Part shown: piece after piece, positions 1 through 64,000 of the stretch
How the letters are laid out: each line of letters begins with the position of its first letter
Position numbering within the stretch: the first letter of the stretch is position 1
Assembly (NCBI GenBank): GCA_026415655.1
Contig: JAOAGR010000004.1
Span: 43 to 64,042 of the forward strand
DNA length: 64,000 nucleotides
Reading direction: 5' to 3'
Source: Candidatus Dojkabacteria bacterium
GTDB lineage: Bacteria > Patescibacteriota > Dojkabacteria > JAOAGR01
Notes under the pieces: generated by a model
Database searches by the model: none
The model's input: the letters and a program-made list of their open reading frames with translations, nothing else
Told to the model about the DNA's origin: nothing
Made by a program: the position numbers and the translations under genes

Positions 1-1268
1 ATACAGATTTAATAACTGTATTCGAAGGCGTAGGAAAATATACTGCTAATAAAATATCAAAGGAAGAGTTGATAAAAATAACAGAAAAAGCTTGTCGCAC
101 GTGTGGTAGTTGTGCTGGCATGTTTACTGCCAATTCCATGAACTGTCTTGCTGAAGTATTGGGGCTTGCATTACCAGGTAACGGTACAATCCCAGCAGCA
201 GAATGGATTGATAAAGAAAAAGGTACATGGAGAATTAATCCTGAGAGGATAAAACTCTTTGAAAGGGCAGCTGATGCAATAGAATACATCATTCAAAATA
301 ATATTCGACCTAGAGACATAGTAACATACGAATCAATAGACAATGCAATAATCCTAGATCTGGCAATGGGTGGTTCTACAAATACAATATTGCACACCTT
401 AGCATTGGCTTACGAAGCGGGTATAGCTTATGATCTGAAAAGAATAAATGAATTAGCGGATCTTACCCCAAATGTATGCAAAGTTTCACCATCTAGACCT
501 GATGTACATGTCGAGGATGTTAATAGAGTTGGTGGATTAAAAACTATTCTCAAAGCCGTTCAAAAATCATCAAATTCTCCACTCCATCTACATTGCAAAA
601 ATGTAATAGGACAAGCGCTAGAAGAATATATATCAGATGCAAAAGATCCAGATGAGGATGTGGTAAGAAGTGGTAATAATGTATTTTCAAAAACAGGAGG
701 ACTTGCCATTTTATACGGTAATATTGCACCTGATGGTGCTGTTGTTAAGACAGCAGGAGTTGATGAAGACATGATGGTATTCGAAGGAACAGCAGTATGC
801 TTTGATTCACAAGAAGATGCATTGGATGCTATTCTGAAAAAACAAATTAAAGATGGTGATGTGGTAGTAATTAGGTACGAAGGGCCAAAAGGAGGGCCTG
901 CAATGCAAGAGATGTTATCCCCTACTTCTGCTCTTAAGGGACTAGGGGTTAGGGCTGCATTGATCACGGATGGAAGATTTTCAGGGGGAACTAGAGGACT
1001 CTGTGTAGGTCATATATCACCAGAAGCAGCATCTGGTGGACCTATAGCTATTATCAGAAATGGAGACAGAATAAAAATCGATGCATACAAAAGAACAATT
1101 GATCTATTGATATCAGAAGACGAATATGATGAAAGGATGAAGAATATACCTCAATTCAAACCTAAAGTAAAAAATGGATGGTTAGGCAGATATGCACAAC
1201 ATGTAATGAGTGCAAACTATGGTGCGGTCATGGATAATACTTTGGCAGCTCTAAATAGAGATAAATAG
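1..1268 (+). CDS. ilvD: Dihydroxy-acid dehydratase, 5' end truncated by window edge (ORF open to position 1; [16 protein letters not shown] Fe-S motif; ends TAG 1266-1268)
   Basis: Translation in frame from nt 3 has no stop and continues the track ORF 69..1268; conserved IlvD/Edd C-terminal half with cysteine cluster motif. Confidence 0.9.
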
Positions 1269-1271
1269 AAG

Positions 1272-1898
1272 ATGAATTTACATCACTTTGTTCTTGGACC
1301 GCTGAGAAGTAATTGTTATATTTGTGAAAATAAAAATGGCTGTGTAATTATTGATCCCGGTGATGAGACTGATTTTTTATTGAATTTTATTTTGTCAAAT
1401 AGGTTAAATCCTGTTTGTATACTAGCAACACATGGACATTTTGATCATATTGGGGCCGTAGGAGAAATACAAATGTCATTTGATATACCTCTTTATATTA
1501 GTAGACAAGATGGATTTTTATTAAAAAGAGTCAATGATACAGCAAAGTATTTCTTAGGATATGATCCTTGTTTTCTTGAACCTAAAAACATAATTTTTCT
1601 TGATAATGAAAATCAAATTACAGTTGGCAATTTTGAATTTAGAATATTAACTGTACCTGGTCATACACCAGGATCTATTTTATATTTAGATCCTGCTGAA
1701 AAATATGCCTTTATTGGTGATACTATATTTGAAGATGGCATTGGTAGAACAGATTTCTCTTATAGTTCAGCAGAAGATATGTTAGACTCAATACAGAAAA
1801 TACTACAATTACCGGATAGTACTCTACTATATCCAGGTCACGGTGGTAGTTTTTATGTAAAAGATAAAAAACAATATGTCAAAAGAAGAATTGATTAA
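1272..1898 (+). CDS. MBL-fold metallo-hydrolase (glyoxalase II-like)
   Basis: HGHFDH metal-binding motif, later H and D residues typical of metallo-beta-lactamase fold; starts 3 nt after ilvD stop. Confidence 0.75.
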   Translation: MNLHHFVLGPLRSNCYICENKNGCVIIDPGDETDFLLNFILSNRLNPVCILATHGHFDHIGAVGEIQMSFDIPLYISRQDGFLLKRVNDTAKYFLGYDPCFLEPKNIIFLDNENQITVGNFEFRILTVPGHTPGSILYLDPAEKYAFIGDTIFEDGIGRTDFSYSSAEDMLDSIQKILQLPDSTLLYPGHGGSFYVKDKKQYVKRRID

Positions 1899-3069
1899 AA
1901 AAGCACTGGAATATCATGAAAAGCCTAAACCTGGCAAATTGGGGACAAAGATTACAAAAGAAGTATCTAGAAAGGAAGATTTAGCTCTTGCTTATAGCCC
2001 CGGTGTTGCTTATCCTGTATTGGAGATAGCAAAAGACAATGAAAATGCCTATCGTTATACGAATAAAGGCAATCTAATAGCCGTAATATCAAACGGTACT
2101 GCGATTTTAGGTCTTGGCGATCTTGGCGCTCAGGCATCAAAGCCAGTTATGGAAGGTAAAGCAATGCTTTTCAAGTTATTTGCCGATATTGATGTGTACG
2201 ATATAGAAATTAATACAAAAGATCCTGATGAAATAATACGTACAGTCAAATTATTAGAACCAACCTTTGGCGGAATAAATCTAGAAGATATAAAAGCTCC
2301 TGAATGTTTTTATATCGAAGAAAAATTAAATGAGATAATGAATATACCTGTATTTCACGATGATCAGCATGGTACTGCCATCGTAGCAGGAGCCGGTCTC
2401 TTGAATGCATTAATCATCGCAAATAAAAAAATAGAAGAAGTAAAAATAGTGATAAATGGTGCTGGTGCTGCCGGTATCGCATGTGCAAGACATTTTGTAG
2501 ATATTGGTGCCAAAAAAGAAAACATTTTTCTATGTGATTCACAAGGAGTAGTGACAACAAATCGAACTGATAATATAAATAAATATAAACTCGAATTTGC
2601 ACAAGATACAAGTAAAACTACATTAGAAGAAATAATTGTCGATGCTGATGTATTTGTCGGTGTATCGGTAAAAGATGTCTTAACACCAGAAATGCTCAGA
2701 TCCATGGCTTCAAATCCAATAGTCTTTGCATTAGCAAATCCTGATCCTGAGATTAATTATGAACTAGCTAAATCTACAAGACCTGATGTGATTATCGCAA
2801 CAGGAAGATCAGATTATCCAAATCAGATCAATAATGTATTGGCTTTCCCATACATATTCCGCATTGCTCTAGATAGAAGATTAAAAAAGATTACAAAAGA
2901 ACTAAAAATAAAAATGTCCCACGTTTTAGCCGAATTAGCTCGCGAAGAAGTGCCAGACGAACTTAAAAAACTTTATCCAAATGAGAACCTAGTTTTTGGC
3001 AGAGATTATTTTGTGCCCAAAGTAATGGACAAGAGAATTATGAGTTTTATCAGAGGGAAACTTAATTAA
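1876..3069 (+). CDS. NAD(P)-dependent malic enzyme (short form)
   Basis: LAYSPGVAYPVLEIAKDNENAYRYTNKGNLIAVISNGTAILGLGDLG and GAGAAGIA Rossmann motifs of malic enzyme family; overlaps previous gene by 23 nt. Confidence 0.8.
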   Translation: MSKEELIKKALEYHEKPKPGKLGTKITKEVSRKEDLALAYSPGVAYPVLEIAKDNENAYRYTNKGNLIAVISNGTAILGLGDLGAQASKPVMEGKAMLFKLFADIDVYDIEINTKDPDEIIRTVKLLEPTFGGINLEDIKAPECFYIEEKLNEIMNIPVFHDDQHGTAIVAGAGLLNALIIANKKIEEVKIVINGAGAAGIACARHFVDIGAKKENIFLCDSQGVVTTNRTDNINKYKLEFAQDTSKTTLEEIIVDADVFVGVSVKDVLTPEMLRSMASNPIVFALANPDPEINYELAKSTRPDVIIATGRSDYPNQINNVLAFPYIFRIALDRRLKKITKELKIKMSHVLAELAREEVPDELKKLYPNENLVFGRDYFVPKVMDKRIMSFIRGKLN

Positions 3070-3141
3070 AAATATAACAGAATATAAGATAAATTCGGAC
3101 TTACAGTCCAAATTTTTATTTTGCGATATCCTTAAGTATCT

Positions 3142-4539
3142 TTGTTGTATAATATCACCATGCAAAAAACCTACCAGCTCACTACATTTGGTTGTCAGAT
3201 GAATCTTTCTGATTCTGAACGTATAGCGGCAGTCTGCGAAATGATGGGATACAAACCAGTAAAGGACGATGAAATAGCTGATCTGTACATCATAAATACT
3301 TGCTCAGTCAGACAAAAGGCAGAAGATAGAGTTTTAGGCATGCATCATAAATTTGTTGAATTAAAGTCAAAAAAGAAAGACACAAAAGTAATTATTACTG
3401 GTTGCATGGTAAAAAGGGATATTAGACAGAATCCTGAAAAAAGTCAGAGATATCAAGAAAGTTACTATGAAGAACTTAAGACCAAGATGCCTTGGGCCGA
3501 TTTTTTTGTAGAGATTAATCAAATAAATAAATTACCTGAACTATTAAACGAACAAATAGAGATTAAAATTGATGAATACTTTGCGATAACACCTAAGTAC
3601 AATTCGAAATTCCAAGCATTTGTCCCAATCTCGACAGGTTGTGACAAATTTTGTACATTTTGTATAGTTCCTTTTACTCGCGGTAAAGAAGTTTATAGAG
3701 ATTATAATCAGATCTACAATGAAGTTTTGACATTGGTACAAAGCGGTGTAAAAGAAATCACATTATTAGGACAAAATGTTAATTCTTGGAAAAGTAGAAA
3801 AGAAGGCTTACTAGGAGTTCCGATACCTAAATTTCGTGGTAATATAGAAAAAGACTACTTGGACTTTGCTGATCTTATAGAAAATTTAGCACAAATTGAT
3901 GGAGACTTTTGGCTTAGATTTACTAGTGCTCATCCTTATGATATCAATCCCAGACTTATAGATGTCGTCGCCAATGAAAAGAATATAGCTAAGCAATTTC
4001 ACTTTGCGCTACAATCCGGATCAAATTCGGTTCTAAGAAGAATGAATAGATACTATACTGCTGAAGAATTTGAAGAAAAAGTAAATCTCATTAAGGAAAA
4101 AATTCCAGGAGTAGCTATAACTACGGACGTGATTGTTGGATTTTGTGGTGAAACTGAAGAAGAATTTTTAGATACTGTAAAATTGTGTGAGAGAATTCAG
4201 TTTGATCAGATTTATATATCTGAGTATTCACAACGTAGTGGGACAATTGCGGCGAAATTTTATAAAGACGATATTCCTCACGAAGTGAAAGAAAAAAGAA
4301 AACAGATTTTAGAAGAAGTTTTGAAAAACGGATTAAAAGAGAAAAATAAAAAACTAATTAACACCAAACAAAAAGCATTAGTTTATAAAACAGAGCGTAA
4401 AACAAAAAATCTAATTGCGCGCACAACTCACGGCAAAGATGTAGAAATCACAAATTCACAAAATAAAGAATATATAGGTCAATTCGTCTATGTTGATATA
4501 AAAGATGCACTAGAGTTTAGACTTTTTGGTGAAATATAA
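3142..4539 (+). CDS. MiaB/RimO-family radical-SAM methylthiotransferase
   Basis: N-terminal MTTase domain (YIINTCSVRQKAEDR), radical SAM CDKFCTFC motif, C-terminal TRAM-like region. Confidence 0.8.
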   Translation: MLYNITMQKTYQLTTFGCQMNLSDSERIAAVCEMMGYKPVKDDEIADLYIINTCSVRQKAEDRVLGMHHKFVELKSKKKDTKVIITGCMVKRDIRQNPEKSQRYQESYYEELKTKMPWADFFVEINQINKLPELLNEQIEIKIDEYFAITPKYNSKFQAFVPISTGCDKFCTFCIVPFTRGKEVYRDYNQIYNEVLTLVQSGVKEITLLGQNVNSWKSRKEGLLGVPIPKFRGNIEKDYLDFADLIENLAQIDGDFWLRFTSAHPYDINPRLIDVVANEKNIAKQFHFALQSGSNSVLRRMNRYYTAEEFEEKVNLIKEKIPGVAITTDVIVGFCGETEEEFLDTVKLCERIQFDQIYISEYSQRSGTIAAKFYKDDIPHEVKEKRKQILEEVLKNGLKEKNKKLINTKQKALVYKTERKTKNLIARTTHGKDVEITNSQNKEYIGQFVYVDIKDALEFRLFGEI

Positions 4540-4545
4540 AATATT

Positions 4546-6105
4546 TTAATTACCAAATCCAAGTTTTACTTTTTTATAACAGACTATTTGATCACCTTCC
4601 TCAATATCAAATTTATCACCTAGTTGTATACCACACTCATGTCCACTTGTTACCTCTTTAACTTCATTTTTATACTGTTTTAATGAAACAATTTTTGATT
4701 CTGCAAGTCTTTCCTCACCTTTTTTGATATACACCTGATAACCCTTTATGATTTTTCCTTCGCTAACTACACATCCACATATCTGCTCACCATCCGATAG
4801 AATGAAAATCTTTTTAATGGTGGCAATACCAATAATTTCTTCCTCAAAAGATGGTGCAATAAGACTTATTAATGCCCCTTCTACATCATCTACCAACTCA
4901 TAAATGATTTTATACTCTCGAACAAATACTCCTTGATTGTCAGCTACAGTCTGTAATTTCTTATCAATACCAACATTGAAAGTAAGAATAAAAGCTTTTT
5001 TTATCTCAGCTTGATCTATATCAGACTGAGTCAAAATCCCTGTCTTAGCTAAAACAATATTTATCTTCGTACCCGGTACATCAATCTTTGATAATGAATG
5101 TTTGATAGCTTCGACAGAACTTTGAGTGTCTGCGATGATTATCAAATTTAACTCTTTTATCTCTTGTTTTTCTTGCTGTTCTAAAAATAATTCAGCTAGA
5201 ATTTTTTTATTTAACGAGCTTGTAGGTGTATTAGTTGAAGCTTTTTCTTCTTTTTCATCAATAAGATATTTTTTAGCGACTTTATCACTATCAAATACAT
5301 AGATTTTTGAACCAACGTCCAATACATCATCCAGTCCAACAATGCTTATAGGCTGAGAATCAAACGCTAGGTTGGTCTGTTTACCCGTATCATCTATAAG
5401 GGATCGAACTTTTCCAAATTTGGATCTACAAACAACAAAACTACCTATTTTTATATTTCCACCAGTTATTATGACAGTAGCTGTAGGACCTCGAAATTTA
5501 TCAACAGTAGACTCAAGTACAAATCCCTCACCGATAGAATCTTTGTTTTCAATTTCTCTTGGCTTATGCATCTCATAATACTCAGCAATGAAATTTATCA
5601 TCTCTAAATATTTATCAATATTTATACCTTGTTTAGCACTTATTGTGACAAATGGAATATCCCCTCCATAACCCTCTAGAAGTACTCCATTTTCTGCTAA
5701 TTGTCTTTTTACCCTCTCAATGTCAGCACCTGGCAAATCAATTTTATTTATAACTACAAGTAAGGGTAAATTTGACCTTTTCCAAATATCAATTACCTCT
5801 TTTGTCTGGGGCATAACACTGTCATCTGCCGCTACGATAAGTGTTAAAATATCATTTATTTGAGAACCCCGTTTTCTTATGTTTAAAAATGCTTCATGAC
5901 CTGGTGTATCAATAAAAGTAATAGGCTTTCCCTCATACGTGACTTGGTAAGCTCTAACATGCTGAGTAATACCACCAAATTCTTTATCTACGATATTCGT
6001 ACCTCTTATTTTATCAAGCAAGGTAGTTTTACCATGATCGACATGCCCCATTATGGTTACGATGGGCGCCCTCATCTGAACATTATTGGATTGAGAAACT
6101 TTCAT
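4546..6105 (-). CDS. infB: Translation initiation factor IF-2 (short form lacking N-terminal extension)
   Basis: G-domain GHVDHGKTTLLD at extreme N-terminus, DTPGHEAF, NKIDL motifs, C-terminal beta-barrel domains. Confidence 0.85.
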   Translation of the reverse strand: MKVSQSNNVQMRAPIVTIMGHVDHGKTTLLDKIRGTNIVDKEFGGITQHVRAYQVTYEGKPITFIDTPGHEAFLNIRKRGSQINDILTLIVAADDSVMPQTKEVIDIWKRSNLPLLVVINKIDLPGADIERVKRQLAENGVLLEGYGGDIPFVTISAKQGINIDKYLEMINFIAEYYEMHKPREIENKDSIGEGFVLESTVDKFRGPTATVIITGGNIKIGSFVVCRSKFGKVRSLIDDTGKQTNLAFDSQPISIVGLDDVLDVGSKIYVFDSDKVAKKYLIDEKEEKASTNTPTSSLNKKILAELFLEQQEKQEIKELNLIIIADTQSSVEAIKHSLSKIDVPGTKINIVLAKTGILTQSDIDQAEIKKAFILTFNVGIDKKLQTVADNQGVFVREYKIIYELVDDVEGALISLIAPSFEEEIIGIATIKKIFILSDGEQICGCVVSEGKIIKGYQVYIKKGEERLAESKIVSLKQYKNEVKEVTSGHECGIQLGDKFDIEEGDQIVCYKKVKLGFGN

Positions 6106-6144
6106 AACTGGCTTATTTTAATACAAAAAGCCAGATTATGCTAA

Positions 6145-7671
6145 TTATTTAGCTACAGATGTAGCTCTAACCTCACGAATAACTGTGACTTTAATAGTAC
6201 CAGGATATGTCATGCTCTTTTCAATATCTTCTGCAATTTTCTGTGATAAAAATACAGTACCATCATCACTCATTATTACAGGATCTATAAATACTCTGAT
6301 CTCTCTACCTGCATCAACTGCATATGCCTCCTTCACCTCTGGATACTTTTTCGCAATCTCTTCCATAGCTTTTATTCTTTTTACATAATCTTCATCAGTA
6401 CCATATCTAGCACCTGGTCTAGCACCCGAATTAGCATCAGCAATATAAATAATAGCTGACTCCATACATATTGGATCCTTTGCCATATGATGAGCATACA
6501 TGGCATTGATTACCTCTGGTTTGAGCTTAAGCTTAATACCAAGTTCCTCACCTAATTGCATGTGGTCACCGTCTTTTTCATGTGTGACGACTTTTCCTAT
6601 ATCATGCCACAATGCACATTCTTTAGCTAGATTTATATCTAATCCTAACTCTGCAGCTATTTTTGCCGCGATATTTACAACCTCCAATGTATGAGTAGCA
6701 AGACATTGACCGTAAGAAAATCTATATCGCATCCTGCCTAAGTATTTTAGCTGTTCTAATGATAAGTTATTGAAACCTGCTTGAGCTGCAATCTCTTCCC
6801 CATCCTTGATTATTTGTTTTGCAAAATCTATTCTTGCTTTTTCTACCGCTTCTTCTATCTTTGCGGGATTTATTCTTCCATCTTTTATCAATCTTTCTAA
6901 CGCAAGCTTAGCAATTTCCCTGCGCATAGGATCAAAACATGACAAGACTATATATTCATCAGATTCATCCATAACTAAATCAACACCAGTAATTTTTTGG
7001 AAAGTCTTTATATTTCTTCCTTCTTTACCAATTATTTTGCCCTTTACCTCTTCACCACCAACTTTAAATACAGATGTCGAATACTCACCAACAAAGTCAG
7101 TAGCACTTGATGTTATAGCACTAATAAGTATTTCTTGAGTCAATGTCTGCGATTCTCTTTCTAATTTTTCTCTATATTTTCTTATCTCATCTGCAAATTG
7201 TTTCTCTAACTTCTTTTCTAAATTACTCATTAACAAATTTTTTGCCTCTTGCTCTGAAAGTTTTGCTATCTCCTCTAGTTTTTTATTTATTTGTTCTCTC
7301 TCTTTTTCTAGACTTTGTTTTATAGAATCAATCTCTGTTTCTTTTTGAGAAATATATAGTTCTTTCTGATTTAAAGTTTTTGTTCTGTTCTCCAATAGTT
7401 TTTCTCGTTCTTCAATACTTTTTTCGGCTTCTAATATTGATTTTCGTTTTTTGTTTAATTCTTGTTCTGTACTAAACAGAAGCTCTTTGGCCTTTTCTTC
7501 TGCTTCTTTTATTTTTTTTCTAGATTCTTCATCTAAAAGCTTCTTTTTATCTTCATCAGATAGATTTTCAAGTTTATTTTTAAGAGTATTTACGTTGTTT
7601 TGTAATTCATTGTTTCTAAAATACAAAAATACTAATGCACCGACTAAAATTACAATAATTATTGTTTCCAT
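6145..7671 (-). CDS. rny: Ribonuclease Y
   Basis: N-terminal TM helix, long coiled-coil, KH domain (IGKEGRNIKTFQKITG), HD domain (LWHDIGK). Confidence 0.85.
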   Translation of the reverse strand: METIIIVILVGALVFLYFRNNELQNNVNTLKNKLENLSDEDKKKLLDEESRKKIKEAEEKAKELLFSTEQELNKKRKSILEAEKSIEEREKLLENRTKTLNQKELYISQKETEIDSIKQSLEKEREQINKKLEEIAKLSEQEAKNLLMSNLEKKLEKQFADEIRKYREKLERESQTLTQEILISAITSSATDFVGEYSTSVFKVGGEEVKGKIIGKEGRNIKTFQKITGVDLVMDESDEYIVLSCFDPMRREIAKLALERLIKDGRINPAKIEEAVEKARIDFAKQIIKDGEEIAAQAGFNNLSLEQLKYLGRMRYRFSYGQCLATHTLEVVNIAAKIAAELGLDINLAKECALWHDIGKVVTHEKDGDHMQLGEELGIKLKLKPEVINAMYAHHMAKDPICMESAIIYIADANSGARPGARYGTDEDYVKRIKAMEEIAKKYPEVKEAYAVDAGREIRVFIDPVIMSDDGTVFLSQKIAEDIEKSMTYPGTIKVTVIREVRATSVAK

Positions 7672-7709
7672 AAATTATAATTTTAATAATTAACAAACTA
7701 AATTATACA

Positions 7710-8249
7710 TCATCGAGGTAAAGTTAGAATCCTCACAATATTACTAAAATCTGGTAGCTGTGCTATTCCAAAAAGAAAAACAAATGATAAAAATGTCATA
7801 CTAAATTGTATAGCAATCCCCCAAAAAGATTTATCCTCATACTTGATGCCTGCGAAAAAATCAGCAATTTGTCTTGGTAGTGTACCTTTAGGTATATATT
7901 GTCTGAAAATATTAAAAAACACCCATATGACTAATGTAACAACTGATGCCAAAAAACTAAAAAAACTAATAGTAATTTGTTTATTAAAGAGAAAAAATCC
8001 TTTTGGATCAGAAAATACAAGAAACAAAAGCAAAACTAGATATATACTCCCCAATATCAGGTCAAAAAGTCTAAAGTAAGTAATTAAGATACTTTCAAAA
8101 TTTTTTGGATCCCAGTGAGGAATAAGTTCAATAATAAAGTAAGAAATAATGGTACCCAAAACAATCGTAAAAATATTAGGTTCCATTAGAGTTGCTATAT
8201 AACTTATAGTTACTAGATGAGGTGTCAATAACATAGATTGATTATACAT
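7710..8249 (-). CDS. Hypothetical polytopic membrane protein
   Basis: 179-aa ORF, several hydrophobic segments, ends with TGA; no recognizable motif. Confidence 0.4.
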   Translation of the reverse strand: MYNQSMLLTPHLVTISYIATLMEPNIFTIVLGTIISYFIIELIPHWDPKNFESILITYFRLFDLILGSIYLVLLLFLVFSDPKGFFLFNKQITISFFSFLASVVTLVIWVFFNIFRQYIPKGTLPRQIADFFAGIKYEDKSFWGIAIQFSMTFLSFVFLFGIAQLPDFSNIVRILTLPR

Positions 8250-8271
8250 TAAAAATAGCTTGTAATTTTGT

Positions 8272-9402
8272 ATGTTGAAAATATTTATTATTAATCTGAT
8301 GGAAATATTGTATATTTATATTATTAAAAAAATACTTTTTCTATTTGATCCTGAAAAAGTTCATGATAGTTTTATAAAATTTGGAAGATATATCGGTGAA
8401 ATGCAAATACTAAGATTTTTTTTCGGTCTGTTATTTTGTAATGATGATAACGACATAATCAGACAAGAAATAAAAAATATTACCTTTTTATCCCCAATAG
8501 GACTTGCAGCTGGTTTTGATAAAAATGCTGATCTTATAAATATAATACCTTGTTTGGGTTTTGGACATGGTGAGTTTGGCTCTGTGACCAGACACGCTTA
8601 TGAAGGTAATCCCTATCCGAGGTTGAAGAGATTTCCAGAGATAAAATCGATATGGGTAAATTATGGCCTCAAAAACATAGGTGTAGATAAAATAATAAAA
8701 AGATTTGAAAAAGTTAAATCCAAGAGATTTATCTATGGTGTTTCCATTGCAAAAACAAATTCGCCCGATACCTGCGACGAAAATAATGCCATAGAAGACT
8801 ATATCTACTCATACAGTCTAGCTAATGAAAATCCAAATATTCAATATATTACAATTAATATTTCCTGTCCGAATGCATTTGGTGGTGAGCCATTCACTAC
8901 TCCGGAAAGACTAGAAAAACTTCTTTCTGCTTTAGAAAAGATAGAAAAGAAAAAACTAGTTTTTATTAAAATGCCAATAACTATTACTAATTCAGAATTT
9001 GAAAAACTTCTTGATGTTATAAATAGGTATCATATTGATGGTGTAATAATTGGAAATTTACAAAAAGACAAATCATTTCTACAAAACATTACGTCTGATG
9101 AAACTATTATCTCTAAAGGAGGATTAAGCGGAAAGCCCACTTTTGAAAGATCAAATGAACTCATTTCTCTGACATACAGAAAATACAGAGATAAACTAAT
9201 AATCATCGGTTGCGGTGGTGTTTTTTCTGCCGAGGATGCCTATGAAAAGATCAAATGTGGAGCAAGTTTGATACAGATGATCACAGGTATGATATACAAT
9301 GGTCCCACAACCATAGCGAAAATACATCATAACCTAAAAAAGCTAATTCAAAAGGATGGATATACTAGTATAACAGAAGCTATTGGCACTTATCATAGAT
9401 GA
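8272..9402 (+). CDS. pyrD: Dihydroorotate dehydrogenase (quinone-type, membrane-associated N-terminus)
   Basis: LSPIGLAAGFDKN, GFGHGEFGSVT and C-terminal GASLIQ motifs of DHODH; ends TGA. Confidence 0.8.
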   Translation: MLKIFIINLMEILYIYIIKKILFLFDPEKVHDSFIKFGRYIGEMQILRFFFGLLFCNDDNDIIRQEIKNITFLSPIGLAAGFDKNADLINIIPCLGFGHGEFGSVTRHAYEGNPYPRLKRFPEIKSIWVNYGLKNIGVDKIIKRFEKVKSKRFIYGVSIAKTNSPDTCDENNAIEDYIYSYSLANENPNIQYITINISCPNAFGGEPFTTPERLEKLLSALEKIEKKKLVFIKMPITITNSEFEKLLDVINRYHIDGVIIGNLQKDKSFLQNITSDETIISKGGLSGKPTFERSNELISLTYRKYRDKLIIIGCGGVFSAEDAYEKIKCGASLIQMITGMIYNGPTTIAKIHHNLKKLIQKDGYTSITEAIGTYHR

Positions 9403-9444
9403 AAATTCTTGAATAAATAAATTTCATATTGTATTATTAACCAT

Positions 9445-9520
9445 TCGAGAGTAGCTCAGCCGGTAGAGCAAGCGGCTGTTAACCGCTGGGTCGTGGGTTC
9501 GAGTCCCACCTCTCGAGCCA
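9445..9520 (+). tRNA. tRNA-Asn (anticodon GTT)
   Basis: Cloverleaf: acceptor TCGAGAG/CTCTCGA (U1-A72), anticodon stem AGCGG/CCGCT with loop CTGTTAA, T-arm GTGGG-TTCGAGT-CCCAC, encoded CCA. Confidence 0.85.
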
Positions 9521-9585
9521 TGTAAATTTTTCGAGCTGTGTTAAATTTATATCAATGTCCATAAAGATTTTTATGTGTTTTTAGT

Positions 9586-10237
9586 TTATATATTTTTAAG
9601 TTGATTTACTCGAAAGTTTTTATTGGTAAAATAAAATGAAGTTTCCTTGATTATTTCTTGATTTAGTTGATAAAGACCGTTTTCAGTAATTCTCTCGAAT
9701 ATTTTTATATCCCACAAATAAATATTAGAATATTCAGTCTCTTTTCTAACCTGCATAATCAAATAATTGTTATCAAATTCAACAAAATATGGGGGTCTTT
9801 TTGTCATTTGATCGAGTTTGTTTAGAGTATGCATATCAAAAATAAAAATACCACTACTTTCTAAATGACTAGAGACACTTTTAAATGTACCCTCCCATCC
9901 ACTCAAATCTAGTACATGATTAATAGAATCATAAAAACAGTAAATAACACCATATCTTGTATTTATAGGAAAATTTGCCATATCCTGATGATAAAAATTT
10001 ATTTTTGGCATTTTTGCCCTTGCCATAGCAAGCATACTTTCCGATATATCTAATCCTTCAACTTCATAATTATCTTTAATACTCTGTAAAATATTTCCAG
10101 TACCACAGGCTATCTCTAAAATTTTTCTTGCATTAGACTTATATTTATCAATATAATGATTCGATATTTTAGTAAAAAATTGATGATTAGATTCTAAACT
10201 ATCATAAAATCTCTAATAAATAGAATATGGGTCATTT
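9586..10237 (-). pseudogene. Class I SAM-dependent methyltransferase interrupted by in-frame TAG after codon 10 (MTKNDPYSIY*RFYDSLE...ILEIACGTGNIL...)
   Basis: Motif I (ILEIACGTG) lies upstream of the track ORF's ATG (10035) in the same frame; only an in-frame TAG at 10205-10207 separates it from an ATG at 10235-10237; no ATG/GTG/TTG between stop and motif I. Confidence 0.55.
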
Positions 10238-10295
10238 TTAGTCATGGATCAGTTATAACATTTGCAAACTTAAAAAACAAAATTGAATTGATCTT

Positions 10296-10690
10296 AATAA
10301 AAAGATAATATTTTATATCATGAATAGTATCCAGTACAAAGTAATAAAAGCATTCCCGATTATAATGTTTGTAATTATTAACATAATCTTAATAACACTA
10401 GTTTCTATACTAGGTTATTATTACTTTACAAATAATCGACAAACAAATAATCAAAACTTAAGTAAGCCCTCCCCTACTACTACTCCTAGTGAAAATGTAA
10501 TCATTGATAATGATCTAGCCGATGAACTATTTAGAGGAAATAATACGCAAACCGATACACCAACGCCTACATCAACAACAACTCCATCACCAACTCAATC
10601 ACCAAGTTCCAGTCCCTCACTTACAGTCACAAATACCACAATAACCAACACTCCACAACGTCAAACACAGTCCCCACTTCTATCGATAAC
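10296..10690 (+). repeat. Direct repeat copy 1 (about 390 bp, ~95% identical to 18243..18627) covering promoter-proximal region and first ~120 codons of a surface protein gene
   Basis: Near-identical nucleotide runs read at both loci (atatcatgaatagtatcca...caacgtcaaacacagtcccc...cacttctatc). Confidence 0.75.
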
Positions 10691-10934
10691 TTTAACTGAT
10701 CAAAACAAAATCAATGAAATTCAAACAATCCATTTTCCCGACGAAGTAAAATGGACGCACATTGAGAAGCTGGTTAAATCAAGAGCCTATTCATTAGGTT
10801 TTAATGATAAATTCAGTTATTATTCGCAATTAAAAGTTACTCAATGTAATACCTGTCTAGATCGATACAGGTCTTTTAATTGGTCCGATCTAGAAGAGAT
10901 GATAAGAGTCGGTATTTTAAAGAAAGCTTTTTAA
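10320..10934 (+). CDS. Membrane-anchored protein with Pro/Thr/Ser-rich linker (paralog A; shares N-terminus with 18256..19533)
   Basis: N-terminal TM helix, TTTPSENV...PTPTSTTTPSPTQSPSS low-complexity linker, unique 90-aa C-terminus. Confidence 0.5.
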   Translation: MNSIQYKVIKAFPIIMFVIINIILITLVSILGYYYFTNNRQTNNQNLSKPSPTTTPSENVIIDNDLADELFRGNNTQTDTPTPTSTTTPSPTQSPSSSPSLTVTNTTITNTPQRQTQSPLLSITLTDQNKINEIQTIHFPDEVKWTHIEKLVKSRAYSLGFNDKFSYYSQLKVTQCNTCLDRYRSFNWSDLEEMIRVGILKKAF

Positions 10935-11148
10935 TAATCAAATCTTGATTTTATTACAGGGCATCTATTATCTGACTCCTCAATATAAGTTTAGATATTA
11001 CTCAAAATAACACTGACTTAATTATTAAACCTATCCTGCAATCTCAACAAATTTAAAATGCTACAATTATGAACTAGCCAGTAAATCCGAGAATATTTCT
11101 GATTATCCTTCTTATAGAGAATAAATCTCATTGATCGTTCTAGAATGA

Positions 11149-11154
11149 TATAAT
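11149..11154 (+). promoter_or_regulatory. Candidate extended -10 element (TGaTATAAT) upstream of mod gene; weak -35 TTGATC 12 nt upstream
   Basis: Sequence tgatataat 19 nt upstream of ATG 11173; spacing to -35 is suboptimal. Confidence 0.25.
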
Positions 11155-11172
11155 GAAAAATATTATTGTTTT

Positions 11173-14148
11173 ATGACAAAAGAGCAAAAATTTTACCAAG
11201 CATTACAAGATGTATTTATCGGCGCAAAGATTGAAGGCACTGGTGGATTTGTTAATTTAATGAGAATAAAATCAAATTACTACAAAAAGATTGAGGAATT
11301 ACTCAAGAAAGATATTGAAAAAGCATTAGAAAGATATTCATCATTCAGAGATGAACTTTTTGATAAACTTTATTCATTTTTCAGTAGATATTTTACAGAA
11401 AGTGGATCAATATACTTCAATTCTACACCATTTCATAACAACATTTATGAAAAAGTTTATACCGATGATAAAGATGTTATTCTCTTCTGGAAAACACAGA
11501 TGCTTTACTATGTAAAAACCGACAGAATATTTAGAAGCTTAGAGATAGAAAGTGATGGGCATAAGTTTTTCTTTGATGTAAGTAATCTTGAACACAAGAA
11601 AGCAAATGAAAAACGAAGTTTGATATATGAATTAAAAGAAGTAAAAGAAGACAAGACTATTATTCTCAATGTTTATTATTCCGAAAAAGGAAGAGTAACA
11701 AAAACAGAAGATATACTAAAAGAATTGAAAAAGAAACATATAAGCCTAACCGAAGAAGAGTTAGAGAAATCATTTAGGATTTTTGAAAAACAAAGCGAAG
11801 TAGATTTTTTTATCAACAAAAACGCAAAAGCATTTTTACAGGAGCAGTTTAAGTTATGGAGTTATCAGTACTTTTGGGAAGGGGCAAAAGAGTGGAGTGT
11901 AGATAGAGTAAACCAGTTACAGATACTAAAAGACATAGCTTTTAAGATTATAGATTTTATCAGTCAGTTTGAAGATGAGCTAGTAAAGGTATGGAACAAA
12001 CCGAAGTTTGTAAAGAATAGTAATTATGTGATAACACTGGATAGGATAAATAACATAGAATTGATTGAAGAAATATTGAAGCATAAAGGTATAGAAGAAC
12101 AGGTAAAAGAATGGAAAGAGTTAGGAATAGTAGACGAAGATTTCAAGATAGATGATATTTTTGACAATTCCCCTTCTATGAAGGGGTGGCAGGCAGAGCC
12201 TGACGGGGTAGTCAGATGGAATGAATTACCTTTTGATCTTGAACTCAAAGAAACAGCCAAGGAACTGAGAAAAGCCGGTAATTTATCCGAGGTTTTATTA
12301 TGGAATCAAATCAAAAATAAAAAATTTTTAGGCTTGGACTTTGATAGACAAAAAATCATAGGAAATTACATTGTTGATTTTTATTGCAAGGATTTGGGGG
12401 TTGTTATTGAGATTGATGGTGCAAGTCATGATGAGAAAGTCGAATATGACAGAAAAAGAGATAAATATTTAGAAAGTTTGGGGTTAAAGGTAATACATAT
12501 TCTTGATACAGATGTAAAGAATAATCTTCAGGGGGTAATTGAGTTTTTAAAACGCGAAATTAAACACCCCGTCCCTTCGGGACACCCCTCTATTAGAGGG
12601 GAATTTAGTCATCTACCGATAGATACAAAATATTTCAAAGATTTAGAACTGGAAATACTTAGTCAATTTGATGATTTAGACAATGCTTTAGATGGATGGT
12701 TAATAAAAAGTGAGAACTATCAGGCTTTAAATACTATACTGCCAAAGTTTAGGGAAAAAATGCAGACGATTTATATAGATCCGCCGTTTAATTTAGATTC
12801 ATCTGATCAGTTTTTGTATAGGACTAACTACAAAGATGCAAACTGGGCAACACTACTTGAAAACAGGATAAGGATAGCTAGAGAATAGCTAAACGAAAAA
12901 GGAAGCATTTTTGTAAGGTGTGATTATAACGGAAACTGGATTGTAAGACCTCTAATGGATGAGATTTTCGGGGGGGAGAATTTTAGGAATGAGATTGTGA
13001 TTACTCGCGGTATGCAAACCAGAAAAGCAGAGAATAGATTATTAAATAAAACAGACTCGTTATTTTTCTATTTCAAGAATTCGGAGAGTGGGATTTTATA
13101 TATTCTTGAAAGAGAAAAAGAACATGTGAAGCACTACCAAGAAACATTAAGAACTCTCAAGAGATTAATTGATGATGAGATTTATAGAGAAATAGAGAAA
13201 AAATTAAATGAATCCCTTTGGATGCCTTTTCTAAGTATGCCAGGGGAACAAAAAACTAATGGGTATAGACAGATTTTCGGAATTAAGTTAAATCCACCTA
13301 AAGGACGGCACTGGGCTTTTTCACAAGAGAATTTAGATATAGCCGTTAAAGAAGGATTAGCGAGATTAAAATGTTTGAATTGCGGAACGATTATTACAGA
13401 AAATAACCAAATAGAAGACGGAAAATGCAGAGATTGTGGCAGTGAATCTTTTCAAGGAGAAATATTAAGCCTATATAACCAAATAAATAACAATTGGACA
13501 GACATCCCAGGATATGAACAAGACCCCGAATTTCCTACTCGCAACTCCGAAATCCTCCTCAAGCGTGTCATAGAATCCACATCCAACGAAGGCGATTTAG
13601 TTATGGATTTCTTTTTAGGTAGTGGTACCACTACAGCCGTAGCCCATAAACTTGGTAGGAAATGGATAGGAACAGAGATGGGAGAACACTTTTATACTGT
13701 AATTTTACCAAGGATGAAAAAAGTTTTAGCTTATGATAAATCAGGAATATCAAAAGAAAAAGATGTAAAAGAAAAGTACAATGAAAAAAATGCAGGCGGG
13801 TTTTTCAAATACTATGAACTTGAACAATATGAAGAAGCATTAAACAACTGTGTATATGAAGACAGTGATATATTCACTTCATCTAACAAATCACCTTATG
13901 AACAGTATGTATTTTTGAAAGATGAAAAGATGCTAAAAGCTTTAGAGATAGATTATCAAAACAATAAAGTAAAAGTAGATTTAGATAAACTTTATGAAAA
14001 TATTGACATAGCAGAAACCTTATCAAATCTCACAGGAAAATGGATAAAGAAAGTAAGAGAAAATGAAGTGGAATTTGAAGATGGCACAATAATAAACACA
14101 GAAGATTTGGATTATAAATTTATTAAGCCGTTGATTTGGTGGGAATAA
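11173..14148 (+). pseudogene. mod: Type III R-M methyltransferase (Mod, beta-class N6-adenine MTase) interrupted by in-frame TAG at 12886-12888; carries a ~360-aa N-terminal extension and an embedded DUF559 endonuclease-like domain
   Basis: ORFs 11173..12888 and 12955..14148 are in the same frame and the 66 nt between them translate without stop (LNEKGSIFVRCDYNGNWIV); DPPFN motif IV (~12790), FLGSGTT motif I (~13610), order IV-TRD-I; DUF559 signature LLWNQIKNKKFLGLDFDRQKIIGNYIVDFYC...IEIDGASHD at ~12280-12570. Confidence 0.75.
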
Positions 14149-14154
14149 TTTTTT

Positions 14155-15141
14155 ATGAAAAAAGAAAAGTTTAAAAAAGGTGAAATTATTATTTACAAGT
14201 CCAAAGAAGGCCCCAAACTTGAAGTTAGATTTTCTGCTGAAACTGTTTGGCTAAGACAGGAAGAAATAGCAAAGTTATTTGGCAAAGAAAGATCAGTAAT
14301 TACCAAGCATATCAAAAAAATTTTTACCGATAACGAAGTAGATAAAAAAAGCAATGTGCAATTTTTGCACATTCCAAACTCTGATAAGCCAGTTGCATTT
14401 TATAGTCTTGATGTAATTTTAGCAGTAGGTTATCGCACCAATTCTTCAAGAGCCATCCAGTTTAGAAAATGGGCTACTCAGATCTTAAAGAATTATTTGT
14501 TGAGAGGATACGCTCTAGATCAAAAAAAGTTACTCCACACACAAAACGCCTTAAAAGATTTGCAAGAGACTATCACTCTACTACAAGAAAAGTCAAGAGG
14601 CGAATTGCTTGCTGGACAACAGCAAGAAATTTTAAATCTGCTCTCAAACTATGCTAAAACTCTTAGTTTACTCGAACAATACGATAAAGAAAAAATTAAT
14701 CTCATAAAAAAAGCAAAAGACAAGTTTATTTTACAATACGATGAAGTAAAATCAATAATAGAAAATATAAAGAAAGAACTTATTGCCAAAAAAGAAGCAG
14801 GCTATTTATTTGGAAGAGAAAATAATGAAAATCTCAAAGCCATTTTAGGAAATATCTACCAGACATTTGGTGGTAAAGAACTCTATCCAAGTTTAGAAGA
14901 AAAAGCAGCACATCTGTTATATTTTATTATTAAAGATCATCCTTTTGTCGATGGTAATAAAAGAATAGCTTCTTTTTTGTTTATTTATTTTTTAGATAAA
15001 AACAATTATCTGTATAAGCAAAATGGTGAGAGGAAAATCAATGATAATGCTTTGACAACTCTGGCTCTTTTAATTGCAGTAAGCAATTCAAGTGAAAAAG
15101 AAAAAATAATAAAAATTATTACAAATCTAGTGGGTTTATGA
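14155..15141 (+). CDS. RhuM-family N-terminal domain fused to Fic/Doc domain (HPFVDGNKR motif)
   Basis: RhuM signature (EVRFSAETVWLRQEEIAKLFGKERSVITKHIKKIF...VGYRTNSSRAIQFRKWATQILK) and Doc-type motif HPFVDGNKRIASFLF; stop overlaps res start (ATGA). Confidence 0.75.
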   Translation: MKKEKFKKGEIIIYKSKEGPKLEVRFSAETVWLRQEEIAKLFGKERSVITKHIKKIFTDNEVDKKSNVQFLHIPNSDKPVAFYSLDVILAVGYRTNSSRAIQFRKWATQILKNYLLRGYALDQKKLLHTQNALKDLQETITLLQEKSRGELLAGQQQEILNLLSNYAKTLSLLEQYDKEKINLIKKAKDKFILQYDEVKSIIENIKKELIAKKEAGYLFGRENNENLKAILGNIYQTFGGKELYPSLEEKAAHLLYFIIKDHPFVDGNKRIASFLFIYFLDKNNYLYKQNGERKINDNALTTLALLIAVSNSSEKEKIIKIITNLVGL

Positions 15142-18104
15142 AACACTACTTACAAAACATAGTATCAAACCTTGATATTAACAATATTCCAGCGGACTGG
15201 TCGGATATTGATTTTGAAATATTTTCTAAAGATAAAAAACTTTTTGACTATCAACAAAAAGCATTGGAGCATGCGCTGAAATCCTTGTATTTATTTTATC
15301 AGGAAGACAATGGAGATAAATCTAAATTTTATAACAGATTTATTAATAACGGATTAACAGAAGATTTATCTTACAATGTTAAAAAGGAAAGCAAAACCAT
15401 AAAATACCTTTTAGAATACGATAAAGATTATCCTGTAGATAATGAAAAAATTTCATTTAAGCACCTTATAAACCGAATGTCTTTCTGGATGGCAACAGGT
15501 AGTGGTAAAACTCTTGTTATTGTTAAGCTTATCGAATTGCTTGCGTATCTTATCAATCAAAATAAAATACCTAAAAAAAATATTTTATTTTTGACATACA
15601 GAGAAGATCTAATTGAACAATTTAAAAATCATCTTGAAGAGTTTAATTCAGTTAATTCTGATAGCTTTATTAGTCTTATAAATCTGAAAGACTATTCTTC
15701 AAGAAAGCAAAATCCAACATTAAGTTTTGGCAATAGTATTGATATTTTTTATTATAGAAGTGATTTAATTTCAGATGAACAAAAAGATAAAATTGTAAAT
15801 TTTAAAAATTACGAAAATAACGGTAACTGGTATATTATCCTGGATGAAGCACACAAAGGCGACAGAGAAGATAGCAAAAGGCAGATATTCTATTCAATTT
15901 TAAGTAGGAATGGATTTTTGTTTAATTTTTCAGCGACATTCACAGATGAAAGAGATTTTGTAACCTGTGTTTATAATTTCAATCTATCAAAGTTTATCGA
16001 AGAAGGCTATGGTAAACATATTTACATTTCCAAACAAAGTGTAAATGCTTTAGAACAGAGAAATACAATAATTGATAACGAAAAACAGAAGATACTACTT
16101 AAATTATTTATTCTTCAATCTGCGATAAACAAACAATTTGAGGAAATACGAAAAGTAATTGGAAATCTTTATCATAAACCACTGTTGCTTACACTTGTAA
16201 ATTCTGTAAATACTGAAGATTCCGATCTTGAGTTATTTTTTAAGGAGATAGAAAAAATTGCAAGCAACAATATTGATAAAAGTATTTTTGAAGAAGCCAA
16301 AAACAATCTTTTACAGGAATTAGAAAGTAAAGATGCAAAATATGAATTTGAAGACATCCGCATTGACACTTCCATTCGCAATTCTATCAAACAAATACAA
16401 CCATCAGATTTGTTAAGGTATATTCTAAACTCCGCAAAACAGGGAAAAATTGAAGTAATAAAACTACCTTCAAACAAACAGGAATTGATTTTCAAACTTG
16501 CTACATCTGACCAACCATTCGCTTTGATGAAGATAGGCGATATAACCGAGTGGATAAAAAATAAACTCTCTCATTACGAAATAATAGAACGTTTTGAAAA
16601 CGAAAGTATTTTCAAAAATATCAATACAAATGAAGACATCAATATATTGATGGGGTCACGGGCTTTTTATGAGGGCTGGGATAGTAATAGGCCAAATCTT
16701 ATTTTGTTTATAAATATTGGAAAAGGAACGGATGCAAAAAAATTTGTACTTCAATCCATAGGTCGTGGAGTCAGAATTGAACCTTTGCCAAATAAAAGAA
16801 AGAGGTTGGTAAATCTATACAACAATAATGAAGTAGATGAAAGTCTTTATAATATAGTAAAAAATAATATTTTAGGACTTGAGACTTTATTTGTTTTTGG
16901 GACAAAAGCAGAAAACTTAAAAGAAGTTATTGAAACACTTAAACAGGAAAAAACAGAAGTTTTACTTGGTGATTTGTTTGAGATTAATCCAGATGTGTTA
17001 GATAAAGAACTGTTAATTCCACAATATAAAAAATCAAATAATTTGATTATAGAAGAAAAAGAAGTGATACAGTTTCCAATTAATGAAAATGATTTTGACG
17101 AAGTTTCAGACTATTTTAATTATATAGGCGATAAAGTTGCATTATGTAAATATGATTGCAATATCAAAGTTTTATCAAAGCTTAAAGAAGCATTTAATGG
17201 AAAAAAACAAAATTACTTTTTAATAAGTAATGATGAGTCAAAAGTTGGAAAACCAGAGGTGTTACTTTCGTTGATATTTAAACACTTTTCAAATGTTACA
17301 GAGGAATTTTCTAATTTCAAAAAGTTAAAAGAAGAGATCATCCACTTTAAGAGAATTCAAATTACACAAGACAAACTAAATTCTTTAAGAGAAAAGATTG
17401 AAAAGGTTAAGAGAGCAAAAGATAAAGATAAAATTGAAAAAGAACTTGATGAAAAATTTGACAAAGGTGAAGTTTCAAAAGAACAATACAAGCAACAAAT
17501 TAAAGAAATCGAATCAAATATAGTCAAAGAAGCAGAAACTCAATATAACACAAACGAGAAAATTAAAATAAAACTTTTACAAAACCATTATTACATACCT
17601 CTGGCTTTATCTGAAAGCGAAACAGCTGATTACATACAACATGTAATTAAACATAAAGGTGAAATTGATTTTCTAAACGAACTTGAAAACTACTTAAATC
17701 AAAACAACAATTTATTTAAACAATTTGACTGGTGGTATTTTTCTAAAATTGATGAAACACTGGATAACGTTTACATTCCTTATTACAATCCGAAAACAAA
17801 TAGAATAGATAGATTTAAGCCTGATTTTATCTTCTGGTTAAAAAAGGATAATAACTATACAATCTTATTTGTTGATCCAAAAGGAACAGAGCATACTGAT
17901 GGATATAGAAAAATTGATGGTTTTTCAAGGATTTTTGAGGAAAAAGTCAATGGACACGAACAAAATAGAAATTTTGCATATAACGGATTCACATTAACTG
18001 TAAAACTATTATTAAAAACTAGATCAGGGATAGGAAGTGTTTTGAATAAGTACAAAAAATACTGGTTTGATAACTTTGTTGATTTTTCGAATAAAATTAA
18101 GTAA
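15138..18104 (+). CDS. res: Type III restriction enzyme Res subunit (SF2 helicase + PD-(D/E)xK nuclease)
   Basis: Walker A MATGSGKT, DEAH box ILDEAHKG, motif VI QSIGRGVRI, C-terminal KPDF...VDPKG nuclease motif; 988 aa. Confidence 0.8.
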   Translation: MKHYLQNIVSNLDINNIPADWSDIDFEIFSKDKKLFDYQQKALEHALKSLYLFYQEDNGDKSKFYNRFINNGLTEDLSYNVKKESKTIKYLLEYDKDYPVDNEKISFKHLINRMSFWMATGSGKTLVIVKLIELLAYLINQNKIPKKNILFLTYREDLIEQFKNHLEEFNSVNSDSFISLINLKDYSSRKQNPTLSFGNSIDIFYYRSDLISDEQKDKIVNFKNYENNGNWYIILDEAHKGDREDSKRQIFYSILSRNGFLFNFSATFTDERDFVTCVYNFNLSKFIEEGYGKHIYISKQSVNALEQRNTIIDNEKQKILLKLFILQSAINKQFEEIRKVIGNLYHKPLLLTLVNSVNTEDSDLELFFKEIEKIASNNIDKSIFEEAKNNLLQELESKDAKYEFEDIRIDTSIRNSIKQIQPSDLLRYILNSAKQGKIEVIKLPSNKQELIFKLATSDQPFALMKIGDITEWIKNKLSHYEIIERFENESIFKNINTNEDINILMGSRAFYEGWDSNRPNLILFINIGKGTDAKKFVLQSIGRGVRIEPLPNKRKRLVNLYNNNEVDESLYNIVKNNILGLETLFVFGTKAENLKEVIETLKQEKTEVLLGDLFEINPDVLDKELLIPQYKKSNNLIIEEKEVIQFPINENDFDEVSDYFNYIGDKVALCKYDCNIKVLSKLKEAFNGKKQNYFLISNDESKVGKPEVLLSLIFKHFSNVTEEFSNFKKLKEEIIHFKRIQITQDKLNSLREKIEKVKRAKDKDKIEKELDEKFDKGEVSKEQYKQQIKEIESNIVKEAETQYNTNEKIKIKLLQNHYYIPLALSESETADYIQHVIKHKGEIDFLNELENYLNQNNNLFKQFDWWYFSKIDETLDNVYIPYYNPKTNRIDRFKPDFIFWLKKDNNYTILFVDPKGTEHTDGYRKIDGFSRIFEEKVNGHEQNRNFAYNGFTLTVKLLLKTRSGIGSVLNKYKKYWFDNFVDFSNKIK

Positions 18105-18242
18105 TAAAATTTTAGAAAATAAAAAAATGAGGTAACACTTAGAGTCTAGAATATTAAAATTCATCTGAATAGATGATTTTTCATAAAACTATAATTTGTT
18201 TATTAAAATACAACAAATATTGAATTAACCGTAATAAAAACA

Positions 18243-18627
18243 TAATATTTATATCATGAATAGTATCCAATACAAAGTAATAAAAGCATTCCCGATTATG
18301 ATGTTTGTAATTATTAACATAATCTTAATAACACTTGTTTCTATACTAGGTTATTATTACTTTACAAATAATCGACAAACAAATAATCAAAACTTAAGTA
18401 AGCCCTCCCTTACTACTACTCCTAGTGAAAATGTAATCATTGATAATGATCTAGTCGATGAATTATTTAGAGAAAATAGTACGCAAACCGATACACCAAC
18501 GCCTACATCAACAACATCTCCATCACCAACTCAATCACCAAGTTCCGGTCCCTCACCTACTGTCACAAATACCACAATAACCAGCACTCCACAACGTCAA
18601 ACACAGTCCCCCACTTCTATCCCGACA
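18243..18627 (+). repeat. Direct repeat copy 2 (partner of 10296..10690)
   Basis: See copy 1. Confidence 0.75.
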
Positions 18628-19533
18628 ACCACACAAAGAATACCGAATACAACTATTACAAATACTCCTTCAACAAACCCATTTAGTGTATCTGATTTTG
18701 TATCTATCTATGATGATTATACCGGTATTGAAATAAGCAGAATAAAATATTGGAAAGAGGATTATGAAGGACTAGTTGACTTACCTGCATTTTATAAGAG
18801 ATTTGTAGATGAAAATGGGAAAATCGTTGCCGAATATGAACTTTTACCATACGCCAATAATACTGTACCGACCCCAACACAATTGCTTTCTCAATACACT
18901 ATTTTAAATAGGCCTACCAAACAATATATCAGCCAAGATGAATATGTCATAATCGAAATAAGATTTTATCCGAATGAATTTGTCAACAATAATACAGTGA
19001 CTAGATTGAAGTTTTACTATCTAGATAATAATGAAAAAGTCAGGAAATTTGCTAACGAAACAGAAAAACAATATTTGATACAACTATCAAATGCTATTTC
19101 CAACTCTGTCAAATATACTACTATCACTACTATTACGCTAAATAATAAATACACATTTTATTTTCCAATATACAAGAATTTTTCTATAAACGGTAATAGC
19201 AATAGAATCATTGTTTATGAAAAAGATAACTTATCTGTACCCAAATTAACAATTAAACCATATCTAGATGATTTTATATCAACGTGTTACGATCTTAAAA
19301 ATGTTGATGGAGTAGACTATAACTCCAACTTTGAGATCATCGTCAAGGAAGGAAGCTTAAAGAATACAGAAGGTTGTTCTAGCGCCACAAAAAGTGTAAT
19401 CATATTTGAAATTAAAAATCATTTGTATATAACTATATTCTCTACTGATTCTAACTATGGCTATATGGGGGCTGTGGGTGATGGAAACATATTATTAGTT
19501 GATTACGTACTTGACTCTTTGAAAATCTTATAA
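18256..19533 (+). CDS. Membrane-anchored PT-rich surface protein (paralog B, 425 aa, different C-terminal domain)
   Basis: N-terminal 115 aa nearly identical to 10320 ORF, then unique ~300-aa domain. Confidence 0.5.
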   Translation: MNSIQYKVIKAFPIMMFVIINIILITLVSILGYYYFTNNRQTNNQNLSKPSLTTTPSENVIIDNDLVDELFRENSTQTDTPTPTSTTSPSPTQSPSSGPSPTVTNTTITSTPQRQTQSPTSIPTTTQRIPNTTITNTPSTNPFSVSDFVSIYDDYTGIEISRIKYWKEDYEGLVDLPAFYKRFVDENGKIVAEYELLPYANNTVPTPTQLLSQYTILNRPTKQYISQDEYVIIEIRFYPNEFVNNNTVTRLKFYYLDNNEKVRKFANETEKQYLIQLSNAISNSVKYTTITTITLNNKYTFYFPIYKNFSINGNSNRIIVYEKDNLSVPKLTIKPYLDDFISTCYDLKNVDGVDYNSNFEIIVKEGSLKNTEGCSSATKSVIIFEIKNHLYITIFSTDSNYGYMGAVGDGNILLVDYVLDSLKIL

Positions 19534-19561
19534 AACTTAAAATTCTTGCTAACATTCAAAT

Positions 19562-20662
19562 ATGATAGTAGAAAATCAAGTTGAGCTAGAAAAAACACAA
19601 ACTAATCAGGCCGAAACTAATCCAGCTGATACCAATTTGAATAATAATTCAAAGAATAATCTTCAAAAAAATACCAATGTAATATTAATTATATCTGCTG
19701 CAACTTTAATATTTCTTATTATCTTTTTTACTTTATTCTTAACAAATAAACAAAAGCAAAACGCTTATGGTTCAAATACAGAGTCAGAAACTACATCCGA
19801 AGTGAGAAATCCCGAAACTGATGATTCGTCCAATAATACTCAAGTTGAAAATTCAAATAGCGATACAGAAGAAAACTCCAATCAATCCGATCAGTCTAAT
19901 AATCAAAATACTCAAGTAAGAACACCTAGACCCCAAAATGACTTTTTATTTTATAGAGACAATATAAACGGACGTGTTCTGGGACATCCAAAAGATTGGA
20001 CAGTAAATGTATCTAATGATTATAAAGTAACATCTATTTCAAAGGATCAAAATAAAGTTATAGTTCAAAGAAAAAGAGAAACCCAAGTCCTTGCTAGTGT
20101 ACGTAGTGCAAATCCTGTAAAAACTATTCACTCTCCTGATTCTACAATACAGATATATTCAAATGGAAATAAATACACAAGCATCGTAAAGATACGAAAC
20201 GACCAGAAAATCAAAAATCCCTACGTTACAACTTCAGAATATGAGGCTCTATCAAACCAACAGACCAGCGATAGCATAAATTTACTTTCTGACATATCCA
20301 CTTCATTATCAAATGAACTATCAACCTACAATATAACTTACGGAAATAGAACCTATACCTTGAGATATCCCGCAAATACATGGGAACTTTTTAAAGAAAA
20401 CGACGAAATAAAACTTAGAAATAAAAACAATTTAGATATAACATTAAGTGTAAGAATAAAATCAAAATATAGCGGTGGAGGATATTGCTACGAAATATTA
20501 GAAAAGGAATCAAACACTATAAATAGTAGTATCAATTTTAAAGTTTTTCAAGGTAAAAAATCAGAAGATGGTCCTTGTGTAGAGATGTTATCAGCAGATG
20601 CCAAAAAGTATTTGATATATGCAACCGTAGACTTAACAAATGAAACAGTTTTAGAAATATAA
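19562..20662 (+). CDS. Membrane-anchored S/T/N-rich protein of unknown function
   Basis: N-terminal TM, low-complexity acidic/Ser-rich linker, C-terminal domain with GGGYCYE...C motif; ends TAA. Confidence 0.4.
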   Translation: MIVENQVELEKTQTNQAETNPADTNLNNNSKNNLQKNTNVILIISAATLIFLIIFFTLFLTNKQKQNAYGSNTESETTSEVRNPETDDSSNNTQVENSNSDTEENSNQSDQSNNQNTQVRTPRPQNDFLFYRDNINGRVLGHPKDWTVNVSNDYKVTSISKDQNKVIVQRKRETQVLASVRSANPVKTIHSPDSTIQIYSNGNKYTSIVKIRNDQKIKNPYVTTSEYEALSNQQTSDSINLLSDISTSLSNELSTYNITYGNRTYTLRYPANTWELFKENDEIKLRNKNNLDITLSVRIKSKYSGGGYCYEILEKESNTINSSINFKVFQGKKSEDGPCVEMLSADAKKYLIYATVDLTNETVLEI

Positions 20663-21205
20663 GGAGCAACAAATAATCCAAATTTAAATGAGATTCAGGA
20701 AGCTCTCATTTTTGATATTATATGTAATTTTGAGTTTGAAAAATATGTTGAATTAGAATTAGTTTCACCTCATCAAGCAACAGGTAAACCCGAATATTCG
20801 ATTTATTATCCTTCTAATAAATGGGAATACACTTTCAACCAAGGTCTATACAGATTTACGAGGAAAGATAATCCATCTTTTTCTTTCACCATGGAACCAG
20901 GATTCGTCCACACGGGAGGATATTATTGTTATGAATTCGATACAGCTAATCAAATAGAGAAATCACTCAACGGATTTACGACAATTTATACAAAAGCCCA
21001 ACGAATTAATCAACCGACAGAATTGTGTGATCAAAATTCTATTAGTTCATCAGAAAAATATATGTTTTTAATCGCTATATATGTAAGTGAGTTTGAACTT
21101 TATAAATTAACCTATTTTTCAGACAATAATAACTTGGATGAAGCTTCACAGATAATTTATGGCGAAATATTATCTAATTTTACTATAGATTTAGAAAGAA
21201 ATTAA
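20663..21205 (+). CDS. Second copy of the C-terminal domain of the preceding gene, in frame directly after its TAA (no in-frame ATG until 20891)
   Basis: Translation from 20663 in the same frame is open and repeats the motif order (YPSNKWEYTF...GGYYCYEF...C...KYMFLIAIY) of residues ~240-366 of the upstream ORF. Confidence 0.3.
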   Translation, partial: GATNNPNLNEIQEALIFDIICNFEFEKYVELELVSPHQATGKPEYSIYYPSNKWEYTFNQGLYRFTRKDNPSFSFTMEPGFVHTGGYYCYEFDTANQIEKSLNGFTTIYTKAQRINQPTELCDQNSISSSEKYMFLIAIYVSEFELYKLTYFSDNNNLDEASQIIYGEILSNFTIDLERN

Positions 21206-21270
21206 AATAAACAGGAAATGGTTTATTCGCTTGTAATTTTTATTGACTTTATTTGTAGTATAAATCAATA

Positions 21271-21645
21271 TCAATTAATTACAGCTAATACTTCTATTTC
21301 AATCAATGCATTTTTAGGCAAATTACTTACCTCAACAGTAGATCTAGCCGGCTTATGATCACTAAAATATTGACTATATAATTCGTTTACCATAGAAAAT
21401 TTGCTTATATCAGTAATAAAAATAGTTACTTTAACTACTTTATCAAGACTAGTACCTGCTTCTTCTAATATGGATCTAATATTTTGCATAATTTGATGAA
21501 ACTGATTTTCTAATCCTTCAACAAGCCGATTTGTGTTTGGATCTAATCCTATCTGACCAGAACAAAAGATGAAATTATCAACAACTATCGCTTGTGAATA
21601 CGGCCCAACTGGCGTTGGCGCTTTTGGTGTATTTATAATTTTCAT
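21271..21645 (-). CDS. ridA: RidA/YjgF family reactive-enamine deaminase
   Basis: Conserved YjgF/TdcF fold signature (PKAPTPVGPYSQAI...STVEVSNLP). Confidence 0.8.
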   Translation of the reverse strand: MKIINTPKAPTPVGPYSQAIVVDNFIFCSGQIGLDPNTNRLVEGLENQFHQIMQNIRSILEEAGTSLDKVVKVTIFITDISKFSMVNELYSQYFSDHKPARSTVEVSNLPKNALIEIEVLAVIN

Positions 21646-22880
21646 ATGAGTAAATTATATATTAAATCAGTATTTTTTATCTCTTGAAAGTTAAAACCAG
21701 CTTGCAACATCTTTTCATCAAGCATCTGCGCTGATTCTTTTGTGTCAAACTCTATACCTATCAATACCGGTCCCTTTTCTTTATTATTTTTCTTTATATA
21801 TTCAAAAAGTACAATATCATCATTCGGACCAAGTACATTATCGATGAATTTTCTTAGTTGGCCTGGCTTTTGAGAAAATTGTACAACAAAATACCTTTTT
21901 CTTCCCTCCCAAACTAGTTTTCTTTCCATGATTTCTTGATACCTCAGCAAATCATTATTCCCACCACTAATTACACAAACTACGTCTTTTCCATCTAATT
22001 TGTCCTGCATGGTTTCAAATCCAGCCACAGAAACAGCACCAGCAGGTTCTGCAACAATACCTTCGTTTTGATATAAATCAACCATGACTTTACAGATATG
22101 TCCCTCATCTACAAGTATGATCTCATCAACATATTTTTTCACAATTTCAAAAGTATTCTCACCTACTCGTTTTACAGCAACACCATCAGCAAAAGTATCT
22201 ATTTGATCAAGCTCAACAATTTTTTGTGATTTTATAGACTCATGCATGCTTGGGCAACCTCTTGGCTCCACTCCAATCACTTTGATATTAGGATTCATGG
22301 ATTTCAAAGCGATGCTTACACCACTTATTAGACCCCCACCACCTATCGGCATAAATACATAATCCGGCATTACATCAAGCTGATTGATTATCTCCAATCC
22401 TACCGTTCCCTGTCCAGCAATGACATATTCATCATCAAAAGGATGCACGTAAATTTTATTATGTTTTTTTGTGTATTCTTTAGCGGCTTTACTCGCCTCG
22501 TCATATGTATTCCCTTCTAGAACTATCTCTACAAACTCTTTTCCAAAAAATTTTACGCGTTGGATTTTCTGATTTGGTGTTGTCTGCGGCATGAAGATAG
22601 TTGCCTTAATCTTGTTTTTATAACAAGAATAAGCTACCCCTTGTGCATGATTACCTGCCGATGCACAAACAACCCCTCTCTCTTTCTCTTCATCAGAAAG
22701 ATGATAAATTTTATTATATGCGCCTCGCAACTTGTAAGACCTGACAATCTGCAAGTCTTCTCTTTTAAACCAAATATTTGTATTATCATTTGATAATCTT
22801 TCAATCCTTTCTGTAGGAGTTTTTTTTACAATTTTGGAAAGAACATTATTTGCATTAATTATATTAGTTATGGTTACCAT
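21642..22880 (-). CDS. ilvA: Threonine ammonia-lyase (biosynthetic-type, with C-terminal ACT-like domain)
   Basis: PLP-binding region SYKLRGA...ASAGNHAQGVAYS, GGGGL loop, regulatory C-terminal domain; overlaps ridA by 4 nt. Confidence 0.85.
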   Translation of the reverse strand: MVTITNIINANNVLSKIVKKTPTERIERLSNDNTNIWFKREDLQIVRSYKLRGAYNKIYHLSDEEKERGVVCASAGNHAQGVAYSCYKNKIKATIFMPQTTPNQKIQRVKFFGKEFVEIVLEGNTYDEASKAAKEYTKKHNKIYVHPFDDEYVIAGQGTVGLEIINQLDVMPDYVFMPIGGGGLISGVSIALKSMNPNIKVIGVEPRGCPSMHESIKSQKIVELDQIDTFADGVAVKRVGENTFEIVKKYVDEIILVDEGHICKVMVDLYQNEGIVAEPAGAVSVAGFETMQDKLDGKDVVCVISGGNNDLLRYQEIMERKLVWEGRKRYFVVQFSQKPGQLRKFIDNVLGPNDDIVLFEYIKKNNKEKGPVLIGIEFDTKESAQMLDEKMLQAGFNFQEIKNTDLIYNLLI

Positions 22881-22910
22881 TTGATTATTTTATCAGAAAT
22901 ATTAATATGA

Positions 22911-24536
22911 TTATAATTCTTGCAATTCCTTACAAACAAAATAATTGTCTTTTATATAGGATAAAACAAAGTAGATAAAAGCACATATAGCAATGAATAA
23001 CATAATACTTATTTGTTCTAATGATAAAATATTAAACGATTCTAAAAATTTCGTATTTTCATAAGAATAATTATCAAAAAAAACATAAAGTTGATTCAGA
23101 AAAAATAAAATATGAATTATAGAAATAATTAAAACTATAAAGGCGAATCTGAATTTATCTAACAATCTAGAATTTTTATATAAAGCAAAGGAAAATATAG
23201 TCATTGGTATTAAGGCATAAATCAAATATCGCGAATGCATTTTTGTAGATGTATACAAGAAAAATATTAAATAGACAAAGTAGATTAACATAATTAAATA
23301 CTTTCTCTTGGGATGTGGTGATTTGACCAGTTTATAGACAACATATGCCAATGGTAAAAAGATGATCGCATTGATAACATAAAATAGAATTTTTACATTT
23401 ACACCCAAAATAAAAGCATCAGAAGTAGGCATTTCCGAGATAAATCCAAATATAAGCCAAAAATTGGCAGCATACATAGAAACAACATCATCTTTAGTAA
23501 GAAAACCTAATATGTTATTTGCATAAAGTGTTAAATTTATATTTAAAAAAATATTCAATATACTGATTATCCCAATAAATAAACCTGAGGAAAATTGTAT
23601 AGATCCGTTTTTTAAATTATATAAATAAATGATCAAAACTATACTTAAAAGGTAAACGATCAAAGACAAAGATTGCAGATTTAAATAATTAAAGAGTACC
23701 ATTAAACCTATTAAGAAAATAAACAGTATCCATATAAATATGTTCTTTTTAATCAATATTTGATTAAAGTCCCTATTTAATATGTAAAAAATAATTGGAA
23801 GATAGATAAGAACATGCACTTTAAAATTCAACAAAACGGCAAATACAATGCCCCAAAGAAAATACTCCCAATCATTCATTTCGCCTAAAATTCTATTAAA
23901 TAAAGTAAGAATAACTAGCATTATCAAAACATCTAATTGCCCCCACATAACACTAATGCTCCATATTGAGGGGAGCACAAAAAACAATGAGGATATAAAG
24001 ATTTTTAATGGTATTGATTTTATGCCTATCCTATTTAGTAATTTATAAACTACTAAAATCAATAACAAATCGCTAATTCAATTGATAAACTTAAGTGTAA
24101 GTACGAATCCTAACTGTGGCTCAAGGTTAAATAAATTAGTAATTGGTTTAGATAAAATGTATACCAAGTAAATATAACCGACACTAGCTGGTAGATAATC
24201 AAAATAATCTATTTCATAATTTTTAGACAAATCTTCAAAATATTGCCAAAACGGTATATATCCATTTTCATCTATGATTTTGGCCCAATTATACATCGTA
24301 TAGACTGTGTCAAAATAAAAACCATAGTTATAAATAGTCTTTATTCTAAAATATAATCCTAAAACAAAGATCAAAATAACACAGAAATAAAATAAAAATT
24401 TTTTACTAAAAATATACTTTATCACAATCGATATTATAAAATACTTGTAAATATACAAATGAAAAATAAAAAAATAGCGAATTATAAATGCTCTAATTGT
24501 GGCGCTAGATATATAGCATGGCAAGGTCAGTGTCAA
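22911..24536 (-). pseudogene. GT-C type integral-membrane glycosyltransferase-like protein split by in-frame TGA (24078-24080)
   Basis: ORFs 24078..24536 and 22911..24068 share a frame with only 3 sense codons (ISD) between them; combined ~540 aa polytopic protein. Confidence 0.45.
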
Positions 24537-25754
24537 AACTGTGGTGAATGGAATACAATAGTCTACGAAGAAAATCAGTACAATTTAACCCCTGCACACC
24601 TCGAAATATCCTCAATACAAATCAAAAGAAACGATAATTATAGAGAACTAATAAAGACTTCATTAGACAGTTTTAATAATTTACTCGGCGGTGGAATTCA
24701 TACGGATCAAATTATTCTGATAGGAGGTGAGCCCGGCATAGGAAAATCTACTTTGATGCTACAAATGATTAAAAATATACAATACCCTACTCTATATATT
24801 TCTGGAGAAGAATCTGCTGATCAAATAATACATAGAGCTTTAAGAATAGGAACTGAAGAAAATTATTTAAATCTACTGATAGATAATAGATCAGATATAC
24901 AAAATATTCTTTCAAACATCGAAAGTAAAAAATTTAAGCTAGTCATAATAGACTCAGTTCAAACTATCACTGATGAAAATCTTCCATATCAAAGTCAGAG
25001 TACAAATAATATTAGACTCTTTGTTGAAAAGATCGTCGAATATGCAAAAAAATACGGAGTCTCAATTATTTTAATAGGCCAAATAACAAAAGATGGGCTC
25101 TTAGCAGGTCCCAAATTGTTAGAACATATGGTAGATACCGTAATCTATTTTGAGGGTGATAAATACAACGACTTTAGGATACTGAAAATCACAAAAAATA
25201 GATTTGGACCATCAAATGAAATAGCTATATACGAAATGACCGAATCTGGTCTAAAAGATATAGATGATATTGACTCTTTTTTTTCTTCGGGCGATTCTAC
25301 CTCCGAAGGTGTTGCATTGACAGTATATTCTGAAGGATCAAAAGTTTTTTTATTGGAAATACAAGCTTTATGTACTAAAGCTTCTTATAATTTTCCCAAA
25401 AGGGTAGCCAATGGTATAGAACAGAAAAGATTAGAAATGCTTATAGCAATAATGGACAAAAAACTTAAACTTAATATGGAAAGATTTGATGTATTTGTAA
25501 ATGTTGTCGGGGATATAAAAATAGAGGATCGTAGTACTGATCTAGCTGTTGTTGCAGCAATATTTAGTTCAATAAAAAACCGTCCGTTACCTGAAAAATC
25601 ATGTTTTATAGGAGAAGTATCGCTTACAGGGAGTATTAGAAAAGTAAATAATCACGAAAAGCGAATAAAAAAAGCTAAAAAGATGAATTTAAGTAAAATA
25701 TTCGATTTTCAGACATACCCAAACATTACAAATTTTGCAACTTTATTTGATTAA
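24459..25754 (+). CDS. radA: DNA repair protein RadA/Sms
   Basis: N-terminal CxxC-x-CxxC zinc ribbon, Walker A GGEPGIGKSTL, KNRFG motif, Lon-like C-terminal domain. Confidence 0.85.
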   Translation: MKNKKIANYKCSNCGARYIAWQGQCQNCGEWNTIVYEENQYNLTPAHLEISSIQIKRNDNYRELIKTSLDSFNNLLGGGIHTDQIILIGGEPGIGKSTLMLQMIKNIQYPTLYISGEESADQIIHRALRIGTEENYLNLLIDNRSDIQNILSNIESKKFKLVIIDSVQTITDENLPYQSQSTNNIRLFVEKIVEYAKKYGVSIILIGQITKDGLLAGPKLLEHMVDTVIYFEGDKYNDFRILKITKNRFGPSNEIAIYEMTESGLKDIDDIDSFFSSGDSTSEGVALTVYSEGSKVFLLEIQALCTKASYNFPKRVANGIEQKRLEMLIAIMDKKLKLNMERFDVFVNVVGDIKIEDRSTDLAVVAAIFSSIKNRPLPEKSCFIGEVSLTGSIRKVNNHEKRIKKAKKMNLSKIFDFQTYPNITNFATLFD

Positions 25755-25776
25755 TTCATGATAAAATTATTTCACA

Positions 25777-25867
25777 GGAGAGATGACCGAGTGGTTTAAG
25801 GTGCCGCTCTCGAAAAGCGGTGTGCTCTTTTTGGGCACCGTGGGTTCGAATCCCACTCTCTCCGCCA
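25777..25867 (+). tRNA. tRNA-Ser (anticodon CGA) with long variable arm
   Basis: Acceptor GGAGAGA/TCTCTCC, anticodon stem CCGCT/AGCGG loop CTCGAAA, long extra arm GTGCTC..GGGCAC, T-arm GTGGG-TTCGAAT-CCCAC, CCA encoded. Confidence 0.85.
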
Positions 25868-26070
25868 AATAAAAAAAGAGCCCGCTGGCCCGCTAGCCGA
25901 TTTTGACCGCAAAATTGAATTTTCTATCTTTGTCCTGCAAAGCAGGAAGCCAGAAACGGGTTTTTCATTCTTTTATTTTCTTTGCTTGTTTTTAACATTT
26001 ATTTGGTATCATTATACTGAAAGTAAGAGTAGTTAACGTTACAACAATATACTATCAAATTATTGAAAAT

Positions 26071-26277
26071 ATGGTAAAAGAAAATATAATTGGAGAAAAT
26101 ATAAAGAAATACTCCACAAAACAAGGTTTGTCACAGGAAAATTTTGCTAAAAAAGCCGGCGTCAAATATACTACTTTAACCAAAATTGAAAGCGGAGTTA
26201 TCAAAAACCCTCTGTTTTGGTAATAGCTAAAATTGCCAAGGCATTAGGAGTTCATCTTGAGGAGTTAATAAAATAAA
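26071..26277 (+). pseudogene. XRE-family HTH controller (C-protein-like) gene with -1 frameshift in a poly-A/C tract near 26207-26215
   Basis: Frame A gives ...LSQENFAKKAGVKYTTLTKIESGVIKNPLFW*; the +1 frame continues the expected HTH C-terminus SVLVIAKIAKALGVHLEELIK* and ends 4 nt before the restriction enzyme ATG. Confidence 0.5.
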
Positions 26278-26280
26278 ACT

Positions 26281-27162
26281 ATGCAAACACTTTGGAATCA
26301 AAATCAAGAAAAGGATTTCTTTATTAAATCTTTAGAGTTCGCAAGCCCGGAACAACTTTTTTATATCACAAAAGATAAAAGATACTTAGCTTATTGGCCT
26401 AAAAATTATGATGGTGCAAAAACAACATTACAGAGCAGAAACTCCTTAATCGGTTCTTATACGGAAAAATGGGCCACTGATTTATTTAGCGAAATAGCAA
26501 AGATGGTCGGTGGCTACGCTGTGCAAGGAGTAATCGCCGAAGAAATAGGATTAACTAATCAATCGCCGGCAGATGTTGCTATTTGTAAAACAAAGAATGT
26601 TATCCAAAAACCAGAAAATATTTTAATGATCATTGAAGTTAAAATGTCCGTAGTTTGGAATTGGGAGTTTTCGCCAAAAAACAAAAATTTAGTTTGCATT
26701 GGTGACTATAAAACCCATCAAGGTAACCCTGGACTTTTGCGGTCAGACACAATTCTAAAAGCCATTGGCAAAAGTATCAATATTCGTGTTTCAAGTTTTG
26801 CCGCTTCGAAAATTCCGATTATTATTGTTGGCAATACGCCAATTACAAAAAGCTATTATGAAAAAGTAGATCACTTAAAAAGAAACGGAATCATACAAGG
26901 TTTTTGGTCAATAAATCCAAAGCCACTGGACAATAACGGAGAAAACATTAAATCAACGTCCTTTGAAGGATTTTACAGATTTGACGGATACGAAGAATTA
27001 AAACAACACGCCATCAATCTTTTGAAAGAAGAAAGAGAATTTTTCTCTAGCATGCAGACACGAAAAAAACTGGGAAAAATTATTGAGATAGCAAACAAAG
27101 AAGCTACTTATGAAGCAAAGGCGCAAAAATTCTTGGTATTGTTACGTCAATCAAAAGAATAA
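26281..27162 (+). CDS. Putative type II restriction endonuclease (PD-(D/E)xK candidate: PADVAI...MIIEVK)
   Basis: Position between C-protein gene and DNA MTase; candidate catalytic motif; no other family signature recognized. Confidence 0.45.
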   Translation: MQTLWNQNQEKDFFIKSLEFASPEQLFYITKDKRYLAYWPKNYDGAKTTLQSRNSLIGSYTEKWATDLFSEIAKMVGGYAVQGVIAEEIGLTNQSPADVAICKTKNVIQKPENILMIIEVKMSVVWNWEFSPKNKNLVCIGDYKTHQGNPGLLRSDTILKAIGKSINIRVSSFAASKIPIIIVGNTPITKSYYEKVDHLKRNGIIQGFWSINPKPLDNNGENIKSTSFEGFYRFDGYEELKQHAINLLKEEREFFSSMQTRKKLGKIIEIANKEATYEAKAQKFLVLLRQSKE

Positions 27163-27171
27163 ATCATCACT

Positions 27172-28116
27172 ATGAGCAATCAAAGTTTCTACAATAAAAG
27201 AAGAGAAGGAACAAAAACCAGTGCTTTTGGCACGCCGGGCAGAATTAACCATGACTCGTCAAAATTTTATAACAGCAAACTTTATGAGGGATTGAATAAT
27301 GGAAAAAATGTTGAGTATGTGGAAAATCAAATTGATCCTCAAAATATAAATAAAGTTTTTTGTAAAAGTAGCGAAGCTATGTCAGAACTTCCGGACAATA
27401 GTGTTCACTTAATGGTTACTTCGCCGCCCTACAATGTGGGTAAAGAATATGACGAAAACTTATCTCTCAAAGAATATAGGGATTTATTAAAACGAGTATT
27501 CAAAGAGACGTATAGAGTTTTGGTTCCTGGCGGTAGGGCATGTATAAATGTTGCTAATCTCGGGAGAAAACCCTATTTACCCCTCCACAGCTATATCATT
27601 GAGGATATGCATAATATTGGTTTTTTAATGAGGGGTGAGATTCTTTGGGATAAAGGAAGTAGCGCTAGCCCTTCTACTGCTTGGGGAAGTTACCTAAAAG
27701 CAAATAATCCGGTATTGCGAGATATTCATGAGTATATTCTTGTTTTTTGCAAAGATACATTCACCAGATTAAACCCACACAAGAGGAAAAGCACTATCTC
27801 AAAAGAAGAATTTTTGGAATTTACAAAAAGCATTTGGAAATTCGCCGCAGAGCGAGCCTCAAAAGTAGGACACCCCGCACCTTTTCCCATTGAACTACCT
27901 TATCGCTTAATTCAACTTTACACTTTTGAGGGCGATGTCGTTTTAGATCCATTTGTTGGAAGCGGAACAACTTGCATCGCTGCGTTAAAAACCAACAGAA
28001 AATATGTTGCTTATGACATTGATAAAAAGTACTGCGATTTGGCAGAACGGAGAATAAAGCAATTTTTACAGAAACAAACAACACTTTTTTCAAAAGAATT
28101 TGCCGCCAAAGAGTAA
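27172..28116 (+). CDS. DNA methyltransferase, beta-class N4-cytosine/N6-adenine (motif IV TSPPYN before motif I DPFVGSGTT)
   Basis: SPPY catalytic motif at aa ~85, FxGxG SAM motif near C-terminus; typical of PvuII/BamHI-like type II MTases. Confidence 0.8.
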   Translation: MSNQSFYNKRREGTKTSAFGTPGRINHDSSKFYNSKLYEGLNNGKNVEYVENQIDPQNINKVFCKSSEAMSELPDNSVHLMVTSPPYNVGKEYDENLSLKEYRDLLKRVFKETYRVLVPGGRACINVANLGRKPYLPLHSYIIEDMHNIGFLMRGEILWDKGSSASPSTAWGSYLKANNPVLRDIHEYILVFCKDTFTRLNPHKRKSTISKEEFLEFTKSIWKFAAERASKVGHPAPFPIELPYRLIQLYTFEGDVVLDPFVGSGTTCIAALKTNRKYVAYDIDKKYCDLAERRIKQFLQKQTTLFSKEFAAKE

Positions 28117-28261
28117 AATTGTTGGAATTTTACTCACGGATTATTGCCCGCTAAAAACTTGAAATCGTCCTTTTCGCTTCTATCTTCGTTCGACAGGAAA
28201 AATGATTCTGTAAGTAACATTTCCCCTACTTGAGTCAATTAACCACAGAAACATTATCTTC

Positions 28262-29545
28262 CTATTGGTTACTATTGTCTTCAGATGCAATATTATTATC
28301 AACTATCTTTGTTCTGTTTAATTTTTTAGATATGAATAATTTATATATAAAATAAATCAATAAACACAATACAATAAATCCTAATGTATAAAAAATCAAA
28401 TTAATATCTATCTTGTTATTATTTTTATTCCACAATGATTGCTCTTTCACCAAATCAAAGTATATTGTTTGACCTAGTCCATCTTTTGTCGCTTCAACTA
28501 GTTCTCCGGGATTAATTATCTGTTTTTGCTCAGAAAATTTGCTAATGAATTCTACCTGTCCTTCTAATACACTAACATTAGATATAGTTCCATTTTCTTC
28601 TAAAACAAATTTCGTTCCTTTTATCCCCAATACGGCTTGGCTCATTTCTACATCCATAGACCCTTCATTAATCACTTTTTTAACATTGTTATATAATTTT
28701 CCAATTAGTATCTGAAATAAACTGTCCCCTTTTTGTTTTGACGGTAAAACAATTATTGTCTCGTCATACGGATACATATTATCTGGAGTTCTCATTTCAT
28801 AGGGTTCAGAACCGGGAAAAGCAAGAATTATTCCACTATTTTCTTTCAATTTTAGTTTAGCCCCATAAGGTAATTGCATATCTAATTTTGCAAAATTCCA
28901 GGCATCTGGATTGTCATACAAAGGTTCGCCATTCTCATCATAACCTGTTGGTAAAAGTACTTCTACTTCACCATATATATCAGAAAACCTTACTCCAGAA
29001 TCATTAGAATCTATTTCCGATTCTTTTTGATCTTGTATGTTCTCACTTATACGTATTAAGCTAAATGGTAATGGACCATAACCGGTCGGTGTTCCATCTT
29101 CTAGACAATTTTTAAAATGCAATGTTACTTCTTTTGTGTCCTTTTCTATTATCGTCGAACTAAACTCACATCTAGTCTCACGATTAATAGGACCTTCAAC
29201 ACCATGATTAACTACATCTTGCATCTCCCCAACTAATATTTTCTCTTTTGGTAAAAACTCCCCCTTTAATGAAAAAAACGATTTCCCTGCATATCTTGTA
29301 TTGATATATCCTGTAGGATGTATATATTCTATATAATAATCAATTACCCCATTTTCTACCTTGATATTATCAATTATCAATTTACGATCTAATCCTGTTG
29401 CATATTCTCCTTTTGCTTTTAACACAAAATCATAAGTGGCTTGTGGATATGAATTGTTGAAAATTATCAAAATTGAGAAAAGAAAAGTTAAAAATATTAA
29501 CTTTATCATATATAATAATATTATCACTATAAAAAACATCTTCAA
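28262..29545 (-). CDS. Membrane-anchored protein with FecR-like beta domain
   Basis: N-terminal signal/TM, central repeat-like beta region (VLGIKGTKFVLEENGTISNVSVLEGQVEFI), C-terminal TM helix. Confidence 0.35.
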   Translation of the reverse strand: MKMFFIVIILLYMIKLIFLTFLFSILIIFNNSYPQATYDFVLKAKGEYATGLDRKLIIDNIKVENGVIDYYIEYIHPTGYINTRYAGKSFFSLKGEFLPKEKILVGEMQDVVNHGVEGPINRETRCEFSSTIIEKDTKEVTLHFKNCLEDGTPTGYGPLPFSLIRISENIQDQKESEIDSNDSGVRFSDIYGEVEVLLPTGYDENGEPLYDNPDAWNFAKLDMQLPYGAKLKLKENSGIILAFPGSEPYEMRTPDNMYPYDETIIVLPSKQKGDSLFQILIGKLYNNVKKVINEGSMDVEMSQAVLGIKGTKFVLEENGTISNVSVLEGQVEFISKFSEQKQIINPGELVEATKDGLGQTIYFDLVKEQSLWNKNNNKIDINLIFYTLGFIVLCLLIYFIYKLFISKKLNRTKIVDNNIASEDNSNQ

Positions 29546-29842
29546 TGTATATTTCCAAGAGTATTATTCAATTATTAAAATATGTTTAAAGTAAAAATAA
29601 ATTATTTTTAAATCTATTTTTAGAAATACATTCTGATAATATATTACTTACACTAAAATAACTGATATTACGCCACAAGCTACATTATTTTTGGTGGAAA
29701 ACCGCATTAGAATTTAATAAATAAGTTCTTAATATCAAAAATTGCTAACTAATAATACTAAACAAATTTTGTTTAAATCGAATACGTTATACAATTTATC
29801 AATGTCAAATTTTATAATATCAAACTTTAATTTATATTTTAT

Positions 29843-30955
29843 ATGATGACAGGATGTAGAAAAATATATGAAATCACAGTATATTCTTTAGGTACTCTTA
29901 TCGTGTTGTTTCTGTTGTTTGTAGTAATTATATTTTTATCTTGGTCTGAAAACAAAACAGATCTTTCTAATATTGCAAAAGATGCAATAACTATACCATC
30001 CAATAAAATAACCGAAGATGCTAGTTTAAAAGGTCAACTTGTGTCTATTACTGGTGTAGCAAAAACCGATGAACTAATAGGAGATGGTCTTTATCTTAAA
30101 CCTGGTAAATACATTGCCGTAAGAAGAAAAGTTGAAATGTATGCATGGCATACTAAAAGAGGTACATTTGCTAGCTTATCATGGAAAGAAAATCCTAAAA
30201 AATATCCAGCAATTGGATACGAAAATCCTCCGAAAACTATTGAAAGCACAGTTAATTTTGTCACATTAGCTACTATTGGAAAATACAAATTTTTCCCTGA
30301 ACAAGCTATTCTTCCTGAATTTACTCGACTGAAATTAAATAAAGATATCTTAGATCTCGATGATAATGCGGTGATGATAAATGAAGATTATATTTTTGTT
30401 AAAAATAATCCAGATAGCACACCAGAAAATCCAAAACTCGGTGATCTGAGAATCAGCTATTATGTCTTATACTCTGATTTTCTTCAAGGAACATTACTTG
30501 GCGCTCTTTACGATGATCTAATCAGTCAATATATTGACGAACAAGGAAATATAATATATAGGTTATCTAATTCCGAAGAAGATCCTGTAGAAAAATATCA
30601 TGAAGAATTTTCTTTTGAATTATGGTTAAGTAGATTTATTCTATTTTGCGTTACTACATTAGCTTTAGGAATGGGAATATCAATCTATTTTTATTTTGTC
30701 GATTTATTAAACATTGACAGTAGTTATGCGGACAAAAGTTGGCTCAAAGTTTTGATTGTAGCTATATCATCTATGATTCTCATGGCTTTCGGTATTTATA
30801 TTGTAAGAAATATCTCAAATATCCTAACAATAATACTAATGTTCATATCGTCTGGATTATTTGTAATATTCGCAGATGCCATTGCACTTAAATTTATCAA
30901 TAAGCTAACATCAAAACATCGTAGCAAAACCAAGAAAATATCACCTCAAAATTAA
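29843..30955 (+). CDS. Membrane protein, TMEM43/DUF1625-like architecture (1 N-terminal TM, large loop domain, 3 C-terminal TMs); paralog 1
   Basis: Topology and conserved blocks shared with next ORF (DGLYLKPGKYIAVRRKVEMYAW...GDLRISYYVLY). Confidence 0.35.
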   Translation: MMTGCRKIYEITVYSLGTLIVLFLLFVVIIFLSWSENKTDLSNIAKDAITIPSNKITEDASLKGQLVSITGVAKTDELIGDGLYLKPGKYIAVRRKVEMYAWHTKRGTFASLSWKENPKKYPAIGYENPPKTIESTVNFVTLATIGKYKFFPEQAILPEFTRLKLNKDILDLDDNAVMINEDYIFVKNNPDSTPENPKLGDLRISYYVLYSDFLQGTLLGALYDDLISQYIDEQGNIIYRLSNSEEDPVEKYHEEFSFELWLSRFILFCVTTLALGMGISIYFYFVDLLNIDSSYADKSWLKVLIVAISSMILMAFGIYIVRNISNILTIILMFISSGLFVIFADAIALKFINKLTSKHRSKTKKISPQN

Positions 30956-31060
30956 AATAATTCTTGTCTATAGTGATTTATAACCATTATTTTTATAACA
31001 AAAAATACAATAAATGCAGAAAATTTTACATTAATAAACTTTTTTATTTAAAATACAATC

Positions 31061-32254
31061 ATGCAATTGTGGGGGTGTAAAATTTTAAGCGAAATAGTCT
31101 CTTTTATTGGTGCAATGATTGTTGTTTTTGCTTTTGGCGGAGCTTCGGTATACTGGATGTTTAATAATGAACTTAGTATTGATCTATCTGAAGTAGCAAA
31201 GAAAGCTACTAATATTTCTCCATCCAATCCAAATCTAAATTCTTATTTGAATAACAATTTGATATCTATAAAAGGCAAGATTGAAACTAAACAACTTATA
31301 GGAGATGATCTTTATTTAAAACCTGGTAGATATTTGGCAATATATAGAAAAGTAGAGATGTACTCTTGGGTAACCTATATACCTAGTTGGCGTAGGTGGC
31401 GTGCTTTTAGTACTTATGATACCCGTCTTAGCTGGGAAGAAGAATTAGACGATTATACTAAAAGACGCACAAATAACCCACCAAAACTGTTTGAAAGTAC
31501 AAAAGTATTTGTATCAGAGGCCAATATAGGCCAATTTAAATTTGATCCTAAAAATGCTACTCTACCCGAATTCACCCAATTAAAACTCAGTCCTAAAATA
31601 TTAAACTTAGATAAAAAGGCAATCTTAATGAATGAAAATTATATATTCATTCGTAATAGCCCAGGTGGAACCCCAGAAAATCCAGAAAACGGTGATATAC
31701 GGATTAGTTATTATGTTTTATACCCTGATCTTGAGGGCAACCTATTTGGCAAACTAGATGGTAAATTTATAGGACCTTATCTTATCAATGAAAATAATAA
31801 GATATATCGTGTCTTCAATTCTGATCAAGATCCAATAAAAACTCTTCATGACGAATATATCAATAAGATATGGCCAACAAGGATTTCGACGTTTTTTATT
31901 ACATTGTTGTTTACATATTTGACAATTGAATCATTTTTTAAAATAAAAGATATAATAAACAAAAAACCAAAAAATAATATATTTAATAATATCTATGAAA
32001 AATTTAAAATTATTATCAAAAAAATTGTTCTGAATTCATTATCATCATTATTGATAACCATAGCTCTTATCTTACTCGTGACTGGCAATTATGTAAATAA
32101 TCCAGCTACATTAATTTTTATTTACCTAGTAATGACCATTTTTGCAATAATTACCAATGCAATAATAAGAAATATAATTATTAAACCCCCAAGTAATTAT
32201 TATCCCTGGACCAATAACTATCAACATATAGCCAACAATCCTGTTCAACTATAA
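31061..32254 (+). CDS. Paralog 2 of the preceding membrane protein
   Basis: DDLYLKPGRYLAIYRKVEMYSW...GDIRISYYVLY blocks colinear with 29843 ORF. Confidence 0.35.
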   Translation: MQLWGCKILSEIVSFIGAMIVVFAFGGASVYWMFNNELSIDLSEVAKKATNISPSNPNLNSYLNNNLISIKGKIETKQLIGDDLYLKPGRYLAIYRKVEMYSWVTYIPSWRRWRAFSTYDTRLSWEEELDDYTKRRTNNPPKLFESTKVFVSEANIGQFKFDPKNATLPEFTQLKLSPKILNLDKKAILMNENYIFIRNSPGGTPENPENGDIRISYYVLYPDLEGNLFGKLDGKFIGPYLINENNKIYRVFNSDQDPIKTLHDEYINKIWPTRISTFFITLLFTYLTIESFFKIKDIINKKPKNNIFNNIYEKFKIIIKKIVLNSLSSLLITIALILLVTGNYVNNPATLIFIYLVMTIFAIITNAIIRNIIIKPPSNYYPWTNNYQHIANNPVQL

Positions 32255-32894
32255 TGTTATAAAACATCAATATACAATAATTCCAGAACAACAAAAATAA
32301 TACCAATTATCTTTTCAATAAAAAAAATAATTTCATGTATCTTAAAAAACTTAATATGGATGGAAATATAAAAGAGTGCAATGTCTTTCAGGTATTCTCA
32401 TTCTTACCATCACTGGATTGAGAAATATATCTAAAGAGACTTTATGATAACTCTGTAGCAGTTAACGTAGGTATGGTAGTTGGTTTATTCAAAATTGGTC
32501 ATAATTATTTTTGATTTTTTGTAAAAACGATCTTAGATAGAATTGATCAATACTTTTTAGGCATTCGTAGTAAAACAAAATTATCAAAAAGTATAAGAAA
32601 ATTTAGAAATTGGGATAAATTTGTAACTGCCACCATCCAATCTACCAAATTGAATGATCACAACGATAAATATAACAATACATTCTAAACTCTTTCATCA
32701 AAAGAAAAAAGCTATTTATCTAATGTATCAATCTATCAATAAGACTTTTATAATGTATATCTTAAATTCATTTTATACAAAAATTTTTCGTAACTAAAAA
32801 TTAAACTTGCGAAGATTTAATATAACAGAAGTAAAAATTTTGACATACTTCCCTACTTTAACTACAATCTAATAATTCAAAATAAACCAAAATC

Positions 32895-34238
32895 ATGGAT
32901 AAGCAAATATTTATCTCTGAAATTTTTCAAGAATATAAGAAATTACTTGAAGAATTTATAAAATTTAAAAGTGTTTCTACAAATCAAGAATACCAAAATG
33001 ATATAAATTCTACTGCCGACTGGCTAAATCAATTATTTAAATCAAATAATTTTAAATCAAAACTTATCACAGGATATGATAATCCTCTAGTTTTCGCCGA
33101 ATTTTATCAGGATAAAAACTTACCTACAGTCCTTATTTATGGGCATTACGATGTCCAGCCAGCTGATATCAATGATGGTTGGTCTTCTGACCCTTTTACA
33201 TTAACCATATCCAATAATAGAATAATTGCTCGTGGTGCAGTCGACAACAAAGGGCAAGTGCTTATTCATATAGCGACGATATTCAAGTTGATTCAGACTA
33301 ATCAATTAAAATATAACGTCAAATTTTTGATAGAAGGTAACGAAGAATCCGGATCACCCAATATAGAAAGATTTATAGAAGAAAATAAGGAACTTTTAAG
33401 CTGTGATTCTGTTTTGATTTCTGATGGTGAAATGTCCGCAAAAAGGCCAAATATAGAAGTTGGATTTCGTGGTACATTTAACGCTACGTTACAAATCACT
33501 GTAGGTAGTCAAGATCTCCACTCTGGTATTTATGGCAGTACTGCGCCGAATGCTATACATATTTTGGCTAATTTAATATCAAAAATCCATGATGAACACA
33601 ATAGAATACTTATTCCAAATTATTATGAAAACGTTGATGACATTAATGATGAAATTAGACAAAATAACACAAACATTCCATTTGATATAGAAGAGTACAA
33701 ACGTATTACTACAAGAAAAGATATCATACTATTTGATGGTAATGATTTCTACACTCAAACAGGACTTTATCCGTGTATAGAGGTTACTGGGATAATAGGA
33801 GGTTATACAGGTGAAGGATATAAAAACGCTATTCCACACAAGGCTACAGCAAAGATTAATTTTAGGTTGGTATCACATCAAAGGGCACAAGAATTATTTG
33901 ATAAATTTAATAATTTTATCAAGACAAATATACCCCCATATGCTGATTTTACATTTGAAATGGATGGTTCTAATGAAGCGTTAAAAATAGATATCAATAA
34001 TAAATATATTGATCATGCTCGATCAGTATTAGAAGAAGTATGGGGTGAAAAAGTAATTTACAAATATGTGGGTGGAAGTTTACCTATTACAAATTACTTC
34101 TATAATTCATTAAAAGCGCCTCTAGTCATGATACCTCTAGCAAATGAAGATTGTAATATGCATGGAGTTGATGAAAACTTTGACATCGAATATTTAATAA
34201 AAGGTATAAAATTTTCCGTGAATTTTTTTAGTAAATAA
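32895..34238 (+). CDS. M20-family metallopeptidase (dipeptidase / ArgE-DapE-like)
   Basis: GHYDVQP, AVDNKGQ, EGNEESGS metal-binding motifs and dimerisation domain. Confidence 0.75.
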   Translation: MDKQIFISEIFQEYKKLLEEFIKFKSVSTNQEYQNDINSTADWLNQLFKSNNFKSKLITGYDNPLVFAEFYQDKNLPTVLIYGHYDVQPADINDGWSSDPFTLTISNNRIIARGAVDNKGQVLIHIATIFKLIQTNQLKYNVKFLIEGNEESGSPNIERFIEENKELLSCDSVLISDGEMSAKRPNIEVGFRGTFNATLQITVGSQDLHSGIYGSTAPNAIHILANLISKIHDEHNRILIPNYYENVDDINDEIRQNNTNIPFDIEEYKRITTRKDIILFDGNDFYTQTGLYPCIEVTGIIGGYTGEGYKNAIPHKATAKINFRLVSHQRAQELFDKFNNFIKTNIPPYADFTFEMDGSNEALKIDINNKYIDHARSVLEEVWGEKVIYKYVGGSLPITNYFYNSLKAPLVMIPLANEDCNMHGVDENFDIEYLIKGIKFSVNFFSK

Positions 34239-34398
34239 ATTTTAATAAGATAAAACCTCTAAATAGAACATAGAATTATTTTATTGTATAACAAATAATA
34301 TCTTTAAAAAATCAATCCGTTTTATGTGGTAGCGAACTGTAATTTTGCACTATCATGGAAAATAATTTAACAAGACATTTATATAATTTAATATTAAA

Positions 34399-35445
34399 TC
34401 AAGGATTGCCTAGTTTCAAATCTAAAAGTTTTCTTTCCCAATCATAGGCACTTTTACAGATGATAGATATATCATCATATTTCGGTTTCCAGCCGACAAG
34501 TGATTTTAACTTAGTAGAGTCTGCAACTAGATAAGCGGGATCTCCAGCTCTTCTTTCACCATACTCTACAAGAAAATCAATACCAGTGAAGGCTTTCATA
34601 GTATCAACAACTTGTTTTACAGAATATCCTTTTCCATACCCACAATTAAATAGCTCACTACTATTATATTTAACTACATAATTCAATGCACATACATGAG
34701 CTGATGCTAAATCATCCACATGAATATAATCTCTAATACATGTACCATCAGGTGTAGGATAATCCGTTCCAAAAATAGTTAATTTATCTCGAATTCCCAG
34801 AGCTGTTTGTGCTGCAACTTTCATTAGGTGAGTGCTGTTTGGTGTAGATTGACCTATACGATTTTCTATATCAGCACCTGCGACATTGAAATATCTTAAA
34901 ATAACATACTTTATACCATATGCATTAGAGCAATCTCTAATTATATTTTCGCACATATTTTTGGTACGAGCATAAGGGTTTACTGGATTTATAGGATGAT
35001 CTTCACTAAATTTATCACCATATTTTACATTCTCATTTGAATATTGGGATGCTGTTGAAGAAAATAAAAAATATTTAACCTTATGTTTTATTGCCAAGTC
35101 TAAAAGTCTTATAGTATTAACTACATTGTTATAATAGTATTTCAAAGGATCGGCTACACTTTCAGGTACTATCAAACTAGCAGCAAAATGCATTATTACA
35201 TCAAATTGATATTCATCTAACAAACTTTCTACAAAATCAATATCGGAGACATCACCCAAATAGAACTTAAACTTCATGTCATTTTCTGAAGCAATCTTAT
35301 GTAACTCATCTGTTATGTATTTACTTCCAGTAGATAAATTATCTAGCACAACAATCTGGCTGAAATTATTTGATTTTCCAACTAAAATATATTTAATAAC
35401 ATGCGACGCAATATATCCTGCTCCGCCAGTAACAAGAACGTTCAT
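34399..35445 (-). CDS. NAD-dependent sugar epimerase, UDP-glucose 4-epimerase-like
   Basis: N-terminal VLVTGGAGYIASH Rossmann motif, short-chain dehydrogenase extended family; YxxxK region. Confidence 0.7.
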   Translation of the reverse strand: MNVLVTGGAGYIASHVIKYILVGKSNNFSQIVVLDNLSTGSKYITDELHKIASENDMKFKFYLGDVSDIDFVESLLDEYQFDVIMHFAASLIVPESVADPLKYYYNNVVNTIRLLDLAIKHKVKYFLFSSTASQYSNENVKYGDKFSEDHPINPVNPYARTKNMCENIIRDCSNAYGIKYVILRYFNVAGADIENRIGQSTPNSTHLMKVAAQTALGIRDKLTIFGTDYPTPDGTCIRDYIHVDDLASAHVCALNYVVKYNSSELFNCGYGKGYSVKQVVDTMKAFTGIDFLVEYGERRAGDPAYLVADSTKLKSLVGWKPKYDDISIICKSAYDWERKLLDLKLGNP

Positions 35446-35450
35446 ATAAT

Positions 35451-35828
35451 TTATTTTTTTAATGGTATACCATCAGCATCAGTATCGTATCTTCCCGTCA
35501 CTATCAAAAACAAATCAACAAACCAAAAGATAAGATATAATATGCTCGCACTCAAAAACGAACCTACGAGATATATAGTACCAATCAAATAGTGTTTTGT
35601 GTAAAACCTATGTACCCCTATTCCACCCAAAACTACCCACAGAATAATCATTATTATCCAATCCCTTTGTCCAGGATATTGAGCTGTCTGCATATTTTGA
35701 GGCATACTTTGCATCTGGTACACATTATTTCCTTGCGAATAATTCTGCGCACCTTGGTATTCTTGAGAGCTGTTTGAACTATTTGAAGTATTGAATTGGG
35801 TATTTTGTCCTATATTGTTTTGATCCAT
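35451..35828 (-). CDS. TM2 domain-containing small membrane protein with Q/N-rich N-terminus
   Basis: GGIGVHRFY...G TM2-domain signature, two TM helices, N-terminal low-complexity Q/N/S region. Confidence 0.5.
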   Translation of the reverse strand: MDQNNIGQNTQFNTSNSSNSSQEYQGAQNYSQGNNVYQMQSMPQNMQTAQYPGQRDWIIMIILWVVLGGIGVHRFYTKHYLIGTIYLVGSFLSASILYLIFWFVDLFLIVTGRYDTDADGIPLKK

Positions 35829-36537
35829 ATTTAAGTAAAGTTATCATTTCTTCTTGCTACAGTCAATATAAAAGTTTAAAAATATAAAACATAACAATAT
35901 TACACAAAAATAAAAGTTAAAATGCAATTTTAGATACATAAATTTGTCTTTTGGTGTTTTTAACAATTTTAATTATATTTTTTACTAGCCTACTCAAGTC
36001 AAAATTTAATTTTTCTAGCTCAGAAATATCTTTCCAAAAAATACAAATTATTTTTTAGATATTTATACTAGTTTTTAATTATTTGCTTCTTAATATACAA
36101 ACAAATATCTAAATTCTAAATGAATACACTTAGGGTCATTTTTAAATTTGTTTTCTAAGATAGAACGTATATCGATATCAAATTTATATTGATAAAAGAT
36201 TCATCTAACGGGATAAATTATACCTAACTTATTCTTTTGTTTTGCTCTACTTATCTTTTAAATGCAAACTGAATACTGTTATTACCACTTCAATACGTCC
36301 ACAAATCTGTACGTATTTAATTAATATCTTTTCTTTTTACTGAGTAAAATTTTGTTTTTTGTAACATAAAGTACATATGCTACTTTCAGTAATTATGTAA
36401 CGAAAATTTTATACTAATTGAATTTCTTCAGCTTATATAAATGTTTTTATTCTTTTCAAAAATATTTTAATTAGGATAAACTTATTGATAACTTTAAAAT
36501 ATCGACTTATATTTTATATCTCTTGGTAAATACGAGA

Positions 36538-37092
36538 TTATTTATTTTCATTATCTAAATAAGACATAGATCCAGTTACTCCTCTTTGTCCTTGATATTT
36601 TCCCCTATATGGTTTGAGAGCATCTGTAGTCATCTTTGCTATCACTATTTGACAAATTCTCATATTAGGATAGATCTTAATGGGCACTGTATTTGCATTG
36701 TATAGTTCCAAAGTGATATTTCCCTCAAAACCTGCATCTACCCACCCGGCATTTTCAATAAATAAGCCTAATCTACCAAGAGATGAACGTCCCTCGACAA
36801 ACCCTGTAAGATAGTTTGGTAATCTAATATATTCGACAGTTGTTGCTAGGACAAAAGTTTTAGGTTGTAAAATATAACCTTTATCATCAATAAGTATTTT
36901 CTCTACTTTATCTGTATAATTTTTATCTTTTACATCAATTACATCTATTCGATAATTGGTATAAGCCAATACCTCATGGCCCAATCTCAGGTCAACAGAA
37001 GAGGGTTGGATCTGCAAATCTCTTTCGATTGGATCAATTAACAATTCATTATTATCTAATAATTCAATAATAGTTTTATCACTTAATATCAT
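36538..37092 (-). CDS. dcd: dCTP deaminase
   Basis: MILSDKTIIELL...SVDLRLG and dUTPase-like fold motifs; 184 aa. Confidence 0.85.
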   Translation of the reverse strand: MILSDKTIIELLDNNELLIDPIERDLQIQPSSVDLRLGHEVLAYTNYRIDVIDVKDKNYTDKVEKILIDDKGYILQPKTFVLATTVEYIRLPNYLTGFVEGRSSLGRLGLFIENAGWVDAGFEGNITLELYNANTVPIKIYPNMRICQIVIAKMTTDALKPYRGKYQGQRGVTGSMSYLDNENK

Positions 37093-37114
37093 AGTTGATT
37101 TAGTCTATAATAAA

Positions 37115-37939
37115 ATGGTTGTGTCTGCAAAAGAAAAGAGATCATTTTATATTTCTGTCTTAGACAAAGGGTTTGTCAGATTAGTTGACTATATGGGTGA
37201 TGATACAAGTATAGTGCAAGCCGCTAGAGTATCTTATGGTAAAGGCACAAAATCCAAAAGAAAAGATGCTGATTTGATAGATTATCTGATGAGAAATAGG
37301 CACACAAGTCCTTTTGAAATGGTTGAGTTTAAATTTCACGTGAAAGCACCAATATTTGTTGTTAGACAGTGGTTTAGGCATCGAACAGCATCTGTCAATG
37401 AAATCTCAGGTAGATACTCTATCTTAAAAGATGAATTTTATATCCCACAAAAATTTCGCAAACAGAGTAAGACCAACAAGCAAGGTTCAGAAGGTTATGT
37501 CGATGACGACACAAACCAAAAACTTATCAAAATTGTTGACGAAATGACTAGAGAGATTTATGCGAGATATAAATTCTTATTGTCTAAAGGTGTCTCTCGA
37601 GAGTTATCTAGAATAATATTACCACTAAATACCTATACCGAATTTTATTGGAAACAGAATCTTCATAATCTTTTACATTTTATTAAACTTAGGCTTGATT
37701 CACATGCACAAGAAGAAATAAGAGAATACGCTTTAGCCATTGCACAAATCTTAAGAGAATTAGTGCCCGTGACTTGGAAATCATTTACAGAACATATACT
37801 TGAAGGAAAAAATCTATCTAAAACCGAATTGGAAATAATCAGAGAGACCATAAACAAATTTACTTTAGAACAAAATTGTAAATTTAAGAAACTTAAAAAC
37901 ATTAGAAAATCAGAATTTATTAATTGTATAACGAAATAA
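37115..37939 (+). CDS. thyX: Flavin-dependent thymidylate synthase
   Basis: ThyX signature RHRTASVNEISGRYS (RHRxxSxNExSxRY). Confidence 0.85.
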   Translation: MVVSAKEKRSFYISVLDKGFVRLVDYMGDDTSIVQAARVSYGKGTKSKRKDADLIDYLMRNRHTSPFEMVEFKFHVKAPIFVVRQWFRHRTASVNEISGRYSILKDEFYIPQKFRKQSKTNKQGSEGYVDDDTNQKLIKIVDEMTREIYARYKFLLSKGVSRELSRIILPLNTYTEFYWKQNLHNLLHFIKLRLDSHAQEEIREYALAIAQILRELVPVTWKSFTEHILEGKNLSKTELEIIRETINKFTLEQNCKFKKLKNIRKSEFINCITK

Positions 37940-38225
37940 AAACTAGTTAAATAAAAAACATAGTCGATTAAAAATTTAAAATCAATAAACTAAATCTAAT
38001 TATTACACGATTTGAAGTTATCGATTATTCATCAATATTTTACTTTAATCACTATTAAATTTATCTTCATATTATTTTATCTATATGCGAATTCGATTTA
38101 ATGGATGGGCAAAGATCAACTTATTGATCATTCACTTGATACAATTAAAACATTAATGATTTTATTTATTATATACGTATATGTATTGACAAACATAATA
38201 TTTACACTTAAAATATATTTTTATA

Positions 38226-38341
38226 ATGGATCCTGTTTTGAAAAGTTTCTTCTCTTTTGGTTTTTATTTTTTCCGCCCGTGCGGGTAGTGTAGTGATATA
38301 GTAAGCAAACACGCTACCCGCCCAAAAGGGCGGGTTTTTTA
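38226..38341 (+). promoter_or_regulatory. Candidate leader-peptide transcription attenuator: aromatic-rich small ORF (MDPVLKSFFSFGFYFFRPCG*, or the overlapping frame ...EKFLLFWFLFFPPVRVV*) ending inside alternative GC-rich hairpins upstream of the 38357 operon
   Basis: Segment 1 CCGC(38273-76)/GCGG(38281-84); segment 2 GCGGGTAG(38281-88) pairs perfectly with CTACCCGC(38314-21) as antiterminator; segment 3/4 CCCGCCC(38317-23)-aaaa-GGGCGGG(38328-34)+T6 terminator; Phe/Trp codons 38246-38272 immediately precede segment 1. Confidence 0.4.
38317..38341 (+). terminator. Rho-independent terminator (7-bp GC stem, aaaa loop, T-tract)
   Basis: acCCGCCCaaaaGGGCGGGttttttat read directly; GC-rich island in AT-rich DNA. 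Confidence 0.7.
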
Positions 38342-38356
38342 TTTATATAAAGGATT

Positions 38357-39331
38357 ATGAAAAAAATAAAAAACAAAGAAAAAAAGGAAAATAAAAAAAT
38401 GTGCCTAGCAATAGGTGAGGTGGTGATTGATGAAATTATTTTACTTTACGATGAAATAATACTAAGTCAAAAAATAGAAAAAGCTGATCATCAAATTTCT
38501 ATCGGTGGTCCCTCCTGTGCCGGTGCGGTATATTGGCGAAATGCTGGCTTCGATGTGACTTTCATAACAAGTTTAGGTAATGATAGTGACAGTAAATTTA
38601 TTATTGATTATCTAGATTCCAAACGTATTAACTTAATTATCAATAGGTCACTAAAAACTCAGAAAAATCACGTCATAGTAGAGCTTAAAAATGGTCGTCG
38701 CACTATTATTCGAGATAAAATCGAAAAAACCCAAATCAATATCAATAATAAACTGATAGAATCAATAAAATCTGCTGATATAATTTATTTAGATAGACAT
38801 TACAATTACTTGATAGAAACTATACTTAAACACAAAAAATCAAATTCTATTTTAATATTCGACCCATCTACTGACGCATCTGAACTAAATATAAAAATAT
38901 TATCACAAATCGAACATCCAATTGTACCTTGGGAGTTTGTAGTTAATTTTTATAACAATGCAAAATTGTCTCTTTACGAGATGTTAATAGAATTTTACAA
39001 ATATTTAAACAAAACCTATATAGTAACACTCGGTGAATATGGTTCCCTAATAGTCGAAGAAAGTGGTTGTATTCTATTTCCAAGCTATAAAATAGAAAAA
39101 TGTATAGATACCTGTGGCGCTGGTGACATATTCAGAGCATCATTTGGACATTCGTTATTAGAAGGAAAAAACATCTATGAAGCGATAGATTTTGCCAACA
39201 AAGTAGCCGCTTTACAATGTACAAGAATTGGTAATGTAAACGCTATACCGTCTCTAGAGGATATAAAAAATACAAATCTCCAAAAAAATTACTACAATAA
39301 GGAAGAGATTTTATTAAAACTAAAATTATAA
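38357..39331 (+). CDS. pfkB/ribokinase-family carbohydrate kinase (possibly 1-phosphofructokinase-like)
   Basis: C-terminal DTCGAGDIF signature and GG motif near N-terminus. Confidence 0.7.
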   Translation: MKKIKNKEKKENKKMCLAIGEVVIDEIILLYDEIILSQKIEKADHQISIGGPSCAGAVYWRNAGFDVTFITSLGNDSDSKFIIDYLDSKRINLIINRSLKTQKNHVIVELKNGRRTIIRDKIEKTQININNKLIESIKSADIIYLDRHYNYLIETILKHKKSNSILIFDPSTDASELNIKILSQIEHPIVPWEFVVNFYNNAKLSLYEMLIEFYKYLNKTYIVTLGEYGSLIVEESGCILFPSYKIEKCIDTCGAGDIFRASFGHSLLEGKNIYEAIDFANKVAALQCTRIGNVNAIPSLEDIKNTNLQKNYYNKEEILLKLKL

Positions 39332-39337
39332 AAAGAT

Positions 39338-40282
39338 ATGAAAAACAAAAAATTAAAAATAATAGCAGGTCCATGTTCATTCGATCCAAAACATATGGAT
39401 GAAATACTCAGATTTGGACAAATGAAAGTAGGACAGTATAACGCTGTATGGGGAGTAAGAATGGTGGGTCTAAAATCTAGAACTAATTATGAAAATGATC
39501 CAAATAAAATGGGTATAGATCTAGATTATTTTAATGAGATGAGAAAACATATGAATGATCTTTTAGATCTTAACTTCGCATTACAAGAGGAATTCTTTTT
39601 GGTGCCACAGACCTTTCATTATATGTTAGAAATACTCAGATCAACACATCTGGTGATAGCTTTTGAAGTAGTTGATCCTTTGTTACAACTCAGAAAATTT
39701 ATAGATAAACAATTTGACGGTAGACTATTTATCTGGAATCCGGCGGTCAATCAACTAGGTTGGCAAGTGGCTATTATGGGTGAATTTGCCCGCAAATATG
39801 ACTGGTGGATAGGTCTTAAAAACGGTAAATGGTTAGGAGAGAAACTTGAGATCGCAGAATCTGATGATTACCAGGGAGAAACAAGCTTAGAAAAAACCTG
39901 GAAAGGACTGGCTACATATGCTGATCATCCAGGAAAAACCATCTATATCCAAAGAGGAATAGACGTTCCAGAAAAAGGAGATTACAGAAATTATCCTATT
40001 CATAAAACTGCAGCAAGAGTCAAAAAATCTACAGGTGCGATGATGTTTTTTGATCCTAGTCATACATGTGGACCCAAATTGCGAGATAAGATAGTCGAGG
40101 AAACTATAAGTGCAATGCAAATGAAAATCTCTGATGATGAATATCTCTATGACGGAATATTAATCGAGGTGGGTACATCAAAAACTGATACCGATCAGCA
40201 TATATCTTTAGATGATTTTAGGTATTTAATTAAAGAACTAGCAGTATTTAGGGATCTTGATGCTCTACAAGTAGATATATAA
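39338..40282 (+). CDS. DAHP synthase / KDO8P synthase family (class I-beta) aldolase
   Basis: IIAGPCS N-terminal motif, KSRT(N)Y block and DPSHTCG motif matching the DAHPS I-beta/KdsA TIM-barrel family. Confidence 0.55.
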   Translation: MKNKKLKIIAGPCSFDPKHMDEILRFGQMKVGQYNAVWGVRMVGLKSRTNYENDPNKMGIDLDYFNEMRKHMNDLLDLNFALQEEFFLVPQTFHYMLEILRSTHLVIAFEVVDPLLQLRKFIDKQFDGRLFIWNPAVNQLGWQVAIMGEFARKYDWWIGLKNGKWLGEKLEIAESDDYQGETSLEKTWKGLATYADHPGKTIYIQRGIDVPEKGDYRNYPIHKTAARVKKSTGAMMFFDPSHTCGPKLRDKIVEETISAMQMKISDDEYLYDGILIEVGTSKTDTDQHISLDDFRYLIKELAVFRDLDALQVDI

Positions 40283-40285
40283 GTT

Positions 40286-41221
40286 ATGAAAGAAAAACTA
40301 AAAAATATTATAGCAAAGGGAATAATAGCTCTGGATGAAAGTAGTAATACCATGAATAGGCGTCTCGAAGCTCATGATATCGAGCTAAATCTAGAAAACC
40401 GTAATCTATGGCGTAAAATAATTCTGACAATCCCTAATCTCGAAAATTATATAAGCGGAGTTATTTTATATGATGAAACATTAAAATTTTTGTATGAAGA
40501 AGGAATCATTAGTTCATTAATTAAAAAGGGTGTTAGTATTGGAATAAAAGTTGATAAAGGAATCTATGAATATGAAAATAAAAAAAGAATCACCTTAGGT
40601 CTTGATGATTTAGATAGTAGAATGCAAGAATACCACAGTCTAGGCTGCAAGTTTGCAAAATGGAGGGCTGTTTTTTCTTTAGATGATATTGATGATTCTA
40701 ATATAGAATTAAATATTTATCATCTAGCTATTTATTCTATTATTTGTCTAAAATACGGCGTTATTCCGATGGTAGAACCAGAAACTCTAGTTTTAGACGG
40801 TGATCATGATATTAATGATAGTTTTGAGATAATGAAAGGTATTCTTCAAAAACTAGTTCAAATTTTTGATTTAATGAATATTCCTTTTGAAAATATTATC
40901 CTGAAAATAAATTATGTATTACCTAGTAAAACACGGCTTAATAACTACTCGAACGAGGATATCATCACTTCCACTATTATGCTGTTTGAAGAGACTTTGC
41001 CGGATACTCTATCAAACATCGCTTTTCTCTCAGGTGGATTAGATCCTGAAACGGCAACAAATCTTTATAGATTAATAAAACAAAAAGATTCTAGCTACAA
41101 TTTTACTTATTCTTATGGGCGTGCAGTACAGGAAGAGGGATTATCTATTTGGAGAAACGCTAAAGAAAATCGTGTTATACAAAATACAATACAAAATAGA
41201 TTAAAAAAACTACTCAATTAA
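40286..41221 (+). CDS. Class I (eukaryotic-type, Schiff-base) fructose-bisphosphate aldolase
   Basis: GIIALDESSNTMNRRL, ISGVILYDETL, GVSIGIKVDKG (Schiff-base Lys), KFAKWRAV blocks colinear with muscle-type aldolase. Confidence 0.8.
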   Translation: MKEKLKNIIAKGIIALDESSNTMNRRLEAHDIELNLENRNLWRKIILTIPNLENYISGVILYDETLKFLYEEGIISSLIKKGVSIGIKVDKGIYEYENKKRITLGLDDLDSRMQEYHSLGCKFAKWRAVFSLDDIDDSNIELNIYHLAIYSIICLKYGVIPMVEPETLVLDGDHDINDSFEIMKGILQKLVQIFDLMNIPFENIILKINYVLPSKTRLNNYSNEDIITSTIMLFEETLPDTLSNIAFLSGGLDPETATNLYRLIKQKDSSYNFTYSYGRAVQEEGLSIWRNAKENRVIQNTIQNRLKKLLN

Positions 41222-42074
41222 TCAAATCTAATAAATATTTCCCATACCCACTTTTCATCTGTTTTTCTGCTAATTTTCTAAGCTGTACCGTATCTATAAA
41301 TCCCTGCTTATAAGCTTCCTCTTCGATGCAACCTATTTTTATACCCATCCTCCGTTCAATTACCTGAATAAATTCAATTGCATCAATCATAGAATCGACT
41401 GTACCAGTATCAAACCATACAGTACCTTTATCTAAAACTTGTACCTTAAGTTGATTAATTTCCAAATATTTATTGTGTATATCAGTTATCTCTAACTCTC
41501 CCCTAGCACTTGGCTTAATACTTTTAGCAAAATCTGTACATCTATTATCAAATATATAAAGTCCAGGGATAGCATATTTTGACTTTGGTTCTTTTGGTTT
41601 TTCTTCTATTGATAAAACATTCATATTTTCATCAAATTCCACAACACCATACCTTTCAGGATCATCTACCTGTATACCAAATATCAGACCTCCATTTATA
41701 GTTGGTTCTTTATATAAATTTGTTTCAAAAGTTGATCCATAAAAAATATTATCTCCCAAAATCAAAGTCACACTATCATCACCGATGAAATCCTCTCCTA
41801 TAATGAATGCCTCGGCTATGCCGTTCGCTTTTTCCTGTACTTTATAAGAAAAATTCATTCCAAGATGACAGCCATTCCCCAATAAGTTATAAAATAGTTG
41901 TTCATATTCTGGATTAGTTATTATCAAAACCTCACGAATACCCATTTTAATAAGTACAGATAATGGATAATAAATCATCGGTTTGTCATATATTGGCATC
42001 AGTTGTTTACTAATAGCAAAAGTAATTGGATACAATCTTGTTCCTGAGCCTGCAGCTAAAATTATACCTTTCAT
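41214..42074 (-). CDS. rfbA: Glucose-1-phosphate thymidylyltransferase
   Basis: MKGIILAAGSGTRLYPIT nucleotidyltransferase motif, 286 aa. Confidence 0.85.
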   Translation of the reverse strand: MKGIILAAGSGTRLYPITFAISKQLMPIYDKPMIYYPLSVLIKMGIREVLIITNPEYEQLFYNLLGNGCHLGMNFSYKVQEKANGIAEAFIIGEDFIGDDSVTLILGDNIFYGSTFETNLYKEPTINGGLIFGIQVDDPERYGVVEFDENMNVLSIEEKPKEPKSKYAIPGLYIFDNRCTDFAKSIKPSARGELEITDIHNKYLEINQLKVQVLDKGTVWFDTGTVDSMIDAIEFIQVIERRMGIKIGCIEEEAYKQGFIDTVQLRKLAEKQMKSGYGKYLLDLIN

Positions 42075-42076
42075 TG

Positions 42077-43099
42077 CTAATTTTTATCTGTAGTATTCAA
42101 ATATTTGTTAGCTATTATATCAGCTTTTTCTTTTAATTTTTCCCACCATTCTCTATTTTCTATATACCAATTTACAGTTTGCTTTAGTCCGTCTTCAATA
42201 TCTCTTGAAGGTTCAAATCCTAATTCTACTTTCGCTTTACTATAATCTATAGAATATCTTTTATCATGACCTTTTCTATCTCCTACATGTACAATGAGAT
42301 CTTTTGGCTTGCTTAAAATATCCAATATTTTATTTACAATCCATATATTTTCTCTCTCACCATCGCCACCAAGCAAGTAAGTCTCACCTATTTTTCCATG
42401 TCTCAAAATAAGATCTATACCTCTTACATGATCCTCAACATAAATCCAATCTCTTCGTTGTTTTCCATCACCATACACCGGAATTTTCTCATTATAAATT
42501 GCCCTTGTAATAACCAAAGGTATTAATTTCTCTGGGAAACAATAAGGCCCATAATTATTTGAACAGTTTGAAATTGTTGCTTTAATACTATATGTATTGA
42601 CATATGACCTTACTAGATGATCAGATGACGCTTTCGATGCTGAATAGGGTGATCTTGGATCGTATGGTGTGCTCTCCTTAAATTTTATATCAAGATTATC
42701 TATTGGCAATTCACCAAAAACTTCATCTGTAGATATATGATGAAAACGCAAATCATATTTGCGAACAATCTCTAAAATTGTCCATGTACCGACAATATTT
42801 GTTTGTATAAATTCTCCAGGGCTATCAATACTTCTATCTACATGACTTTCTGCCGCAAAATGGACAATTGTATCTACTTTATATTTAACGACTACAAAAT
42901 CCAAAAGTTCTTTATTACATATATCGCCCTTCACAAATTGGATTTTCCCTGCTTCAACCAAATCTCCAATGTTTTCAAAATTCCCTGCATAAGTAAGTTT
43001 GTCATAAACGATAATATTATCATCAGGATATCTAGAAGCCCAATATCTCACGAAGTTTGTACCTATAAATCCAGCTCCTCCTGTAACTAATATTGTCAT
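42077..43099 (-). CDS. rfbB: dTDP-glucose 4,6-dehydratase
   Basis: ILVTGGAGFIG, YSASKA catalytic motif; 340 aa. Confidence 0.85.
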   Translation of the reverse strand: MTILVTGGAGFIGTNFVRYWASRYPDDNIIVYDKLTYAGNFENIGDLVEAGKIQFVKGDICNKELLDFVVVKYKVDTIVHFAAESHVDRSIDSPGEFIQTNIVGTWTILEIVRKYDLRFHHISTDEVFGELPIDNLDIKFKESTPYDPRSPYSASKASSDHLVRSYVNTYSIKATISNCSNNYGPYCFPEKLIPLVITRAIYNEKIPVYGDGKQRRDWIYVEDHVRGIDLILRHGKIGETYLLGGDGERENIWIVNKILDILSKPKDLIVHVGDRKGHDKRYSIDYSKAKVELGFEPSRDIEDGLKQTVNWYIENREWWEKLKEKADIIANKYLNTTDKN

Positions 43100-43104
43100 A
43101 ATAA

Positions 43105-43962
43105 TTAAATTTTAATGTATTTATCAATGTATTCTGCCACGGCCTCTTGCCAAAATCTAAGTTTTGGTAATTTTGTATTTATTAATATTGAATAATGAGG
43201 TACATTTGCTTTTCTTTTATAATCTTTTAATTTTATCGGATTAACAACGCAATTGAGTTTCAGATGATCAATTATAAATTTTGCCTCTTCAAATCTGCTA
43301 CATATCCCTTCATTTACCATATGATAATAACCCGATGAATAAGTTTCTATATTTTCTAAAAATTTGGCTAATGATTGGGCAACATCATAGGTGTAGGTGG
43401 GCACACCAAACTCATCATCTACCACATTTAACTCAGTGTTTTTCTGAGCCAATTCAGCTATTGTAGAAACAAAATTTTTCTTACCAGGTCCAAAAAGCCA
43501 TGATACACGAAATATAAAAAACTTATTTTTTGACTTTTCAACCTCTATCTCCCCTAGTCTCTTTGCGCATCCATATTCATTTAACTGAATGTGTGGCAAA
43601 TCATCTTCTGTATAACCATCTTGTTTATTTTCACCAAAAACATAGTCTGTAGAAAAATGTATGAGAACAACATTATATTGACTTGTACTATCAACAACAT
43701 TTTTCAAACCTATATGATTAACGAGATAATTTAATTCTTTACCAGTATCTTCTGCTTCATTTACATTGGTATATGCAGAACAGTTTATAATTAGATCTGG
43801 CTTATTTGCCTCTATAAAGTTACCGATAGATTTTTTATCTGTAATATCCAAAATTTCTCGACTTGGTGTCAATAAAAAATAATCTTCTGATTTAAGTACA
43901 TCAAATACAGCTCTTCCAAGCATTCCATCAGCACCAATAATGAGTATTTTTTTAGTTTTCAT
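43105..43962 (-). CDS. rfbD: dTDP-4-dehydrorhamnose reductase
   Basis: ILIIGADGMLG Rossmann, RmlD family length and motifs. Confidence 0.8.
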   Translation of the reverse strand: MKTKKILIIGADGMLGRAVFDVLKSEDYFLLTPSREILDITDKKSIGNFIEANKPDLIINCSAYTNVNEAEDTGKELNYLVNHIGLKNVVDSTSQYNVVLIHFSTDYVFGENKQDGYTEDDLPHIQLNEYGCAKRLGEIEVEKSKNKFFIFRVSWLFGPGKKNFVSTIAELAQKNTELNVVDDEFGVPTYTYDVAQSLAKFLENIETYSSGYYHMVNEGICSRFEEAKFIIDHLKLNCVVNPIKLKDYKRKANVPHYSILINTKLPKLRFWQEAVAEYIDKYIKI

Positions 43963-44509
43963 ATTTAAAATATATATCTAACTCTTTTAGTAAAGGTAAT
44001 TTTGCATCTTTTTCTGACAATATAGGATTATCAACTGGCCATGGGATGCCTAGATCTGGGTCATCCCACCTGATACCACAATCGCTCTCTGGATGGTAAT
44101 AATCAGAAACTTTATATAAAAAATGAACACTGTCACTTAAAGTTACAAAACCATGAGCAAATCCTTTTGGTACAAAAAGAACAGCTCCATTCCCATCACT
44201 TAATTCTATACATTCAAATCTCCCATAAGTAGGAGAGCCCTGTCGAATATCTACAATAACATCAAGGACTTTTCCACATATTACTCGAACTAATTTATCT
44301 TGAGCATAAGGTGGCTTTTGAAAATGTAATCCCCTCAAAACATTTTTATAAGAAAAAGAATGATTATCCTGCACAAATGATAATCTGTAACCTAAAATTT
44401 CTTCGAATCTTTTTTCATTGAAACTCTCAAGAAAATACCCCCTACTATCTTCAAATTTACGTGGATAATAAACAAAAGCACCAGGTAGAATTAATTTTTT
44501 AATTTCCAT
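43952..44509 (-). CDS. rfbC: dTDP-4-dehydrorhamnose 3,5-epimerase
   Basis: Cupin-fold RmlC signature (RGLHFQ...HGF). Confidence 0.85.
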   Translation of the reverse strand: MEIKKLILPGAFVYYPRKFEDSRGYFLESFNEKRFEEILGYRLSFVQDNHSFSYKNVLRGLHFQKPPYAQDKLVRVICGKVLDVIVDIRQGSPTYGRFECIELSDGNGAVLFVPKGFAHGFVTLSDSVHFLYKVSDYYHPESDCGIRWDDPDLGIPWPVDNPILSEKDAKLPLLKELDIYFKYEN

Positions 44510-44692
44510 TTTTAAGATTATACAAAAATTTATAACTTATAGAAGTCAAATATTAATATGCTAACAGACTAAATCCTGTTAGTAAAATTAACATTCCGAT
44601 AAACGCATAGATTAGCCCATGCGTTTTTTTAGAACTATAACCTTGATACTTTAATATCCAAATATTCAAACATTTTGAATATCTATAAGCTA

Positions 44693-46258
44693 TTAAATTT
44701 GATATATATCTGAATATTTTTCTTGGATATATTTTATAAAGTAATCGGGATTCAGATCCTCGCCAGTTACTCTATCAATAAGTTCATTTGGATAATATAA
44801 AGATCCATGAATGTGTATATTTTTACGCAACCAATTCAGAATCTCGATAAATTCTCCTCTGGAAATCAAATATTCAATATCTAGTTCTTTTTTCATTTTA
44901 TTTGCTATCTGTGCTGAATACAGATTACCAAGAGAATATGTAGGAAAATATCCTATATATCCATAAGACCAGTGAACATCCTGTAAAACTCCTTCCCGAT
45001 CGTTTTTTGGCCTGATACCTAATAACCCATGCATTTTATCATTCCATATCTCTGGTAGATCTTTTACTTTTATTTTTTTATTAATCAATAATTCCTCAAT
45101 TTCAAATCTAAGTATTATATGCAAGTTATAAGTTACTTCATCAGCTTCTGTACGTATAAAAGATGGTCTTACTTGATTAAAAAATCTGTAGAGTTGCTCA
45201 TCACTTTGATTTCTTACATTATTAAATAATAGGTTCAATAAATATCTGATGTATTTGATAAAAAATTTACTTCTTCCAATTTGATTCTCATAAAATCTAG
45301 ATTGTGATTCATGGATGCCCAGAGAAACACCGCCTTCTAATGGCGTATCATCAAATTCTGGATTGATACCCTGTTCATACAGAGCATGCCCTACTTCATG
45401 AATAGTTGAGGTAAGACTTTCTCTGAAATCTCTGAGATCATATCTTGTGGTAATTCTTACATCTGTTCTATGTAAGTTGGATGTAAAAGGATGAGCTGAT
45501 ACATCAAGCCTACCCGACTCAAAATCATATCCTAACTTATATGCAACAAATTCTGATAACCTCTTTTGATCTTGAAAATCATAATATACCTCTGTATCAA
45601 ATCCAGAATTCACATCTGAATAATTTTTTGAATTCACAATTTCACTCACAAAATCAGATAAAAATGTACGTAGCTTCTGAGCAATATTATTAAACATTTC
45701 AAAATTAAGATCTGGTTCATACTGATCTAACAATGCGTCATACCTATTCGCTTTATATCCTATATGATCAGCAATTTCTATTAAAAGATTAATTATCCTC
45801 TCCAAACTGTCCGAAAAAATACTAAAATCAGATTTACTTTTTGCCTCCGACCATTTAACAAAGGCTATAGATGTTTCTTTTTTTAGATTAATAATTATCT
45901 GTTCTGGTACACGCCAGTACATTTTTCCTTGTCTTTCTATGTTACGTACTATCGCTTTTTCAAATTCATTTAATTCTAAAGTCTGAACATCTTCTATCAT
46001 CTCCTTAAATTTAGGATTTTTCCACTTATTCACAATTAACTCCTCTATATAAGCAGCATGTGATGCACGACTTTCAGAGCCTTTCGGTGGCATACTAACA
46101 TTGAGATCATAATCCAATACTGAATTAATTTTCTGTAAATAGCTTATTTCGCGATAATAATTTAAAATATCTTGTATTTTTTTATTTTGTACAAACATTA
46201 TTCGAATATATATTGTATAATCTATCAAATATTGTAAAAATAATAAATATATGTACAA
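44693..46258 (-). CDS. M32-family carboxypeptidase (Taq-like); true start probably internal Met near 46198
   Basis: HEVGHALYEQG zinc motif, IRTEADEVTYNLHIILRFEIE block. Confidence 0.75.
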   Translation of the reverse strand: MYIYLLFLQYLIDYTIYIRIMFVQNKKIQDILNYYREISYLQKINSVLDYDLNVSMPPKGSESRASHAAYIEELIVNKWKNPKFKEMIEDVQTLELNEFEKAIVRNIERQGKMYWRVPEQIIINLKKETSIAFVKWSEAKSKSDFSIFSDSLERIINLLIEIADHIGYKANRYDALLDQYEPDLNFEMFNNIAQKLRTFLSDFVSEIVNSKNYSDVNSGFDTEVYYDFQDQKRLSEFVAYKLGYDFESGRLDVSAHPFTSNLHRTDVRITTRYDLRDFRESLTSTIHEVGHALYEQGINPEFDDTPLEGGVSLGIHESQSRFYENQIGRSKFFIKYIRYLLNLLFNNVRNQSDEQLYRFFNQVRPSFIRTEADEVTYNLHIILRFEIEELLINKKIKVKDLPEIWNDKMHGLLGIRPKNDREGVLQDVHWSYGYIGYFPTYSLGNLYSAQIANKMKKELDIEYLISRGEFIEILNWLRKNIHIHGSLYYPNELIDRVTGEDLNPDYFIKYIQEKYSDIYQI

Positions 46259-49200
46259 AAATAAATATATAACTCTATTATTTCTAGCTTTAATAGCCTT
46301 ATTTTACGTTATAAATCCTAATATGTTTTCGGTTATTTCTGCAGCTTCAAATTTAGAATTTATACAAAAAGGTTACGATTTCAATGAAGTAACATTACAA
46401 TTCTTCGATGAAAAATCAAACCCTGTCCCAAGTTTAAATATAAAATATAAGGATGAAATATACAAAACAAATGAAGATGGATTTATATTTATAAATAATG
46501 TCAAAAAGGGCAATAATGAATTTGCTATATTGCAAGATAATAAAGAAAAAATAATAAATATAGATATTAATTCTGATTATATAGAATATAAAATTGATTC
46601 AAATATATTTAATAAAACTCCATTTGAACAAATAACAGACTTTTTTGCATCCAATATAGTATTTATATCTATTTTAGTTATCGTTAGTATTATAGTAATA
46701 ATTATTTCTCAAGGTATAGTCAAAAATAAGTTTTCTAATCTTTTTAATTTATCTAAGTCTTATAAACTCTCCTCAATAGTATTAGTGATTATCCTTATAA
46801 TTTCTGCTGTTGGTGGATTAATTATATCAAATATATACAGCATAAATTTTACTAGTGCCGCAGAAATAGGATCTCTTCCTGCACCAACAAATGTCAAAGC
46901 ATTTCCGGATGATAGAATGGTTACATTACAATGGGATTATGTTCAAAATGCATCATCCTACAACATAGTTGGATATGTTGTCCGATGGGGTAAAAGATCT
47001 GATGGATTTTTTACAAATCAAATACAAACTATTTATAATCAAGTACATGTAGAACCATTAGAAAATGGTGTGGAATATGTGTTTTCTGTACATAGCGTCA
47101 CAGGTCGTATCCAAAACAGCGTAACTCACAATGGGATCACCTATCAAGGCGAATTTGCTGTATCCGATGGTAATTATTCTCCAGGCGTTTATCTTATTGC
47201 AACCCCAACTTCTGCAAGAATTGATTTCTTAAAATCGCGAATGACTGCGTTTTTCGATGATTTTAATATATCAAATGGTAATCCTGATGAAACAAAGTGG
47301 AATACTGCATATAGAGGATGTTCTGATCCCGGAGAAAATGGTTATTTTGTAAATAGAATGCATGTTCACAATAAGGTGCGGGCAAGATCTTCTTATGTTG
47401 ACACTACAAGTAATCTGCCTTATTGTGACAGATCTGCGTCGGCCTCTCGTGCTAGGGCGATATTTGATACTACGGGTGCAACGTTGTCAAATCCTGCTGT
47501 AATAACTATGGATAGTGCCGGATCTCCTAGAAATCGTGATATTTGGTATATAGATCTTGTACCAGTGGATGCAAGAAAGAATGGAATACCCGTTGACTTA
47601 GTCGGTCATAATGATTTCTTTCAAAGTGACAGAAATGATCCAGGTAGAATGTTTAGAATATCTCAATTTGCTAACGAAATATCATTTCATGCATGGGATT
47701 ATAATAGAAATCCATATAAGTTAAATTTAAATTATACATGTCAAGGCTGGTCTGATACAAAGGTCGATCTGAAATGGTGCGATATTAATAAAAGAAATTG
47801 GGTAAAAACAAACAAATATAGCCCTACACCACTGCCAGATGCTACTTTACAAACATATCCACATGTAAGACGACAGTGGGTAATAGAATTTTCACCACAG
47901 GAAATAGTGTTATTTATAAATGGGATAAAAGTTGCATCTGCAACAACACCAGAATATCTTCGTAACATTACCAAACATCATGTTATATCAGAAATATTCT
48001 CATATACTACAGGAAAAGATTTTGAATTTGTTAGTCCAAAAATAAGGCCTACTATGGCTCTTCTGGATTGGGATAACTTTGGATTTACGGGTCCACGACA
48101 AAATATTAGAGTACACAACTATATTGACGGTGGTGAAACTGGAAATATACCCCAGATAGCAACGGGGCACCCAAATTATCCCATACAGGAGGGTAATCGA
48201 ACATCAAAAATAATAATTCCGGATGACATCGGTTCACCTCGTCAGGCAAGATTGATGTTTACTATAAATCCACTTAGATACTCAACATACGTTTGGAATC
48301 CAAATCATTACATAGAAATAAACAACAATAGATACAATTTTCCAAACCCAAACGACAACATAAATGGTCCGACCATGCCCGTAATCGCCGATATTTATTT
48401 ACCTCATTCAACTGGTATTTTAATAAATAAAAATCATCTTATAAGAGGAGAGAATGTAGTTAAATTTTTCCTGGATACTGATGTAATAAATGTACATTTG
48501 GAACTAGAATATGATGAAAATACAGCCCCATCTTATACTCAACCCCAAAATGTGTTTTCGAATGTGAATTATAATGACTTTGTCGTGCCAAAGACAAGAT
48601 TCAATGATTTTTACTTATTTGTAGAACAGGACATGGGCCTCAGAATGCCTCTACCATTTCCCATACCACCACAATATTTATCTAATCCAAATCCATCTAC
48701 ATCTCCAACAGTCAGCATGACTATAACACCTACTTTTACTAACGCACCAACACCTACTAATACACCAATTCCGACAAATACTCCTACCCACACAAGTACA
48801 CCTATTCCATCTCCAACAGCTACTACTCCATTACCAAGTCCAACCATAACAAACACTCCACAACCTACTGCATCTCAGACACCAACACCTACATCAACTC
48901 CAAATCCTGATACCAATATTCTTGGATACAATATTGAAGGACAAAAAATAGACAGTGGAAATTCTGGAAGATTAACATTTATCAAGATAACAAATGGAAG
49001 TACGAGAAAAAGAATAAATAAAATAAATATAGCAGTAAAAAATATAAGTAGACTACAAAATAATCGTGTCTATCAAGTAATAATATATGGAAATTATAAT
49101 AGTCGTCCAAAAAATATAATATACAAAACTGCAGGCCTGATGCTAAATCCAAACCAATTATGGCAGACGGCTGATTTATCAGCTCAAAACATAATATTGG

Positions 49201-49400
49201 AACCAAATAAGACTTATTGGATAGCTTACAACACAAATGGTCAAAATAGTGGCGAGAATGTCCTGATTTATGACGATCACCCAGACTATCTATCTAGTAA
49301 AAGCACAAGAAGATTCAATTTGTATACTACACCGTTATATCCGTCTGTAATGCAACTACCAAGAATATATTCCGTATATTTAGAGACATCCAATCCTTGA
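46251..49400 (+). CDS. Large membrane-anchored surface protein with fibronectin-III-like domain and Pro/Thr-rich linker
   Basis: N-terminal TM, second TM ~aa 130-190, FN3-like PAPTNVKAF...LQWDY, PT-rich tract 48690-48900. Confidence 0.5.
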   Translation: MYKNKYITLLFLALIALFYVINPNMFSVISAASNLEFIQKGYDFNEVTLQFFDEKSNPVPSLNIKYKDEIYKTNEDGFIFINNVKKGNNEFAILQDNKEKIINIDINSDYIEYKIDSNIFNKTPFEQITDFFASNIVFISILVIVSIIVIIISQGIVKNKFSNLFNLSKSYKLSSIVLVIILIISAVGGLIISNIYSINFTSAAEIGSLPAPTNVKAFPDDRMVTLQWDYVQNASSYNIVGYVVRWGKRSDGFFTNQIQTIYNQVHVEPLENGVEYVFSVHSVTGRIQNSVTHNGITYQGEFAVSDGNYSPGVYLIATPTSARIDFLKSRMTAFFDDFNISNGNPDETKWNTAYRGCSDPGENGYFVNRMHVHNKVRARSSYVDTTSNLPYCDRSASASRARAIFDTTGATLSNPAVITMDSAGSPRNRDIWYIDLVPVDARKNGIPVDLVGHNDFFQSDRNDPGRMFRISQFANEISFHAWDYNRNPYKLNLNYTCQGWSDTKVDLKWCDINKRNWVKTNKYSPTPLPDATLQTYPHVRRQWVIEFSPQEIVLFINGIKVASATTPEYLRNITKHHVISEIFSYTTGKDFEFVSPKIRPTMALLDWDNFGFTGPRQNIRVHNYIDGGETGNIPQIATGHPNYPIQEGNRTSKIIIPDDIGSPRQARLMFTINPLRYSTYVWNPNHYIEINNNRYNFPNPNDNINGPTMPVIADIYLPHSTGILINKNHLIRGENVVKFFLDTDVINVHLELEYDENTAPSYTQPQNVFSNVNYNDFVVPKTRFNDFYLFVEQDMGLRMPLPFPIPPQYLSNPNPSTSPTVSMTITPTFTNAPTPTNTPIPTNTPTHTSTPIPSPTATTPLPSPTITNTPQPTASQTPTPTSTPNPDTNILGYNIEGQKIDSGNSGRLTFIKITNGSTRKRINKINIAVKNISRLQNNRVYQVIIYGNYNSRPKNIIYKTAGLMLNPNQLWQTADLSAQNIILEPNKTYWIAYNTNGQNSGENVLIYDDHPDYLSSKSTRRFNLYTTPLYPSVMQLPRIYSVYLETSNP

Positions 49401-49432
49401 CATATATTTTTGAAAACTATAAATAATATAAT

Positions 49433-52033
49433 ATGCTTAACAATAAGAAAATTACAGTCCTTATATTAGTTATTCTCATTATTCTCGGAATATCAAGTGT
49501 GTTATTAATTGTATTTGGAGGAAATCTGTTTAATTTTACTAGCGCTAACTTCAATACTTATTACATAGACTCACAAAATGGTAATGATACTAATTCAGGA
49601 GATTCAGAAAGTAGACCTTGGAAAACTTTGAAAAATCTAGAAAGAATCACCTTAAAGCCTGGTGATCGTGTTTTACTAAAGCGTGGCTCGTTTTTTAACG
49701 AAGAATTAAAAATTAATGGTTCAGGTACAAATAGAGACAAAATTGTGATAGATACTTATGGTAGTGGAAACATTCCTATTATCAACGGTACTAGATTAAC
49801 TAATGCATCTGAATGGCAACCATCAACTCAAAGAGCGAATGTTTATCGAATCAAGACTTTTGCTGGTAACATAATAGTAAACGATAAAAAAGGAACTGAG
49901 AAAAAAAATATTAATTCATTAACAAACGATGGAGATTATTACAAGGATTATTATAGTAGAGTAGCAAATACCGATGGTCATCTTTATGTGTATTTATCAA
50001 GGCCTATCAGTGAATACAAATTAGAGATATCAACTATAAATAATTTACTAACAATCAAAAATAATTCTCATATTATTATCAGGAATATTCATTTTCGTGG
50101 TGCAAATCAACATAATATTTTAATTACTAATGATGACCCAAATCGAGTAGATTCACAAATAACAATAGAAAATATAGTTTCATCTGAATCAAGGTTTAGT
50201 GGGATATATTTACAACATACAAGATCAAATACTATTAGAAATTCAGAGATTAGAGATAATGGCCAAGAAGGTATTAGAATGCTAGTAAGAGAAGAAAGAT
50301 TTTCTAATCTAGGATATAACCTAATCGAGTCAAATAAAGTTTATAACAACGTAATGCCAGGTATTCTATCTGAAGGATATACATCAGGAATACCAATGCG
50401 AGGAAATGTCATCAAAAATAACATAATATTTAACAATGGGGACGGAATATATATAAGATATACACAAGATACATTTGTATTAAACAATACCGTATACTCA
50501 AATAATAACACTAATTATTTCGGTGAAGGTGATGGTATACCCCTACAAAGTTCATCTAATAACGTTATAGCTGGAAATGTAGTATTCAAACACAGAAATA
50601 GTGGTCTACATATATGGGGTGGACAACCAACTGCAGAAAAACCTAAATACGGTAGGACAGATAATAATGTTTTCTATAACAATATTTCCTATGAAAATAG
50701 CAAAGGATTTTTCATATCATCATCATATAGTGATAATAATAAGTTCTACTATAATTTGGTTTATAAGAATACTCGTGCAGGGCTGCATATTGGTCACGCA
50801 AATAGTAAAAATAACGAGATTTTTAATAACACGATCGTAAAAAATGAAAAATCAATACAGTTCTATATGGGCTCTGAAATATCAAATCGATACTATAATA
50901 ATATCTTTGCCTTAAACAAATCAGGATTTTCAGGACATACACAGCCTATACAAAACTTTTCAAGCAATGCTTATTTCCAAGAGGACTTTTCTAGGCTGAG
51001 ATCCAGTAGTATTCGAGATGTTGATCAAAATGCAATTTTAGATGATCCATTATTTGTAGACCCAGATAATGATAATTATCGACTTAAGAGTAACTCTCCA
51101 CTAATTGATAAAGGCATTAGACACAATATAGAAGTAGATCTAGAAGGAAAAAGAATAATTAACTTACCAGATATAGGTGCGTTCGAATTTAACACATCAT
51201 CTAATCCTAATCCCAATCCTACTTCTACTACAAGACCAACAGCAACCTCTACTCCAGTTCCAACACTCTCTCCAACTCCTACAATTTCTAATAATACTCC
51301 TTCACCATCTTTAGAACCGATCCCTAGTGCTCCAATCACTTCGACTACAAGACCGACACCAACAGAAAGAATTATAATTGATAATTCTAATCCTGCAATA
51401 TATTTACCATTCGATACAGCAATCACACGTGAAAATGACAATTCAGGTAGTTTGAATATCAAATTCAAATCTGTTAATAGTCCTGTTGTCCAAGAAAGAT
51501 ACAAAAGATTACGCCTCGATGCAACAAAACAACAATATTTAACAACAGATCTTACAAATAATGATCAAATCTTCGCAAATAGTTTTACGATAATGTTTTA
51601 TTTACAACCAATTCGTATAGATCGAGGTAGTGGCAAGACTATATGGGGAAACTTCATAAATCGATTTGGTGGATTTAGAGTAGCAGTACATGGATATGAT
51701 GACAGGATAAGCTTTGAATATAAAAAAGACAGAGATTCAACTACTCAATCCGTTACAGCTGATTATACTTTACCATTAAATAGTTATACTCATGTTGCCT
51801 TTGTATATGATAAGCCTACGGGAGCATTAAAAATATATGTTAATGGTCAAGAAAATAAATCTGTGAATATAGGATCTGATGTAATTAATCTAGCAAATAA
51901 GACTTATCATATAGGATATAATCCATATAATAATACTTATTACAATGGATACTTGGATGAATTTAAAGTTTATGATAGAGCGTTAACAGTTGATGAAATA
52001 AGAAGTTTCGCAGGACAAACATACAACAATTAA
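49433..52033 (+). CDS. Surface protein with right-handed parallel beta-helix repeats, PT-rich linker and C-terminal LamG/concanavalin-like domain
   Basis: Repeated NN-I/V-x-x-N-x-G-x-GI beta-helix rungs, PT-rich 51190-51370, C-terminal LDEFKVYDRALTVDEIRSF. Confidence 0.5.
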   Translation: MLNNKKITVLILVILIILGISSVLLIVFGGNLFNFTSANFNTYYIDSQNGNDTNSGDSESRPWKTLKNLERITLKPGDRVLLKRGSFFNEELKINGSGTNRDKIVIDTYGSGNIPIINGTRLTNASEWQPSTQRANVYRIKTFAGNIIVNDKKGTEKKNINSLTNDGDYYKDYYSRVANTDGHLYVYLSRPISEYKLEISTINNLLTIKNNSHIIIRNIHFRGANQHNILITNDDPNRVDSQITIENIVSSESRFSGIYLQHTRSNTIRNSEIRDNGQEGIRMLVREERFSNLGYNLIESNKVYNNVMPGILSEGYTSGIPMRGNVIKNNIIFNNGDGIYIRYTQDTFVLNNTVYSNNNTNYFGEGDGIPLQSSSNNVIAGNVVFKHRNSGLHIWGGQPTAEKPKYGRTDNNVFYNNISYENSKGFFISSSYSDNNKFYYNLVYKNTRAGLHIGHANSKNNEIFNNTIVKNEKSIQFYMGSEISNRYYNNIFALNKSGFSGHTQPIQNFSSNAYFQEDFSRLRSSSIRDVDQNAILDDPLFVDPDNDNYRLKSNSPLIDKGIRHNIEVDLEGKRIINLPDIGAFEFNTSSNPNPNPTSTTRPTATSTPVPTLSPTPTISNNTPSPSLEPIPSAPITSTTRPTPTERIIIDNSNPAIYLPFDTAITRENDNSGSLNIKFKSVNSPVVQERYKRLRLDATKQQYLTTDLTNNDQIFANSFTIMFYLQPIRIDRGSGKTIWGNFINRFGGFRVAVHGYDDRISFEYKKDRDSTTQSVTADYTLPLNSYTHVAFVYDKPTGALKIYVNGQENKSVNIGSDVINLANKTYHIGYNPYNNTYYNGYLDEFKVYDRALTVDEIRSFAGQTYNN

Positions 52034-52441
52034 AGTATTATTCTTTTATATAAGTAACCATTTATAATAATCTAATGCCTCTAAAACAAAGACCTGCTAC
52101 GTTATGGAAAAATATACATACAATCTAATAATAGAATTTATTACACTATTTATTTCGAATTCAAACATTATTATTTTTAATAAAATCGAAAAATATATAT
52201 TTTCAATTTAAACGTCAAAAAAAATAAAGAATATATTATAATAATTAGATCACTTTCAAACAGAAGTATTTATCTACCTAATAAAAATTTATTTTAATAA
52301 TCTGTTTATTTTAAAAACATATTATTAAAAAAAATAGATTCAATAATTTATATGTAAAGCAATGTAGTCAGATTATAAACTTAAATTTCAAACTGTCTAA
52401 AATCTAAATATTATTTTTATCAGGATTTAGTCCAATAACTT

Positions 52442-53707
52442 TTATTTATACAAAGGAACAAACTCCATATTAATTATAAGCCTACCAGTTTGCTCATTTG
52501 CGTATAGAATTTTAGATTTAATATTAGCTCCTATAGTCTCGGGCATCTTTAGTGTTAATCCGAATCCTCCTATGCTCGGATTATAAAATACAGATACATC
52601 ATAATAATCCCACGAATCGTCTATATATGGCCAAACAGTTTTGGGCATATATCTAATCCACACTCTATTATGCTTTTCAAGATGTTCAATTTTATAATCT
52701 ATATTAAAAGCATCTAGTCCCATGATCAAATTTGTACTCCAAAGAGTCGCATAAAAACAGACTCCCCCTGCCCTTACATATGAATCTACACCCCCAACCA
52801 AAGCTCCACCATAAACATATTTATCGTATTTATCGTCATCCAAACCCAAAATTTTATATAAATAAACTCTATCTTGCACATAACTATGATTCAATCTAGA
52901 AAAATATTCACCTGCTTGTATATTTTTCATCTTAACCCAATAGTAGGTAACGTCCGCCATAACCGTACTAGCTTTTTTTGCATTACTAAGTTTATCAATT
53001 GCCTTATCTAAGCTTAACTTTATAAATATATCATTTACACTAGATCTATATGAATCTCGTGAATATGTATTTGAGGGTGTAAAGTAGATGTAACCATCCT
53101 TATAAAGAATCTTGTTTATCTCAATAGTTATATCTTCATCTAAATTTATAGTTTGAGGTGGAGCACCATAATTACTTATAATTTCTATAGATTCTCCCGA
53201 ATTTAAAGTTATGCCAATGTGAGGTAAATAGATATCTTTGCCTCTTACTTTTGATTCTGTTTGTTTTGCAAAATAATCAAATAAAAGTTTTAATCTTATG
53301 AGACTGTCTTCATGTCCAGGTGATATAATTTGCTTTGCTCTTGACTCATCAATAGGATCAAATCTTATTGGAGAATTATCTTTAATTCCCGATAACATTA
53401 GATATCCTAAAGAAGAGTTATACTTTAACAATGAATAAAAATTTTGCCTTGTTTGGTCATCAATCTCTATACCTGTAGTTATAATAGTTGAAAGATTTTC
53501 ATTTGTAAGTTTAGTCTTTTCTAAAATTCTATTTATTTTATCAATAGGAAAAGATGGTACAACATATATATTTTTTGTTACCGCATTCGTATGTTGGGAT
53601 GAGGGTGAATTTATAATGTATAGTATAAAAAATATAACAACTAGAATAGAAATAAGCAGAGAAAAATTTACAAAAATCAAAACTTTACGCGTATCTTCCC
53701 TTATCAT
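52442..53707 (-). CDS. VanW-like domain protein, membrane-anchored
   Basis: N-terminal TM; AGGVCFYATLWSTNLIMGL resembles VanW GGGVCQ.STTLYNA motif. Confidence 0.4.
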   Translation of the reverse strand: MIREDTRKVLIFVNFSLLISILVVIFFILYIINSPSSQHTNAVTKNIYVVPSFPIDKINRILEKTKLTNENLSTIITTGIEIDDQTRQNFYSLLKYNSSLGYLMLSGIKDNSPIRFDPIDESRAKQIISPGHEDSLIRLKLLFDYFAKQTESKVRGKDIYLPHIGITLNSGESIEIISNYGAPPQTINLDEDITIEINKILYKDGYIYFTPSNTYSRDSYRSSVNDIFIKLSLDKAIDKLSNAKKASTVMADVTYYWVKMKNIQAGEYFSRLNHSYVQDRVYLYKILGLDDDKYDKYVYGGALVGGVDSYVRAGGVCFYATLWSTNLIMGLDAFNIDYKIEHLEKHNRVWIRYMPKTVWPYIDDSWDYYDVSVFYNPSIGGFGLTLKMPETIGANIKSKILYANEQTGRLIINMEFVPLYK

Positions 53708-53750
53708 GACTATATTGTAGCATAATTAAACATAAACATATATAAATACT

Positions 53751-54914
53751 CTAATTATTTGCCAGTGGTGTAATTAGATGCTGGAAATTTTCGTTTTCTT
53801 CTTCTTTAAATATGAACAATTCTGAACCTAATCTTGGATGTTTTACTACATCGATTATTACATTTTCAGTATTTATATGGTCTAGGATTTCAATAATTCC
53901 CTTTGGTTTGAAATATATATCTAGGTTTTCATTATCCTCTAACTTTTCAATTTCAAGTTCCATTTCATATTCACCTGTATCAGGAACCCTTGCACTAATT
54001 TTGATTTTGTTACTACCTACTTCTGTATAAAAATTCAACCGTACAGTATCCTCCTGTCTTCCAAAAACATTTGATATTTTTACTGCATTTCTTAATTCGT
54101 CTACATTAATTTTATACGTATTTATGACTTGATCGGGTATCAAACTCTTATAATTTGGAAATTCTCCATCTATTACTCCAGAACTTACTTCATTTTTACC
54201 AATTTTAAAAATTAATTGTCTATTTTCAGTTAAATAAACTTGAATATTATTCACATCATCATTGTCTTGCATTATTCTATAGACATTTTCTAATGTGGAA
54301 AAATGTATAATCGGATTAAAATTGTCTTTAGCACTTATGGAATTGGGTACAAATGAATATTTAGACAATCTAAATCTGTCAGATGAAACAAGATTTATAC
54401 GTTCATTGTCATACTCAAAAAATACTCCTGAAAAAACTGGTTGAGAAATACCTGTCCTATCAAGTGCAAATAAAGTTTTTGATAATCCTTCAGAAAATTG
54501 GTTAACGTCAAATTCATAAAGTAAAATGCTGTTTGCATCTAATTGTGAAATAATAGGAAATTCATCAAAATCAATAATAGGGAATTTGGATTTAACTTTT
54601 CCACAAGAAACTACAAGTTCATTTCCATCTTTATATAGTTTAACATTTTCATCTGGTAAAAATGACACAAATTCTGTGAACATCTTTGCATTTACAGTCA
54701 ACTTACCTTTCTCTTCTATATCTGCACCAATATACGTTGTTATTGCAATCTCTAGATCGGTAGCATATATCTTTAAAACTCCATCTTTTGCTTCGATAGC
54801 CAGATTACGAAGTACATCCAGTGTGGGTTTCGAACTGACTGCTTTTATGACTGTAGATAGAGACTTTTGTAATATTGATTTATTTACTTCTAGTTTCATA
54901 TCATGATTATACAT
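53751..54914 (-). CDS. dnaN: DNA polymerase III beta sliding clamp
   Basis: MKLEVNKSILQKSLSTVIKAVSSKPTLDVLRNLAIEA and three-domain clamp length; probable start at Met6. Confidence 0.85.
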   Translation of the reverse strand: MYNHDMKLEVNKSILQKSLSTVIKAVSSKPTLDVLRNLAIEAKDGVLKIYATDLEIAITTYIGADIEEKGKLTVNAKMFTEFVSFLPDENVKLYKDGNELVVSCGKVKSKFPIIDFDEFPIISQLDANSILLYEFDVNQFSEGLSKTLFALDRTGISQPVFSGVFFEYDNERINLVSSDRFRLSKYSFVPNSISAKDNFNPIIHFSTLENVYRIMQDNDDVNNIQVYLTENRQLIFKIGKNEVSSGVIDGEFPNYKSLIPDQVINTYKINVDELRNAVKISNVFGRQEDTVRLNFYTEVGSNKIKISARVPDTGEYEMELEIEKLEDNENLDIYFKPKGIIEILDHINTENVIIDVVKHPRLGSELFIFKEEENENFQHLITPLANN

Positions 54915-55287
54915 TAATCACACATTTATCAATAATATTTCACAAATAAACGTATATGTCGAAAAATTATTAAATATACTATCAGTTTTCCATATATATT
55001 AGTCCCCATATAAAAATAAATTTAGAGATATTCTTTTTAGGATAAATAAAATTAATGTGAGTTTTTATATCAGTATGCATAATTAAATTCGTTTTTTTTT
55101 ACACACTTTAAATATTTATAAATAAATAAAACTTGAAAAGTAATTAATCTAACACCAAATACTTTTCCACAAAAATTTAACATCAATTGACTAAGTTATA
55201 AACTATAAAAATTAAAATTATCCACTTTTCCATACCACCTACTATTTTTTCTATTATATTTTTTAATACAATAGAATAATTAGAAAT
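54915..55287. other. Candidate replication-origin region (AT-rich, DnaA-box-like motifs) between divergently transcribed dnaN and membrane-protein operon
   Basis: TTATCCACt at 55218-55226, TTtTCCACA at 55164-55172, TTtTCCAtA at 54986-54994 and 55226-55234, ttaGGATAA at 55037-55045; 10-T run 55094-55103. Confidence 0.3.
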
Positions 55288-56082
55288 ATGAGTTTTAAAA
55301 TTTTTACAAATAAAAAGTTTGCAAGATCAGTTTTTTATGGATTTATACAATCTTTTTTACTGTTTTATATTTTGGAAATTTTTAGGTTTACTCACAATTA
55401 TTTATTAGTTTCATTGATAGTTTTAATCAATATGGTTGAGTTTTATTTTACTTCTAGATTTTTAAAATATTACAATATATTTAAACATAGAAAATTTTTG
55501 GTTGAACATGTGGTTTATACTATATTTGCATTTTTAGGAATAAGTTTTTTTATTCTTAGTATCGAAATCTATTTTATTAATCTGCTTTTTATTATATTAA
55601 ATTCTCTTATATATTCTTCTTATTTATATTTTTTAATTAATCAAAGAGAAAAAAGTCTACATTTTGGAGATATGACATTTCATCCGATGCATAGCATTGA
55701 GGTAATTTATAAATTCTGGAGTCTATACATGATATTTTTAGGTCTTAGTTCATTTGTAAATAAGAATTATTCTAGTCTGGATTTTTATTTTTTTATTGCA
55801 TATTGTATAACTTTTATTTATTTTTTGATAAGATTATATAGAGAAAATAGACTGGATTATATAAATATTTTTTTGTCTGCTGTGACAGTAATTTTTTTAA
55901 TATTTGTTTTTATCAACCTTTTTACAAAAAATTTAATACTAAATACCATAATAGAGTTTGTTCTTTTTGTATTTTCTTATATTTTATTTTTTGCGTTTAT
56001 ACATAAAAAATTAAATATAGACTTGTTTTTGCAGCTATATACCTTACTTTTATTGATTTCATTATTAATTTTTACTATATAA
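55288..56082 (+). CDS. Highly hydrophobic polytopic membrane protein
   Basis: 264 aa, ~8 hydrophobic helices; stop overlaps next start (TAATG). Confidence 0.4.
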   Translation: MSFKIFTNKKFARSVFYGFIQSFLLFYILEIFRFTHNYLLVSLIVLINMVEFYFTSRFLKYYNIFKHRKFLVEHVVYTIFAFLGISFFILSIEIYFINLLFIILNSLIYSSYLYFLINQREKSLHFGDMTFHPMHSIEVIYKFWSLYMIFLGLSSFVNKNYSSLDFYFFIAYCITFIYFLIRLYRENRLDYINIFLSAVTVIFLIFVFINLFTKNLILNTIIEFVLFVFSYILFFAFIHKKLNIDLFLQLYTLLLLISLLIFTI

Positions 56083-57842
56083 TGAGGGTGAAAAAATACA
56101 TTTTTTTATTTTTGTTTATATTTTTTTGTCTTTTTTGTGTAGCTAGATTTAATACAGTGATTGCAAATAATGAATATTCCCACGAAGCGGTTGCATACTA
56201 CAACGTCAAAGATGATAAAAATGTAGAACTACGTATAGATGTTAAAACAATTAATTTGAAGGAAAATGCATTGATTCGATTATTTCGTCTTGAGGTGCCT
56301 TTTGAACCAAAAAACATCAGTGTGGAATCAAAGGATGTAGTAGTAAAAATAATAGATTTAATAAAAAATGAAAATAATAATTATGAAATTGCTATTGAGT
56401 TTACACATGGACTAATTGGATTAAATGCTGGATTTGATTGGAGTATAAGTATGAATATTGGGTCAGCTTTTTATGAGCATGGATCACAATATGCACTGAT
56501 TATACCGAATTTTGATTTAAATAATTCTTTTGATAATTTTGAAATAAATATCAGTGTTCCTCTTAAGTTTGGAAAACTCGCACATTTTTTTACAAAAAGT
56601 TATTTGGTTAACACGGAGAACGAATATACAAAAATAAAAATTACAAAAGAGATTGTAAATACTAAAAATATTGTTGCTTTATTTGGAGATCGGCAAAATT
56701 ATTCTTTTTATTATAAAAGTGAATTATCAGATTTAAAATTTTCTTTACCAGTAGAAAATTCTTATCAAAGTGTAATTTATACAAAATTTCCAGTATTTGA
56801 AAATAATAAAATAGATGATTATGAAAATATAACTTTAATGCAAAATGAAGAGATAGAAGGATATATTTTAACGTCATCGGCTTATGACATGGTTTTTGAA
56901 AAAGTAGATCCTATCAGAACGCGCAATAATCAAGAAATTTTAGCAAAAAATGATCTTGTAGATATCGAAAAAGTACTGGAAAAACTTTACAATTCATTAG
57001 AGCTGATAGATATCAATATCACTGCTAATACAGATATTCTTTCAAAAACTTTTCGAGAGCAATATGAAGAAAATAAGGTAAATCCTTTTATATTAAATTT
57101 TATATTTCGCGATGAGATGGAAAAATTAGGGTATACAACTCGAGGTAGCTATGGTTTTGTTTATCCAATAACACCATTTCGTGAAGAAGAGATAAAAGTA
57201 ATACCGTATATTTGGAGTGAAGTTTGGGTACAAGATCGATGGGTGAGCGTAAATCCCGTATGGTATTTTACATCTGAGGGGAGTTATTATATTGATAGAT
57301 TAACATATACTCATATTAAATTTGGTGATTTTAGGGTATGGGAAAATAATGTACGTAATTTCTTTTTGATTGCGGATAAAATACGTATTTTACCTATTGG
57401 AGAGATAAATAATAAAAATGATAAATCTTTTGAATATCAGATTACTGAAGATAAAATAAGTAAAAATCATTTTATCGTGAGTATAAAAAATCTTTCAGGA
57501 AAAATTTATAAAAATTTAAATCTACATATCAGGCTTGGAGATAGAACATTCGAATTTGGCAATGTTTCCATGTTTCCTTTTCAATCTGTAAAAAGAATGA
57601 TAAACATACAAGAAATCATATACCAAGAAAGATTTGAATCTGTAAGTATAGAATTAAAAGATGCTTATTCTAAAGATAAAATTTTAGATACCTATCAGGA
57701 AAATATCAAAATAAAACCAAATTTCTATTTCTTAATAACGCTAGTTTTTTATTTATTTATAAATATATTGTTTTTAATTACCTTTTTGATGGTTATATTT
57801 TATGTGCCAAAAATTAACAAAAGTTATGATTTTGCATTATGA
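56082..57842 (+). CDS. Extracytoplasmic protein with N- and C-terminal TM anchors; C-terminal region weakly transglutaminase-like but lacking Cys
   Basis: Signal/TM, 500-aa soluble domain, PYIWSEVWVQDRWVSVNP block, terminal TM. Confidence 0.35.
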   Translation: MRVKKYIFLFLFIFFCLFCVARFNTVIANNEYSHEAVAYYNVKDDKNVELRIDVKTINLKENALIRLFRLEVPFEPKNISVESKDVVVKIIDLIKNENNNYEIAIEFTHGLIGLNAGFDWSISMNIGSAFYEHGSQYALIIPNFDLNNSFDNFEINISVPLKFGKLAHFFTKSYLVNTENEYTKIKITKEIVNTKNIVALFGDRQNYSFYYKSELSDLKFSLPVENSYQSVIYTKFPVFENNKIDDYENITLMQNEEIEGYILTSSAYDMVFEKVDPIRTRNNQEILAKNDLVDIEKVLEKLYNSLELIDINITANTDILSKTFREQYEENKVNPFILNFIFRDEMEKLGYTTRGSYGFVYPITPFREEEIKVIPYIWSEVWVQDRWVSVNPVWYFTSEGSYYIDRLTYTHIKFGDFRVWENNVRNFFLIADKIRILPIGEINNKNDKSFEYQITEDKISKNHFIVSIKNLSGKIYKNLNLHIRLGDRTFEFGNVSMFPFQSVKRMINIQEIIYQERFESVSIELKDAYSKDKILDTYQENIKIKPNFYFLITLVFYLFINILFLITFLMVIFYVPKINKSYDFAL

Positions 57843-57926
57843 ATTATTATTAGTGTTATGTTGTAATAAATTATAGAATTTTGGAAGTAGTATTTATGTC
57901 TAGGTATTTGTCTTATTTCAGTGCTT

Positions 57927-59762
57927 TTATAGTTTTTTAATTATTACCTTCTTAGGTTTACTTGAGTATGTATTTATTATTTTTGCATGTTTTTTTAGTA
58001 ATTTATAAATTTTATCTGGATTAAAGTAATATTCCTTCAATAAATTATCCCATTCTTTAGATATATTTTCGTTGCTTGGCATAGTTATGACTTGATTTTT
58101 TTTGTCTTTTAATGTCTCCTTGAATTTTGTATACAGATTAAAAGATATAATGTCCTTTAATCGACTAATTCTATCTATATCAACTTTTACATCTTTAAAA
58201 ATATGATATTTTTTAGACAATTTTTCTAATATTTCTCTATATTTTTTAATTAGAATACTTTCATAGATGAATTTAGATATTATTGGCCATCCTTTTAGTG
58301 CTATTTTTTGCATATTTTTTATTTTTGATAACTCTTTTTTTAATTCATCATAAAATTGGAAGTTTTTAATGTTGAAAAAATGTTTGCTAAATAGAATGTC
58401 GTTGGAAATGTATTGATATAGATCGCCAAAAATTATCACATTATTTTTTTTGTTTCCAGAGAAAATATGATAAGAGATGAATTTTTGTTCTGTTAGTTCT
58501 AGTGACTCATATTTTGTATATTCATCATTCTTTTTTACTATTTCGTTTATTGCTTGTATATCTACGACAGATACCTGATAACCCACATCATCTACGATAT
58601 TTAAGTTATCTATGTATGAATTAGGGATACCTATATAATCAGAGATGATGAATATCCCGTTTTTTTCTAAACACTCTATTGTTTTTATAAAAATAGCCAG
58701 CAACGTCGTTGATACCTGATAAATATCTCCTTCTACTGGTGTAAGAGTATCAATAAGTTCTGATATTATTTTATTTTGATATGGTGTCCAAATTGATTCT
58801 TTTGCAATGTATTTAAATTTATCCTTCTCTACTTTTGGATTTAAAGGATTTTGTATTTTTGCTATCTCTTTTAGTGACTCTGATAATGGTGTTTTCTTGA
58901 GATAAGATAATCGCGTCTTTTTAGAATAATAAATATTTGAATACTTTAATACTACATCACTGGGCAGAAATCCAAATAAATATTCATAATAGATCAAATC
59001 ATATCTGCGTGTTGTATTAACACTGTAGTCTAGAATATAAACAGTTTCTAGGTTGATTTTTACGTTATTTGATTCATAAGATTTTATATTTGAGATTACT
59101 TCTTTTTTTGTTGAGTAAAATTTGAACTTGAATAAAACTATATCTATTTGCAATGTTTTTGATCCAATTTCTGTACTTATATTTTTGATATTTTCCAAAA
59201 TTTTAAAAAGGCCTGTTGTGTTCCAAGCTTTAAATACCAAAAGAATATTTATGTTTGATTTATTTATGTTGTATATTTTTTCGGATAAGATTTTATAAAA
59301 TATATCGCTGTGATAGTTTGTATCTTCATCTTTTTTTTGGACTCTGCTTATTAAATTGTTTATAAATGTCTTAGCATTATCCGGTTCGCTCAAATCTGTA
59401 AATTCGGTAATTGAAAATTTTGTTTTAATTGTTAGTACATTTAATAAAGCATCAAATGATATCTTCGAATATGAAAACATTGAGAGTTTTAATGAATACA
59501 ATACATCAATATACATATCATCAATATAAAAATTGCTAAATCTTGACGGATCCGTACCTAGCCAGTTATTCATGTTTTGTATCAAAATAACTTTTTGTTT
59601 TTCGAATGGGCTTCTCCAAAAGTCTTCGTTATAAATGATTGCAGGATAAAATCTAGTAGTGGAAATATCTTCTGATATCTCTTCGTAAATTTTAAGAAGT
59701 TTTTTAAATCTATGTATAACAACACTTAGCTCTAATTCTCTAGAAAATGTAAAGTTGTTCAT
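57927..59762 (-). CDS. Hypothetical 611-aa protein (no recognized motif) adjacent to tRNA-Pro and type III R-M locus
   Basis: Long uninterrupted ORF with typical codon usage; no TM segments or catalytic motifs identified. Confidence 0.35.
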   Translation of the reverse strand: MNNFTFSRELELSVVIHRFKKLLKIYEEISEDISTTRFYPAIIYNEDFWRSPFEKQKVILIQNMNNWLGTDPSRFSNFYIDDMYIDVLYSLKLSMFSYSKISFDALLNVLTIKTKFSITEFTDLSEPDNAKTFINNLISRVQKKDEDTNYHSDIFYKILSEKIYNINKSNINILLVFKAWNTTGLFKILENIKNISTEIGSKTLQIDIVLFKFKFYSTKKEVISNIKSYESNNVKINLETVYILDYSVNTTRRYDLIYYEYLFGFLPSDVVLKYSNIYYSKKTRLSYLKKTPLSESLKEIAKIQNPLNPKVEKDKFKYIAKESIWTPYQNKIISELIDTLTPVEGDIYQVSTTLLAIFIKTIECLEKNGIFIISDYIGIPNSYIDNLNIVDDVGYQVSVVDIQAINEIVKKNDEYTKYESLELTEQKFISYHIFSGNKKNNVIIFGDLYQYISNDILFSKHFFNIKNFQFYDELKKELSKIKNMQKIALKGWPIISKFIYESILIKKYREILEKLSKKYHIFKDVKVDIDRISRLKDIISFNLYTKFKETLKDKKNQVITMPSNENISKEWDNLLKEYYFNPDKIYKLLKKHAKIINTYSSKPKKVIIKKL

Positions 59763-59844
59763 TTGTATAATATATCAAATAAACTATAAAGATGCCTCAT
59801 AAATTTTTTAGATTTGGTATTGATATGGTATCATTAGATACGTA

Positions 59845-59921
59845 CGGGGAGTAGTTCAGTTGGCTAGAACGCTTGGTTTGGGACCAAGAGGTCGGAGGTT
59901 CAAGTCCTCTCTCCCCGACCA
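59845..59921 (+). tRNA. tRNA-Pro (anticodon TGG)
   Basis: Acceptor CGGGGAG/CTCCCCG, anticodon stem CTTGG/CCAAG loop TTTGGGA, T-arm GGAGG-TTCAAGT-CCTCT, CCA encoded. Confidence 0.85.
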
Positions 59922-59934
59922 AGACTTGTATGTT

Positions 59935-61827
59935 TCAGAAAACAATCTTTATATCTTCCTTGTAATTTTGTAATGTGGCATTTAAGCTTGCTGTCCAACC
60001 GTCTATAAACACTTTACCTCTTTTAATACATTCAGCAAATTGTTCTTTACTTACCTTATCACTATTGGTTATATAGTAATTATCCCCAACTTTGTAAACG
60101 CAATCTTTTACAACTTCTTCGGGTGTTTGTGTTGGTTCGTCTAATCCTACAGTGAAAATCATGTTGTAGATACGACTTAAAGGATCAAGATTGATTTCGG
60201 GATACTTTATTTTTCCGTCTTCTGCTAATTCTAATCTTGGAGCGTCTACGGTATCAAATACCTTGAAACCAATATCAGGTGTTTTCTTTTTATTTTCATC
60301 AAAAAAGCCTTCTTTGTTATTCTCTTCTTCAATTTCTTTTTTAATCTTTTCTCCCGCCCTTTTTAATCTTTCAATAGTGATGCTTGAGATAACTGGCGGT
60401 AGATTGTTTTCTATACAAAACTGATAAGCTGGTTTATCTTCTTTTATTGGCTCATCTATTTGTACAAGTATAAATTTTCTATTGCACTCATCTTCGGCAT
60501 TTAATCTCATCACTGCTTCACCTGTTGTGCCACTGCCTGCGAAAAAGTCAAGGACGAGGTCAGAAGAGGAAGTCGAAATTTCAACAAGAAATTTAATATA
60601 TTCTTTAGGTTTAGAATAGTTAAAAACAGGATACCCAAATAATTCGTCTATATACTTATTTGATTGCGTCGTAGAATATTTAGAAATTACCCCCAAAGGT
60701 TTGATTGATCTTGGTTTAATATTGCCATCACTATCACAATTTAAGTATTGTTTTGTATATACCGCCCAATTATTATTTTTGTCTTTTTTTATTACTACAA
60801 AACCATTTTTTATTCCCCATTCTAATTTTTCTTTACTCCATCTCCAACGAGAAATTTTTTCATTATTTTTATTAGGAATAATTTTAGTTCCATCCGGTGC
60901 TTCAATTGGATAATCTAGAGATTCAACATAACCCAAACTAGCACTATCCAATTTAATAAGTTGATATTTTCCTCTTTCCTTTTCATATTCATCGCTTAAT
61001 TTATACCTTTCTACATCCTCAACACTCAAACCAGAAATTTCAAATTTTTCTTTATTCTTTGCATAAACTAAAAGATATTCATGCTTAATCCTAAAGTGTT
61101 TACTATCAGAGCTACCTCCACCTTATTTATTTTCCCATACTAATTTCGCCACAAAATTTTCTTCCCCAAAAATCTCATCACAAAGTAATTTCAAGTTTGC
61201 TTGCTCATTATCATCAATACTAATAAAAATCACTCCATCATCGCTGAGTAAATCTCGTGCTAATAAAAGTCGTGGATACATAAATGCAAGCCAGCCGCTA
61301 TGGCTTTTCTTCGTCTTAAAAGTAAACACCATCCTTGCAAAATCATCATCGCTTAGATTAGCAAGTCCCAACACTTCAGATTCTTCTTTATCAAATTTAT
61401 CAGGATAAACAAAGTCGTCATTGCCAGTATTGTATGGCGGATCTATGTATATGCATTTTATCTTTCCACTGTAATAATTTTTGAGTATTTTCAGACAATC
61501 TAGATTATCCCCTTTTAATACAAGATTTTGAGTTGTGTCAAAATTTTTACTCATTTCTGTATTTACTTTTAATTCTTTATTTGTCTTTTGTGCATACCTT
61601 GCTCTCGCTACATTCCTGCCAACAAAATTTAACCCATATCCATTTACTTTTTCATCGACAGGCAAGCCTACTGCTGTTTTTAGTTCTTGTACATTGATTT
61701 CGTTATCTTTAATAATATTTGGATAATGTTCTTTCAAAAACTTGATAAGCTTATTTTCTTCTTTATCATTATCTGAGCTTAATACTGTGAATCCTGCATT
61801 AATAAATTCTTGTATTGTTTTATCCAT
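59935..61827 (-). pseudogene. mod: Type III R-M methyltransferase (Mod) interrupted by in-frame TAA (61123-61125)
   Basis: ORFs 61123..61827 (DPPYN motif IV) and 59935..61029 (DFFAGSGTT motif I) share a frame; the 93 nt between translate GGGSSDSKHFRIKHEYLLVYAKNKEKFEISG with no stop and align with EcoP15I-like Mod core (HEYIYVYAKN). Confidence 0.75.
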
Positions 61828-61829
61828 AA

Positions 61830-64000
61830 TCAGACTTGTTTTATTAAATCAATTAATTCTGTTCTATTTATTCGTTCTTTAAATATAATTTTAACATTGT
61901 CATTATTATATTTCTTAGTTAGCTCTTCAAAATATTTCTTTGCAAAATCAATTTTGTCTTTTTCACTTGTAGGTATTTCTGTGTATGTGTTATAACCTTT
62001 AGCCTCAACAATAAGATACAATTTATGTCCATCTTTGTTTTTTATGACATAACAAAAATCAGGGCTATATTCACCTAGTGGAGTTTTAATTTTTAATCGT
62101 GGTAGTTTTGCAAAAATTTCTATGCTCTCAATATCAGGATCCCCTTCTACAATATCCAATTCAAAATCACTATCGTATTCAATTATATCTTCGAAGATCC
62201 ATTTGGTTTTTAGAGAAAAATCTTTTTCAATATCCTTTTGATATTTTCCTGTAGTCCCTGGTTCTAAATAGGCTCTGTCTTTATCTTTCTTAAATATATT
62301 GGGTAGTCCTACACCATCGATACCATCATATTTTATATTTGTTTTTATTATTGCTATTAGATGTTTTTTTATTATTTCACTAATCTCGTTTTGTGCTCGT
62401 TCGGGATTGTTGCAAAGTATTTTCTCTCTAAAATTTATACTTAAAGTGTTAAATATTTTAACCACGAAAGAAAGAGGAGTTTTTGTGCTATTTGATATAG
62501 CATGTACGAATTCAATATAATCGACTTTACTTTTATAAGAAATTGTATTTACCAAAGATTTTGTGATAGCATTTTCTTGATCAATTTTTCTTACATTAAT
62601 ATCAGTACGAATGGTTTGAAGTAAAATCTCTTCTATATTAAGTTTTTCTATTTCGGCCCTAATGTTATAAATAAGTTGTTTTTCCTCTTCTTCATTTAAA
62701 TTATCTAAAATATAAAACGAATTTTTATTTATCGTATTCCACAAATCCTGAAATTCTTTAAGATGAGTGGGTTTAATATATAAATTATTTTTATTCTTTT
62801 TCTTGCTTGCTTTTTGGGCGTAGGTTTTAGCATCTGAAGCAAATATATTTTCTAATACTTTTGTTTGTTCAATCGGCAAGTTTAACTGTTTTAGTTTAAT
62901 AGAATAATCAGGAGATTTTTCATATATGTCAATCCCATCTACATTTCCTTTAAAGATTATTAGTTCATTTTCATCTAGTTTTTTAAATAAGTTACGGGTT
63001 GTCGTATCGTCAAATTTCCCTCTTTCTTTTATTAATTTCTTTAGTTCATTCTCGCCAAATGTTTCGGGAATGAGGAAAGAATTATTGAGTATTTCTCTCT
63101 GTATAGATTCAACAAAACCTTGTTCTTTACCTGAGACAATAACATCAAGGTTATTAAGCTTCCAGAATAGCTCCTGATCTTCGTTCAAAGTCTTTAATGT
63201 TTGCCTTTGTAATTCTTGATTTACACAAATTCTAAGACCACGACCAATCTGCTGTAGTTTTGATATATCACTTCCTTGATTAGACAATTTACAAATAGTA
63301 AAGACATTTGGATTATCCCAACCTTCTTGTAATGCCCAGATAGAAAAAATAAAACGGGTTGGACTTTCAAATGAAAGTAGTCTTTTTTTATCATTTAATA
63401 TCTCATCAACTCCCGCTTGTATTTTTTCGTCTTTATTTCCTTTATCACCAGAAAAATATCCTTTATGGATCTGCAAATTGCCCTCATTGTCAAAATCATT
63501 TTTTAGGTATTTATAATAATCGCTATCTTCTGGAATCGAATTTATAATTTCGTCTCTTTTTAAGATATATTCTTCTTCAAAAAATTTTTTAATCCTTGCA
63601 TTATCGCCGCGATAAAGACTTATATCATTGGGAATAAAAAATAAAGTTAGCGCTTTTATTCCTTTTTCAAATAAGATTTGTTCTTTTTCAAAATGTATCT
63701 TAATGGTTTGTCTGATCATTGACCTTATAGATTCGTCAGACAATGAATAATCTATTGTTTCTATAGTATCAGCTGATAAAACAATGTTGTCTTTATTGAT
63801 CTTTTTGATACTTTTTCCATTAAAAATAGATCCGATGCCCAGTTCGCGTCTTATAACTACTCCATTTGAAATGGTATTTACAATAGCTTTTTTGTCTTCG
63901 ATACCAACTAAAGTATCTTTATTTTCTACACTATCCTGCGTATAAACTACAATTTTCTTCACTAAACTCTGACGAAAAGAGCTAATGCTATCTAAAACAT
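61830..64000 (-). CDS. res: Type III restriction enzyme Res subunit, 5' end beyond window
   Basis: ORF open to window edge upstream of the GTG called by the track; helicase motif VI QQIGRGLRI, C-terminal nuclease SPDF...LIVEAKG. Confidence 0.8.
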   Translation of the reverse strand, partial: VLDSISSFRQSLVKKIVVYTQDSVENKDTLVGIEDKKAIVNTISNGVVIRRELGIGSIFNGKSIKKINKDNIVLSADTIETIDYSLSDESIRSMIRQTIKIHFEKEQILFEKGIKALTLFFIPNDISLYRGDNARIKKFFEEEYILKRDEIINSIPEDSDYYKYLKNDFDNEGNLQIHKGYFSGDKGNKDEKIQAGVDEILNDKKRLLSFESPTRFIFSIWALQEGWDNPNVFTICKLSNQGSDISKLQQIGRGLRICVNQELQRQTLKTLNEDQELFWKLNNLDVIVSGKEQGFVESIQREILNNSFLIPETFGENELKKLIKERGKFDDTTTRNLFKKLDENELIIFKGNVDGIDIYEKSPDYSIKLKQLNLPIEQTKVLENIFASDAKTYAQKASKKKNKNNLYIKPTHLKEFQDLWNTINKNSFYILDNLNEEEEKQLIYNIRAEIEKLNIEEILLQTIRTDINVRKIDQENAITKSLVNTISYKSKVDYIEFVHAISNSTKTPLSFVVKIFNTLSINFREKILCNNPERAQNEISEIIKKHLIAIIKTNIKYDGIDGVGLPNIFKKDKDRAYLEPGTTGKYQKDIEKDFSLKTKWIFEDIIEYDSDFELDIVEGDPDIESIEIFAKLPRLKIKTPLGEYSPDFCYVIKNKDGHKLYLIVEAKGYNTYTEIPTSEKDKIDFAKKYFEELTKKYNNDNVKIIFKERINRTELIDLIKQV

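Follow-up and report, generated by a model that had tools for sequence, protein, structure and literature searches.

The DNA analyzed here, a continuous stretch of 64,000 nucleotides referred to below as the window, was taken from the metagenome-assembled genome (MAG) of an uncultivated CPR/Patescibacteria bacterium. A preliminary description had listed six disrupted genes in these 64 kb and noted that homology runs on after each lesion; all six lesions are present in the sequence, and homology is seen across every one of them. In the type III modification genes Mod1 and Mod2, Pfam and PADLOC domains extend over the stops, and related loci (L007, L011, and L022; we cite comparison sequences by such L numbers) align through the stops of surfB and of a polytopic membrane protein gene. 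Single-base nonsense substitutions account for five of the six lesions and a single-base deletion for the remaining one; a 3' deletion in a methyltransferase gene is an extra lesion. Only accessory genes are affected, namely, those of three restriction-modification (R-M) systems (all next to tRNA genes), of surface proteins, of a membrane protein, and of an orphan methyltransferase. No further gene split by a single stop was found in the window. The remaining pairs of in-frame ORFs belong to different gene families: ilvD/MBL, R293/M314, and pfkB/o314/fba were considered as split genes and rejected, each pair or trio consisting of separate genes. The gaps at 32254-32895 and 35828-36538 hold no recognizable gene remnant or Rfam RNA. 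The source MAG is labeled Candidatus Dojkabacteria at NCBI, and the nearest genome that we found is labeled Saccharibacteria.

The first lesions lie next to tRNA-Asn(GTT) (9445 to 9520, plus strand), directly downstream of which are found a methyltransferase pseudogene and the Mod1 island. The pseudogene (9586 to 10245, minus strand) encodes a class I SAM methyltransferase with matches to Pfam Methyltransf_25 and related domains. Its in-frame TAG, which had been placed at 10205, does exist but occupies 10213-10215, about 8 nt away. As codon 11, it precedes the SAM-binding motif, and no ATG, GTG, or TTG follows until after this motif. In an alignment across the stop, homologues have Ser in the sister genome L007 and S, G, or A elsewhere; the same TAG is found in L001 and L024. 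Relative to strain L001, a deletion of ~1.9 kb begins just after tRNA-Asn and removes the conserved C terminus of the methyltransferase, with a breakpoint at ~9634, so that the terminal ...RIFFVCKRK kept in L001 and L007 is missing in the window. This C-terminal loss is a second, independent lesion that had been overlooked. The L007 orthologue carries two frameshifts of its own.

The adjoining Mod1-Fic-Res1 island is bracketed by direct repeats of ~410 nt. The right copy (18212 to 18621, plus strand) is the true 5' end of surfA, while the left copy (10276 to 10684, plus strand) is a duplicated surfA 5' end that supplies the N terminus of surf204, an ORF of 204 aa. Between the repeats lie the type III gene Mod1 (11173 to 14148, plus strand; 991 codons), which has an inserted DUF559 endonuclease domain; an intact RhuM/Fic-domain gene (14155 to 15141, plus strand), which matches the PADLOC candidate PDC-S23; and an intact Res1 (15138 to 18104, plus strand; 988 aa), a ResIII/DEAD/SWI2_SNF2 helicase-nuclease according to precomputed Pfam matches. 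The Mod1 TAG was indeed found in frame at 12886-12888. It is residue 572, inside the Pfam N6_N4_Mtase domain (residues 531 to 843), in place of a conserved Trp (TGG); the two halves of the gene are contiguous on the PADLOC MTase_III model PDLC03638, and the identical TAG is present in L001/L023. The island is missing from L007. Among Mod homologues, the closest belong to other phyla and to a prophage-like contig; the Mod homologue P0001 is adjoined by a 985-aa homologue of Res1. An exact-protein look-up of the Mod1 N-terminal fragment returned no match.

Farther downstream, surfB (19562 to 21205, plus strand) encodes a two-repeat membrane/surface protein of 547 codons. Its TAA stands at 20660-20662, as reported, in place of Glu (GAA in L007), and recurs in L002, L011, and L022. 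The gene for the polytopic membrane protein (22911 to 24425, minus strand; 504 codons) contains the expected TGA at 24078-24080, codon 116 of 504. This stop is private to the window, since L002, L011, and L022 read TTA (Leu); it is either a variant of this one sequence or, possibly, an error of the consensus. L011/L020 and L022 have the whole gene (504 aa), and L002 carries a separate 2-bp deletion in it at 23617-23618. Its former label, GT-C glycosyltransferase, found no support: neither the protein nor its homologues match any Pfam or NCBIfam family, a full-library phmmer search recovered only four homologues among 1.84 billion representative proteins, the AlphaFold model (pLDDT 47.7) was too poor for a fold search, and exact-protein look-ups of the fragments gave no match. 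Related strains carry further lesions in this gene class, namely, a 1-nt deletion in surfA of L011 and a GAA-to-TAA change in a TMEM43-like gene of L012, and surf204 and surfA have undergone gene conversion with each other.

Just downstream of tRNA-Ser(CGA) (25777 to 25867, plus strand) begins a putative type II C-R-M island; synteny with L007 stops at this tRNA, and the island is missing from L007. A small XRE-type HTH gene (26071 to 26276, plus strand) lacks one base at about 26208-26213 and ends at a premature TAA (26221-26223), which bears out the -1 frameshift that had been reported at ~26210. After repair by 1 nt, HTH_3 covers residues 11 to 66 of 68; the frameshift is identical in L011, L012, L013, and L014. 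The next ORF (26281 to 27162, plus strand; 293 aa) is intact in the window and frameshifted by a 1-nt deletion in L011. It matches no nuclease family and is presumed to encode the restriction endonuclease from its position between the HTH gene and a type II N6/N4 DNA methyltransferase gene (27172 to 28116, plus strand; 314 aa), which is intact in all assemblies. This co-oriented order of HTH gene, 293-aa ORF, and MTase_II fits a C-controlled type II R-M system, and the position of the HTH gene together with its weak similarity to C.BclI (E = 7e-5) and C.AhdI (E = 5.5e-3) makes it a putative controller. As in the systems governed by C.AhdI, C.BclI, C.PvuII, and C.Esp1396I, a small XRE-type HTH gene precedes presumed nuclease and methyltransferase genes in the same orientation, with a gap of 4 nt. 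Unlike in those systems, its best PDB matches are SinR-type regulators, there is no C-box inverted repeat in 25940-26090 upstream of it, and the presumed nuclease is without a family match.

The third R-M system lies at the end of the window, where tRNA-Pro(TGG) (59845 to 59921, plus strand) abuts the 3' end of the type III gene Mod2 (59935 to 61827, minus strand; 630 codons). The TAA that had been noted at 61123 spans 61123-61125 and replaces a Glu at residue 235, within the N6_N4_Mtase domain (residues 123 to 461); it is also present in L016 and L017. The adjacent Res2 (61830 to 64000, minus strand), a type III restriction enzyme with REase_III and NCBIfam PRK15483 matches, is intact and continues past the window; its length in L016 is 967 aa. 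An additional Res2 lesion, suggested by a 710-aa ORF with a GTG start, was rejected as an effect of the window edge. In both type III systems, a Mod gene encoding a β-class N6/N4 methyltransferase with a central target recognition domain (TRD) adjoins a Res helicase-nuclease gene. L018, from SRR34265295, has an intact 644-aa Mod2 allele with a different TRD, whose divergence starts 20 nt upstream of the lesion; R-M function has thus been lost in some strains rather than in the lineage as a whole.

In this strain, none of the R-M systems of the window is spared: each is hit in its Mod or putative controller gene, as the preliminary description had stressed, and Res1, Res2, the M gene, and the putative R gene are all intact. 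Both type III systems would lose methylation and restriction together, because Res depends on Mod for target recognition. The C-R-M system would lose the activator of its nuclease gene and keep its methyltransferase; in C-regulated type II systems, R and not M is expected to fall silent when C is lost. The proposal that restriction was lost without killing of the host should hold, since unmethylated DNA would meet no active nuclease, and these losses would leave the strain restriction negative yet viable. The idea that the safe gene is always the one struck carries little statistical weight (post hoc P of ~0.04 by a rough calculation); any lesion in a type III system is safe.

We consider that the six disruptions are probably ordinary, recent loss-of-function mutations, all in dispensable accessory genes, and that they likely reflect turnover of horizontally acquired defense and surface genes under weak short-term selection, rather than recoding, error, or genome-wide decay. 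The lesioned loci are variable islands: the R-M systems adjoin tRNA genes and are missing from the sister genome, and one of them lies between the 410-nt repeats, which points to turnover of acquired genes. Horizontal origin is deduced from tRNA adjacency, sister-genome absence, and foreign best matches and not from composition; GC content does not separate R-M genes from core genes, and no att-like partial tRNA repeats of at least 14 nt mark the island borders. Failed horizontal transfers account for many pseudogenes of prokaryotes (Liu et al. 2004, PMC522871). The lesions described here resemble the strain-specific pseudogenes in acquired genes of that study (PMC522871): a lone nonsense or frameshift lesion interrupts an ORF that is otherwise intact, accessory, and island borne; close strains differ in their lesions; and the lesions are young, with one per gene and low long-term dN/dS. 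They differ in their host, an uncultivated CPR bacterium known from metagenomes alone. Against the sister genome, dN/dS is 0.03 to 0.07 for core genes and about 0.2 for accessory and disrupted genes. Strain-level SNPs comprise 37 nonsynonymous, 8 synonymous, and 2 nonsense changes against expectations of 74, 20, and 5.5%, a neutral-looking spectrum that, together with the low long-term dN/dS, argues that the lesions are young. Five of them predate the split of the sampled haplotypes, which share them. Sister strains (L002, L011, and L012) add private lesions in the same gene classes, several of them from assemblies of ~4x coverage or from unitigs, so that they could be errors. The lesioned genes may retain some expression by readthrough or fragment complementation.

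An alternative is that the knockouts were positively selected: R-M loss would permit DNA uptake or survival of a toxic system, loss or variation of surface proteins would permit phage escape or host switching, and recombination would renew a contingency repertoire. Several observations can be read in this way. All three R-M systems are inactivated, a coincidence with a probability of ~0.01 at the background lesion density of the window, by a rough, post hoc estimate; the membrane protein gene was hit independently in two strains, whereas other strains keep it whole; the same surface protein families are lesioned independently in sister strains and in L007; and there are the intact, TRD-swapped Mod2 allele and the surf204-surfA conversion. 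Yet the counts are low, the tests are post hoc, and the SNP spectrum agrees with neutral expectation; neither simple-sequence repeats nor invertible elements exist to make the switching reversible, and some of the private lesions may be assembly errors. We therefore regard selection as unlikely. Somewhat more doubtful still is its fullest form, in which defense and surface genes make up a point-mutational contingency repertoire, repeatedly knocked out (membrane protein, surfA/surfB, TMEM43-like genes, R-M components, and methyltransferase) and restored or changed by recombination, of which that Mod2 allele and the conversion of the surfA repeats would be examples, so that the lesions are selected states in a phage/host arms race; in a weaker variant, some of the "dead" genes may be expressed at a low level by readthrough.

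Reversible switching is familiar from the phasevarions of Haemophilus, Neisseria, and Helicobacter, and the loci described here resemble these in having Mod switched off with Res intact and in having mod alleles that differ in the TRD (Mod2 versus L018). In contrast to phasevarions, however, there is no simple-sequence repeat, and the OFF state is a substitution (TGG to TAG or GAA to TAA) that is not readily reversible. Phase variation of the mod genes was rejected, since Tandem Repeats Finder detected no repeat tract in 11173-14148 or 59935-61827.

CPR bacteria, whose genomes are small, are regarded as episymbionts, and the window might sample general reductive decay in a recently host-restricted symbiont. 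Such decay would account for the disruption of 6 of ~46 genes, for the numerous stops and frameshifts that L007 has in four or five orthologues, and for a strain-level pN/pS of ~1. The distribution of the lesions speaks against it. In both lineages they are confined to surface, defense, and orphan genes: L007 has 0 lesions in 2,363 core-like codons and about 12 in 1,343 accessory codons, and in the window, core genes adding up to ~24 kb are intact and have their domains covered in full length. Long-term dN/dS is low, and a pN/pS near 1 among near-identical strains is the usual time lag of purifying selection. Repeated copies of mobile elements were not noticed in the window, although no systematic search for them was made. 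General genome decay, which had been proposed, is thus not borne out in the window and the loci examined, and we judge it improbable. A host-associated lifestyle as the general state is likewise disfavored, since a contig of 99.97% identity (L005) comes from run SRR6344962, which sampled a Kamchatka hot spring (PMC8468003).

The preliminary description had also allowed for systematic sequence errors, and there are grounds for concern: the window comes from a MAG, related ENA contigs have a coverage of only ~4x, the membrane protein TGA is unique to the window, and strain differences show an unfiltered, error-like spectrum with a pN/pS of ~1.2. Comparison with other assemblies, however, reproduced five of the six lesions. 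The methyltransferase TAG, Mod1 TAG, surfB TAA, C-gene 1-nt deletion, and Mod2 TAA recur unchanged, base for base, in assemblies built from other runs (ERZ3623746, Logan SRR34265295, and Logan SRR277300xx), which are set apart from the window by SNPs and by structural variants, including the 1.9-kb indel and the Mod2 allele; the independence of these assemblies is judged from such sequence differences and not from sample metadata. Recurrence in independent assemblies of distinct haplotypes argues that the five lesions are real mutations. The core genes are free of lesions, and the NCBI-deposited proteins P0053 and P0121 are truncated alike. Consensus or assembly error is thus a highly unlikely source of the stops and the frameshift.

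Least probable of all is the notion that the stops are decoded by reassignment, programmed readthrough, or frameshifting and that the genes are functional. Each gene has one lesion and looks otherwise intact, two of the contexts (TAG-C and TGA-A) fall short of the strongest termination, and some CPR lineages do reassign UGA, as Gly in code 25 of the Gracilibacteria/Absconditabacteria, where, as here, in-frame stops interrupt conserved genes of a CPR genome. In the window, by contrast, three stops are involved, and all of them still terminate: at 45 ordinary gene ends we counted TAA 31 times, TGA 10 times, and TAG 4 times, the last including ilvD, rmlB, and dnaN. No consistent residue is replaced. 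The ancestral codons, each one step away, are Trp (Mod1) and Ser (methyltransferase) for the two TAGs, Glu for both TAAs, and Leu for the TGA, and core genes are without in-frame stops. Differing ancestral codons, genuine terminators, and intact core genes together lead us to reject recoding, in agreement with the preliminary description, which had thought global recoding unlikely. The stops share no sequence context, and no suppressor tRNA is encoded in the window and flanking loci, which contain only tRNA-Asn, tRNA-Ser, tRNA-Pro, and tRNA-Gly. The TGA is polymorphic with TTA between strains, and the missing C terminus of the methyltransferase and the further decay of the putative R gene in L011 are the behavior of dead genes.

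The turnover of acquired genes that we favor raises neither a new question nor a new mechanism. The window is a small but clean example, in an uncultivated lineage of episymbiont type, of fast turnover of defense and surface genes alongside a constrained core. The strain is predicted to be restriction negative despite three R-M loci, and counts of R-M genes in MAGs would therefore overestimate active defense. When JGI metagenomes were scanned for the exact pattern of the Mod1 lesion context, its middle base left free, there were 0 matches; the species is thus taken to be absent from that collection. For annotation, the disrupted ORFs should be marked as pseudogenes, since public records name their fragments as ordinary proteins; the N-terminal 571 aa of Mod1 are recorded as an "endonuclease domain-containing protein."

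All six gene disruptions listed in the preliminary description were found in the window sequence, although the TAG in the SAM methyltransferase gene (minus strand) lies at 10213-10215, codon 11, and not at 10205 as had been reported. On both sides of this stop the protein matches its homologues ('M..DPYSIY' upstream and 'RFYDSL...EIACGTGN' downstream), and no ATG, GTG, or TTG is present ahead of the SAM-binding motif; the ancestral residue is Ser in the sister genome L007, with Ser, Gly, or Ala in other relatives. In Mod1, of the first type III restriction-modification (R-M) system, the N6_N4_Mtase domain (residues 531-843) extends across a TAG at 12886-12888, the two halves contiguously cover the PADLOC MTase_III model PDLC03638, and the ancestral residue is Trp in 10 of 11 homologues (TGG>TAG). 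This change makes a perfect 7-nt direct repeat at 12874-12891 (ATAGCTA-gaga-ATAGCTA), which could reflect either chance or a templated mutation. The L007 alignment passes through a TAA at 20660-20662, between two internal repeats of the surface-protein gene surfB, and gives GAA (Glu) as the ancestral codon, while in Mod2, of the second type III system, the methylase domain continues over a TAA at 61123-61125 at which the closest homologues point to an ancestral Glu. A small HTH gene (26071-26276) lacks 1 base at about 26208-26213; its repair restores a full HTH_3 domain, and the alignment of the repaired protein with SinR, C.BclI, and C.AhdI runs through the 'NPS' motif. The sixth lesion, a TGA at 24078-24080, falls in codon 116 of a 504-codon gene that L007 and sister strains align across. 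Its earlier label, GT-C glycosyltransferase, was not confirmed: Pfam and NCBIfam gave no match to the product, a polytopic membrane protein; its relatives number only four in a set of 1.84 billion representative proteins, and its structure model (pLDDT 47.7) is unusable. No further split genes emerged from a mechanical scan of the window for long same-frame ORF pairs; Res2 was considered as an additional lesion and rejected, as it simply extends past the window end.

The possibility of systematic sequence errors, raised in the preliminary description, was evaluated by comparing with the window, base by base, all recorded contigs encoding exact copies of the neighboring proteins. Contigs 99.8 to 100% identical to the window are present in one ENA assembly, ERZ3623746, and among the Logan assemblies for several sequencing runs; one run with a near-identical contig, SRR6344962, derives from the Zavarzin hot spring, Uzon Caldera, Kamchatka (PMC8468003). 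The methyltransferase TAG recurs in ERZ3623746 and SRR27730047; the Mod1 TAG in ERZ3623746; the surfB TAA in ERZ3623746, SRR34265295, and SRR27730049; the HTH frameshift in these three and in SRR27730017; and the Mod2 TAA in ERZ3623746 and SRR27730049. Since these assemblies represent haplotypes different from that of the window (1 to 17 SNPs each, a 1.9-kb indel beside tRNA-Asn, and another Mod2 allele), the five lesions are real and shared, which refutes error at five of the six sites and upholds the view that these are genuine pseudogenes. The exception is the TGA at 24078-24080, which occurs in the window only: ERZ3623746, SRR34265295, and SRR27730049 have TTA (Leu), L007 has Phe, and the 504-aa protein is intact in ERZ3623746 and SRR27730049. 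Two explanations fit this TGA: a rare variant and an error in the consensus.

The broader proposal of genome decay, as in a host-associated lifestyle, found no support. In the window, lesions affect 6 of ~46 genes, all of them accessory, and about 24 kb of core genes (ilvD, miaB, infB, rny, pyrD, ilvA, radA, thyX, dcd, fba, rmlABCD, M32 peptidase, and dnaN) are intact with full-length domains. Relative to L007, which is labelled 'uncultured Candidatus Saccharibacteria' and is closer than any other genome of the GTDB species set (78% RadA identity), dN/dS is 0.03 to 0.07 in core genes and near 0.2 in disrupted or surface genes, with synonymous sites saturated. These low values argue that purifying selection acted on the genes during almost the whole period since divergence and that the lesions are young; each disrupted gene in the window carries one such lesion. 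Among near-identical strains, 47 coding SNPs (37 nonsynonymous, 8 synonymous, and 2 nonsense) are distributed close to the 74/20/5.5% expected without selection in these codons. The resulting pN/pS of about 1.2 reflects the delay with which purifying selection usually acts among very closely related strains, and assembly errors may have raised it further.

Private lesions of the sister strains fall in the same gene classes as those of the window: a 2-bp deletion in the membrane protein in L002, a Logan contig; 1-nt deletions in surfA and the putative R gene in ERZ3623746; and GAA>TAA in a TMEM43-like gene in SRR27730017. In L007 (2320-2929, 3788-6718, and 14715-17256), several lesions (in-frame stops, frameshifts, or both) are present in each of five genes, namely the methyltransferase, surfA, surfB, and two TMEM43-like genes, and none in ilvA, ridA, radA, the M20 peptidase, the epimerase, or the membrane protein. 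No stops or frameshifts were found across ~2,360 aligned codons of L007 core-like genes. In another TMEM43-like observation, the gene at 29843-30955 differs between the window and the related contig L013 by six SNPs in 520 nt (30153-30672), all nonsynonymous, for which recombination with a neighboring paralogue or diversifying selection is possible. The overall pattern is one of strain-level gain, loss, and replacement of defense and surface genes and not of whole-genome erosion. The phenomenon is of an ordinary, well-known kind, mildly unusual only in the parallel strain-specific lesions in the same surface and defense genes and in the recombinational replacement of a dead Mod2 allele.

Recoding, in which the in-frame stops would be decoded as amino acids, had already been thought unlikely, and four observations speak against it: the match of one stop codon to differing amino acids, the use of all three stops at the ends of ordinary genes (TAA 31, TGA 10, and TAG 4, the last including rmlB and dnaN with complete Pfam domains), the lack of internal stops in any core gene, and the ordinary nature of the tRNAs found in the window and flanking loci. 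The genetic code is standard, and the disrupted genes behave as dead genes: the putative nuclease gene is frameshifted in ERZ3623746, and the methyltransferase has a second lesion, missed in the preliminary description, in that its conserved C terminus is gone from the window and kept in L007 and in L001, the ERZ3623746 contig. Between tRNA-Asn and the methyltransferase, ERZ3623746 is longer by ~1.9 kb (window 9521-9634 versus L001 3267-5479); the extra sequence holds 275-aa and 264-aa ORFs without family matches and the conserved methyltransferase 3' end. Homologues of both ORFs exist in L007, and we therefore conclude that the segment was deleted in the window strain.

The window strain is predicted to lack active restriction. 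Because type III Res relies on Mod for recognition, TGG>TAG in Mod1 and GAA>TAA in Mod2 should abolish cleavage as well as methylation, so that Res1 (988 aa) and Res2 (967 aa) would persist as ORFs without activity. At the third locus, C-R-M, an HTH protein without its last helix would leave the downstream putative nuclease gene unactivated and the methyltransferase active. Here the HTH protein is assumed to be a controller from its position and weak similarity only; a search for a C-box of the HTH gene found none, and the 293-aa ORF presumed to encode the nuclease has no family match. The earlier remark that a safe gene is hit every time holds as a description but is statistically weak, because any type III lesion is safe. 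Given how densely lesions occur in the window at large, our own post hoc estimate puts the joint chance of all three R-M systems being hit at ~0.01, a hint that R-M genes are preferentially lost.

The R-M loci are variable islands, probably of horizontal origin, a type of locus in which prokaryotic pseudogenes concentrate (PMC522871). Each adjoins a tRNA gene (Asn, Ser, or Pro), and the best Mod homologues are from other phyla, one of them on a prophage-like contig. The 7.9-kb surf204-Mod1-RhuM/Fic-Res1 block lies between direct repeats from the surfA 5' end (10276-10684 and 18212-18621; ~410 nt, 95 to 97% identical, with 300 nt ungapped at 97%); L007 has a single repeat copy without the block, and its methyltransferase directly adjoins surfA. 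The left repeat copy of L001 has 9 SNPs, every one toward the surfA version, indicating gene conversion. Mod1 contains an insertion at 12244-12558 (residues ~358-462), a DUF559 (Vsr-like endonuclease) domain flanked by the linkers 'SPSMKGWQ...' and 'HPVPSGHPSIRGEF'; it is found in about half of the best Mod1 homologues, from many phyla, and is absent from the others, and the homologues also have short linkers of a similar 'TPL.EG' type elsewhere in their sequences. Contigs of five Logan assemblies (L002-L006) all start within 160 nt of the Mod1 3' part (~13714-13874), which suggests an assembly-graph branch between coexisting Mod1 alleles differing upstream of that point. The RhuM/Fic-domain gene between Mod1 and Res1 (14155-15141) matches the PADLOC candidate defense family PDC-S23 (E = 9e-114); in the homologous prophage-like locus L019, Mod adjoins Res without it.

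The C-R-M block is absent from L007, while radA and tRNA-Ser synteny persists. In the window, of ~30% G+C, this island starts right after tRNA-Ser with a G+C-rich stretch at 25868-25900, gagcccgctggcccgctagccg (unit AGCCCGCT, 2.5 copies), and no matching repeat was found at its opposite end. At the Res2-Mod2 locus that it shares with the window, SRR34265295 encodes an intact Mod2 (644 aa) whose target-recognition domain is different; the two alleles diverge from a point 20 nt upstream of the window's TAA. In the alignment of window 59935-61145 with L018 10684-11977, from that run, Mod2 identity is 99.6% up to 61145; beyond this point no alignment is possible for the central ~600 nt, and identity is only 93.5% over the last 660 nt.

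Follow-up and report, generated by a model that had tools for sequence, protein, structure and literature searches.

A type III restriction-modification unit between long direct repeats in a Candidatus Dojkabacteria chromosome: a probable insertion with long target duplication

How did a type III restriction-modification (R-M) unit come to lie between two nearly identical copies of the 5′ end of a gene? The question is raised by a locus in a 64-kb piece of the chromosome of a Candidatus Dojkabacteria bacterium (a candidate-phyla-radiation organism represented by a metagenome-assembled genome), and this whole stretch of DNA will be denoted here as the window. An initial annotation had proposed that the 5′ ends of two paralogous surface-protein genes exactly bracket the R-M cassette. 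Comparison with contigs from a related species (L002 and L005), from a sister strain (L007) and from independent assemblies (L001 and L003) leads to a different view: a horizontally transferred R-M unit is likely to have settled in a variable region close to a tRNA-Asn gene and, in doing so, to have duplicated a long stretch of its target, which would account for the repeats. As a rearrangement the event is instructive, but there is little out of the ordinary about it.

The pair of repeats, first reported as about 95% identical at 10296-10690 and 18243-18627, is real, with 390 of 414 aligned positions identical (94.2%), but the left limits first given cut off the outermost 24-35 nt, and the right ones overshoot the end by some 6 nt. 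A repeat search combined with alignment to the outgroups, which set the ends, locates copy 1 (413 bp, plus strand) at 10272-10684, comprising the native upstream region of gene B and B codons 1 to ~121, and copy 2 (414 bp, plus strand) at 18208-18621, comprising the duplicated promoter region and B codons 1-122. The search returned a core of 300 nt (10312-10611 and 18248-18547, spacing 7936) that is 97% identical, and no other repeat of 60 nt or longer in the 64 kb, while identity drops to 41-48% directly outside the repeat ends. As had been described, each copy carries upstream DNA (~48 nt), the ATG, a strongly hydrophobic segment (19-residue Kyte-Doolittle maximum at residue 14, with a value of 2.8-2.9) and a linker rich in P, T and S, and the C-terminal tails that follow, of 83 and 303 residues, are indeed unrelated. 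Promoter-like hexamers (TTGAAT-17-TAATAT, 10283-10311, plus strand, ending 8 nt before the ATG) can be read in copy 1 and are retained in copy 2 (18220-18248), in L005 and, as TAGTAT, in L002, with a variable spacer; they are suggested tentatively, since they fall below the scan threshold (9/12), and the promoter scan gave no score above chance.

Repeats of this size are known to break short-read assemblies, and here the ENA contigs stop at 18325 and resume at 18557, so that a metagenome-assembled genome might have duplicated or mis-joined a single copy of the B 5′ end. However, both junctions and the copy-specific alleles recur across independent samples and assemblers, in L001 (methyltransferase-copy 1-A-mod), L003 (res-copy 2-B) and L007 (methyltransferase through res into copy 2), and the two copies differ at 24 positions. 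The repeat pair is therefore not a misassembly, and an artefact of this kind is extremely improbable.

The key to the origin of the repeats lies in the related species, at ~78% nucleotide identity to the window, in which the site is empty. In L002 and L005 the order is tRNA-Asn, gene X, a pseudogene for a SAM-dependent methyltransferase (MT) and a single gene B, with no R-M genes, and the single-copy sequence (L002 1828-2239; L005 1980-2385) aligns both to 10270-10676 and to 18207 onwards. In the window, gene B (18256-19533, plus strand) encodes an intact membrane-anchored protein of 425 residues, whose orthologues of 432 (L002; 64% identity by BLASTP) and 433 residues (L005) are found immediately downstream of MT. 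B is the target gene of the duplication and, because the duplicated segment covers its core promoter and start codon, it remains intact and presumably expressible.

The left anchor of the variable region is tRNA-Asn(GTT) (9445-9520, plus strand, ARAGORN), beyond which three lineages differ: L002 and L005 have gene X at this place, L007 has a block of 2.2 kb that includes orf275 and orf288, and the window has no more than filler (~110 bp). No integrase domain (Pfam) was found, and neither the window nor L007 repeats the tRNA end, features that would mark a tRNA-linked integrative island. MT (9586-10245, minus strand, Methyltransf_25 match) is the native neighbour of B; it carries an in-frame TAA at codon 11 in the window, is intact with 220 residues in L007 and is degraded in L002 and L005. 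The upstream flank of copy 1 runs unbroken into MT, matching the empty site, and L007 retains, ahead of MT, a decayed 3′ remnant of the native X, which indicates that the order X-MT-B was ancestral in the lineage of the window too. The present order is tRNA-Asn, MT, copy 1 fused to the tail of X (ORF A), the R-M unit, and copy 2 with the whole of B; ~760 bp of the ancestral MT region are missing between the X fragment and B in the window, and no MT remnant is left next to the R-M unit.

The fusion at copy 1 decides the nature of ORF A. This 204-residue ORF (10320-10934, plus strand) consists of B residues 1-119, two frameshifted residues and the 83 C-terminal residues from gene X, which in the related species encodes 329 residues, lacks any hydrophobic segment and lies intact beside tRNA-Asn. 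Residues 242-329 of the L002 X protein match 10668-10931 in X's own frame (tblastn, 60% amino acid identity over 88 residues), and the X fragment, its last ~250 bp through 7 nt past the stop codon (10685-10941, plus strand), is recognizable at the nucleotide level (74% identity to L002 839-1076, 73% to L005 984-1221), the homology to the X flank stopping immediately after TAATAATCA. Since its tail is the 3′ end of a neighbour gene that is intact in the related species, A is a rearrangement chimera and not a paralogue of B. The reading frame depends on a run of four C (10672-10675, plus strand), one C shorter than the run of five in copy 2 (18608-18612), which sets the B head in frame with the X tail; with five C at the fusion, a TGA would appear five codons beyond the junction. 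The run has four C in L001, L006 and L007 and five in L003 and L004.

It could still be argued that the surface proteins A and B are true paralogues with a common N-terminal module under selection, and that the repeats serve the programmed switching of C-termini that had been proposed for them. Such a reading could invoke the promoter-like hexamers, anchor and linker common to both, the intact state of ORF A in all strains examined, and a dN/dS of ~0.2 (70 codons) for the A tail against the L002 X, a value that points to purifying selection on the tail relative to that gene. However, the related species has a single copy, the A tail comes from the end of a neighbouring gene whose product is not a membrane protein, upstream non-coding DNA was duplicated as well, and the two copies show a dN/dS of 0.68 (9 non-synonymous and 4 synonymous changes). 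Nor does the locus display the multiple cassettes together with a recombinase or inverted sites that characterize shufflons and silent-cassette systems: there are just two direct copies, no recombinase and no silent cassettes, and a HMMER search of 1.84 billion representative proteins retrieved, as relatives of the A tail, only A itself, the L005 X fragment and one weak match, so that the tail is without relatives outside the lineage. The idea of paralogues with programmed switching is thus very improbable and largely refuted.

Contrary to the first description, the cassette does not lie exactly between the repeats, because the X fragment intervenes on the left. The acquired unit (mod-fic-res, 7.3 kb, 10942-18207, plus strand), which has no counterpart in L002 or L005, extends from 7 nt past the X stop codon to ~48 nt before the B ATG, and 7.5 kb separate copy 1 from copy 2. 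All three of its genes are on the plus strand. The mod gene (11173-14148; N6_N4_Mtase and DUF559 matches) contains an inserted DUF559 domain of Vsr-like endonuclease fold (12244-12558; PF04480, E 1.8e-29, residues 358-462), an insertion shared by no more than 4 of the 80 related loci. The slot between mod and res, of variable content, is occupied here by a RhuM/Fic-DOC gene (14155-15141, domain match) with homologues in 14 of the 80 loci, and res (15138-18104; ResIII, DEAD and SWI2_SNF2 matches) encodes an intact helicase-domain restriction subunit of 988 residues. The relatives of Res, at no more than 71% amino acid identity, are scattered across Spirochaetota, Bacteroidota, Hydrogenedentes, archaea and others, with none in Dojkabacteria, a distribution foreign to the host that identifies the unit as horizontally acquired. 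Pfam matches in the insert comprise DUF559, the methyltransferase, RhuM/Fic and ResIII/helicase, and include no integrase or transposase. Although Res is intact, mod carries an in-frame TAG (12886-12888), shared by L007, at a codon that is TGG in six of eight relatives and GTT or ATT in the other two; a type III system requires an intact Mod for methylation as well as for restriction, and this one is thus probably dead by now, having decayed through this change of Trp to stop.

The edges of the unit carry an imperfect inverted repeat of 41 nt, with arms at 10929-10969 (left) and 18168-18208 (right, abutting copy 2) that are complementary at 31 of 41 positions, a score reached by none of 5000 shuffles and by 1 of 4932 AT-rich real window pairs (~2e-4). 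No second copy of these inverted repeats occurs in the genome, and the empty site lacks them, at least as regards the inner 28 nt; on the left, the outermost 13 nt of the arm overlap native X sequence. In this regard, the unit resembles the transposon-like R-M units with imperfect inverted repeats reported from Xanthomonas oryzae (60/65) and Neisseria gonorrhoeae (26/26) (PMC2853133), in that the arms lie exactly at both ends and exceed chance. However, the arms are shorter and weaker here and there is no 8-bp target-site duplication; indeed, the sequences flanking the inverted repeats, GAAAGCTT and TACAACAA, share no direct repeat.

A closer precedent is provided by the insertion of R-M units with long target duplication, first recognized in Helicobacter pylori and generalized to types I-IV by Furuta, Abe and Kobayashi in 2010 (PMC2853133), who listed type III cases with repeats of 100-200 bp and pointed out that the repeats often span the translation start, leaving the target gene intact. 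The locus studied here shares the defining features of that class: R and M homologues (mod with N6_N4_Mtase, res with ResIII/DEAD) between direct repeats longer than 30 bp (413/414 bp, 94%), an insert below 20 kb (7.5 kb between the repeats) with no other mobile-element genes, and an empty site in a related genome whose single copy aligns to both repeats. Likewise, the repeats far exceed the duplications made by site-specific recombinases or transposases, and the repeat spans the translation start, so that the target gene survives and a fusion ORF is left at the other copy. Three aspects set it apart, namely the host, a member of the candidate phyla radiation; a repeat interior that appears to have been homogenized by conversion; and, between copy 1 and the unit, 250 bp that belong to another native gene, X, so that the insertion is not clean (a requirement added by us and not taken from PMC2853133). 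In addition, the insertion is in part a substitution, because the ~760-bp MT region of the ancestral locus was replaced.

The existence of homology-facilitated illegitimate recombination, which has been described during natural transformation in Acinetobacter and Streptococcus, offers a way to integrate these observations. Starting from the ancestral order tRNA-Asn, X, MT (on the opposite strand), B promoter and B, the R-M unit would first have replaced, in a related chromosome, the MT region between the X stop codon and the B promoter, yielding X-RM-B. A fragment X3′-RM-B5′ would then have entered a chromosome still carrying MT, where its right end would have recombined homologously within B and its left end would have been joined illegitimately to B codon 122 at a patch of microhomology (TCTATC / GA.AAC), producing the duplication in one step. 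The upstream copy would thereby have become ORF A, in which the 1-bp deletion in the C run aligned the membrane anchor and linker with the conserved C-terminal module of X; later, gene conversion would have homogenized the interiors of the copies while the R-M system decayed. The likeness, one of mechanism only, resides in the combination of a homologous anchor (B) with an illegitimate joint at microhomology, which links B codon 122 to X codon ~247. In the published class the R-M unit lies directly between the repeats; to account for the X fragment here, one must assume a special donor or else one further event at the least, and the predicted intermediate X-RM-B was absent from all collections searched, protein cluster look-ups included.

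The same B5′::X3′ junction and the same final order could also be reached in a single strain if duplication had come first. An unequal exchange of illegitimate type, linking B codon 122 with X codon ~247, would have duplicated the segment X3′-MT-promoter-B5′ in tandem, the R-M unit would later have replaced the second MT copy, and the first X would have been lost, in the window by deletion and in L007 to the block that carries orf275 and orf288. The persistence in L007 of a native X remnant in addition to the X fragment inside A fits this scheme, as does the dispensability of a second MT copy, given that MT is a pseudogene in several lineages. However, it requires three or four events, and there is no MT remnant beside the unit. 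Moreover, a single date predicts equal divergence, while the interiors of the copies are 96% identical and the X fragment in A is 67% identical to the native remnant in L007 (a figure derived from 81 bp of decaying sequence), unless conversion rescued the interior alone. Derived changes, 10 of the 13 polarizable ones lying in copy 2 and 3 in copy 1, hint at a different origin, albeit not significantly (p = 0.09). All in all, this sequence of events deserves to be kept in mind but is unlikely, and insertion with target duplication, one of the possibilities raised at the outset, is favored.

A further issue is whether the copies still communicate with each other. In L007, copy 1 carries copy 2 alleles at nine consecutive sites (10474-10625) with copy 1 alleles on both sides, in what is a metagenome assembly at 4x coverage where one of the two switch points coincides with a position at which the k=55 graph could change path. 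In the window, the copies are less alike in the upstream part (38/48, 79%) than in the coding part (352/366, 96%; Fisher p = 1e-4), as if the far more diverged edges were old and the interior young, even though between species the upstream stretch shows conservation no weaker than that of the coding part. These patterns suggest that copies 1 and 2 exchange sequence and that gene conversion, also anticipated by the initial annotation, probably keeps their interiors alike.

Such exchange raises the possibility that the repeats are in current use, with homologous recombination between the copies either multiplying the segment repeat-X3′-mod-fic-res in tandem or releasing it as a circle. Indeed, the mosaic alleles of L007 indicate that the copies do recombine, and contig L006 (Logan, SRR27730024, 2572 bp) bears the exact junction of a tandem copy or circle: the 3′ end of res, the upstream flank of copy 2 and then copy 1 alleles, the X fragment and the 5′ end of mod. 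A 'virus-like life cycle' has been proposed for R-M units between long direct repeats (PMC2853133), and that article reports direct experimental support for amplification through such repeats in another system (its reference 84). The geometry is the same as here, and L006 has the junction that a tandem copy would create; here, however, mod is inactivated and L006 is possibly an assembly chimera. In fact, L006, of low coverage, holds copy 2 alleles at 18270 and 18300 and changes copy at the first point that the k=31 graph permits, precisely where the sister-sample contigs L008-L010 end (18330), so it may be a product of the de Bruijn graph. The B-side contig of the same sample, L014, begins only at 18767, so that low coverage had probably eliminated the competing branch. 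Furthermore, recorded proteins and contigs include no deletion product through the repeats, copy 1 alleles are absent from the three members of the 90% cluster of B, all contigs to the right of copy 2 begin within B or later, and the mod pseudogene leaves no selfish drive for such activity. Of the proposal that the repeats might delete or invert the cassette, inversion can be discarded because direct repeats cannot invert the intervening DNA, whereas deletion, like amplification, is mechanistically possible, with L006 as the sole hint. Overall, current use of the repeats is rather doubtful. A bolder version, in which the 413-bp repeats are a working part of a mobile R-M unit, L006 is a real tandem or circular form, conversion keeps the repeats proficient for recombination and the frame-restoring 1-bp deletion reflects selection for a new membrane-anchored protein, is more doubtful still; if true, it would supply evidence from natural populations for the amplification or release step of the 'virus-like life cycle'.

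Insertion with long target duplication was already described between 2000 and 2010 for proteobacteria, cyanobacteria and actinobacteria, and the present case opens no new question. It does show in detail, thanks to an empty site and to several states found among strains, how an R-M cassette may enter the very small genomes of the candidate phyla radiation, which has proceeded here with neither integrases nor transposases. It also illustrates that the target gene can survive the very event that gives rise to a chimeric membrane-protein ORF and to repeats that probably still exchange sequence, and it serves as a warning for annotation, in that 'paralogous surface proteins' sharing their heads can be by-products of an insertion.

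The direct repeats that the initial annotation had described are genuine, and their content and location had been judged correctly to within a few tens of bases. A repeat search of the window returned a 300-nt core (10312-10611 versus 18248-18547; 97% identity, spacing 7936) as part of its sole long repeat, and alignment with the copies in other assemblies and with the outgroup set the ends of copy 1 (c1) at 10272-10684 and those of copy 2 (c2) at 18208-18621. The two copies are identical in 390 of 414 columns, and just beyond their ends identity falls to 41-48% on both sides. Ten differences precede the ATG, in the 48 nt at the start of the repeat; the 366 coding nt hold 13 substitutions and one 1-nt indel (a C4 versus a C5 run). 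Each copy comprises about 48 nt of upstream DNA, the start codon, a strongly hydrophobic segment (19-aa Kyte-Doolittle maximum of 2.8-2.9, at residue 14) and a P/T/S-rich linker. The proteins of the locus are deposited as MCX8034958 to MCX8034963 of a Candidatus Dojkabacteria MAG, and both repeat junctions, with their copy-specific alleles, were recovered in independent contigs that are 99.1-100% identical and stem from the same strain or species: L001 runs from the methyltransferase gene through c1 and gene A into mod, L003 covers res, c2, gene B and beyond, L007 (ENA NODE_72) extends from far upstream through c1 and the entire restriction-modification (R-M) unit into c2, and L004 and L011 begin within c2.

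Upstream of the two genes that start in the repeats, A (10320-10934) and B (18256-19533), promoter-like TTGAAT-17-TAATAT hexamers end 7-8 nt before the ATG (10283-10319 and 18220-18255). The hexamers are kept between species, the spacer varies, and no Shine-Dalgarno sequence is visible before either ATG; such closeness to the start codon, together with the lack of a visible Shine-Dalgarno, suggests that both transcripts are leaderless or nearly so. The promoter call is based solely on the conservation of the hexamers across species, promoter and terminator scans having given no excess over shuffled expectation.

The two genes had been taken for paralogous surface-protein genes whose C-termini might be switched, and neither reading held. 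The tail of A matches that of gene X, found beside tRNA-Asn in the related-species contigs L002 and L005. The final 238 nt of X match window positions 10703-10940 with 73-74% identity, and its residues 242-329 match the translation of 10668-10931 with 60% protein identity, in the frame of A. From this match, A is a chimera of a B head and an X tail, made of residues 1-119 of B, two shifted-frame residues encoded by B-derived nucleotides, and the last 83 residues of X. With the C4 run of c1 (10672-10675) the X tail is read in its native frame, whereas the C5 run of c2 (18608-18612) would lead to a stop five codons beyond the joint; every same-species contig has C4 in c1 and C5 in c2. The joint itself lies within a patch of partial similarity (B TCTATCCCGACAAC versus A TCTATCGATAAC). 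The X-derived tail looks like constrained coding sequence, with a dN/dS of about 0.2 against L002 and L005 over 70 codons, a figure in which dS is near saturation and the post-fusion period is not separable.

X has no hydrophobic segment of its own (maximum 0.59), and no Pfam family was found in X, A, B or in orf275 and orf288, two ORFs of L007. A word-indexed search with full-length X gave no match, and an exhaustive HMMER search with the A tail matched only A itself, the X fragment of L005 and, weakly, a repeated motif in a 5144-aa protein; X is thus a lineage-restricted orphan. It is also separate from the R-M cassette, since X, A and B had no matches in 80 related R-M loci (the best 80 of 181). 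The start of the C-terminal module of X (10713-10790, residues ~132-157 of A) reads IQTIHFPDEVKWTHIEKL, which is weakly similar to the motif IERVTFADGTIWTHADL that is repeated more than ten times in that 5144-aa protein, P0013 (HMMER E = 1.4e-4). The motif resembles the haemolysin-type calcium-binding-related repeats known from large secreted adhesins.

The arrangement that preceded the R-M unit can be read from the related species. The sole non-identical relative of B among 5.8 billion proteins was P0002, encoded on L002, with a near-twin, P0008, on L005; no relatives of B were found in 185,579 species-representative genomes or in the JGI metagenomes, and besides one NCBI MAG and one ENA assembly the lineage is recorded only in a few Logan contigs. 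The species of L002 and L005, with about 78% nucleotide identity to the window over 7.7 kb, shows the order tRNA-Asn, X (329 aa in L002, broken up in L005), MT (a methyltransferase gene, here degraded and on the opposite strand), B, and then the genes found downstream in the window. No R-M genes are present at the locus in either contig, and the repeated sequence is single-copy, aligning to c1 as well as to c2.

The order X-MT-B is ancestral in the lineage of the window too, as L007 retains an X remnant ahead of MT. In this contig tRNA-Asn is followed by a 2.2-kb block with orf275 and orf288, past which come a decayed remnant of the final ~100 nt of X, an X-MT spacer 81% identical to that of L002, and an intact MT of 220 aa. 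In the window, everything down to the 3' end of MT has been swapped for ~110 nt of filler, and MT carries an in-frame TAA and a replaced 3' end; in L002 and L005 it is badly degraded. Judging from these comparisons, the tRNA-Asn flank (window 9521-10245; L007 7103-9845; L002 64-1800) is a turnover hotspot. The flank has no integrase, and no att-like repeat of the tRNA end was found on either side of the L007 block. Across the three lineages it holds X, the 2.2-kb block of two orphan ORFs (275 and 288 aa) or the ~110-nt filler. Downstream of B (window 19562-21205), a 366-aa membrane-anchored protein and a 104-aa ORF correspond to remnants of 74 and 47 aa in the related species (L002 3200-4860), and the whole neighbourhood of anchored orphan proteins turns over fast. 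Farther on, a minus-strand gene at 22911-24536 forms a single ORF of 504-505 aa in L011, L012 and L002 but two ORFs in the window (385 + 152 aa) and in L003 (215 + 302 aa), which may reflect a mutational hotspot, a phase-variable tract or low-coverage consensus errors.

The edges of the R-M unit (10942-18207) were placed by similarity to native sequence. Similarity to the X flank ends at 10941, 7 nt past the stop codon, and similarity to the region upstream of B restarts at ~18208, about 48 nt before the ATG. Exactly at these edges lie the arms of the best inverted repeat of the region (10929-10969 and 18168-18208; 31 of 41 positions complementary), a score reached by none of 5000 shuffles and by one of 4932 equally AT-rich real window pairs. 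In the left arm, the outermost 13 nt belong to native X sequence, and no short direct duplication flanking the arms was seen on reading the flanks. The ancestral stretch of ~760 bp from X to the B promoter (X-MT spacer, MT and distal upstream region) is missing beside the unit, which has thus replaced it. A stretch upstream of c2 that might have been left over from the 5' end of MT was rejected, the alignment being unconvincing beyond ~18190. Compared with related R-M loci and with the rest of the window, the non-coding flanks of the unit gave chance-level matches only, and so no support from other genomes for its ends.

The unit itself consists of mod (11173-14148), a RhuM/Fic gene (14155-15141) and res (15138-18104). 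The latter two are intact ORFs, and mod is broken by an in-frame TAG (12886-12888) where six of eight relatives have TGG (Trp) and the remaining two GTT or ATT. As the identical TAG recurs in a second strain, in L007 (12567-12569), the type III system is probably inactive. A G7 run (12971-12977) lies 85 nt downstream of this codon. Mod also carries an inserted DUF559 (Vsr-like endonuclease) domain (12244-12558) between its N-terminal region and methyltransferase motif IV. A scan of the 185,579 species genomes gave 181 Res relatives, and among the best 80 of these, all of at most 71% identity, are members of Spirochaetota, Bacteroidota, Hydrogenedentes, Patescibacteria and several archaeal groups, and none from Dojkabacteria. 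In these 80 loci the mod-res backbone is conserved and the slot between the two genes is variable, holding Fic in 14; the DUF559 insert occurs in 4. With this distribution, mod-fic-res is a promiscuous cassette that moves horizontally. Nine kb downstream, near a small HTH gene listed in the gene table of L011, a second, stand-alone N6_N4 DNA methyltransferase gene (27172-28116; 314 aa) could be either an orphan methylase or what is left of a further R-M unit.

Every route to the present locus would require one illegitimate joint, of B codon 122 to X codon ~247, and the substitution of the R-M unit for the MT region. In the route preferred here, the unit would first replace MT in a related chromosome, giving X-RM-B, and a fragment spanning the X 3' end, the R-M unit and the B 5' end would then recombine into an MT-bearing chromosome, anchored by homology in B and joined illegitimately at its other end, so that the long target duplication would arise in a single step. 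Alternatively, a tandem duplication of X3'-MT-promoter-B5' would have come first, and the unit would have replaced the second MT later. Three observations, none of them decisive, lean towards the former, or failing that towards c2 and the X fragment in A being old or foreign in origin. First, the two copies share 79% identity over the initial 48 nt against 96% over the remainder (p = 1e-4), and between species this stretch is no less conserved than the coding part. Second, the X fragment of A shares only 67% identity, over 81 nt, with the native X remnant in L007, whereas each of the two is 74-81% identical to the outgroup. Third, at the 13 coding substitutions the outgroup matches c1 at 10 and c2 at 3 (p = 0.09). 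The predicted intermediate was found for neither route.

The initial annotation had also proposed that the repeats are a recombination substrate, and here gene conversion is plausible, deletion or amplification being unproven. The c1 copy of L007 carries c1 alleles at 10334, 10364 and 10400, c2 alleles at the next nine sites (10474-10625; eight of the nine derived relative to the outgroup), and c1 alleles again at 10648 and in the C4 run. The pattern resembles what gene conversion would leave on copying 152-248 nt of c2 into c1, and such a tract would account for a repeat that looks young inside and old at its edges. Two points call for caution: coverage of the contig is 4x, and its left switch falls in a 74-nt difference-free interval, the one place at which a k=55 graph might swap paths. 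At the right switch 23 nt separate the differences, so that a path change is impossible at k=33 or k=55. A second contig, L006 (2572 nt, SRR27730024), matches res with 100% identity as far as 18202, continues with the c2 upstream flank and c2 alleles at 18270 and 18300, and then passes to c1 alleles, followed by the X fragment and the beginning of mod. A tandem or circle formed by unequal exchange or excision would have such a junction. However, L006 switches copy at the first interval longer than 31 nt, the contigs of three sister samples end exactly at that switch (18330), and the B-side contig of SRR27730024 begins only at 18767, so that a low-coverage graph chimera is at least as likely. 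The excised form that had been suggested as a check did not turn up: c1 alleles are absent from all three members of the 90% cluster of B, and the contigs with the gene downstream of B all include res-c2-B or begin within or after B.

The reading of insertion with target duplication, in turn, proved right, given the empty site with a single copy, and the locus appears to belong to an already known class. Furuta, Abe and Kobayashi (2010, PMC2853133) defined 'R-M insertion with long target duplication', with type III examples among others, by four features: inserted R and M genes, an insert below 20 kb without another mobile element, repeats longer than 30 bp, and a related genome whose empty site aligns with the repeats. 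The present locus has all four. These authors also noted that repeats spanning a translation start leave the target intact, with a gene fusion at the other copy, that some R-M units are bounded by imperfect inverted repeats, and, as a hypothesis, that the long repeats serve R-M amplification and release. It seems rather improbable that such amplification or excision is ongoing here together with a selected chimeric membrane protein. The locus differs from the described class in that it includes a piece of another native gene, X, in that the event was in part a substitution, in its apparent concerted evolution of the repeats, and in that its host is a bacterium of the candidate phyla radiation.

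What the first reader, a model, noticed from the sequence alone, without database searches (positions are those of the whole stretch)
11173..14148. Type III Mod gene with nonsense interruption, 360-aa N-terminal extension and an embedded DUF559 endonuclease-like module
The two ORFs are one gene split by a single TAG at 12886-12888. The catalytic motifs flank it: DPPFN upstream, and the NEKGSIFV...DEIFGGENF block and FLGSGTT downstream, in beta-class order.

The first ~470 residues have no counterpart in canonical Mod proteins. By comparison, the second Mod in this window begins ~130 aa before its DPPY motif.

Inside that extension a complete DUF559 domain is fused in frame: LLWNQIKNKKFLGLDFDRQKIIGNYIVDFYCKDLGVVIEIDGASHD...RDKYLESLGLKVIHI. 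DUF559 is a Vsr/very-short-patch-repair-like fold that is usually a tiny standalone protein.

A CxxC-(n)-CxxC zinc ribbon (KCLNCG...CRDCG) also sits in the target-recognition region.

A methyltransferase carrying its own nuclease-like module is an unusual architecture.
Basis: partly seen in the sequence, partly recalled or inferred. Interest (0 to 1): 0.6.

Follow-up and report, generated by a model that had tools for sequence, protein, structure and literature searches.

The report
Dead Mod gene with selfish DUF559 insert
This is a type III restriction-modification methylase gene of a common, already catalogued subfamily. It has been knocked out by one stop codon, and its "built-in nuclease" looks like a small selfish DNA element, flanked by hairpin repeats, that sits in frame inside the gene.

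Summary
ORFs 11173-12888 and 12955-14148 are one beta-class Mod gene split by one in-frame TAG. That codon replaces a conserved Trp (TGG>TAG). A second assembly with 16 SNPs has the same TAG, and TAG is an ordinary stop elsewhere in the window. The gene is a pseudogene.

- **N-terminal region.** The ~330-aa domain is not a private extension. It occurs in over 1,000 protein clusters and is covered by a PADLOC type III methyltransferase profile.
- **DUF559 block.** It is real (PF04480, 9e-29) but not a designed fusion. It is a ~444-nt cassette bracketed by an inverted pair of a ~45-nt double-hairpin module.
- **Polymorphism.** 36 of the 120 genes compared (119 homologues plus the window gene) carry DUF559. 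It sits at three or more sites and in three subfamilies. Filled and empty alleles have N-domains up to 96.6% identical.
- **Spread.** The same module occurs alone, in frame, in unrelated genes across many phyla. DUF559-containing copies sit inside type I and type ISP restriction genes. Stem covariation argues for selection on the hairpins themselves.

Most likely this is a selfish, in-frame-tolerated endonuclease element inside a dead Mod. Mobility and nuclease activity are inferred. I found no description of it in the searchable literature.

The parts
11173..14148 (+). Type III mod gene (991 codons plus stop), a pseudogene interrupted by one nonsense codon
   Evidence: Single frame with one internal stop. 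PF01555 match spans the stop. PADLOC MTase_III PDLC03638 matches both halves. Sequence matches to type III Mods 6k0w, 4zcf and 7dsu.
12886..12888 (+). In-frame TAG nonsense codon replacing a conserved Trp (TGG>TAG)
   Evidence: Aligns to W in 12 of 15 homologues. Same TAG in the second assembly L127. TAG ends 4 other ORFs of 150 aa or more in the window, and none of the window's 3 tRNAs is a suppressor.
11173..12165 (+). Family-wide N-terminal domain (~331 aa) of this Mod subfamily; function unknown
   Evidence: 70-80% conserved in all close homologues. 1,188 clusters at 50% identity. Covered by positions 3-353 of PDLC03638. Model pLDDT 84.6 with no Foldseek PDB neighbour at E<=1e-3. No Pfam or NCBIfam hit.
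12164..12212 (-). Left double-hairpin module (terminal inverted repeat), translated as NSPSMKGWQAEPDGVV
   Evidence: Inverted repeat 12166-12188 / 12583-12605 and GACGGGGT / ACCCCGTC. nhmmer hit to the module profile, E 1.3e-5, minus orientation. DNA fold z -3.2. GC peak 0.47 against a background of ~0.29.
12244..12558 (+). DUF559 (PF04480) Vsr-like PD-(D/E)xK endonuclease-fold domain
   Evidence: PF04480 8.9e-29. 3hrl by sequence at 3.6e-14. In the model of homologue P0004 this domain superposes on 3hrl with TM 0.90 and rmsd 1.5. It keeps all positions that are invariant across 20 relatives, including D..E.DG..H.
12559..12607 (+). Right double-hairpin module (terminal inverted repeat), translated as KHPVPSGHPSIRGEF
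   Evidence: nhmmer E 7e-13, plus orientation. Two hairpins, GTCCCTTCGGGAC and CCCCTCTATTAGAGGGG, with DNA fold z -3.5. Nearly identical to solo in-frame modules in homologue L002.
12778..12792 (+). Methyltransferase motif IV (DPPFN)
   Evidence: D536, P537, P538, F539 and N540 are invariant.
13372..13440 (+). CxxC-(n)-CxxC putative zinc ribbon in the variable target-recognition region
   Evidence: Four Cys conserved in the homologues that share this region variant. Weak rubrerythrin-like NCBIfam hit, 0.0026, below cut-off.
13612..13632 (+). Methyltransferase motif I (FLGSGTT, AdoMet binding)
14155..15141 (+). RhuM + Fic/DOC gene inserted between mod and res
   Evidence: PF13310 1e-19 and PF02661 4e-14. 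PADLOC PDC-S23 9e-114. Homologous operons carry other cargo or none at this place.
15138..18104 (+). res gene (SF2 helicase; C-terminal PD..DxK-like motif KPDFIF..VDPKG), intact
   Evidence: PF04851 2e-18. 67% identical over 987 aa to the Res next to an insertion-free Mod in L001. No PADLOC REase_III hit.
10312..10611 (+). Left copy of the 300-nt direct repeat bracketing the 7.9-kb restriction-modification island
   Evidence: 97% identical to 18248-18547, spacing 7,936 nt.
18248..18547 (+). Right copy of the 300-nt direct repeat bracketing the island

Best explanation
**What it is.** The region is a horizontally acquired type III restriction-modification operon (mod, rhuM/fic, res) in a Candidatus Dojkabacteria genome. 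Its mod belongs to a large, already catalogued Mod subfamily. That subfamily has a ~330-aa N-terminal domain of unknown function, then a beta-class methyltransferase with a central variable target-recognition region.

**Two later events changed the gene.**
1. *Insertion.* A ~444-nt cassette sits in the linker between the N-domain and the methyltransferase. It is a DUF559 (Vsr-like PD-(D/E)xK) endonuclease ORF bracketed by an inverted pair of a ~45-nt double-hairpin module. It is read in frame, so the host protein is lengthened rather than broken. The hairpin arms become disordered linker peptides, and DUF559 folds as a separate domain.
2. *Inactivation.* A TGG>TAG mutation at conserved Trp572 truncates Mod inside the catalytic core.

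**Consequence.** In type III systems Res depends on Mod for target recognition (established knowledge of the EcoP15I type). The whole system is therefore most probably inactive, and this carries no toxicity.

**Shown.**
- gene structure, family membership and the nonsense codon in two assemblies;
- the inverted hairpin repeats;
- presence/absence polymorphism, multiple insertion sites and multiple DUF559 subfamilies;
- occurrence of the module and of DUF559 in unrelated genes;
- covariation in the hairpin stems.

**Inferred.**
- that the cassette is, or was, mobile;
- that DUF559 is the enzyme that moves it, either by break-induced copying into empty alleles (homing-like) or by hairpin-directed insertion;
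- that solo modules are MITE-like or decayed derivatives;
- that in-frame copies are the ones selection lets survive.
For: **Gene and family**
- One frame, one stop.
- PF01555 and PF04480 both match.
- PADLOC MTase_III PDLC03638 covers the N-domain and the C-terminal half.
- Type III Mods 6k0w, 4zcf and 7dsu are the nearest solved structures by sequence and by fold.
- A mod-res operon is conserved in homologues.

**Nonsense codon**
- The TAG aligns to a conserved Trp.
- The genetic code looks standard.
- The same TAG is in a second assembly with 16 SNPs.

**Cassette architecture**
- 23-nt terminal inverted repeats plus an inner 8-nt pair.
- Exactly two module-profile hits in the 64-kb window, in inverted orientation around DUF559. 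There are none in the insertion-free Mods L001 and L004.
- GC peaks at both borders.
- The same orientation rule holds around 21 other DUF559 ORFs: upstream modules 23 opposite and 4 same; downstream modules 10 same and 4 opposite.

**Polymorphism**
- 36 of the 120 genes compared (119 homologues plus the window gene) carry DUF559.
- Site A and site B are both used, and a third site occurs near aa 42 in P0130.
- Three DUF559 subfamilies occur at site B.
- Filled and empty pairs have N-domains up to 96.6% identical.
- DUF559 cores interleave with standalone copies and across sites.

**Spread**
- The closest relatives of the block are standalone 120-240 aa ORFs from many phyla that carry the same flank peptides.
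Of 148 modules, 23 lie within 250 nt of a DUF559 ORF and 24 lie inside stop-free frames of 300 aa or more.
- In-frame hosts of the module or of DUF559 include HsdR, HsdS and type ISP enzymes, and also MacB/FtsX, a tRNA methyltransferase, a radical SAM protein and T9SS-tail proteins.

**Structure**
- The inner stem has 78 distinct sequences in 148 copies. It keeps 2.51 extra base pairs against 0.63 in shuffles (maximum 0.85).
- In the protein model the flanks have pLDDT below 50, while DUF559 is confident and matches 3hrl.
Against: - **No sign of activity in this genome.** No second copy of the module or of DUF559 occurs in the 64-kb window. The cassette probably arrived with the island.
- **No clean insertion signature.** There is no target-site duplication. 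At site B the cassette replaces 13 host codons, and at site A it replaces 4. That is not the signature of simple cut-and-paste insertion. It also fits an old insertion followed by allelic recombination and loss.
- **Possible functional link.** Six of ten sampled in-frame hosts are restriction-modification genes. That could instead mean a functional association.
- **Untested biochemistry.** DUF559 has no demonstrated biochemical activity, and no experiment shows mobility.
- **Sampling bias.** The module loci were chosen with a strict pattern, and the standalone relatives were found with a query that included the flanks.
- **The two assemblies may be related.** They may come from related samples, and reads were not inspected.
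Confidence: 0.68

Rival explanations
1. Functional fusion. The DUF559 domain was recruited by the Mod, and by other restriction-modification enzymes, as a working nuclease, nicking or repair module. The hairpin-encoded peptides are simply flexible linkers.
For: - DUF559 is kept in frame, with all family-invariant residues, in dozens of Mods.
- It also occurs inside HsdR and type ISP enzymes, and 6 of 10 sampled in-frame hosts are restriction-modification genes.
- In the window there is no conserved internal start codon, so DUF559 can only be made as part of the Mod polypeptide.
- The TAG lies downstream, so the N-domain-DUF559 fragment could still be made.
Against: - Presence or absence differs among alleles with 96.6% identical N-domains.
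- At least three insertion sites and three DUF559 subfamilies are used.
- 84 of the 120 compared genes, and the PADLOC family profile, lack DUF559.
- The closest relatives are standalone ORFs.
- The flanks are inverted nucleic-acid hairpins with compensatory stem changes. This shows selection at the DNA or RNA level, not on a linker peptide.
- Identical modules occur alone in non-restriction genes and between genes.
Confidence: 0.15
2. The gene is actually functional. Either the TAG is a sequencing or consensus error, or it is decoded (suppressor tRNA or read-through), or the two halves are made separately and reassemble as a split Mod. Re-initiation would be at TTG 12910 or ATG 12955.
For: - The break lies after a predicted helix and before the next strand (model of P0004).
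- An AAGGAAG sequence precedes the in-frame TTG at 12910.
- res is intact.
- Coverage of the ENA contig is only about 4x, judging from the contig name.
- The other type III mod in the window also has exactly one nonsense codon, which could hint at something systematic.
Against: - The same TAG is in two assemblies that differ by 16 SNPs and in upstream gene content.
- TAG terminates 4 other long ORFs normally, for example 69-1268, which is followed directly by the next gene.
- No suppressor tRNA is in the window.
- The second Mod's stop is TAA (GAA>TAA), a different codon, so no common recoding rule applies.
- The lost Trp lies in a conserved core segment.
- The AAGGAAG sequence is forced by the conserved peptide NEKGS.
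Confidence: 0.1
3. The DUF559 block is removed after transcription or translation, as an intron or an intein, so the mature Mod lacks it.
For: It is an in-frame insertion at a conserved site of a conserved gene. It contains an endonuclease of a fold used by known homing endonucleases (I-Bth0305I; PMC3239194, PMC3424549).
Against: - No Rfam family, including group I and II introns, matches 10900-14400 at E<=1.
- No Hint or intein Pfam domain is found.
- The junctions (N|SPS...GEF|S) lack the C-terminal His-Asn of inteins.
- The ORF is continuous through both junctions in all carriers.
Confidence: 0.03

Closest known systems
Type III restriction-modification Mod subunits (EcoP15I Mod 4zcf; H. 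pylori Mod 6k0w; Mbo45V Mod 7dsu); PADLOC profile MTase_III PDLC03638
   Same: - Beta-class N6_N4 methyltransferase with motif IV, then a central variable target-recognition region, then motif I.
- An adjacent ResIII-helicase res gene.
- The PADLOC profile matches over its whole length, including the N-domain.
   Different: - It carries a ~330-aa N-terminal domain that is absent from EcoP15I-type Mods and has no solved structural neighbour.
- The partner Res matches no PADLOC REase_III profile.
- This copy is truncated by a nonsense codon and carries the DUF559 cassette.
DUF559 / PF04480 (structure 3hrl, N. gonorrhoeae NGO0050), in the Vsr clade of PD-(D/E)xK nucleases
   Same: Strong profile match, the same fold in the homologue's model (TM 0.90), and a conserved D..E.DG..H signature.
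   Different: It is embedded in frame inside a 991-codon gene instead of being a ~100-180 aa standalone protein. No function is known for the family. Vsr itself (T:G mismatch nicking after 5mC deamination) belongs to a different Pfam family.
[quoted passage not shown]
   Same: - Short palindromic repeats found inside unrelated ORFs in frame and translated into extra peptide segments.
- They sit in surface loops or linkers and are tolerated by the host protein.
   Different: - The modules are ~45 nt, against ~100-150 nt for RPEs.
- They are spread over many phyla rather than one genus.
- They occur as an inverted pair around an endonuclease ORF, which gives a candidate autonomous form. RPEs have no known encoded enzyme.
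- No target-site duplication is seen.
Homing endonuclease genes, especially the Vsr-like/EDxHD family (I-Bth0305I; PMC2677866, PMC3239194)
   Same: An endonuclease of a related fold, sitting at the same site of a conserved gene in some alleles but not in near-identical others.
   Different: It is not housed in an intron or intein and is not free-standing between genes. It is translated as part of the host protein. It belongs to a different sequence family (PF04480). Cleavage of the empty allele is untested.
REPtrons (REP-associated tyrosine transposase genes flanked by inverted REP hairpins)
   Same: An enzyme gene bracketed by inverted copies of a short hairpin repeat that also occurs many times alone. 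(Resemblance stated from general knowledge; architecture shown.)
   Different: The enzyme has a PD-(D/E)xK fold and is not a Y1/HUH transposase. The repeats and the gene lie inside coding sequences and are translated, whereas REPs are extragenic.

Membership tests
Type III R-M Mod (beta-class N6A/N4C DNA methyltransferase) | Motif order IV (D/N/S-PP-Y/F), then target-recognition region, then motif I (FxGxG) | tested here: met
   DPPFN at aa 536-540 and FLGSGTT at aa 814-820, with a variable region between them.
Type III R-M Mod (beta-class N6A/N4C DNA methyltransferase) | Profile membership (Pfam PF01555 above the gathering score; a type III Mod profile) | tested here: met
   PF01555 scores 123.8 bits against 26.7. 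PADLOC MTase_III PDLC03638 gives 2.6e-171 for ORF1 and 3.9e-98 for ORF2.
Type III R-M Mod (beta-class N6A/N4C DNA methyltransferase) | Adjacent res gene encoding an SF2 helicase with a C-terminal nuclease | tested here: inconclusive
   PF04851 ResIII 2e-18. The operon partner is conserved in homologues. A PD..DxK-like motif is read from the sequence. However, no PADLOC REase_III profile matches.
Type III R-M Mod (beta-class N6A/N4C DNA methyltransferase) | Intact ORF and methyltransferase activity | tested here: not met
   A nonsense codon sits at conserved Trp572 in two assemblies. Enzymatic activity itself cannot be tested here.
DUF559 (PF04480), Vsr-like PD-(D/E)xK fold | Profile score above the gathering threshold over the full domain | tested here: met
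   100 bits against 20.6, profile positions 3-107 of 109.
DUF559 (PF04480), Vsr-like PD-(D/E)xK fold | Fold of 3hrl and conserved acidic/His signature | tested here: met
   The model of homologue P0004 has the same cassette type at the same site; window-type DUF559 cores are 80-82% identical to each other. Its DUF559 domain matches 3hrl with TM 0.90 and rmsd 1.5. Residues invariant in 20 relatives are all present.
DUF559 (PF04480), Vsr-like PD-(D/E)xK fold | Nuclease activity | not testable with these tools
   No biochemical data are available for the family.
Homing endonuclease gene | Presence/absence polymorphism at one site among otherwise near-identical alleles | tested here: met
   P0019/P0113 and P0006/P0119 have N-domains 96.6% identical. 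Junctions are identical among site-B carriers.
Homing endonuclease gene | Housed in a self-splicing intron or intein, or free-standing between genes | tested here: not met
   No Rfam hit. No Hint domain or intein junction residues. The block is translated in frame.
Homing endonuclease gene | The endonuclease cleaves the empty allele near the insertion site | not testable with these tools
   This needs an in vitro cleavage assay.
MITE/RPE-like in-frame palindromic element | Terminal inverted repeats or palindromic structure | tested here: met
   Stem covariation is shown.
MITE/RPE-like in-frame palindromic element | Target-site duplication | tested here: not met
   Comparing empty and filled DNA shows that host codons are replaced (13 at site B, 4 at site A) and that there is no duplication.
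MITE/RPE-like in-frame palindromic element | Many dispersed copies, including in-frame copies in unrelated ORFs | tested here: inconclusive
   Met across public genomes: 148 modules in 120 stretches with several per locus in L012, L052 and L125, and hosts from HsdR to radical SAM. Not met in this window, where only the one inverted pair occurs.
REPtron | Y1/HUH (RAYT) transposase flanked by inverted REPs | tested here: not met
   The flanking inverted hairpins are present, but the enzyme is PF04480, not a Y1 transposase.

The most novel reading that the evidence does not exclude
DUF559 (PF04480) proteins, a large family with no assigned function, may be the endonucleases of an undescribed and very widespread class of bacterial mobile elements. 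Each element is an inverted pair of a ~45-nt double-hairpin module around the ORF. Abundant solo modules would be MITE-like derivatives. The elements survive inside protein-coding genes by being translatable in frame, and they are seen repeatedly in restriction-modification genes (type I HsdR and HsdS, type ISP, type III Mod). This would be an RPE-like phenomenon across many phyla, with a candidate mobilising enzyme. It would also be a third way for an endonuclease gene to live inside a host gene, besides introns and inteins.
Probability: 0.3. Interest if true: 0.75.

Novelty: new variant of a known kind. Interest (0 to 1): 0.5.

Why it matters
**For the window.** Annotators should treat the two ORFs as one type III mod pseudogene. 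NCBI currently calls them 'endonuclease domain-containing protein' and 'site-specific DNA-methyltransferase'. The system should be expected to be silent. Both type III mod genes in these 64 kb are knocked out by single nonsense mutations.

**More generally.**
- The many 'methylase + Vsr endonuclease' and 'HsdR + DUF559' architectures in databases are probably not engineered multi-domain enzymes. They look like host genes carrying a selfish cassette, which changes how such domain combinations should be read.
- If DUF559 really mobilises the hairpin modules, a large family of unknown function would gain a role.
- In-frame palindromic colonisation of genes is so far a Rickettsia curiosity. It would become a general bacterial phenomenon with a testable enzyme.
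- The ~330-aa N-domain of this large Mod subfamily also remains without a known fold relative or function.

Tried and rejected
- **Alternative genetic code or TAG recoding.** Rejected. TAG ends 4 other long ORFs, the stop usage among the 46 ORFs of 150 aa or more is TAA 30, TGA 11 and TAG 5, and there is no suppressor tRNA.
- **Assembly artefact or chimeric fusion.** Rejected. A second assembly has the same TAG and the same cassette, and dozens of homologues have the same junctions.
- **Intron.** No Rfam match at E<=1.
- **Intein.** No Hint domain and no junction residues.
- **Structure of the window protein with the stop changed to Trp.** Homologue P0004, which has the same site and the same cassette type, was modelled instead. 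The result was only moderate (pLDDT 63, pTM 0.39), so inter-domain geometry is not interpreted.
- **Clean target-site duplication or exact insertion point.** None found.
- **Other copies of the module in the window.** None.
- **Look-up of P0053's contig.** Not on record. Its ENA twin P0391 was used instead.
- **Literature.** Searches for DUF559, PF04480, 'very-short-patch-repair endonuclease' with inverted repeats, and 'endonuclease domain-containing protein' with MITE found no description of this element. Subscription journals are not covered.
- **Programmed inversion between the repeats.** Considered because DUF559 proteins are enriched among predicted inversion targets (PMC9881135). There is no evidence for it here and it could not be tested.


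Full report
**1. What is in the sequence**

ORFs 11173-12888 (571 aa) and 12955-14148 (397 aa) are in the same frame. Translating 11173-14148 gives 992 codons with one internal stop, TAG at 12886-12888.

With the stop masked, Pfam gives two strong matches:
- N6_N4_Mtase at aa 531-843 (1.3e-35), which runs straight across the stop;
- DUF559 (PF04480) at aa 358-462 (8.9e-29, 100 bits against a cut-off of 20.6).

DPPFN (12778-12792) lies before the stop. NEKGSIFV and FLGSGTT (13612-13632) lie after it. The pair CLNCG / CRDCG lies in the variable middle region. Downstream come a RhuM + Fic/DOC gene (14155-15141) and a 988-aa ResIII helicase gene (15138-18104).

**2. The stop codon is real and inactivating**

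- In an alignment with 15 homologues the TAG column is Trp in 12 of them (AREWLNEKGS), so the change is TGG>TAG, one transition.
- Among the window's 46 ORFs of 150 aa or more, the stops used are TAA 30, TGA 11 and TAG 5, the last including this one. Other genes end normally in TAG. None of the window's three tRNAs is a suppressor.
- The two ORFs are deposited as MCX8034959.1 and MCX8034960.1 from a Candidatus Dojkabacteria MAG.
- A second assembly, ENA ERZ3623746 NODE_72 (locus L127), is 99.78% identical over 7,255 nt. It has 16 SNPs and different gene content upstream, and it has the same TAG.

An assembly artefact is therefore unlikely, although reads were not available.

res is intact. It is 67% identical over 987 aa to the Res that follows an insertion-free Mod in locus L001. 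From established knowledge of type III systems, Res needs Mod for DNA recognition. Loss of Mod should therefore silence the system without toxicity.

**3. The 'N-terminal extension' is a family trait**

More than 4,500 database proteins match the gene. The best are 60-80% identical over the whole host part. The first ~330 residues are among the most conserved parts of the alignment, in homologues with and without DUF559.

Searching aa 1-331 alone against 1.84 billion cluster representatives finds 1,188 clusters at E<=1e-3 and 207 at E<=1e-30. Nearly all place the match at the N-terminus of 750-920 aa proteins. PADLOC's MTase_III profile PDLC03638 has 816 positions. It matches ORF1 aa 2-340 on positions 3-353 and matches ORF2 on positions 468-816. 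This Mod subfamily, N-domain included, is therefore already catalogued as type III.

The methyltransferase part is closest to the type III Mods 6k0w, 4zcf (EcoP15I) and 7dsu, both by sequence and by fold.

The N-domain has no Pfam, NCBIfam or PDB sequence match. A confident model (pLDDT 84.6, pTM 0.69) has no Foldseek neighbour in the PDB at E<=1e-3. Its function stays unknown.

**4. The DUF559 block is a cassette with inverted hairpin arms**

*Anatomy in the window*
- The block is bounded by AATTCCCCTTCTATGAAGGGGTG (12166-12188) and CACCCCTCTATTAGAGGGGAATT (12583-12605), which are 23 nt long and 78% complementary.
- An inner perfect pair, GACGGGGT / ACCCCGTC, follows.
- Each arm folds into GC-rich hairpins (z about -3.2 and -3.5).
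- Both borders are GC peaks in a 30% GC genome.

*The same module occurs alone in a homologue.* In P0004 (locus L002), which has the cassette at the same place, three further short in-frame insertions are present. At the DNA level two of them (at site A and near aa 730) show the full two-hairpin unit of the cassette's right arm. For example, AAACACCCTGTCCCTTCGGGACACCCCTCTTAAAGAGGGGAATTT compares with the arm AAACACCCCGTCCCTTCGGGACACCCCTCTGTAAGAGGGGAATTT. The third, GWTAEGRTGYLP, reads as a partial copy in the opposite orientation and was not detected by the profile below. The left arm is the reverse complement of the same unit.

*Profile search.* A nhmmer profile built from 153 copies finds exactly two hits in the 64-kb window: 12559-12607 on the plus strand and 12212-12164 on the minus strand. 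It finds none in the insertion-free Mods L001 and L004. It finds four in L002, of which two flank DUF559 and two are solo.

*Protein model.* In the AlphaFold model of P0004 the DUF559 part is confident and superposes on 3hrl (TM 0.90, rmsd 1.5). The translated arms have pLDDT below 50.

Site A lies in a coil before helix 295-302 of the N-domain model. Site B lies in the inter-domain linker.

**5. The cassette is polymorphic, and so is its position**

- 36 of the 120 genes compared (119 homologues plus the window gene) carry DUF559.
- It sits after ITLDRI (site A) in some and after DVFEN (site B, as in the window) in others. In P0130 it sits after about aa 42.
- At site B three different DUF559 subfamilies occur, each with its own flank peptides.
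- Filled and empty alleles can have N-domains 96.6% identical. Examples are P0019/P0113 and P0006/P0119. P0035/P0066 reach 96.2%.
- DUF559 cores do not group by site or by host. P0058 (site B) is closest to P0025 (site A). P0028 and P0063 are closest to standalone proteins.
- At the DNA level all site-B carriers of the window's type share the same junctions. The cassette replaces 13 host codons at site B and 4 at site A, and there is no target-site duplication.
- A solo module at site A of P0004 has the same right junction as the full cassette of P0006.

**6. The cassette and its module exist far beyond this gene**

The closest relatives of the 146-aa block are standalone 120-240 aa ORFs, 60-75% identical, with coverage often including the flanks. 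They come from Parcubacteria, Gallionella, Nitrosomonas, Thiothrix, Bacteroidota and cyanobacteria. They carry the same flank peptides, NSPSxKGWQAKPDGVV and TPPxEGN or HPSxRGE.

Among the 148 modules found:
- 23 lie within 250 nt of a DUF559 ORF;
- 24 lie inside stop-free frames of 300 aa or more.

Around 21 DUF559 ORFs, upstream modules are opposite in orientation 23 times and the same 4 times. Downstream modules are the same 10 times and opposite 4 times. This is the arrangement seen in the window.

In-frame hosts of the module or of DUF559 include the following:
- HsdR (L024; L056, with DUF559 between HSDR_N and the helicase);
- HsdS (L018);
- type ISP or IIG-like enzymes (L012, L093);
- a MacB/FtsX permease, a tRNA U5-methyltransferase, a radical SAM protein and several T9SS-tail proteins.

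The inner stem of the module has 78 different sequences in 148 copies, yet it keeps 2.51 extra base pairs against 0.63 in shuffles (maximum 0.85). Selection therefore acts on the hairpin itself, not on the encoded peptide.

**7. Interpretation**

The simplest reading is that DUF559 was not recruited by the methylase. It is the cargo of a selfish, hairpin-flanked element. The element persists inside genes because it can be read through in frame at permissive loops.

How it moves is inferred, not shown. Two routes are possible:
- A homing-like route, in which a break in an empty allele is repaired from a filled one. This fits the identical junctions among diverged Mods and the replacement of host codons.
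- Ectopic insertion, which is needed to explain sites A, B and C and the unrelated hosts.

In this genome nothing suggests current activity. There is only one copy, it sits inside a 7.9-kb island bracketed by a 300-nt direct repeat, and its host gene is already dead.

The rival reading is a functional fusion. It is weakened by the polymorphism and by the nucleic-acid-level conservation of the arms. It is not excluded, particularly because 6 of 10 sampled in-frame hosts are restriction-modification genes.

**8. What is known**

- Vsr, DUF559 and DUF2726 form one PD-(D/E)xK clade that also contains the intron homing endonuclease I-Bth0305I (PMC3424549, PMC3239194, PMC2677866).
- In-frame palindromic insertions are known from Rickettsia RPEs and some other MITEs (PMC10969869).
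- 'DUF559 domain-containing protein' is listed among annotations enriched in predicted programmed-inversion targets (PMC9881135). This may simply reflect such cassettes sitting in restriction-modification genes.
- I found no paper describing DUF559 as a hairpin-flanked in-frame element. The library is incomplete.

**9. Verdict**

The gene is an ordinary member of a known type III Mod subfamily, and it is a pseudogene. The 'unusual architecture' is common in this family and is best explained as a selfish cassette.

The cassette itself combines features of known element types in a new way:
- terminal hairpin repeats, as in MITEs and REPtrons;
- an endonuclease gene, as in homing elements;
- in-frame read-through, as in RPEs.

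I rate it a new variant of a known kind and worth a dedicated census and a biochemical test. Interest in the finding as given is moderate (0.5). The novel reading has a probability of about 0.3 and would merit about 0.75 if true.

Noticed in passing
window 59935-63962 (minus strand): A second type III-like system sits at the right end of the window. It has a Res C-terminal part (61833-63962; RE_endonuc; PADLOC REase_III 1.7e-83) followed by a Mod. That Mod is also split by exactly one in-frame stop, TAA at 61125-61123 ('VWENK*GGGSSDSKHF'). A plasmid homologue has Glu there, so the change is GAA>TAA. Both type III mod genes in these 64 kb are therefore nonsense pseudogenes, with different stop codons.
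   Followed up: partly
window 10312-10611 and 18248-18547: A 300-nt direct repeat (97% identical, spacing 7,936 nt) brackets the mod-rhuM/fic-res island. It duplicates the 5' part of a Ser/Thr/Pro-rich membrane-anchored protein gene (ORFs 10320-10934 and 18256-19533). This suggests the island was inserted or recombined into that gene.
   Followed up: partly
window 12180 and 12566 versus L127: Between the two assemblies, the only two SNPs inside the whole 2,976-nt mod gene both fall in the hairpin modules. They are G>T in the left arm and A>C in the right arm, giving M335I and H465P.
   Followed up: no
window 14155-15141; L002 8669-14271; L004 8586-9350; L130 3541-4039; L131 2684-3182: The slot after mod holds different cargo in different homologous loci. 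In the window, L002 and L004 a res gene follows the cargo; in L130 and L131 the sequence held ends before any res. The cargo is:
- RhuM+Fic (PADLOC PDC-S23) in the window;
- an AAA_23/SMC-like ATPase, SLFN/AlbA_2, M78 peptidase and DUF4411 in L002;
- a 254-aa unknown protein in L004;
- a Piwi-domain protein directly after mod in L130;
- a Fic protein in L131.
   Followed up: no
window 15138-18104: The Res partner of this Mod subfamily matches Pfam ResIII but none of PADLOC's REase_III profiles at E<=1e-5. The other Res in the window does match them. Automated defence-system callers may therefore score this subfamily as an orphan type III methylase.
   Followed up: no
L010, L055, L062, L073, L091, L104 (Ignavibacteria-type loci): The hairpin module is inserted, in opposite orientation and in frame, at the same position of the C-terminal sorting-domain-like tail of several different proteins. 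The sequence there reads ...FNPxTxIxFxI-PLSRGVSAGRG-VxxKLxIYDxxG.... L073 was confirmed as Por_Secre_tail.
   Followed up: partly
P0130 (protein, contig 1,488 nt): A fragment starts like this Mod (MTKEQKFYKALQ...YYRKIEE) and then runs into hairpin peptides and DUF559 after about residue 42. This indicates a third insertion site in the same gene family.
   Followed up: no
homologues P0051, P0038, P0058, P0079, P0091 at site A: A different short in-frame insert (IFACHSEQSE, LSACHSRES, LSARHSERSE, LSDRHSKSDIARE) occupies site A in several DUF559-free or site-B alleles. It looks like another family of translated palindromic repeats using the same permissive loop.
   Followed up: no
window 27172-28116: A third, intact beta-class N6_N4 methyltransferase (SPPY motif, PF01555 6e-47) follows a 293-aa ORF that has no Pfam hit. 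It may be a type II system or an orphan methylase.
   Followed up: no

What the first reader, a model, noticed from the sequence alone, without database searches (positions are those of the whole stretch)
38226..38341. Leader-peptide attenuator with Phe/Trp control codons in front of a DAHP-synthase operon
A GC-rich island stands out in the 400-bp AT-rich leader of the pfkB-kinase / DAHP-synthase / class-I-aldolase operon. It contains:
- a canonical intrinsic terminator, CCCGCCC-aaaa-GGGCGGG followed by T6;
- a perfect 8-bp alternative pairing, GCGGGTAG (38281-88) with CTACCCGC (38314-21), which would sequester the terminator's 5' arm and act as an antiterminator;
- an upstream 4-bp GC hairpin, CCGC-ccgt-GCGG, that competes for the antiterminator's 5' strand.

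Two overlapping small ORFs run into this structure. Their last ~9 codons are dominated by Phe, with Trp or Tyr (FLLFWFLFF, or SFFSFGFYFF in the 20-aa frame starting at ATG 38226). Their stop codons lie inside segment 2.

This geometry matches trp/phe-type ribosome-mediated attenuation. A ribosome stalled at the Phe codons would cover segment 1 and favour the antiterminator, while a ribosome that reaches the stop would favour the terminator. DAHP synthase is the first step of aromatic amino-acid synthesis, so Phe/Trp control is biologically coherent.

Caveat: T-rich DNA makes TTT/TTC codons common in any frame.
Basis: partly seen in the sequence, partly recalled or inferred. Interest (0 to 1): 0.7.

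Follow-up and report, generated by a model that had tools for sequence, protein, structure and literature searches.

The report
Phe/Tyr leader-peptide attenuator before DAHP synthase
A 20-codon mini-gene packed with phenylalanine and tyrosine codons, followed by a switchable RNA terminator, sits in front of an aromatic-amino-acid operon. It is one member of an uncatalogued but widespread family of textbook-style attenuators in Patescibacteria (CPR) and a few other phyla.

Summary
**Observation: confirmed.**
- A near-consensus promoter lies at 38186-38214.
- A 20-aa ORF, MDPVLKSFFSFGFYFFRPCG*, runs 38226-38288 with 6 Phe and 1 Tyr in 9 codons.
- Four GC-rich segments can pair 1:2 and 3:4 (terminator plus U6), or 2:3 (antiterminator).

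**Interpretation: supported by comparative evidence.**
- About 57 of 80 homologous loci carry the same unit just upstream of the DAHPS-like gene or of pfkB-DAHPS-like. Most are Patescibacteria; Elusimicrobium and a Limisphaerales MAG also have it.
- The unit is promoter, ATG-started short ORF with an F/Y(/W) run such as FYFYFYF, then a four-segment attenuator.
- An in-frame ATG is present in 44/44 leaders, against 1/44 and 4/44 in the other frames.
- C falls at codon position 3 in 77 of 83 cases.
- The stems co-vary: score 0.344 versus 0.131 in shuffles.
- A covariance model built without the window's clade hits the window only at 38250-38343 (45.5 bits, E=1.4e-5).

- The control codons are Phe and Tyr, not Trp.
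- Only the 20-aa frame is conserved.
- The "DAHP synthase" has no Pfam hit. Fold and operon context support the call.

**Novelty.** The mechanism is textbook, with the closest analogues being C. glutamicum aroR-aroF and E. coli pheL. No Rfam 15 family reaches its gathering score on these leaders, and I found no paper describing them. No experimental data exist.

The parts
38186..38214 (+). Sigma-70-type promoter TTGACA-17 nt-TAAAAT. The -10 box ends 11 nt before the leader ATG.
   Evidence: 11 of 12 matches. An equivalent near-consensus promoter ends 6-11 nt before the leader ATG in nearly all of 43 homologous leaders. No SD-like motif precedes the ATG. A leaderless or very short 5' UTR is inferred, not shown.
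38226..38288 (+). Leader ORF, 20 codons plus stop: MDPVLKSFFSFGFYFFRPCG*
   Evidence: The frame is conserved in L001 (MVMYNLVKNFFFFGFYFFRPCG*) with synonymous TTC>TTT and GGT>GGA changes. In-frame ATG in 44/44 family members versus 1/44 and 4/44 in the other frames.
38247..38273 (+). Regulatory codon run TTC TTC TCT TTT GGT TTT TAT TTT TTC (F F S F G F Y F F): 6 Phe and 1 Tyr
   Evidence: Across 40 distinct runs the codon counts are TTT 138, TAT 42, TTC 39, TAC 32, TGG 12. C occurs 0/6/77 times at codon positions 1/2/3.
38272..38278 (+). Segment 1 (UCCGCCC). It pairs with segment 2 as the anti-antiterminator, or with segment 4 in the nested MFE. It starts inside the last Phe codon.
   Evidence: 1:2 hairpin -5.8 kcal/mol. 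The 1:4 helix columns in A4 are 88.7% paired, with compensatory changes in 4 of 5 pairs.
38281..38294 (+). Segment 2 (GCGGGUAGUGUAGU), the 5' strand of the antiterminator. It contains the leader stop codon UAG at 38286-88.
   Evidence: No substitution among WIN, L001 and L003.
38295..38308 (+). Apical loop of the antiterminator
   Evidence: Within the attenuator (segment 1 through the U-tract), all 5 substitutions among the three close relatives fall in this loop; a few more lie just before the pfkB start.
38309..38323 (+). Segment 3 (ACACGCUACCCGCCC), the 3' strand of the antiterminator. It overlaps the terminator 5' arm ACCCGCCC at 38316-23.
   Evidence: 2:3 helix -20.3 kcal/mol; all 8 bases of the terminator 5' arm pair upstream when the 3' arm is withheld.
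38328..38340 (+). Segment 4 (GGGCGGGU), the terminator 3' arm, plus the U6 tract
   Evidence: Terminator hairpin -17.1 kcal/mol.
38357..39331 (+). First regulated gene: PfkB-family sugar kinase. Substrate unknown.
   Evidence: Pfam PF00294, E=2.8e-27. Below every NCBIfam equivalog cutoff. pfkB lies directly upstream of the DAHPS-like gene in about 18 of 80 loci.
39338..40282 (+). Second regulated gene: divergent DAH7P-synthase-like enzyme with a type I-beta fold
   Evidence: No Pfam hit. AF2 model pLDDT 91. Best PDB folds are DAH7PS 4grs, 5j6f, 1zco and 1vs1. GPCS, DPSH, E and D motifs align to 1zco. The family is followed by shikimate, chorismate mutase, PDH and PDT genes in at least 40 loci.
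40286..41221 (+). Third regulated gene: class I fructose-bisphosphate aldolase
   Evidence: Pfam PF00274, E=9e-71. NCBIfam FrucBisAld_I 274.9 bits, above the cutoff of 250.

Best explanation
This is a ribosome-mediated (leader-peptide) transcription attenuator that senses charged tRNA-Phe and tRNA-Tyr. It controls the pfkB / DAH7P-synthase-like / aldolase operon.

**Proposed sequence of events.**
1. Transcription starts at the promoter at 38186-38214, a few nucleotides before the ATG at 38226. The 20-codon leader is translated from a leaderless or nearly leaderless mRNA while RNA polymerase moves on.
2. When Phe-tRNA or Tyr-tRNA is scarce, the ribosome stalls in the last aromatic codons (TTT 38262, TAT 38265, TTT 38268).
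   - The stalled ribosome covers segment 1, leaving segment 2 free.
   - Segment 2 pairs with segment 3 (-20 kcal/mol), which removes the terminator's 5' arm.
   - Polymerase then reads through into pfkB.
3. When both amino acids are plentiful, the ribosome runs on to the UAG inside segment 2 and covers segments 1 and 2. Segments 3 and 4 then form the terminator.
4. With no ribosome present, either 1:2+3:4 or the nested 1:4+2:3 forms. Both put a GC helix against the U-tract, which also gives termination.

**What is shown and what is inferred.**
- Shown: the sequence anatomy, the alternative pairings, their conservation and covariation, codon-level constraint, and the link to aromatic-pathway genes.
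- Inferred: translation of the leader, leaderless initiation, the ribosome footprint geometry, and actual premature termination with a response to Phe/Tyr.
For: **In the window.**
- Anatomy and energies.
- The masking model gives an antiterminator for stalls at 38262-38268 and the full terminator for a ribosome at 38271 or at the stop.
- Rfam's own Phe_leader is the best, sub-threshold hit: 33.1 bits, E=0.0011.

**In close relatives.**
- Between the window and L001 the only alignable intergenic DNA is 38241-38360, at 89% identity.
- Within the attenuator, all stems are invariant and all 5 differences lie in the apical loop.
- The ORF frame is kept despite an unalignable N-terminal part.

**Across the family.**
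- Small ORFs with F/Y runs plus a terminator lie upstream of the DAHPS-like gene or of pfkB in about 40-50 loci by script. The covariance model finds them in 57 loci. They occur even in genomes of 45-50% GC.
- In-frame ATG: 44/44 versus 1/44 and 4/44.
- C at codon positions 1/2/3: 0/6/77.
- The terminator 5' arm pairs upstream in 30/40 leaders, versus 13.8 expected.
- Cognate versus non-cognate duplex energy: -15.9 versus -11.3 kcal/mol.
- On the model-fitted alignment, 78% of cells are paired versus 62% in shuffles. 18/19 pairs show double changes. Covariation is 0.344 versus 0.131 (0/500 shuffles), and slid controls give 0.04-0.10.
- Model R1, built without the window's clade, hits the window once, at 38250-38343 (45.5 bits, E=1.4e-5).

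**Biological coherence.**
- The regulated gene family heads operons encoding chorismate mutase, prephenate dehydrogenase (Tyr) and prephenate dehydratase (Phe) together with the shikimate enzymes.
- There is experimental precedent for a Phe-Tyr-Phe leader controlling a DAHP synthase: C. glutamicum aroR-aroF (PMC11802643, PMC4046766).
Against: - No transcript, ribosome-profiling or genetic data exist for any member.
- In this window the 1:2 hairpin is weak (4-5 bp, -5.8 kcal/mol). The equilibrium MFE is nested 1:4+2:3 rather than 1:2+3:4. Default termination therefore depends on co-transcriptional folding, or on the 1:4 helix acting as the terminator stem.
- There is no Shine-Dalgarno sequence. 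The ATG lies 11 nt after the -10 box (mode 7-9 nt in the family), so initiation on a 0-5-nt 5' UTR is assumed.
- Phe-rich open frames are common in this AT-rich DNA.
- No other shikimate or Phe/Tyr gene lies in the 64-kb window or in L001. It is not shown that this organism completes the pathway.
- The covariation counts come from an alignment fitted to the structure. On the MAFFT alignment of one subfamily the stems are simply invariant, with no covariation signal.
Confidence: 0.85

Rival explanations
1. This is an ordinary intrinsic terminator or insulator between thyX and the pfkB operon, and a chance T-rich ORF happens to run into it. There is no amino-acid sensing.
For: Phe-rich open windows are frequent in this 30%-GC sequence, at about 10 other places. 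The terminator is canonical.
Against: - A near-consensus promoter lies between thyX and the terminator.
- In L001 another gene is inserted after thyX, yet the element stays with pfkB.
- The ORF, its ATG, the aromatic run and the antiterminator recur in dozens of unrelated loci, with wobble-only variation and co-varying stems.
Confidence: 0.03
2. Attenuation occurs, but the sensor is not the ribosome. A protein or small ligand binds the U-rich UUU-UAY repeat region or the 2:3 element (TRAP/PyrR-like, or a riboswitch/T-box), and the ORF is incidental.
For: The UUUUAY repeats are a conserved RNA motif in their own right. Terminator/antiterminator switches are also used by protein- and ligand-dependent systems.
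Against: - No T-box or riboswitch model scores in the region, even at E<=10.
- The start codon is conserved in one frame only: 44/44 versus 1/44 and 4/44.
- Substitutions in the run are confined to the wobble position or to F<->Y changes.
- The stop codon is always placed in or just after segment 2.
- The apical loop of 2:3 is the least conserved part, which is unlike a ligand pocket.
Confidence: 0.05
3. The promoter-to-terminator unit is a free-standing gene for a ~115-nt small RNA and/or a functional 20-aa hydrophobic peptide that acts in trans. Its position before pfkB is secondary.
For: It has its own promoter and terminator. Attenuator-derived RNAs and leader peptides with trans functions are documented in Sinorhizobium (rnTrpL/peTrpL: PMC6614838, PMC7298713).
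Against: - Outside the aromatic run the peptides are not conserved.
- The element is always immediately upstream of, and co-oriented with, DAHPS-like or pfkB genes.
- The antiterminator would be pointless for a stand-alone sRNA.
- This rival does not exclude the main explanation: a trans role could be added on top of it.
Confidence: 0.04

Closest known systems
Corynebacterium glutamicum aroR-aroF attenuator (Neshat et al. 2014, as summarised in PMC11802643; first noted in PMC4046766)
   Same: A short leader peptide with a Phe-Tyr-Phe motif lies upstream of a DAHP-synthase operon. Read-through increases on ribosome stalling at the aromatic codons. It has the same logic and the same kind of target as the element here.
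   Different: It comes from a different phylum (Actinobacteria) and regulates a conventional aroF. There is no detectable sequence relationship, since no Rfam family covers either. The run is only 3 aromatic codons, against 5-9 here. Whether aroR is itself translated from a leaderless transcript I could not verify in the texts read.
E. coli pheL-pheA leader (Rfam RF01859 Phe_leader) and the pheM-pheST leader
   Same: A Phe-codon-rich leader peptide (from my own knowledge: 7 Phe of 15 codons in pheL), a 4-segment terminator/antiterminator, and a stop codon near the first structured segments. RF01859 is the best Rfam hit on the window.
   Different: The window scores 33.1 bits against a gathering score of 55, so it is not a member. 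The target here is DAHP synthase plus kinase plus aldolase, not chorismate mutase-prephenate dehydratase or PheRS. Tyr codons are an integral part of the run. There is no SD and the 5' UTR is very short.
E. coli/Salmonella trpL attenuator (Yanofsky model; Rfam RF00513)
   Same: This is the archetype of the 1:2 / 2:3 / 3:4 logic, and the geometry matches: regulatory codons sit just upstream of segment 1.
   Different: Only 22 bits against a gathering score of 41. The regulatory codons are Trp and the target is the trp operon.
Leaderless short-ORF attenuators of Actinobacteria (for example mycobacterial polycysteine sORFs, bioRxiv 10.1101/834739)
   Same: The sensing ORF begins at or next to the transcription start and has no Shine-Dalgarno sequence. 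A codon run senses amino-acid supply.
   Different: Those sense Cys and come from a different phylum. I read only the abstract and did not compare their mechanistic details. Leaderless initiation here is inferred only from promoter spacing.

Membership tests
Ribosome-mediated leader-peptide transcription attenuators (mechanistic class) | Short ORF in the 5' leader with a run of codons for the amino acid(s) made by the regulated pathway | tested here: met
   The 20-aa ORF has 6 Phe and 1 Tyr in 9 codons. The downstream gene family heads Phe/Tyr/shikimate operons.
Ribosome-mediated leader-peptide transcription attenuators (mechanistic class) | Intrinsic terminator between the leader ORF and the first structural gene | tested here: met
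   An 8-bp stem with 7 GC pairs, a 4-nt loop and T6 at 38316-38340, 16 nt before the pfkB ATG.
Ribosome-mediated leader-peptide transcription attenuators (mechanistic class) | Mutually exclusive antiterminator that uses the terminator's 5' arm | tested here: met
   2:3 helix, 13 bp, -20.3 kcal/mol. Present in 30/40 family members versus 13.8 expected. Cognate-specific. Compensatory changes in all 12 pairs of this helix (the alignment is fitted to the model).
Ribosome-mediated leader-peptide transcription attenuators (mechanistic class) | Upstream segment 1 that competes for segment 2 and lies within the footprint of a ribosome stalled at the regulatory codons, with the stop codon placed so that a terminating ribosome blocks segment 2 | tested here: met
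   Segment 1 starts in the last Phe codon. The UAG lies inside segment 2. The masking model switches as expected. The 1:2 helix is weak here (-5.8 kcal/mol).
Ribosome-mediated leader-peptide transcription attenuators (mechanistic class) | The leader is translated, and premature termination responds to aminoacyl-tRNA supply in vivo | not testable with these tools
   No transcriptome, Term-seq or ribosome-profiling data are available for these uncultured organisms.
Rfam RF01859 Phe_leader (enterobacterial pheA leader) | Covariance-model score at or above the curated gathering score (55 bits) | tested here: not met
   33.1 bits, E=0.0011, at 38237-38343. No Rfam family reaches gathering on the window or on 11 related loci.
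T-box leader / riboswitch | Match to a T-box or riboswitch covariance model | tested here: not met
   None are listed, even at E<=10, for 37900-38450.
The 'FYF' aromatic leader family defined here (model R1, built from 14 leaders of another clade) | Significant match to a model of sequence plus nested 1:4/2:3 structure built without the window's clade, located directly upstream of the DAHPS-like operon | tested here: met
   Window 38250-38343, 45.5 bits, E=1.4e-5, the only hit in 64 kb. 57 loci are hit, and all hits with E<0.05 are on the gene strand.
Type I-beta DAH7P synthase (for the regulated gene 39338-40282) | Pfam PF00793 or NCBIfam DAHPS model at or above the curated cutoff | tested here: not met
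   No Pfam hit. NCBIfam PRK08673 scores 19.2 bits against a cutoff of 335. Many homologues carry a precomputed PF00793 hit.
Type I-beta DAH7P synthase (for the regulated gene 39338-40282) | DAH7PS/KDO8PS TIM-barrel fold with the metal and PEP-site motifs (GPCS, KxRT, DPSH, E, D) | tested here: met
   AF2 pLDDT 91. Foldseek's top hits are DAH7PS at E~1e-10, ahead of KDO8PS. The motifs are invariant in the family and align to 1zco. The identity of the ligand residues in 1zco is from my own knowledge.
Type I-beta DAH7P synthase (for the regulated gene 39338-40282) | Catalyses PEP + E4P -> DAH7P | not testable with these tools
   Only genomic context supports this: the gene is followed by DHQ synthase and the rest of the pathway in at least 40 loci.

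The most novel reading that the evidence does not exclude
The attenuator may mark an unrecognised aromatic-amino-acid regulon in Patescibacteria. It would comprise three parts.
- A DAH7P synthase family too divergent for Pfam to recognise in this protein.
- A dedicated precursor-supply pair: a PfkB kinase plus a class I or class II aldolase. One possible route is sedoheptulose-7-P -> sedoheptulose-1,7-P2 -> erythrose-4-P + DHAP.
- A leaderless Phe/Tyr-sensing mini-ORF that switches all of it.

This would mean some ultra-small CPR bacteria both synthesise Phe and Tyr and monitor their tRNA charging through coupled transcription and translation.
Probability: 0.3. Interest if true: 0.65.

Novelty: new member of a known kind. 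Interest (0 to 1): 0.5.

Why it matters
**Regulation in CPR.** Leader-peptide attenuation has been known for fifty years, but it is documented mainly in Proteobacteria and Actinobacteria.
- This is a large, well-delimited family in Patescibacteria/CPR, with members in Elusimicrobia and Verrucomicrobiota. Almost nothing is known about gene regulation in CPR.
- The family implies tight transcription-translation coupling in these organisms and probably leaderless initiation.

**Functional annotation.**
- Phe/Tyr codons in the leader, together with operon context, identify a protein family that is mostly annotated 'hypothetical' as the DAH7P synthase of CPR aromatic operons.
- The same evidence ties a PfkB kinase and an aldolase to that pathway.

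**Practical use.**
- Model R1 could seed an Rfam family.
- A cultured carrier, Elusimicrobium posterum Dip510, makes the prediction testable.

Tried and rejected
- **MAFFT plus RNAalifold on one leader subfamily (A3).** It recovered only the terminator. The GC stems are invariant there, so it gave no covariation signal. Covariation became visible only across subfamilies.
- **MAFFT on the mixed subfamilies (A2).** The alignment was out of structural register and was not used.
- **Metagenome scan for close relatives of the window's DAHPS-like protein.** It returned nothing closer than 50% identity. Within-clade evidence therefore rests on three sequences: the window, L001/L002/L004 (one genome), and L003.
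- **Search for other aromatic-pathway genes in the window, L001 and L003.** tblastn found none. Whether the source organism has the rest of the pathway stays open, because I could not fetch more of its genome.
- **Remnant of the L001 214-aa gene in the window's spacer.** None found.
- **The Trp-containing frame (FLLFWFLFF).** Rejected, because that frame lacks a conserved start in relatives.
- **TRAP-like protein binding to UAY repeats.** Considered and judged unlikely (see rivals).
- **Literature searches linking Patescibacteria/CPR with leader peptides, attenuation or DAHP synthase.** They returned nothing relevant. The library lacks most subscription-journal papers, so this is not proof of absence.
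Full report
**1. What is in the window**

- After thyX (37115-37939) comes an AT-rich spacer.
- Next is a near-consensus promoter, TTGACA-17-TAAAAT, at 38186-38214. It matches 11 of 12 positions.
- Next is an ATG at 38226 opening a 20-codon ORF: M D P V L K S F F S F G F Y F F R P C G, with the stop at 38286-88.
- Next is a GC-rich island.
- The pfkB start follows at 38357.

The island holds four segments.
- Segment 1 is UCCGCCC (38272-78).
- Segment 2 is GCGGGUAGUGUAGU (38281-94).
- Segment 3 is ACACGCUACCCGCCC (38309-23).
- Segment 4 is GGGCGGGU (38328-35), followed by U6.

- The 3:4 terminator is -17.1 kcal/mol.
- The 2:3 antiterminator is -20.3.
- The 1:2 hairpin is -5.8.
- The MFE of the whole leader is -34.5 to -35 kcal/mol (z=-3.1). 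It is a nested 1:4+2:3 structure that also puts a GC helix against the U-tract.

The terminator scan finds only this site in 37800-38500, against 0.2 expected. Both GC motifs are unique in the window.

Open 10-codon windows with at least 6 Phe occur at about ten other places in this 30%-GC sequence. The window alone cannot settle the matter.

**2. What the operon is**

Gene 1 is a PfkB-family sugar kinase. Gene 3 is a class I fructose-bisphosphate aldolase.

It scores only 19 bits against an NCBIfam DAHPS model. The call nevertheless holds on other evidence.
- The family is large (467 hits) and very conserved. It is found mostly in Patescibacteria, and many members carry a precomputed PF00793 hit.
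- An AlphaFold model (pLDDT 91) matches type I-beta DAH7P synthases best: 4grs, 5j6f, 1zco and 1vs1, at E~1e-10. These rank ahead of KDO8P synthases.
- The GPCS, DPSH, E and D motifs align with those of the P. furiosus enzyme.
- In at least 40 of 80 genomic loci the gene is directly followed by aromatic-pathway genes. These are chorismate mutase, prephenate dehydrogenase, prephenate dehydratase, DHQ synthase, EPSP synthase, shikimate kinase, shikimate dehydrogenase, dehydroquinase and chorismate synthase.

pfkB sits directly upstream of the gene in about 18 loci, some of which also carry aro genes. One locus (L037) has a class II aldolase where the window has a class I.

No other aro gene lies in the window or in L001.

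**3. Close relatives**

Two relatives have a DAHPS-like protein 80% and 88% identical to the window's. One is L001, from the MAG GCA_964503755.1, labelled Candidatus Saccharibacteria. The other is L003. Both keep the element.
- The only alignable intergenic DNA between the window and L001 is 38241-38360, at 89% identity. That span runs from the aromatic run through the attenuator.
- Within the attenuator all four segments are identical in the three sequences. All five substitutions fall in the apical loop of 2:3.
- L001's leader reads MVMYNLVKNFFFFGFYFFRPCG*.
  - Its N-terminus is unrelated but it keeps an ATG and the same frame.
  - It shows synonymous TTC>TTT and GGT>GGA changes, and an S>F change that adds a Phe.
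- In L001 an extra 214-aa gene follows thyX. The leader stays with pfkB, behind its own promoter (TGGACA-17-TATAAT). It is therefore not simply thyX's terminator.

**4. The wider family**

A scan of one genome per species with the DAHPS-like alignment returned 80 loci. The upstream regions share the same unit.
- *Short ORFs.* About 50 loci hold an ATG-started ORF of 15-42 codons, with at least 5 F/Y/W in 7 codons.
  - Examples are FYFYFYF, FYFFFYF, FFFFYFF and FGFYFF.
  - A GC-rich terminator follows, just before the DAHPS-like gene or pfkB.
  - This includes genomes of 45-50% GC.
- *Reading frame.* The leader frame has an upstream in-frame ATG in 44/44 cases. The other two frames have one in 1/44 and 4/44.
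- *Codon constraint.* In 40 distinct runs the codons are TTT 138, TAT 42, TTC 39, TAC 32 and TGG 12. C occurs 0, 6 and 77 times at codon positions 1, 2 and 3.
  - The frame was chosen by its F/Y content, so this count is partly circular.
  - The ATG test is independent of that choice.
- *Antiterminator.* With the terminator's 3' arm withheld, its 5' arm pairs with a segment 9-16 nt past the run in 30/40 leaders. Dinucleotide shuffles give 13.8.
- *Co-variation by lineage.* The segment sequences differ between lineages but change together.
  - Examples are CCCGCC/GGCGGG, CCUCCC/GGGAGG, CCGAUCC/GGAUCGG and CCCCUU/AAGGGG.
  - Cognate duplexes average -15.9 kcal/mol, against -11.3 for non-cognate ones.
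  - 28 of 40 cognates fall in the best 10%.
- *Covariance model.* Model R1 was built from 14 leaders of a different clade, using the nested 1:4+2:3 structure.
  - It finds the window's element as its only hit in 64 kb: 38250-38343, 45.5 bits, E=1.4e-5.
  - It finds leaders in 57 loci, and all hits with E<0.05 are on the gene strand.
- *Covariation counts.* On the resulting alignment 78.2% of cells pair, against 61.8% in shuffles.
  - 18 of 19 pairs show compensatory changes.
  - The covariation score is 0.344, against 0.131 (0/500 shuffles) and 0.04-0.10 for slid partners.
  - That alignment is fitted to the structure.
  - On a MAFFT alignment of one subfamily the stems are simply invariant.
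- *Promoters.* Nearly all leaders have a near-consensus promoter whose -10 box ends 6-11 nt before the ATG. The modes are 7 and 9 nt, and the window has 11. None has an SD motif.
  - This suggests leaderless or nearly leaderless translation, which is inferred and not shown.
- *Lineages without the leader.* Cytophagales loci lack it.
- *Other phyla with the leader.* Elusimicrobium posterum Dip510 (a complete genome) and a Limisphaerales MAG have it.
- *Additional finds.* Tandem leaders occur in L061 and L073. Further subfamilies, such as MLCKVWFFNYFFTP, appear in metagenome contigs.

**5. Mechanism**

The geometry is that of classic attenuation.
- Segment 1 begins inside the last Phe codon.
- Segment 2 begins at the edge of the footprint of a ribosome stalled on the last aromatic codons.
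- The stop codon lies inside segment 2.

I ran a simple masking model in which the mRNA is protected to 12 nt past the A-site codon.
- A stall at TTT 38262, TAT 38265 or TTT 38268 gives the antiterminator. Only 2-4 of the 8 terminator pairs remain.
- A ribosome at TTC 38271, or at the stop, gives the full terminator.
- With segment 1 uncovered, the nested 1:4+2:3 structure forms, or kinetically 1:2+3:4. Either puts a helix against the U-tract.

Scarce Phe-tRNA or Tyr-tRNA would therefore give read-through into pfkB, DAH7PS and the aldolase. Plenty of both would give termination.

The footprint size, the kinetic order of folding and the terminator competence of the 1:4 helix are assumptions.

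**6. Comparison with what is known**

- The best Rfam match is the enterobacterial Phe_leader, but at 33.1 bits it is below its gathering score of 55. Trp_leader scores 22 against 41.
- No Rfam 15 family reaches its gathering score on the window or on 11 related loci. No T-box or riboswitch model scores at all.
- The closest functional analogue is C. glutamicum aroR-aroF.
  - It is a Phe-Tyr-Phe leader peptide in front of a DAHP synthase.
  - It responds to Phe limitation (PMC11802643, citing Neshat et al. 2014; PMC4046766; PMC3890552).
- Leaderless sensing ORFs are known in mycobacteria (bioRxiv 10.1101/834739).
- Literature searches found no paper linking Patescibacteria/CPR with leader-peptide attenuation or DAHP synthase. 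The library is incomplete, so this is not proof of absence.

**7. Verdict**

- The control codons are Phe and Tyr, not Trp.
- Only the 20-aa frame is conserved.
- The DAHP synthase is a divergent family identified by fold and context.

The mechanism is a known kind. The family, its phylogenetic home and its probable leaderless design are new as far as I could establish. I put confidence in the attenuator reading at about 0.85.

Interest is moderate (0.5). A specialist would not be surprised by the mechanism. The value lies elsewhere.
- It is a clean, widespread regulatory family in a phylum whose regulation is unexplored.
- It assigns a function to a protein family that is mostly annotated as hypothetical.
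- It points to a possible kinase-plus-aldolase precursor-supply module.

Noticed in passing
window 39338-40282 (and L005-L112): The 314-aa protein belongs to a large, highly conserved family (mean column identity 55%; invariant GPCS, KSRT, DPSH, E and D motifs). Pfam does not detect it in this protein, and most sources call it 'hypothetical'. Its fold and operon context say it is a type I-beta-like DAH7P synthase. It is common in Patescibacteria and also occurs in Cytophagales, Elusimicrobia and Limisphaerales.
   Followed up: yes
window 38357-39331 and 40286-41221; L037 4235-6894; L073 2677-9900: A PfkB-family kinase and an aldolase recur next to the DAH7PS-like gene under the same leader. 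The aldolase is class I here and class II in L037. In L073 pfkB heads a complete shikimate operon. A possible role is precursor supply (for example S7P -> SBP -> E4P + DHAP, or F6P -> FBP). The kinase's nearest solved relative is a ribokinase (1vm7, E=6e-23), so its substrate is unknown.
   Followed up: partly
L073 2423-2655; L061 5617-5971: Two complete leaders lie in tandem before the same operon, each with its own F/Y-run ORF and terminator. In L073 the peptides are MSSTHGSNNFFFFYFTRNAG and MKKNSVRQFNFYFYPT. In L061 they are MTVLTVNKFYFYFTRLKGGEIC and MNNLLPKHSLFYFFYYPSGGRYPQ.
   Followed up: partly
all leaders, e.g. L033 5810-5845; window 38186-38226: The leader ATG sits 6-11 nt after the -10 box of a near-consensus TTGACA-16/17-TAnAAT promoter, with no Shine-Dalgarno sequence. 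This suggests the sensing ORFs are translated from leaderless or nearly leaderless mRNAs.
   Followed up: partly
L074 5780-5945 (Elusimicrobium posterum Dip510, NZ_CP152277.1): An organism with a complete genome and a strain name carries the family. It has a promoter, the leader MQKNLNKNFSFYFYFLMATPLG, a 9-bp antiterminator (GCCAUUGGG with CCCGGUGGC), and a terminator with a 10-nt loop. It lies upstream of DAHPS-like, DHQS, EPSPS, SK, SDH, DHQase and CS. It is a candidate experimental system.
   Followed up: partly
L029 3609-3706; L035 4220-5694; L043 3130-4553: Leader-like model hits also precede other genes. In L029 a weak hit (29.7 bits) precedes a PLP-dependent (PALP) enzyme. In L035 and L043 a 440-453-aa FAD-binding protein is followed by chorismate mutase and the DAHPS-like gene. 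These may be additional regulon members.
   Followed up: partly
L001 8206-8850 versus window 37940-38185: The closest genome has a 214-aa ORF (no Pfam hit) between thyX and the leader. The window has only 245 nt of AT-rich spacer there, with no detectable remnant of that gene.
   Followed up: yes
L088, L090, L091, L097-L103, L110, L111 (metagenome contigs): A further leader subfamily includes a Trp codon and has short peptides (MLCKVWFFNYFFTP, MNLVWFFSYFFFTLISRAG, MTFQVWFFSYFFTP). Its terminator lies about 180-220 nt upstream of the DAHPS-like gene (the leader stop codon lies 240-290 nt upstream), farther than in the other subfamilies. What fills the gap was not examined.
   Followed up: no
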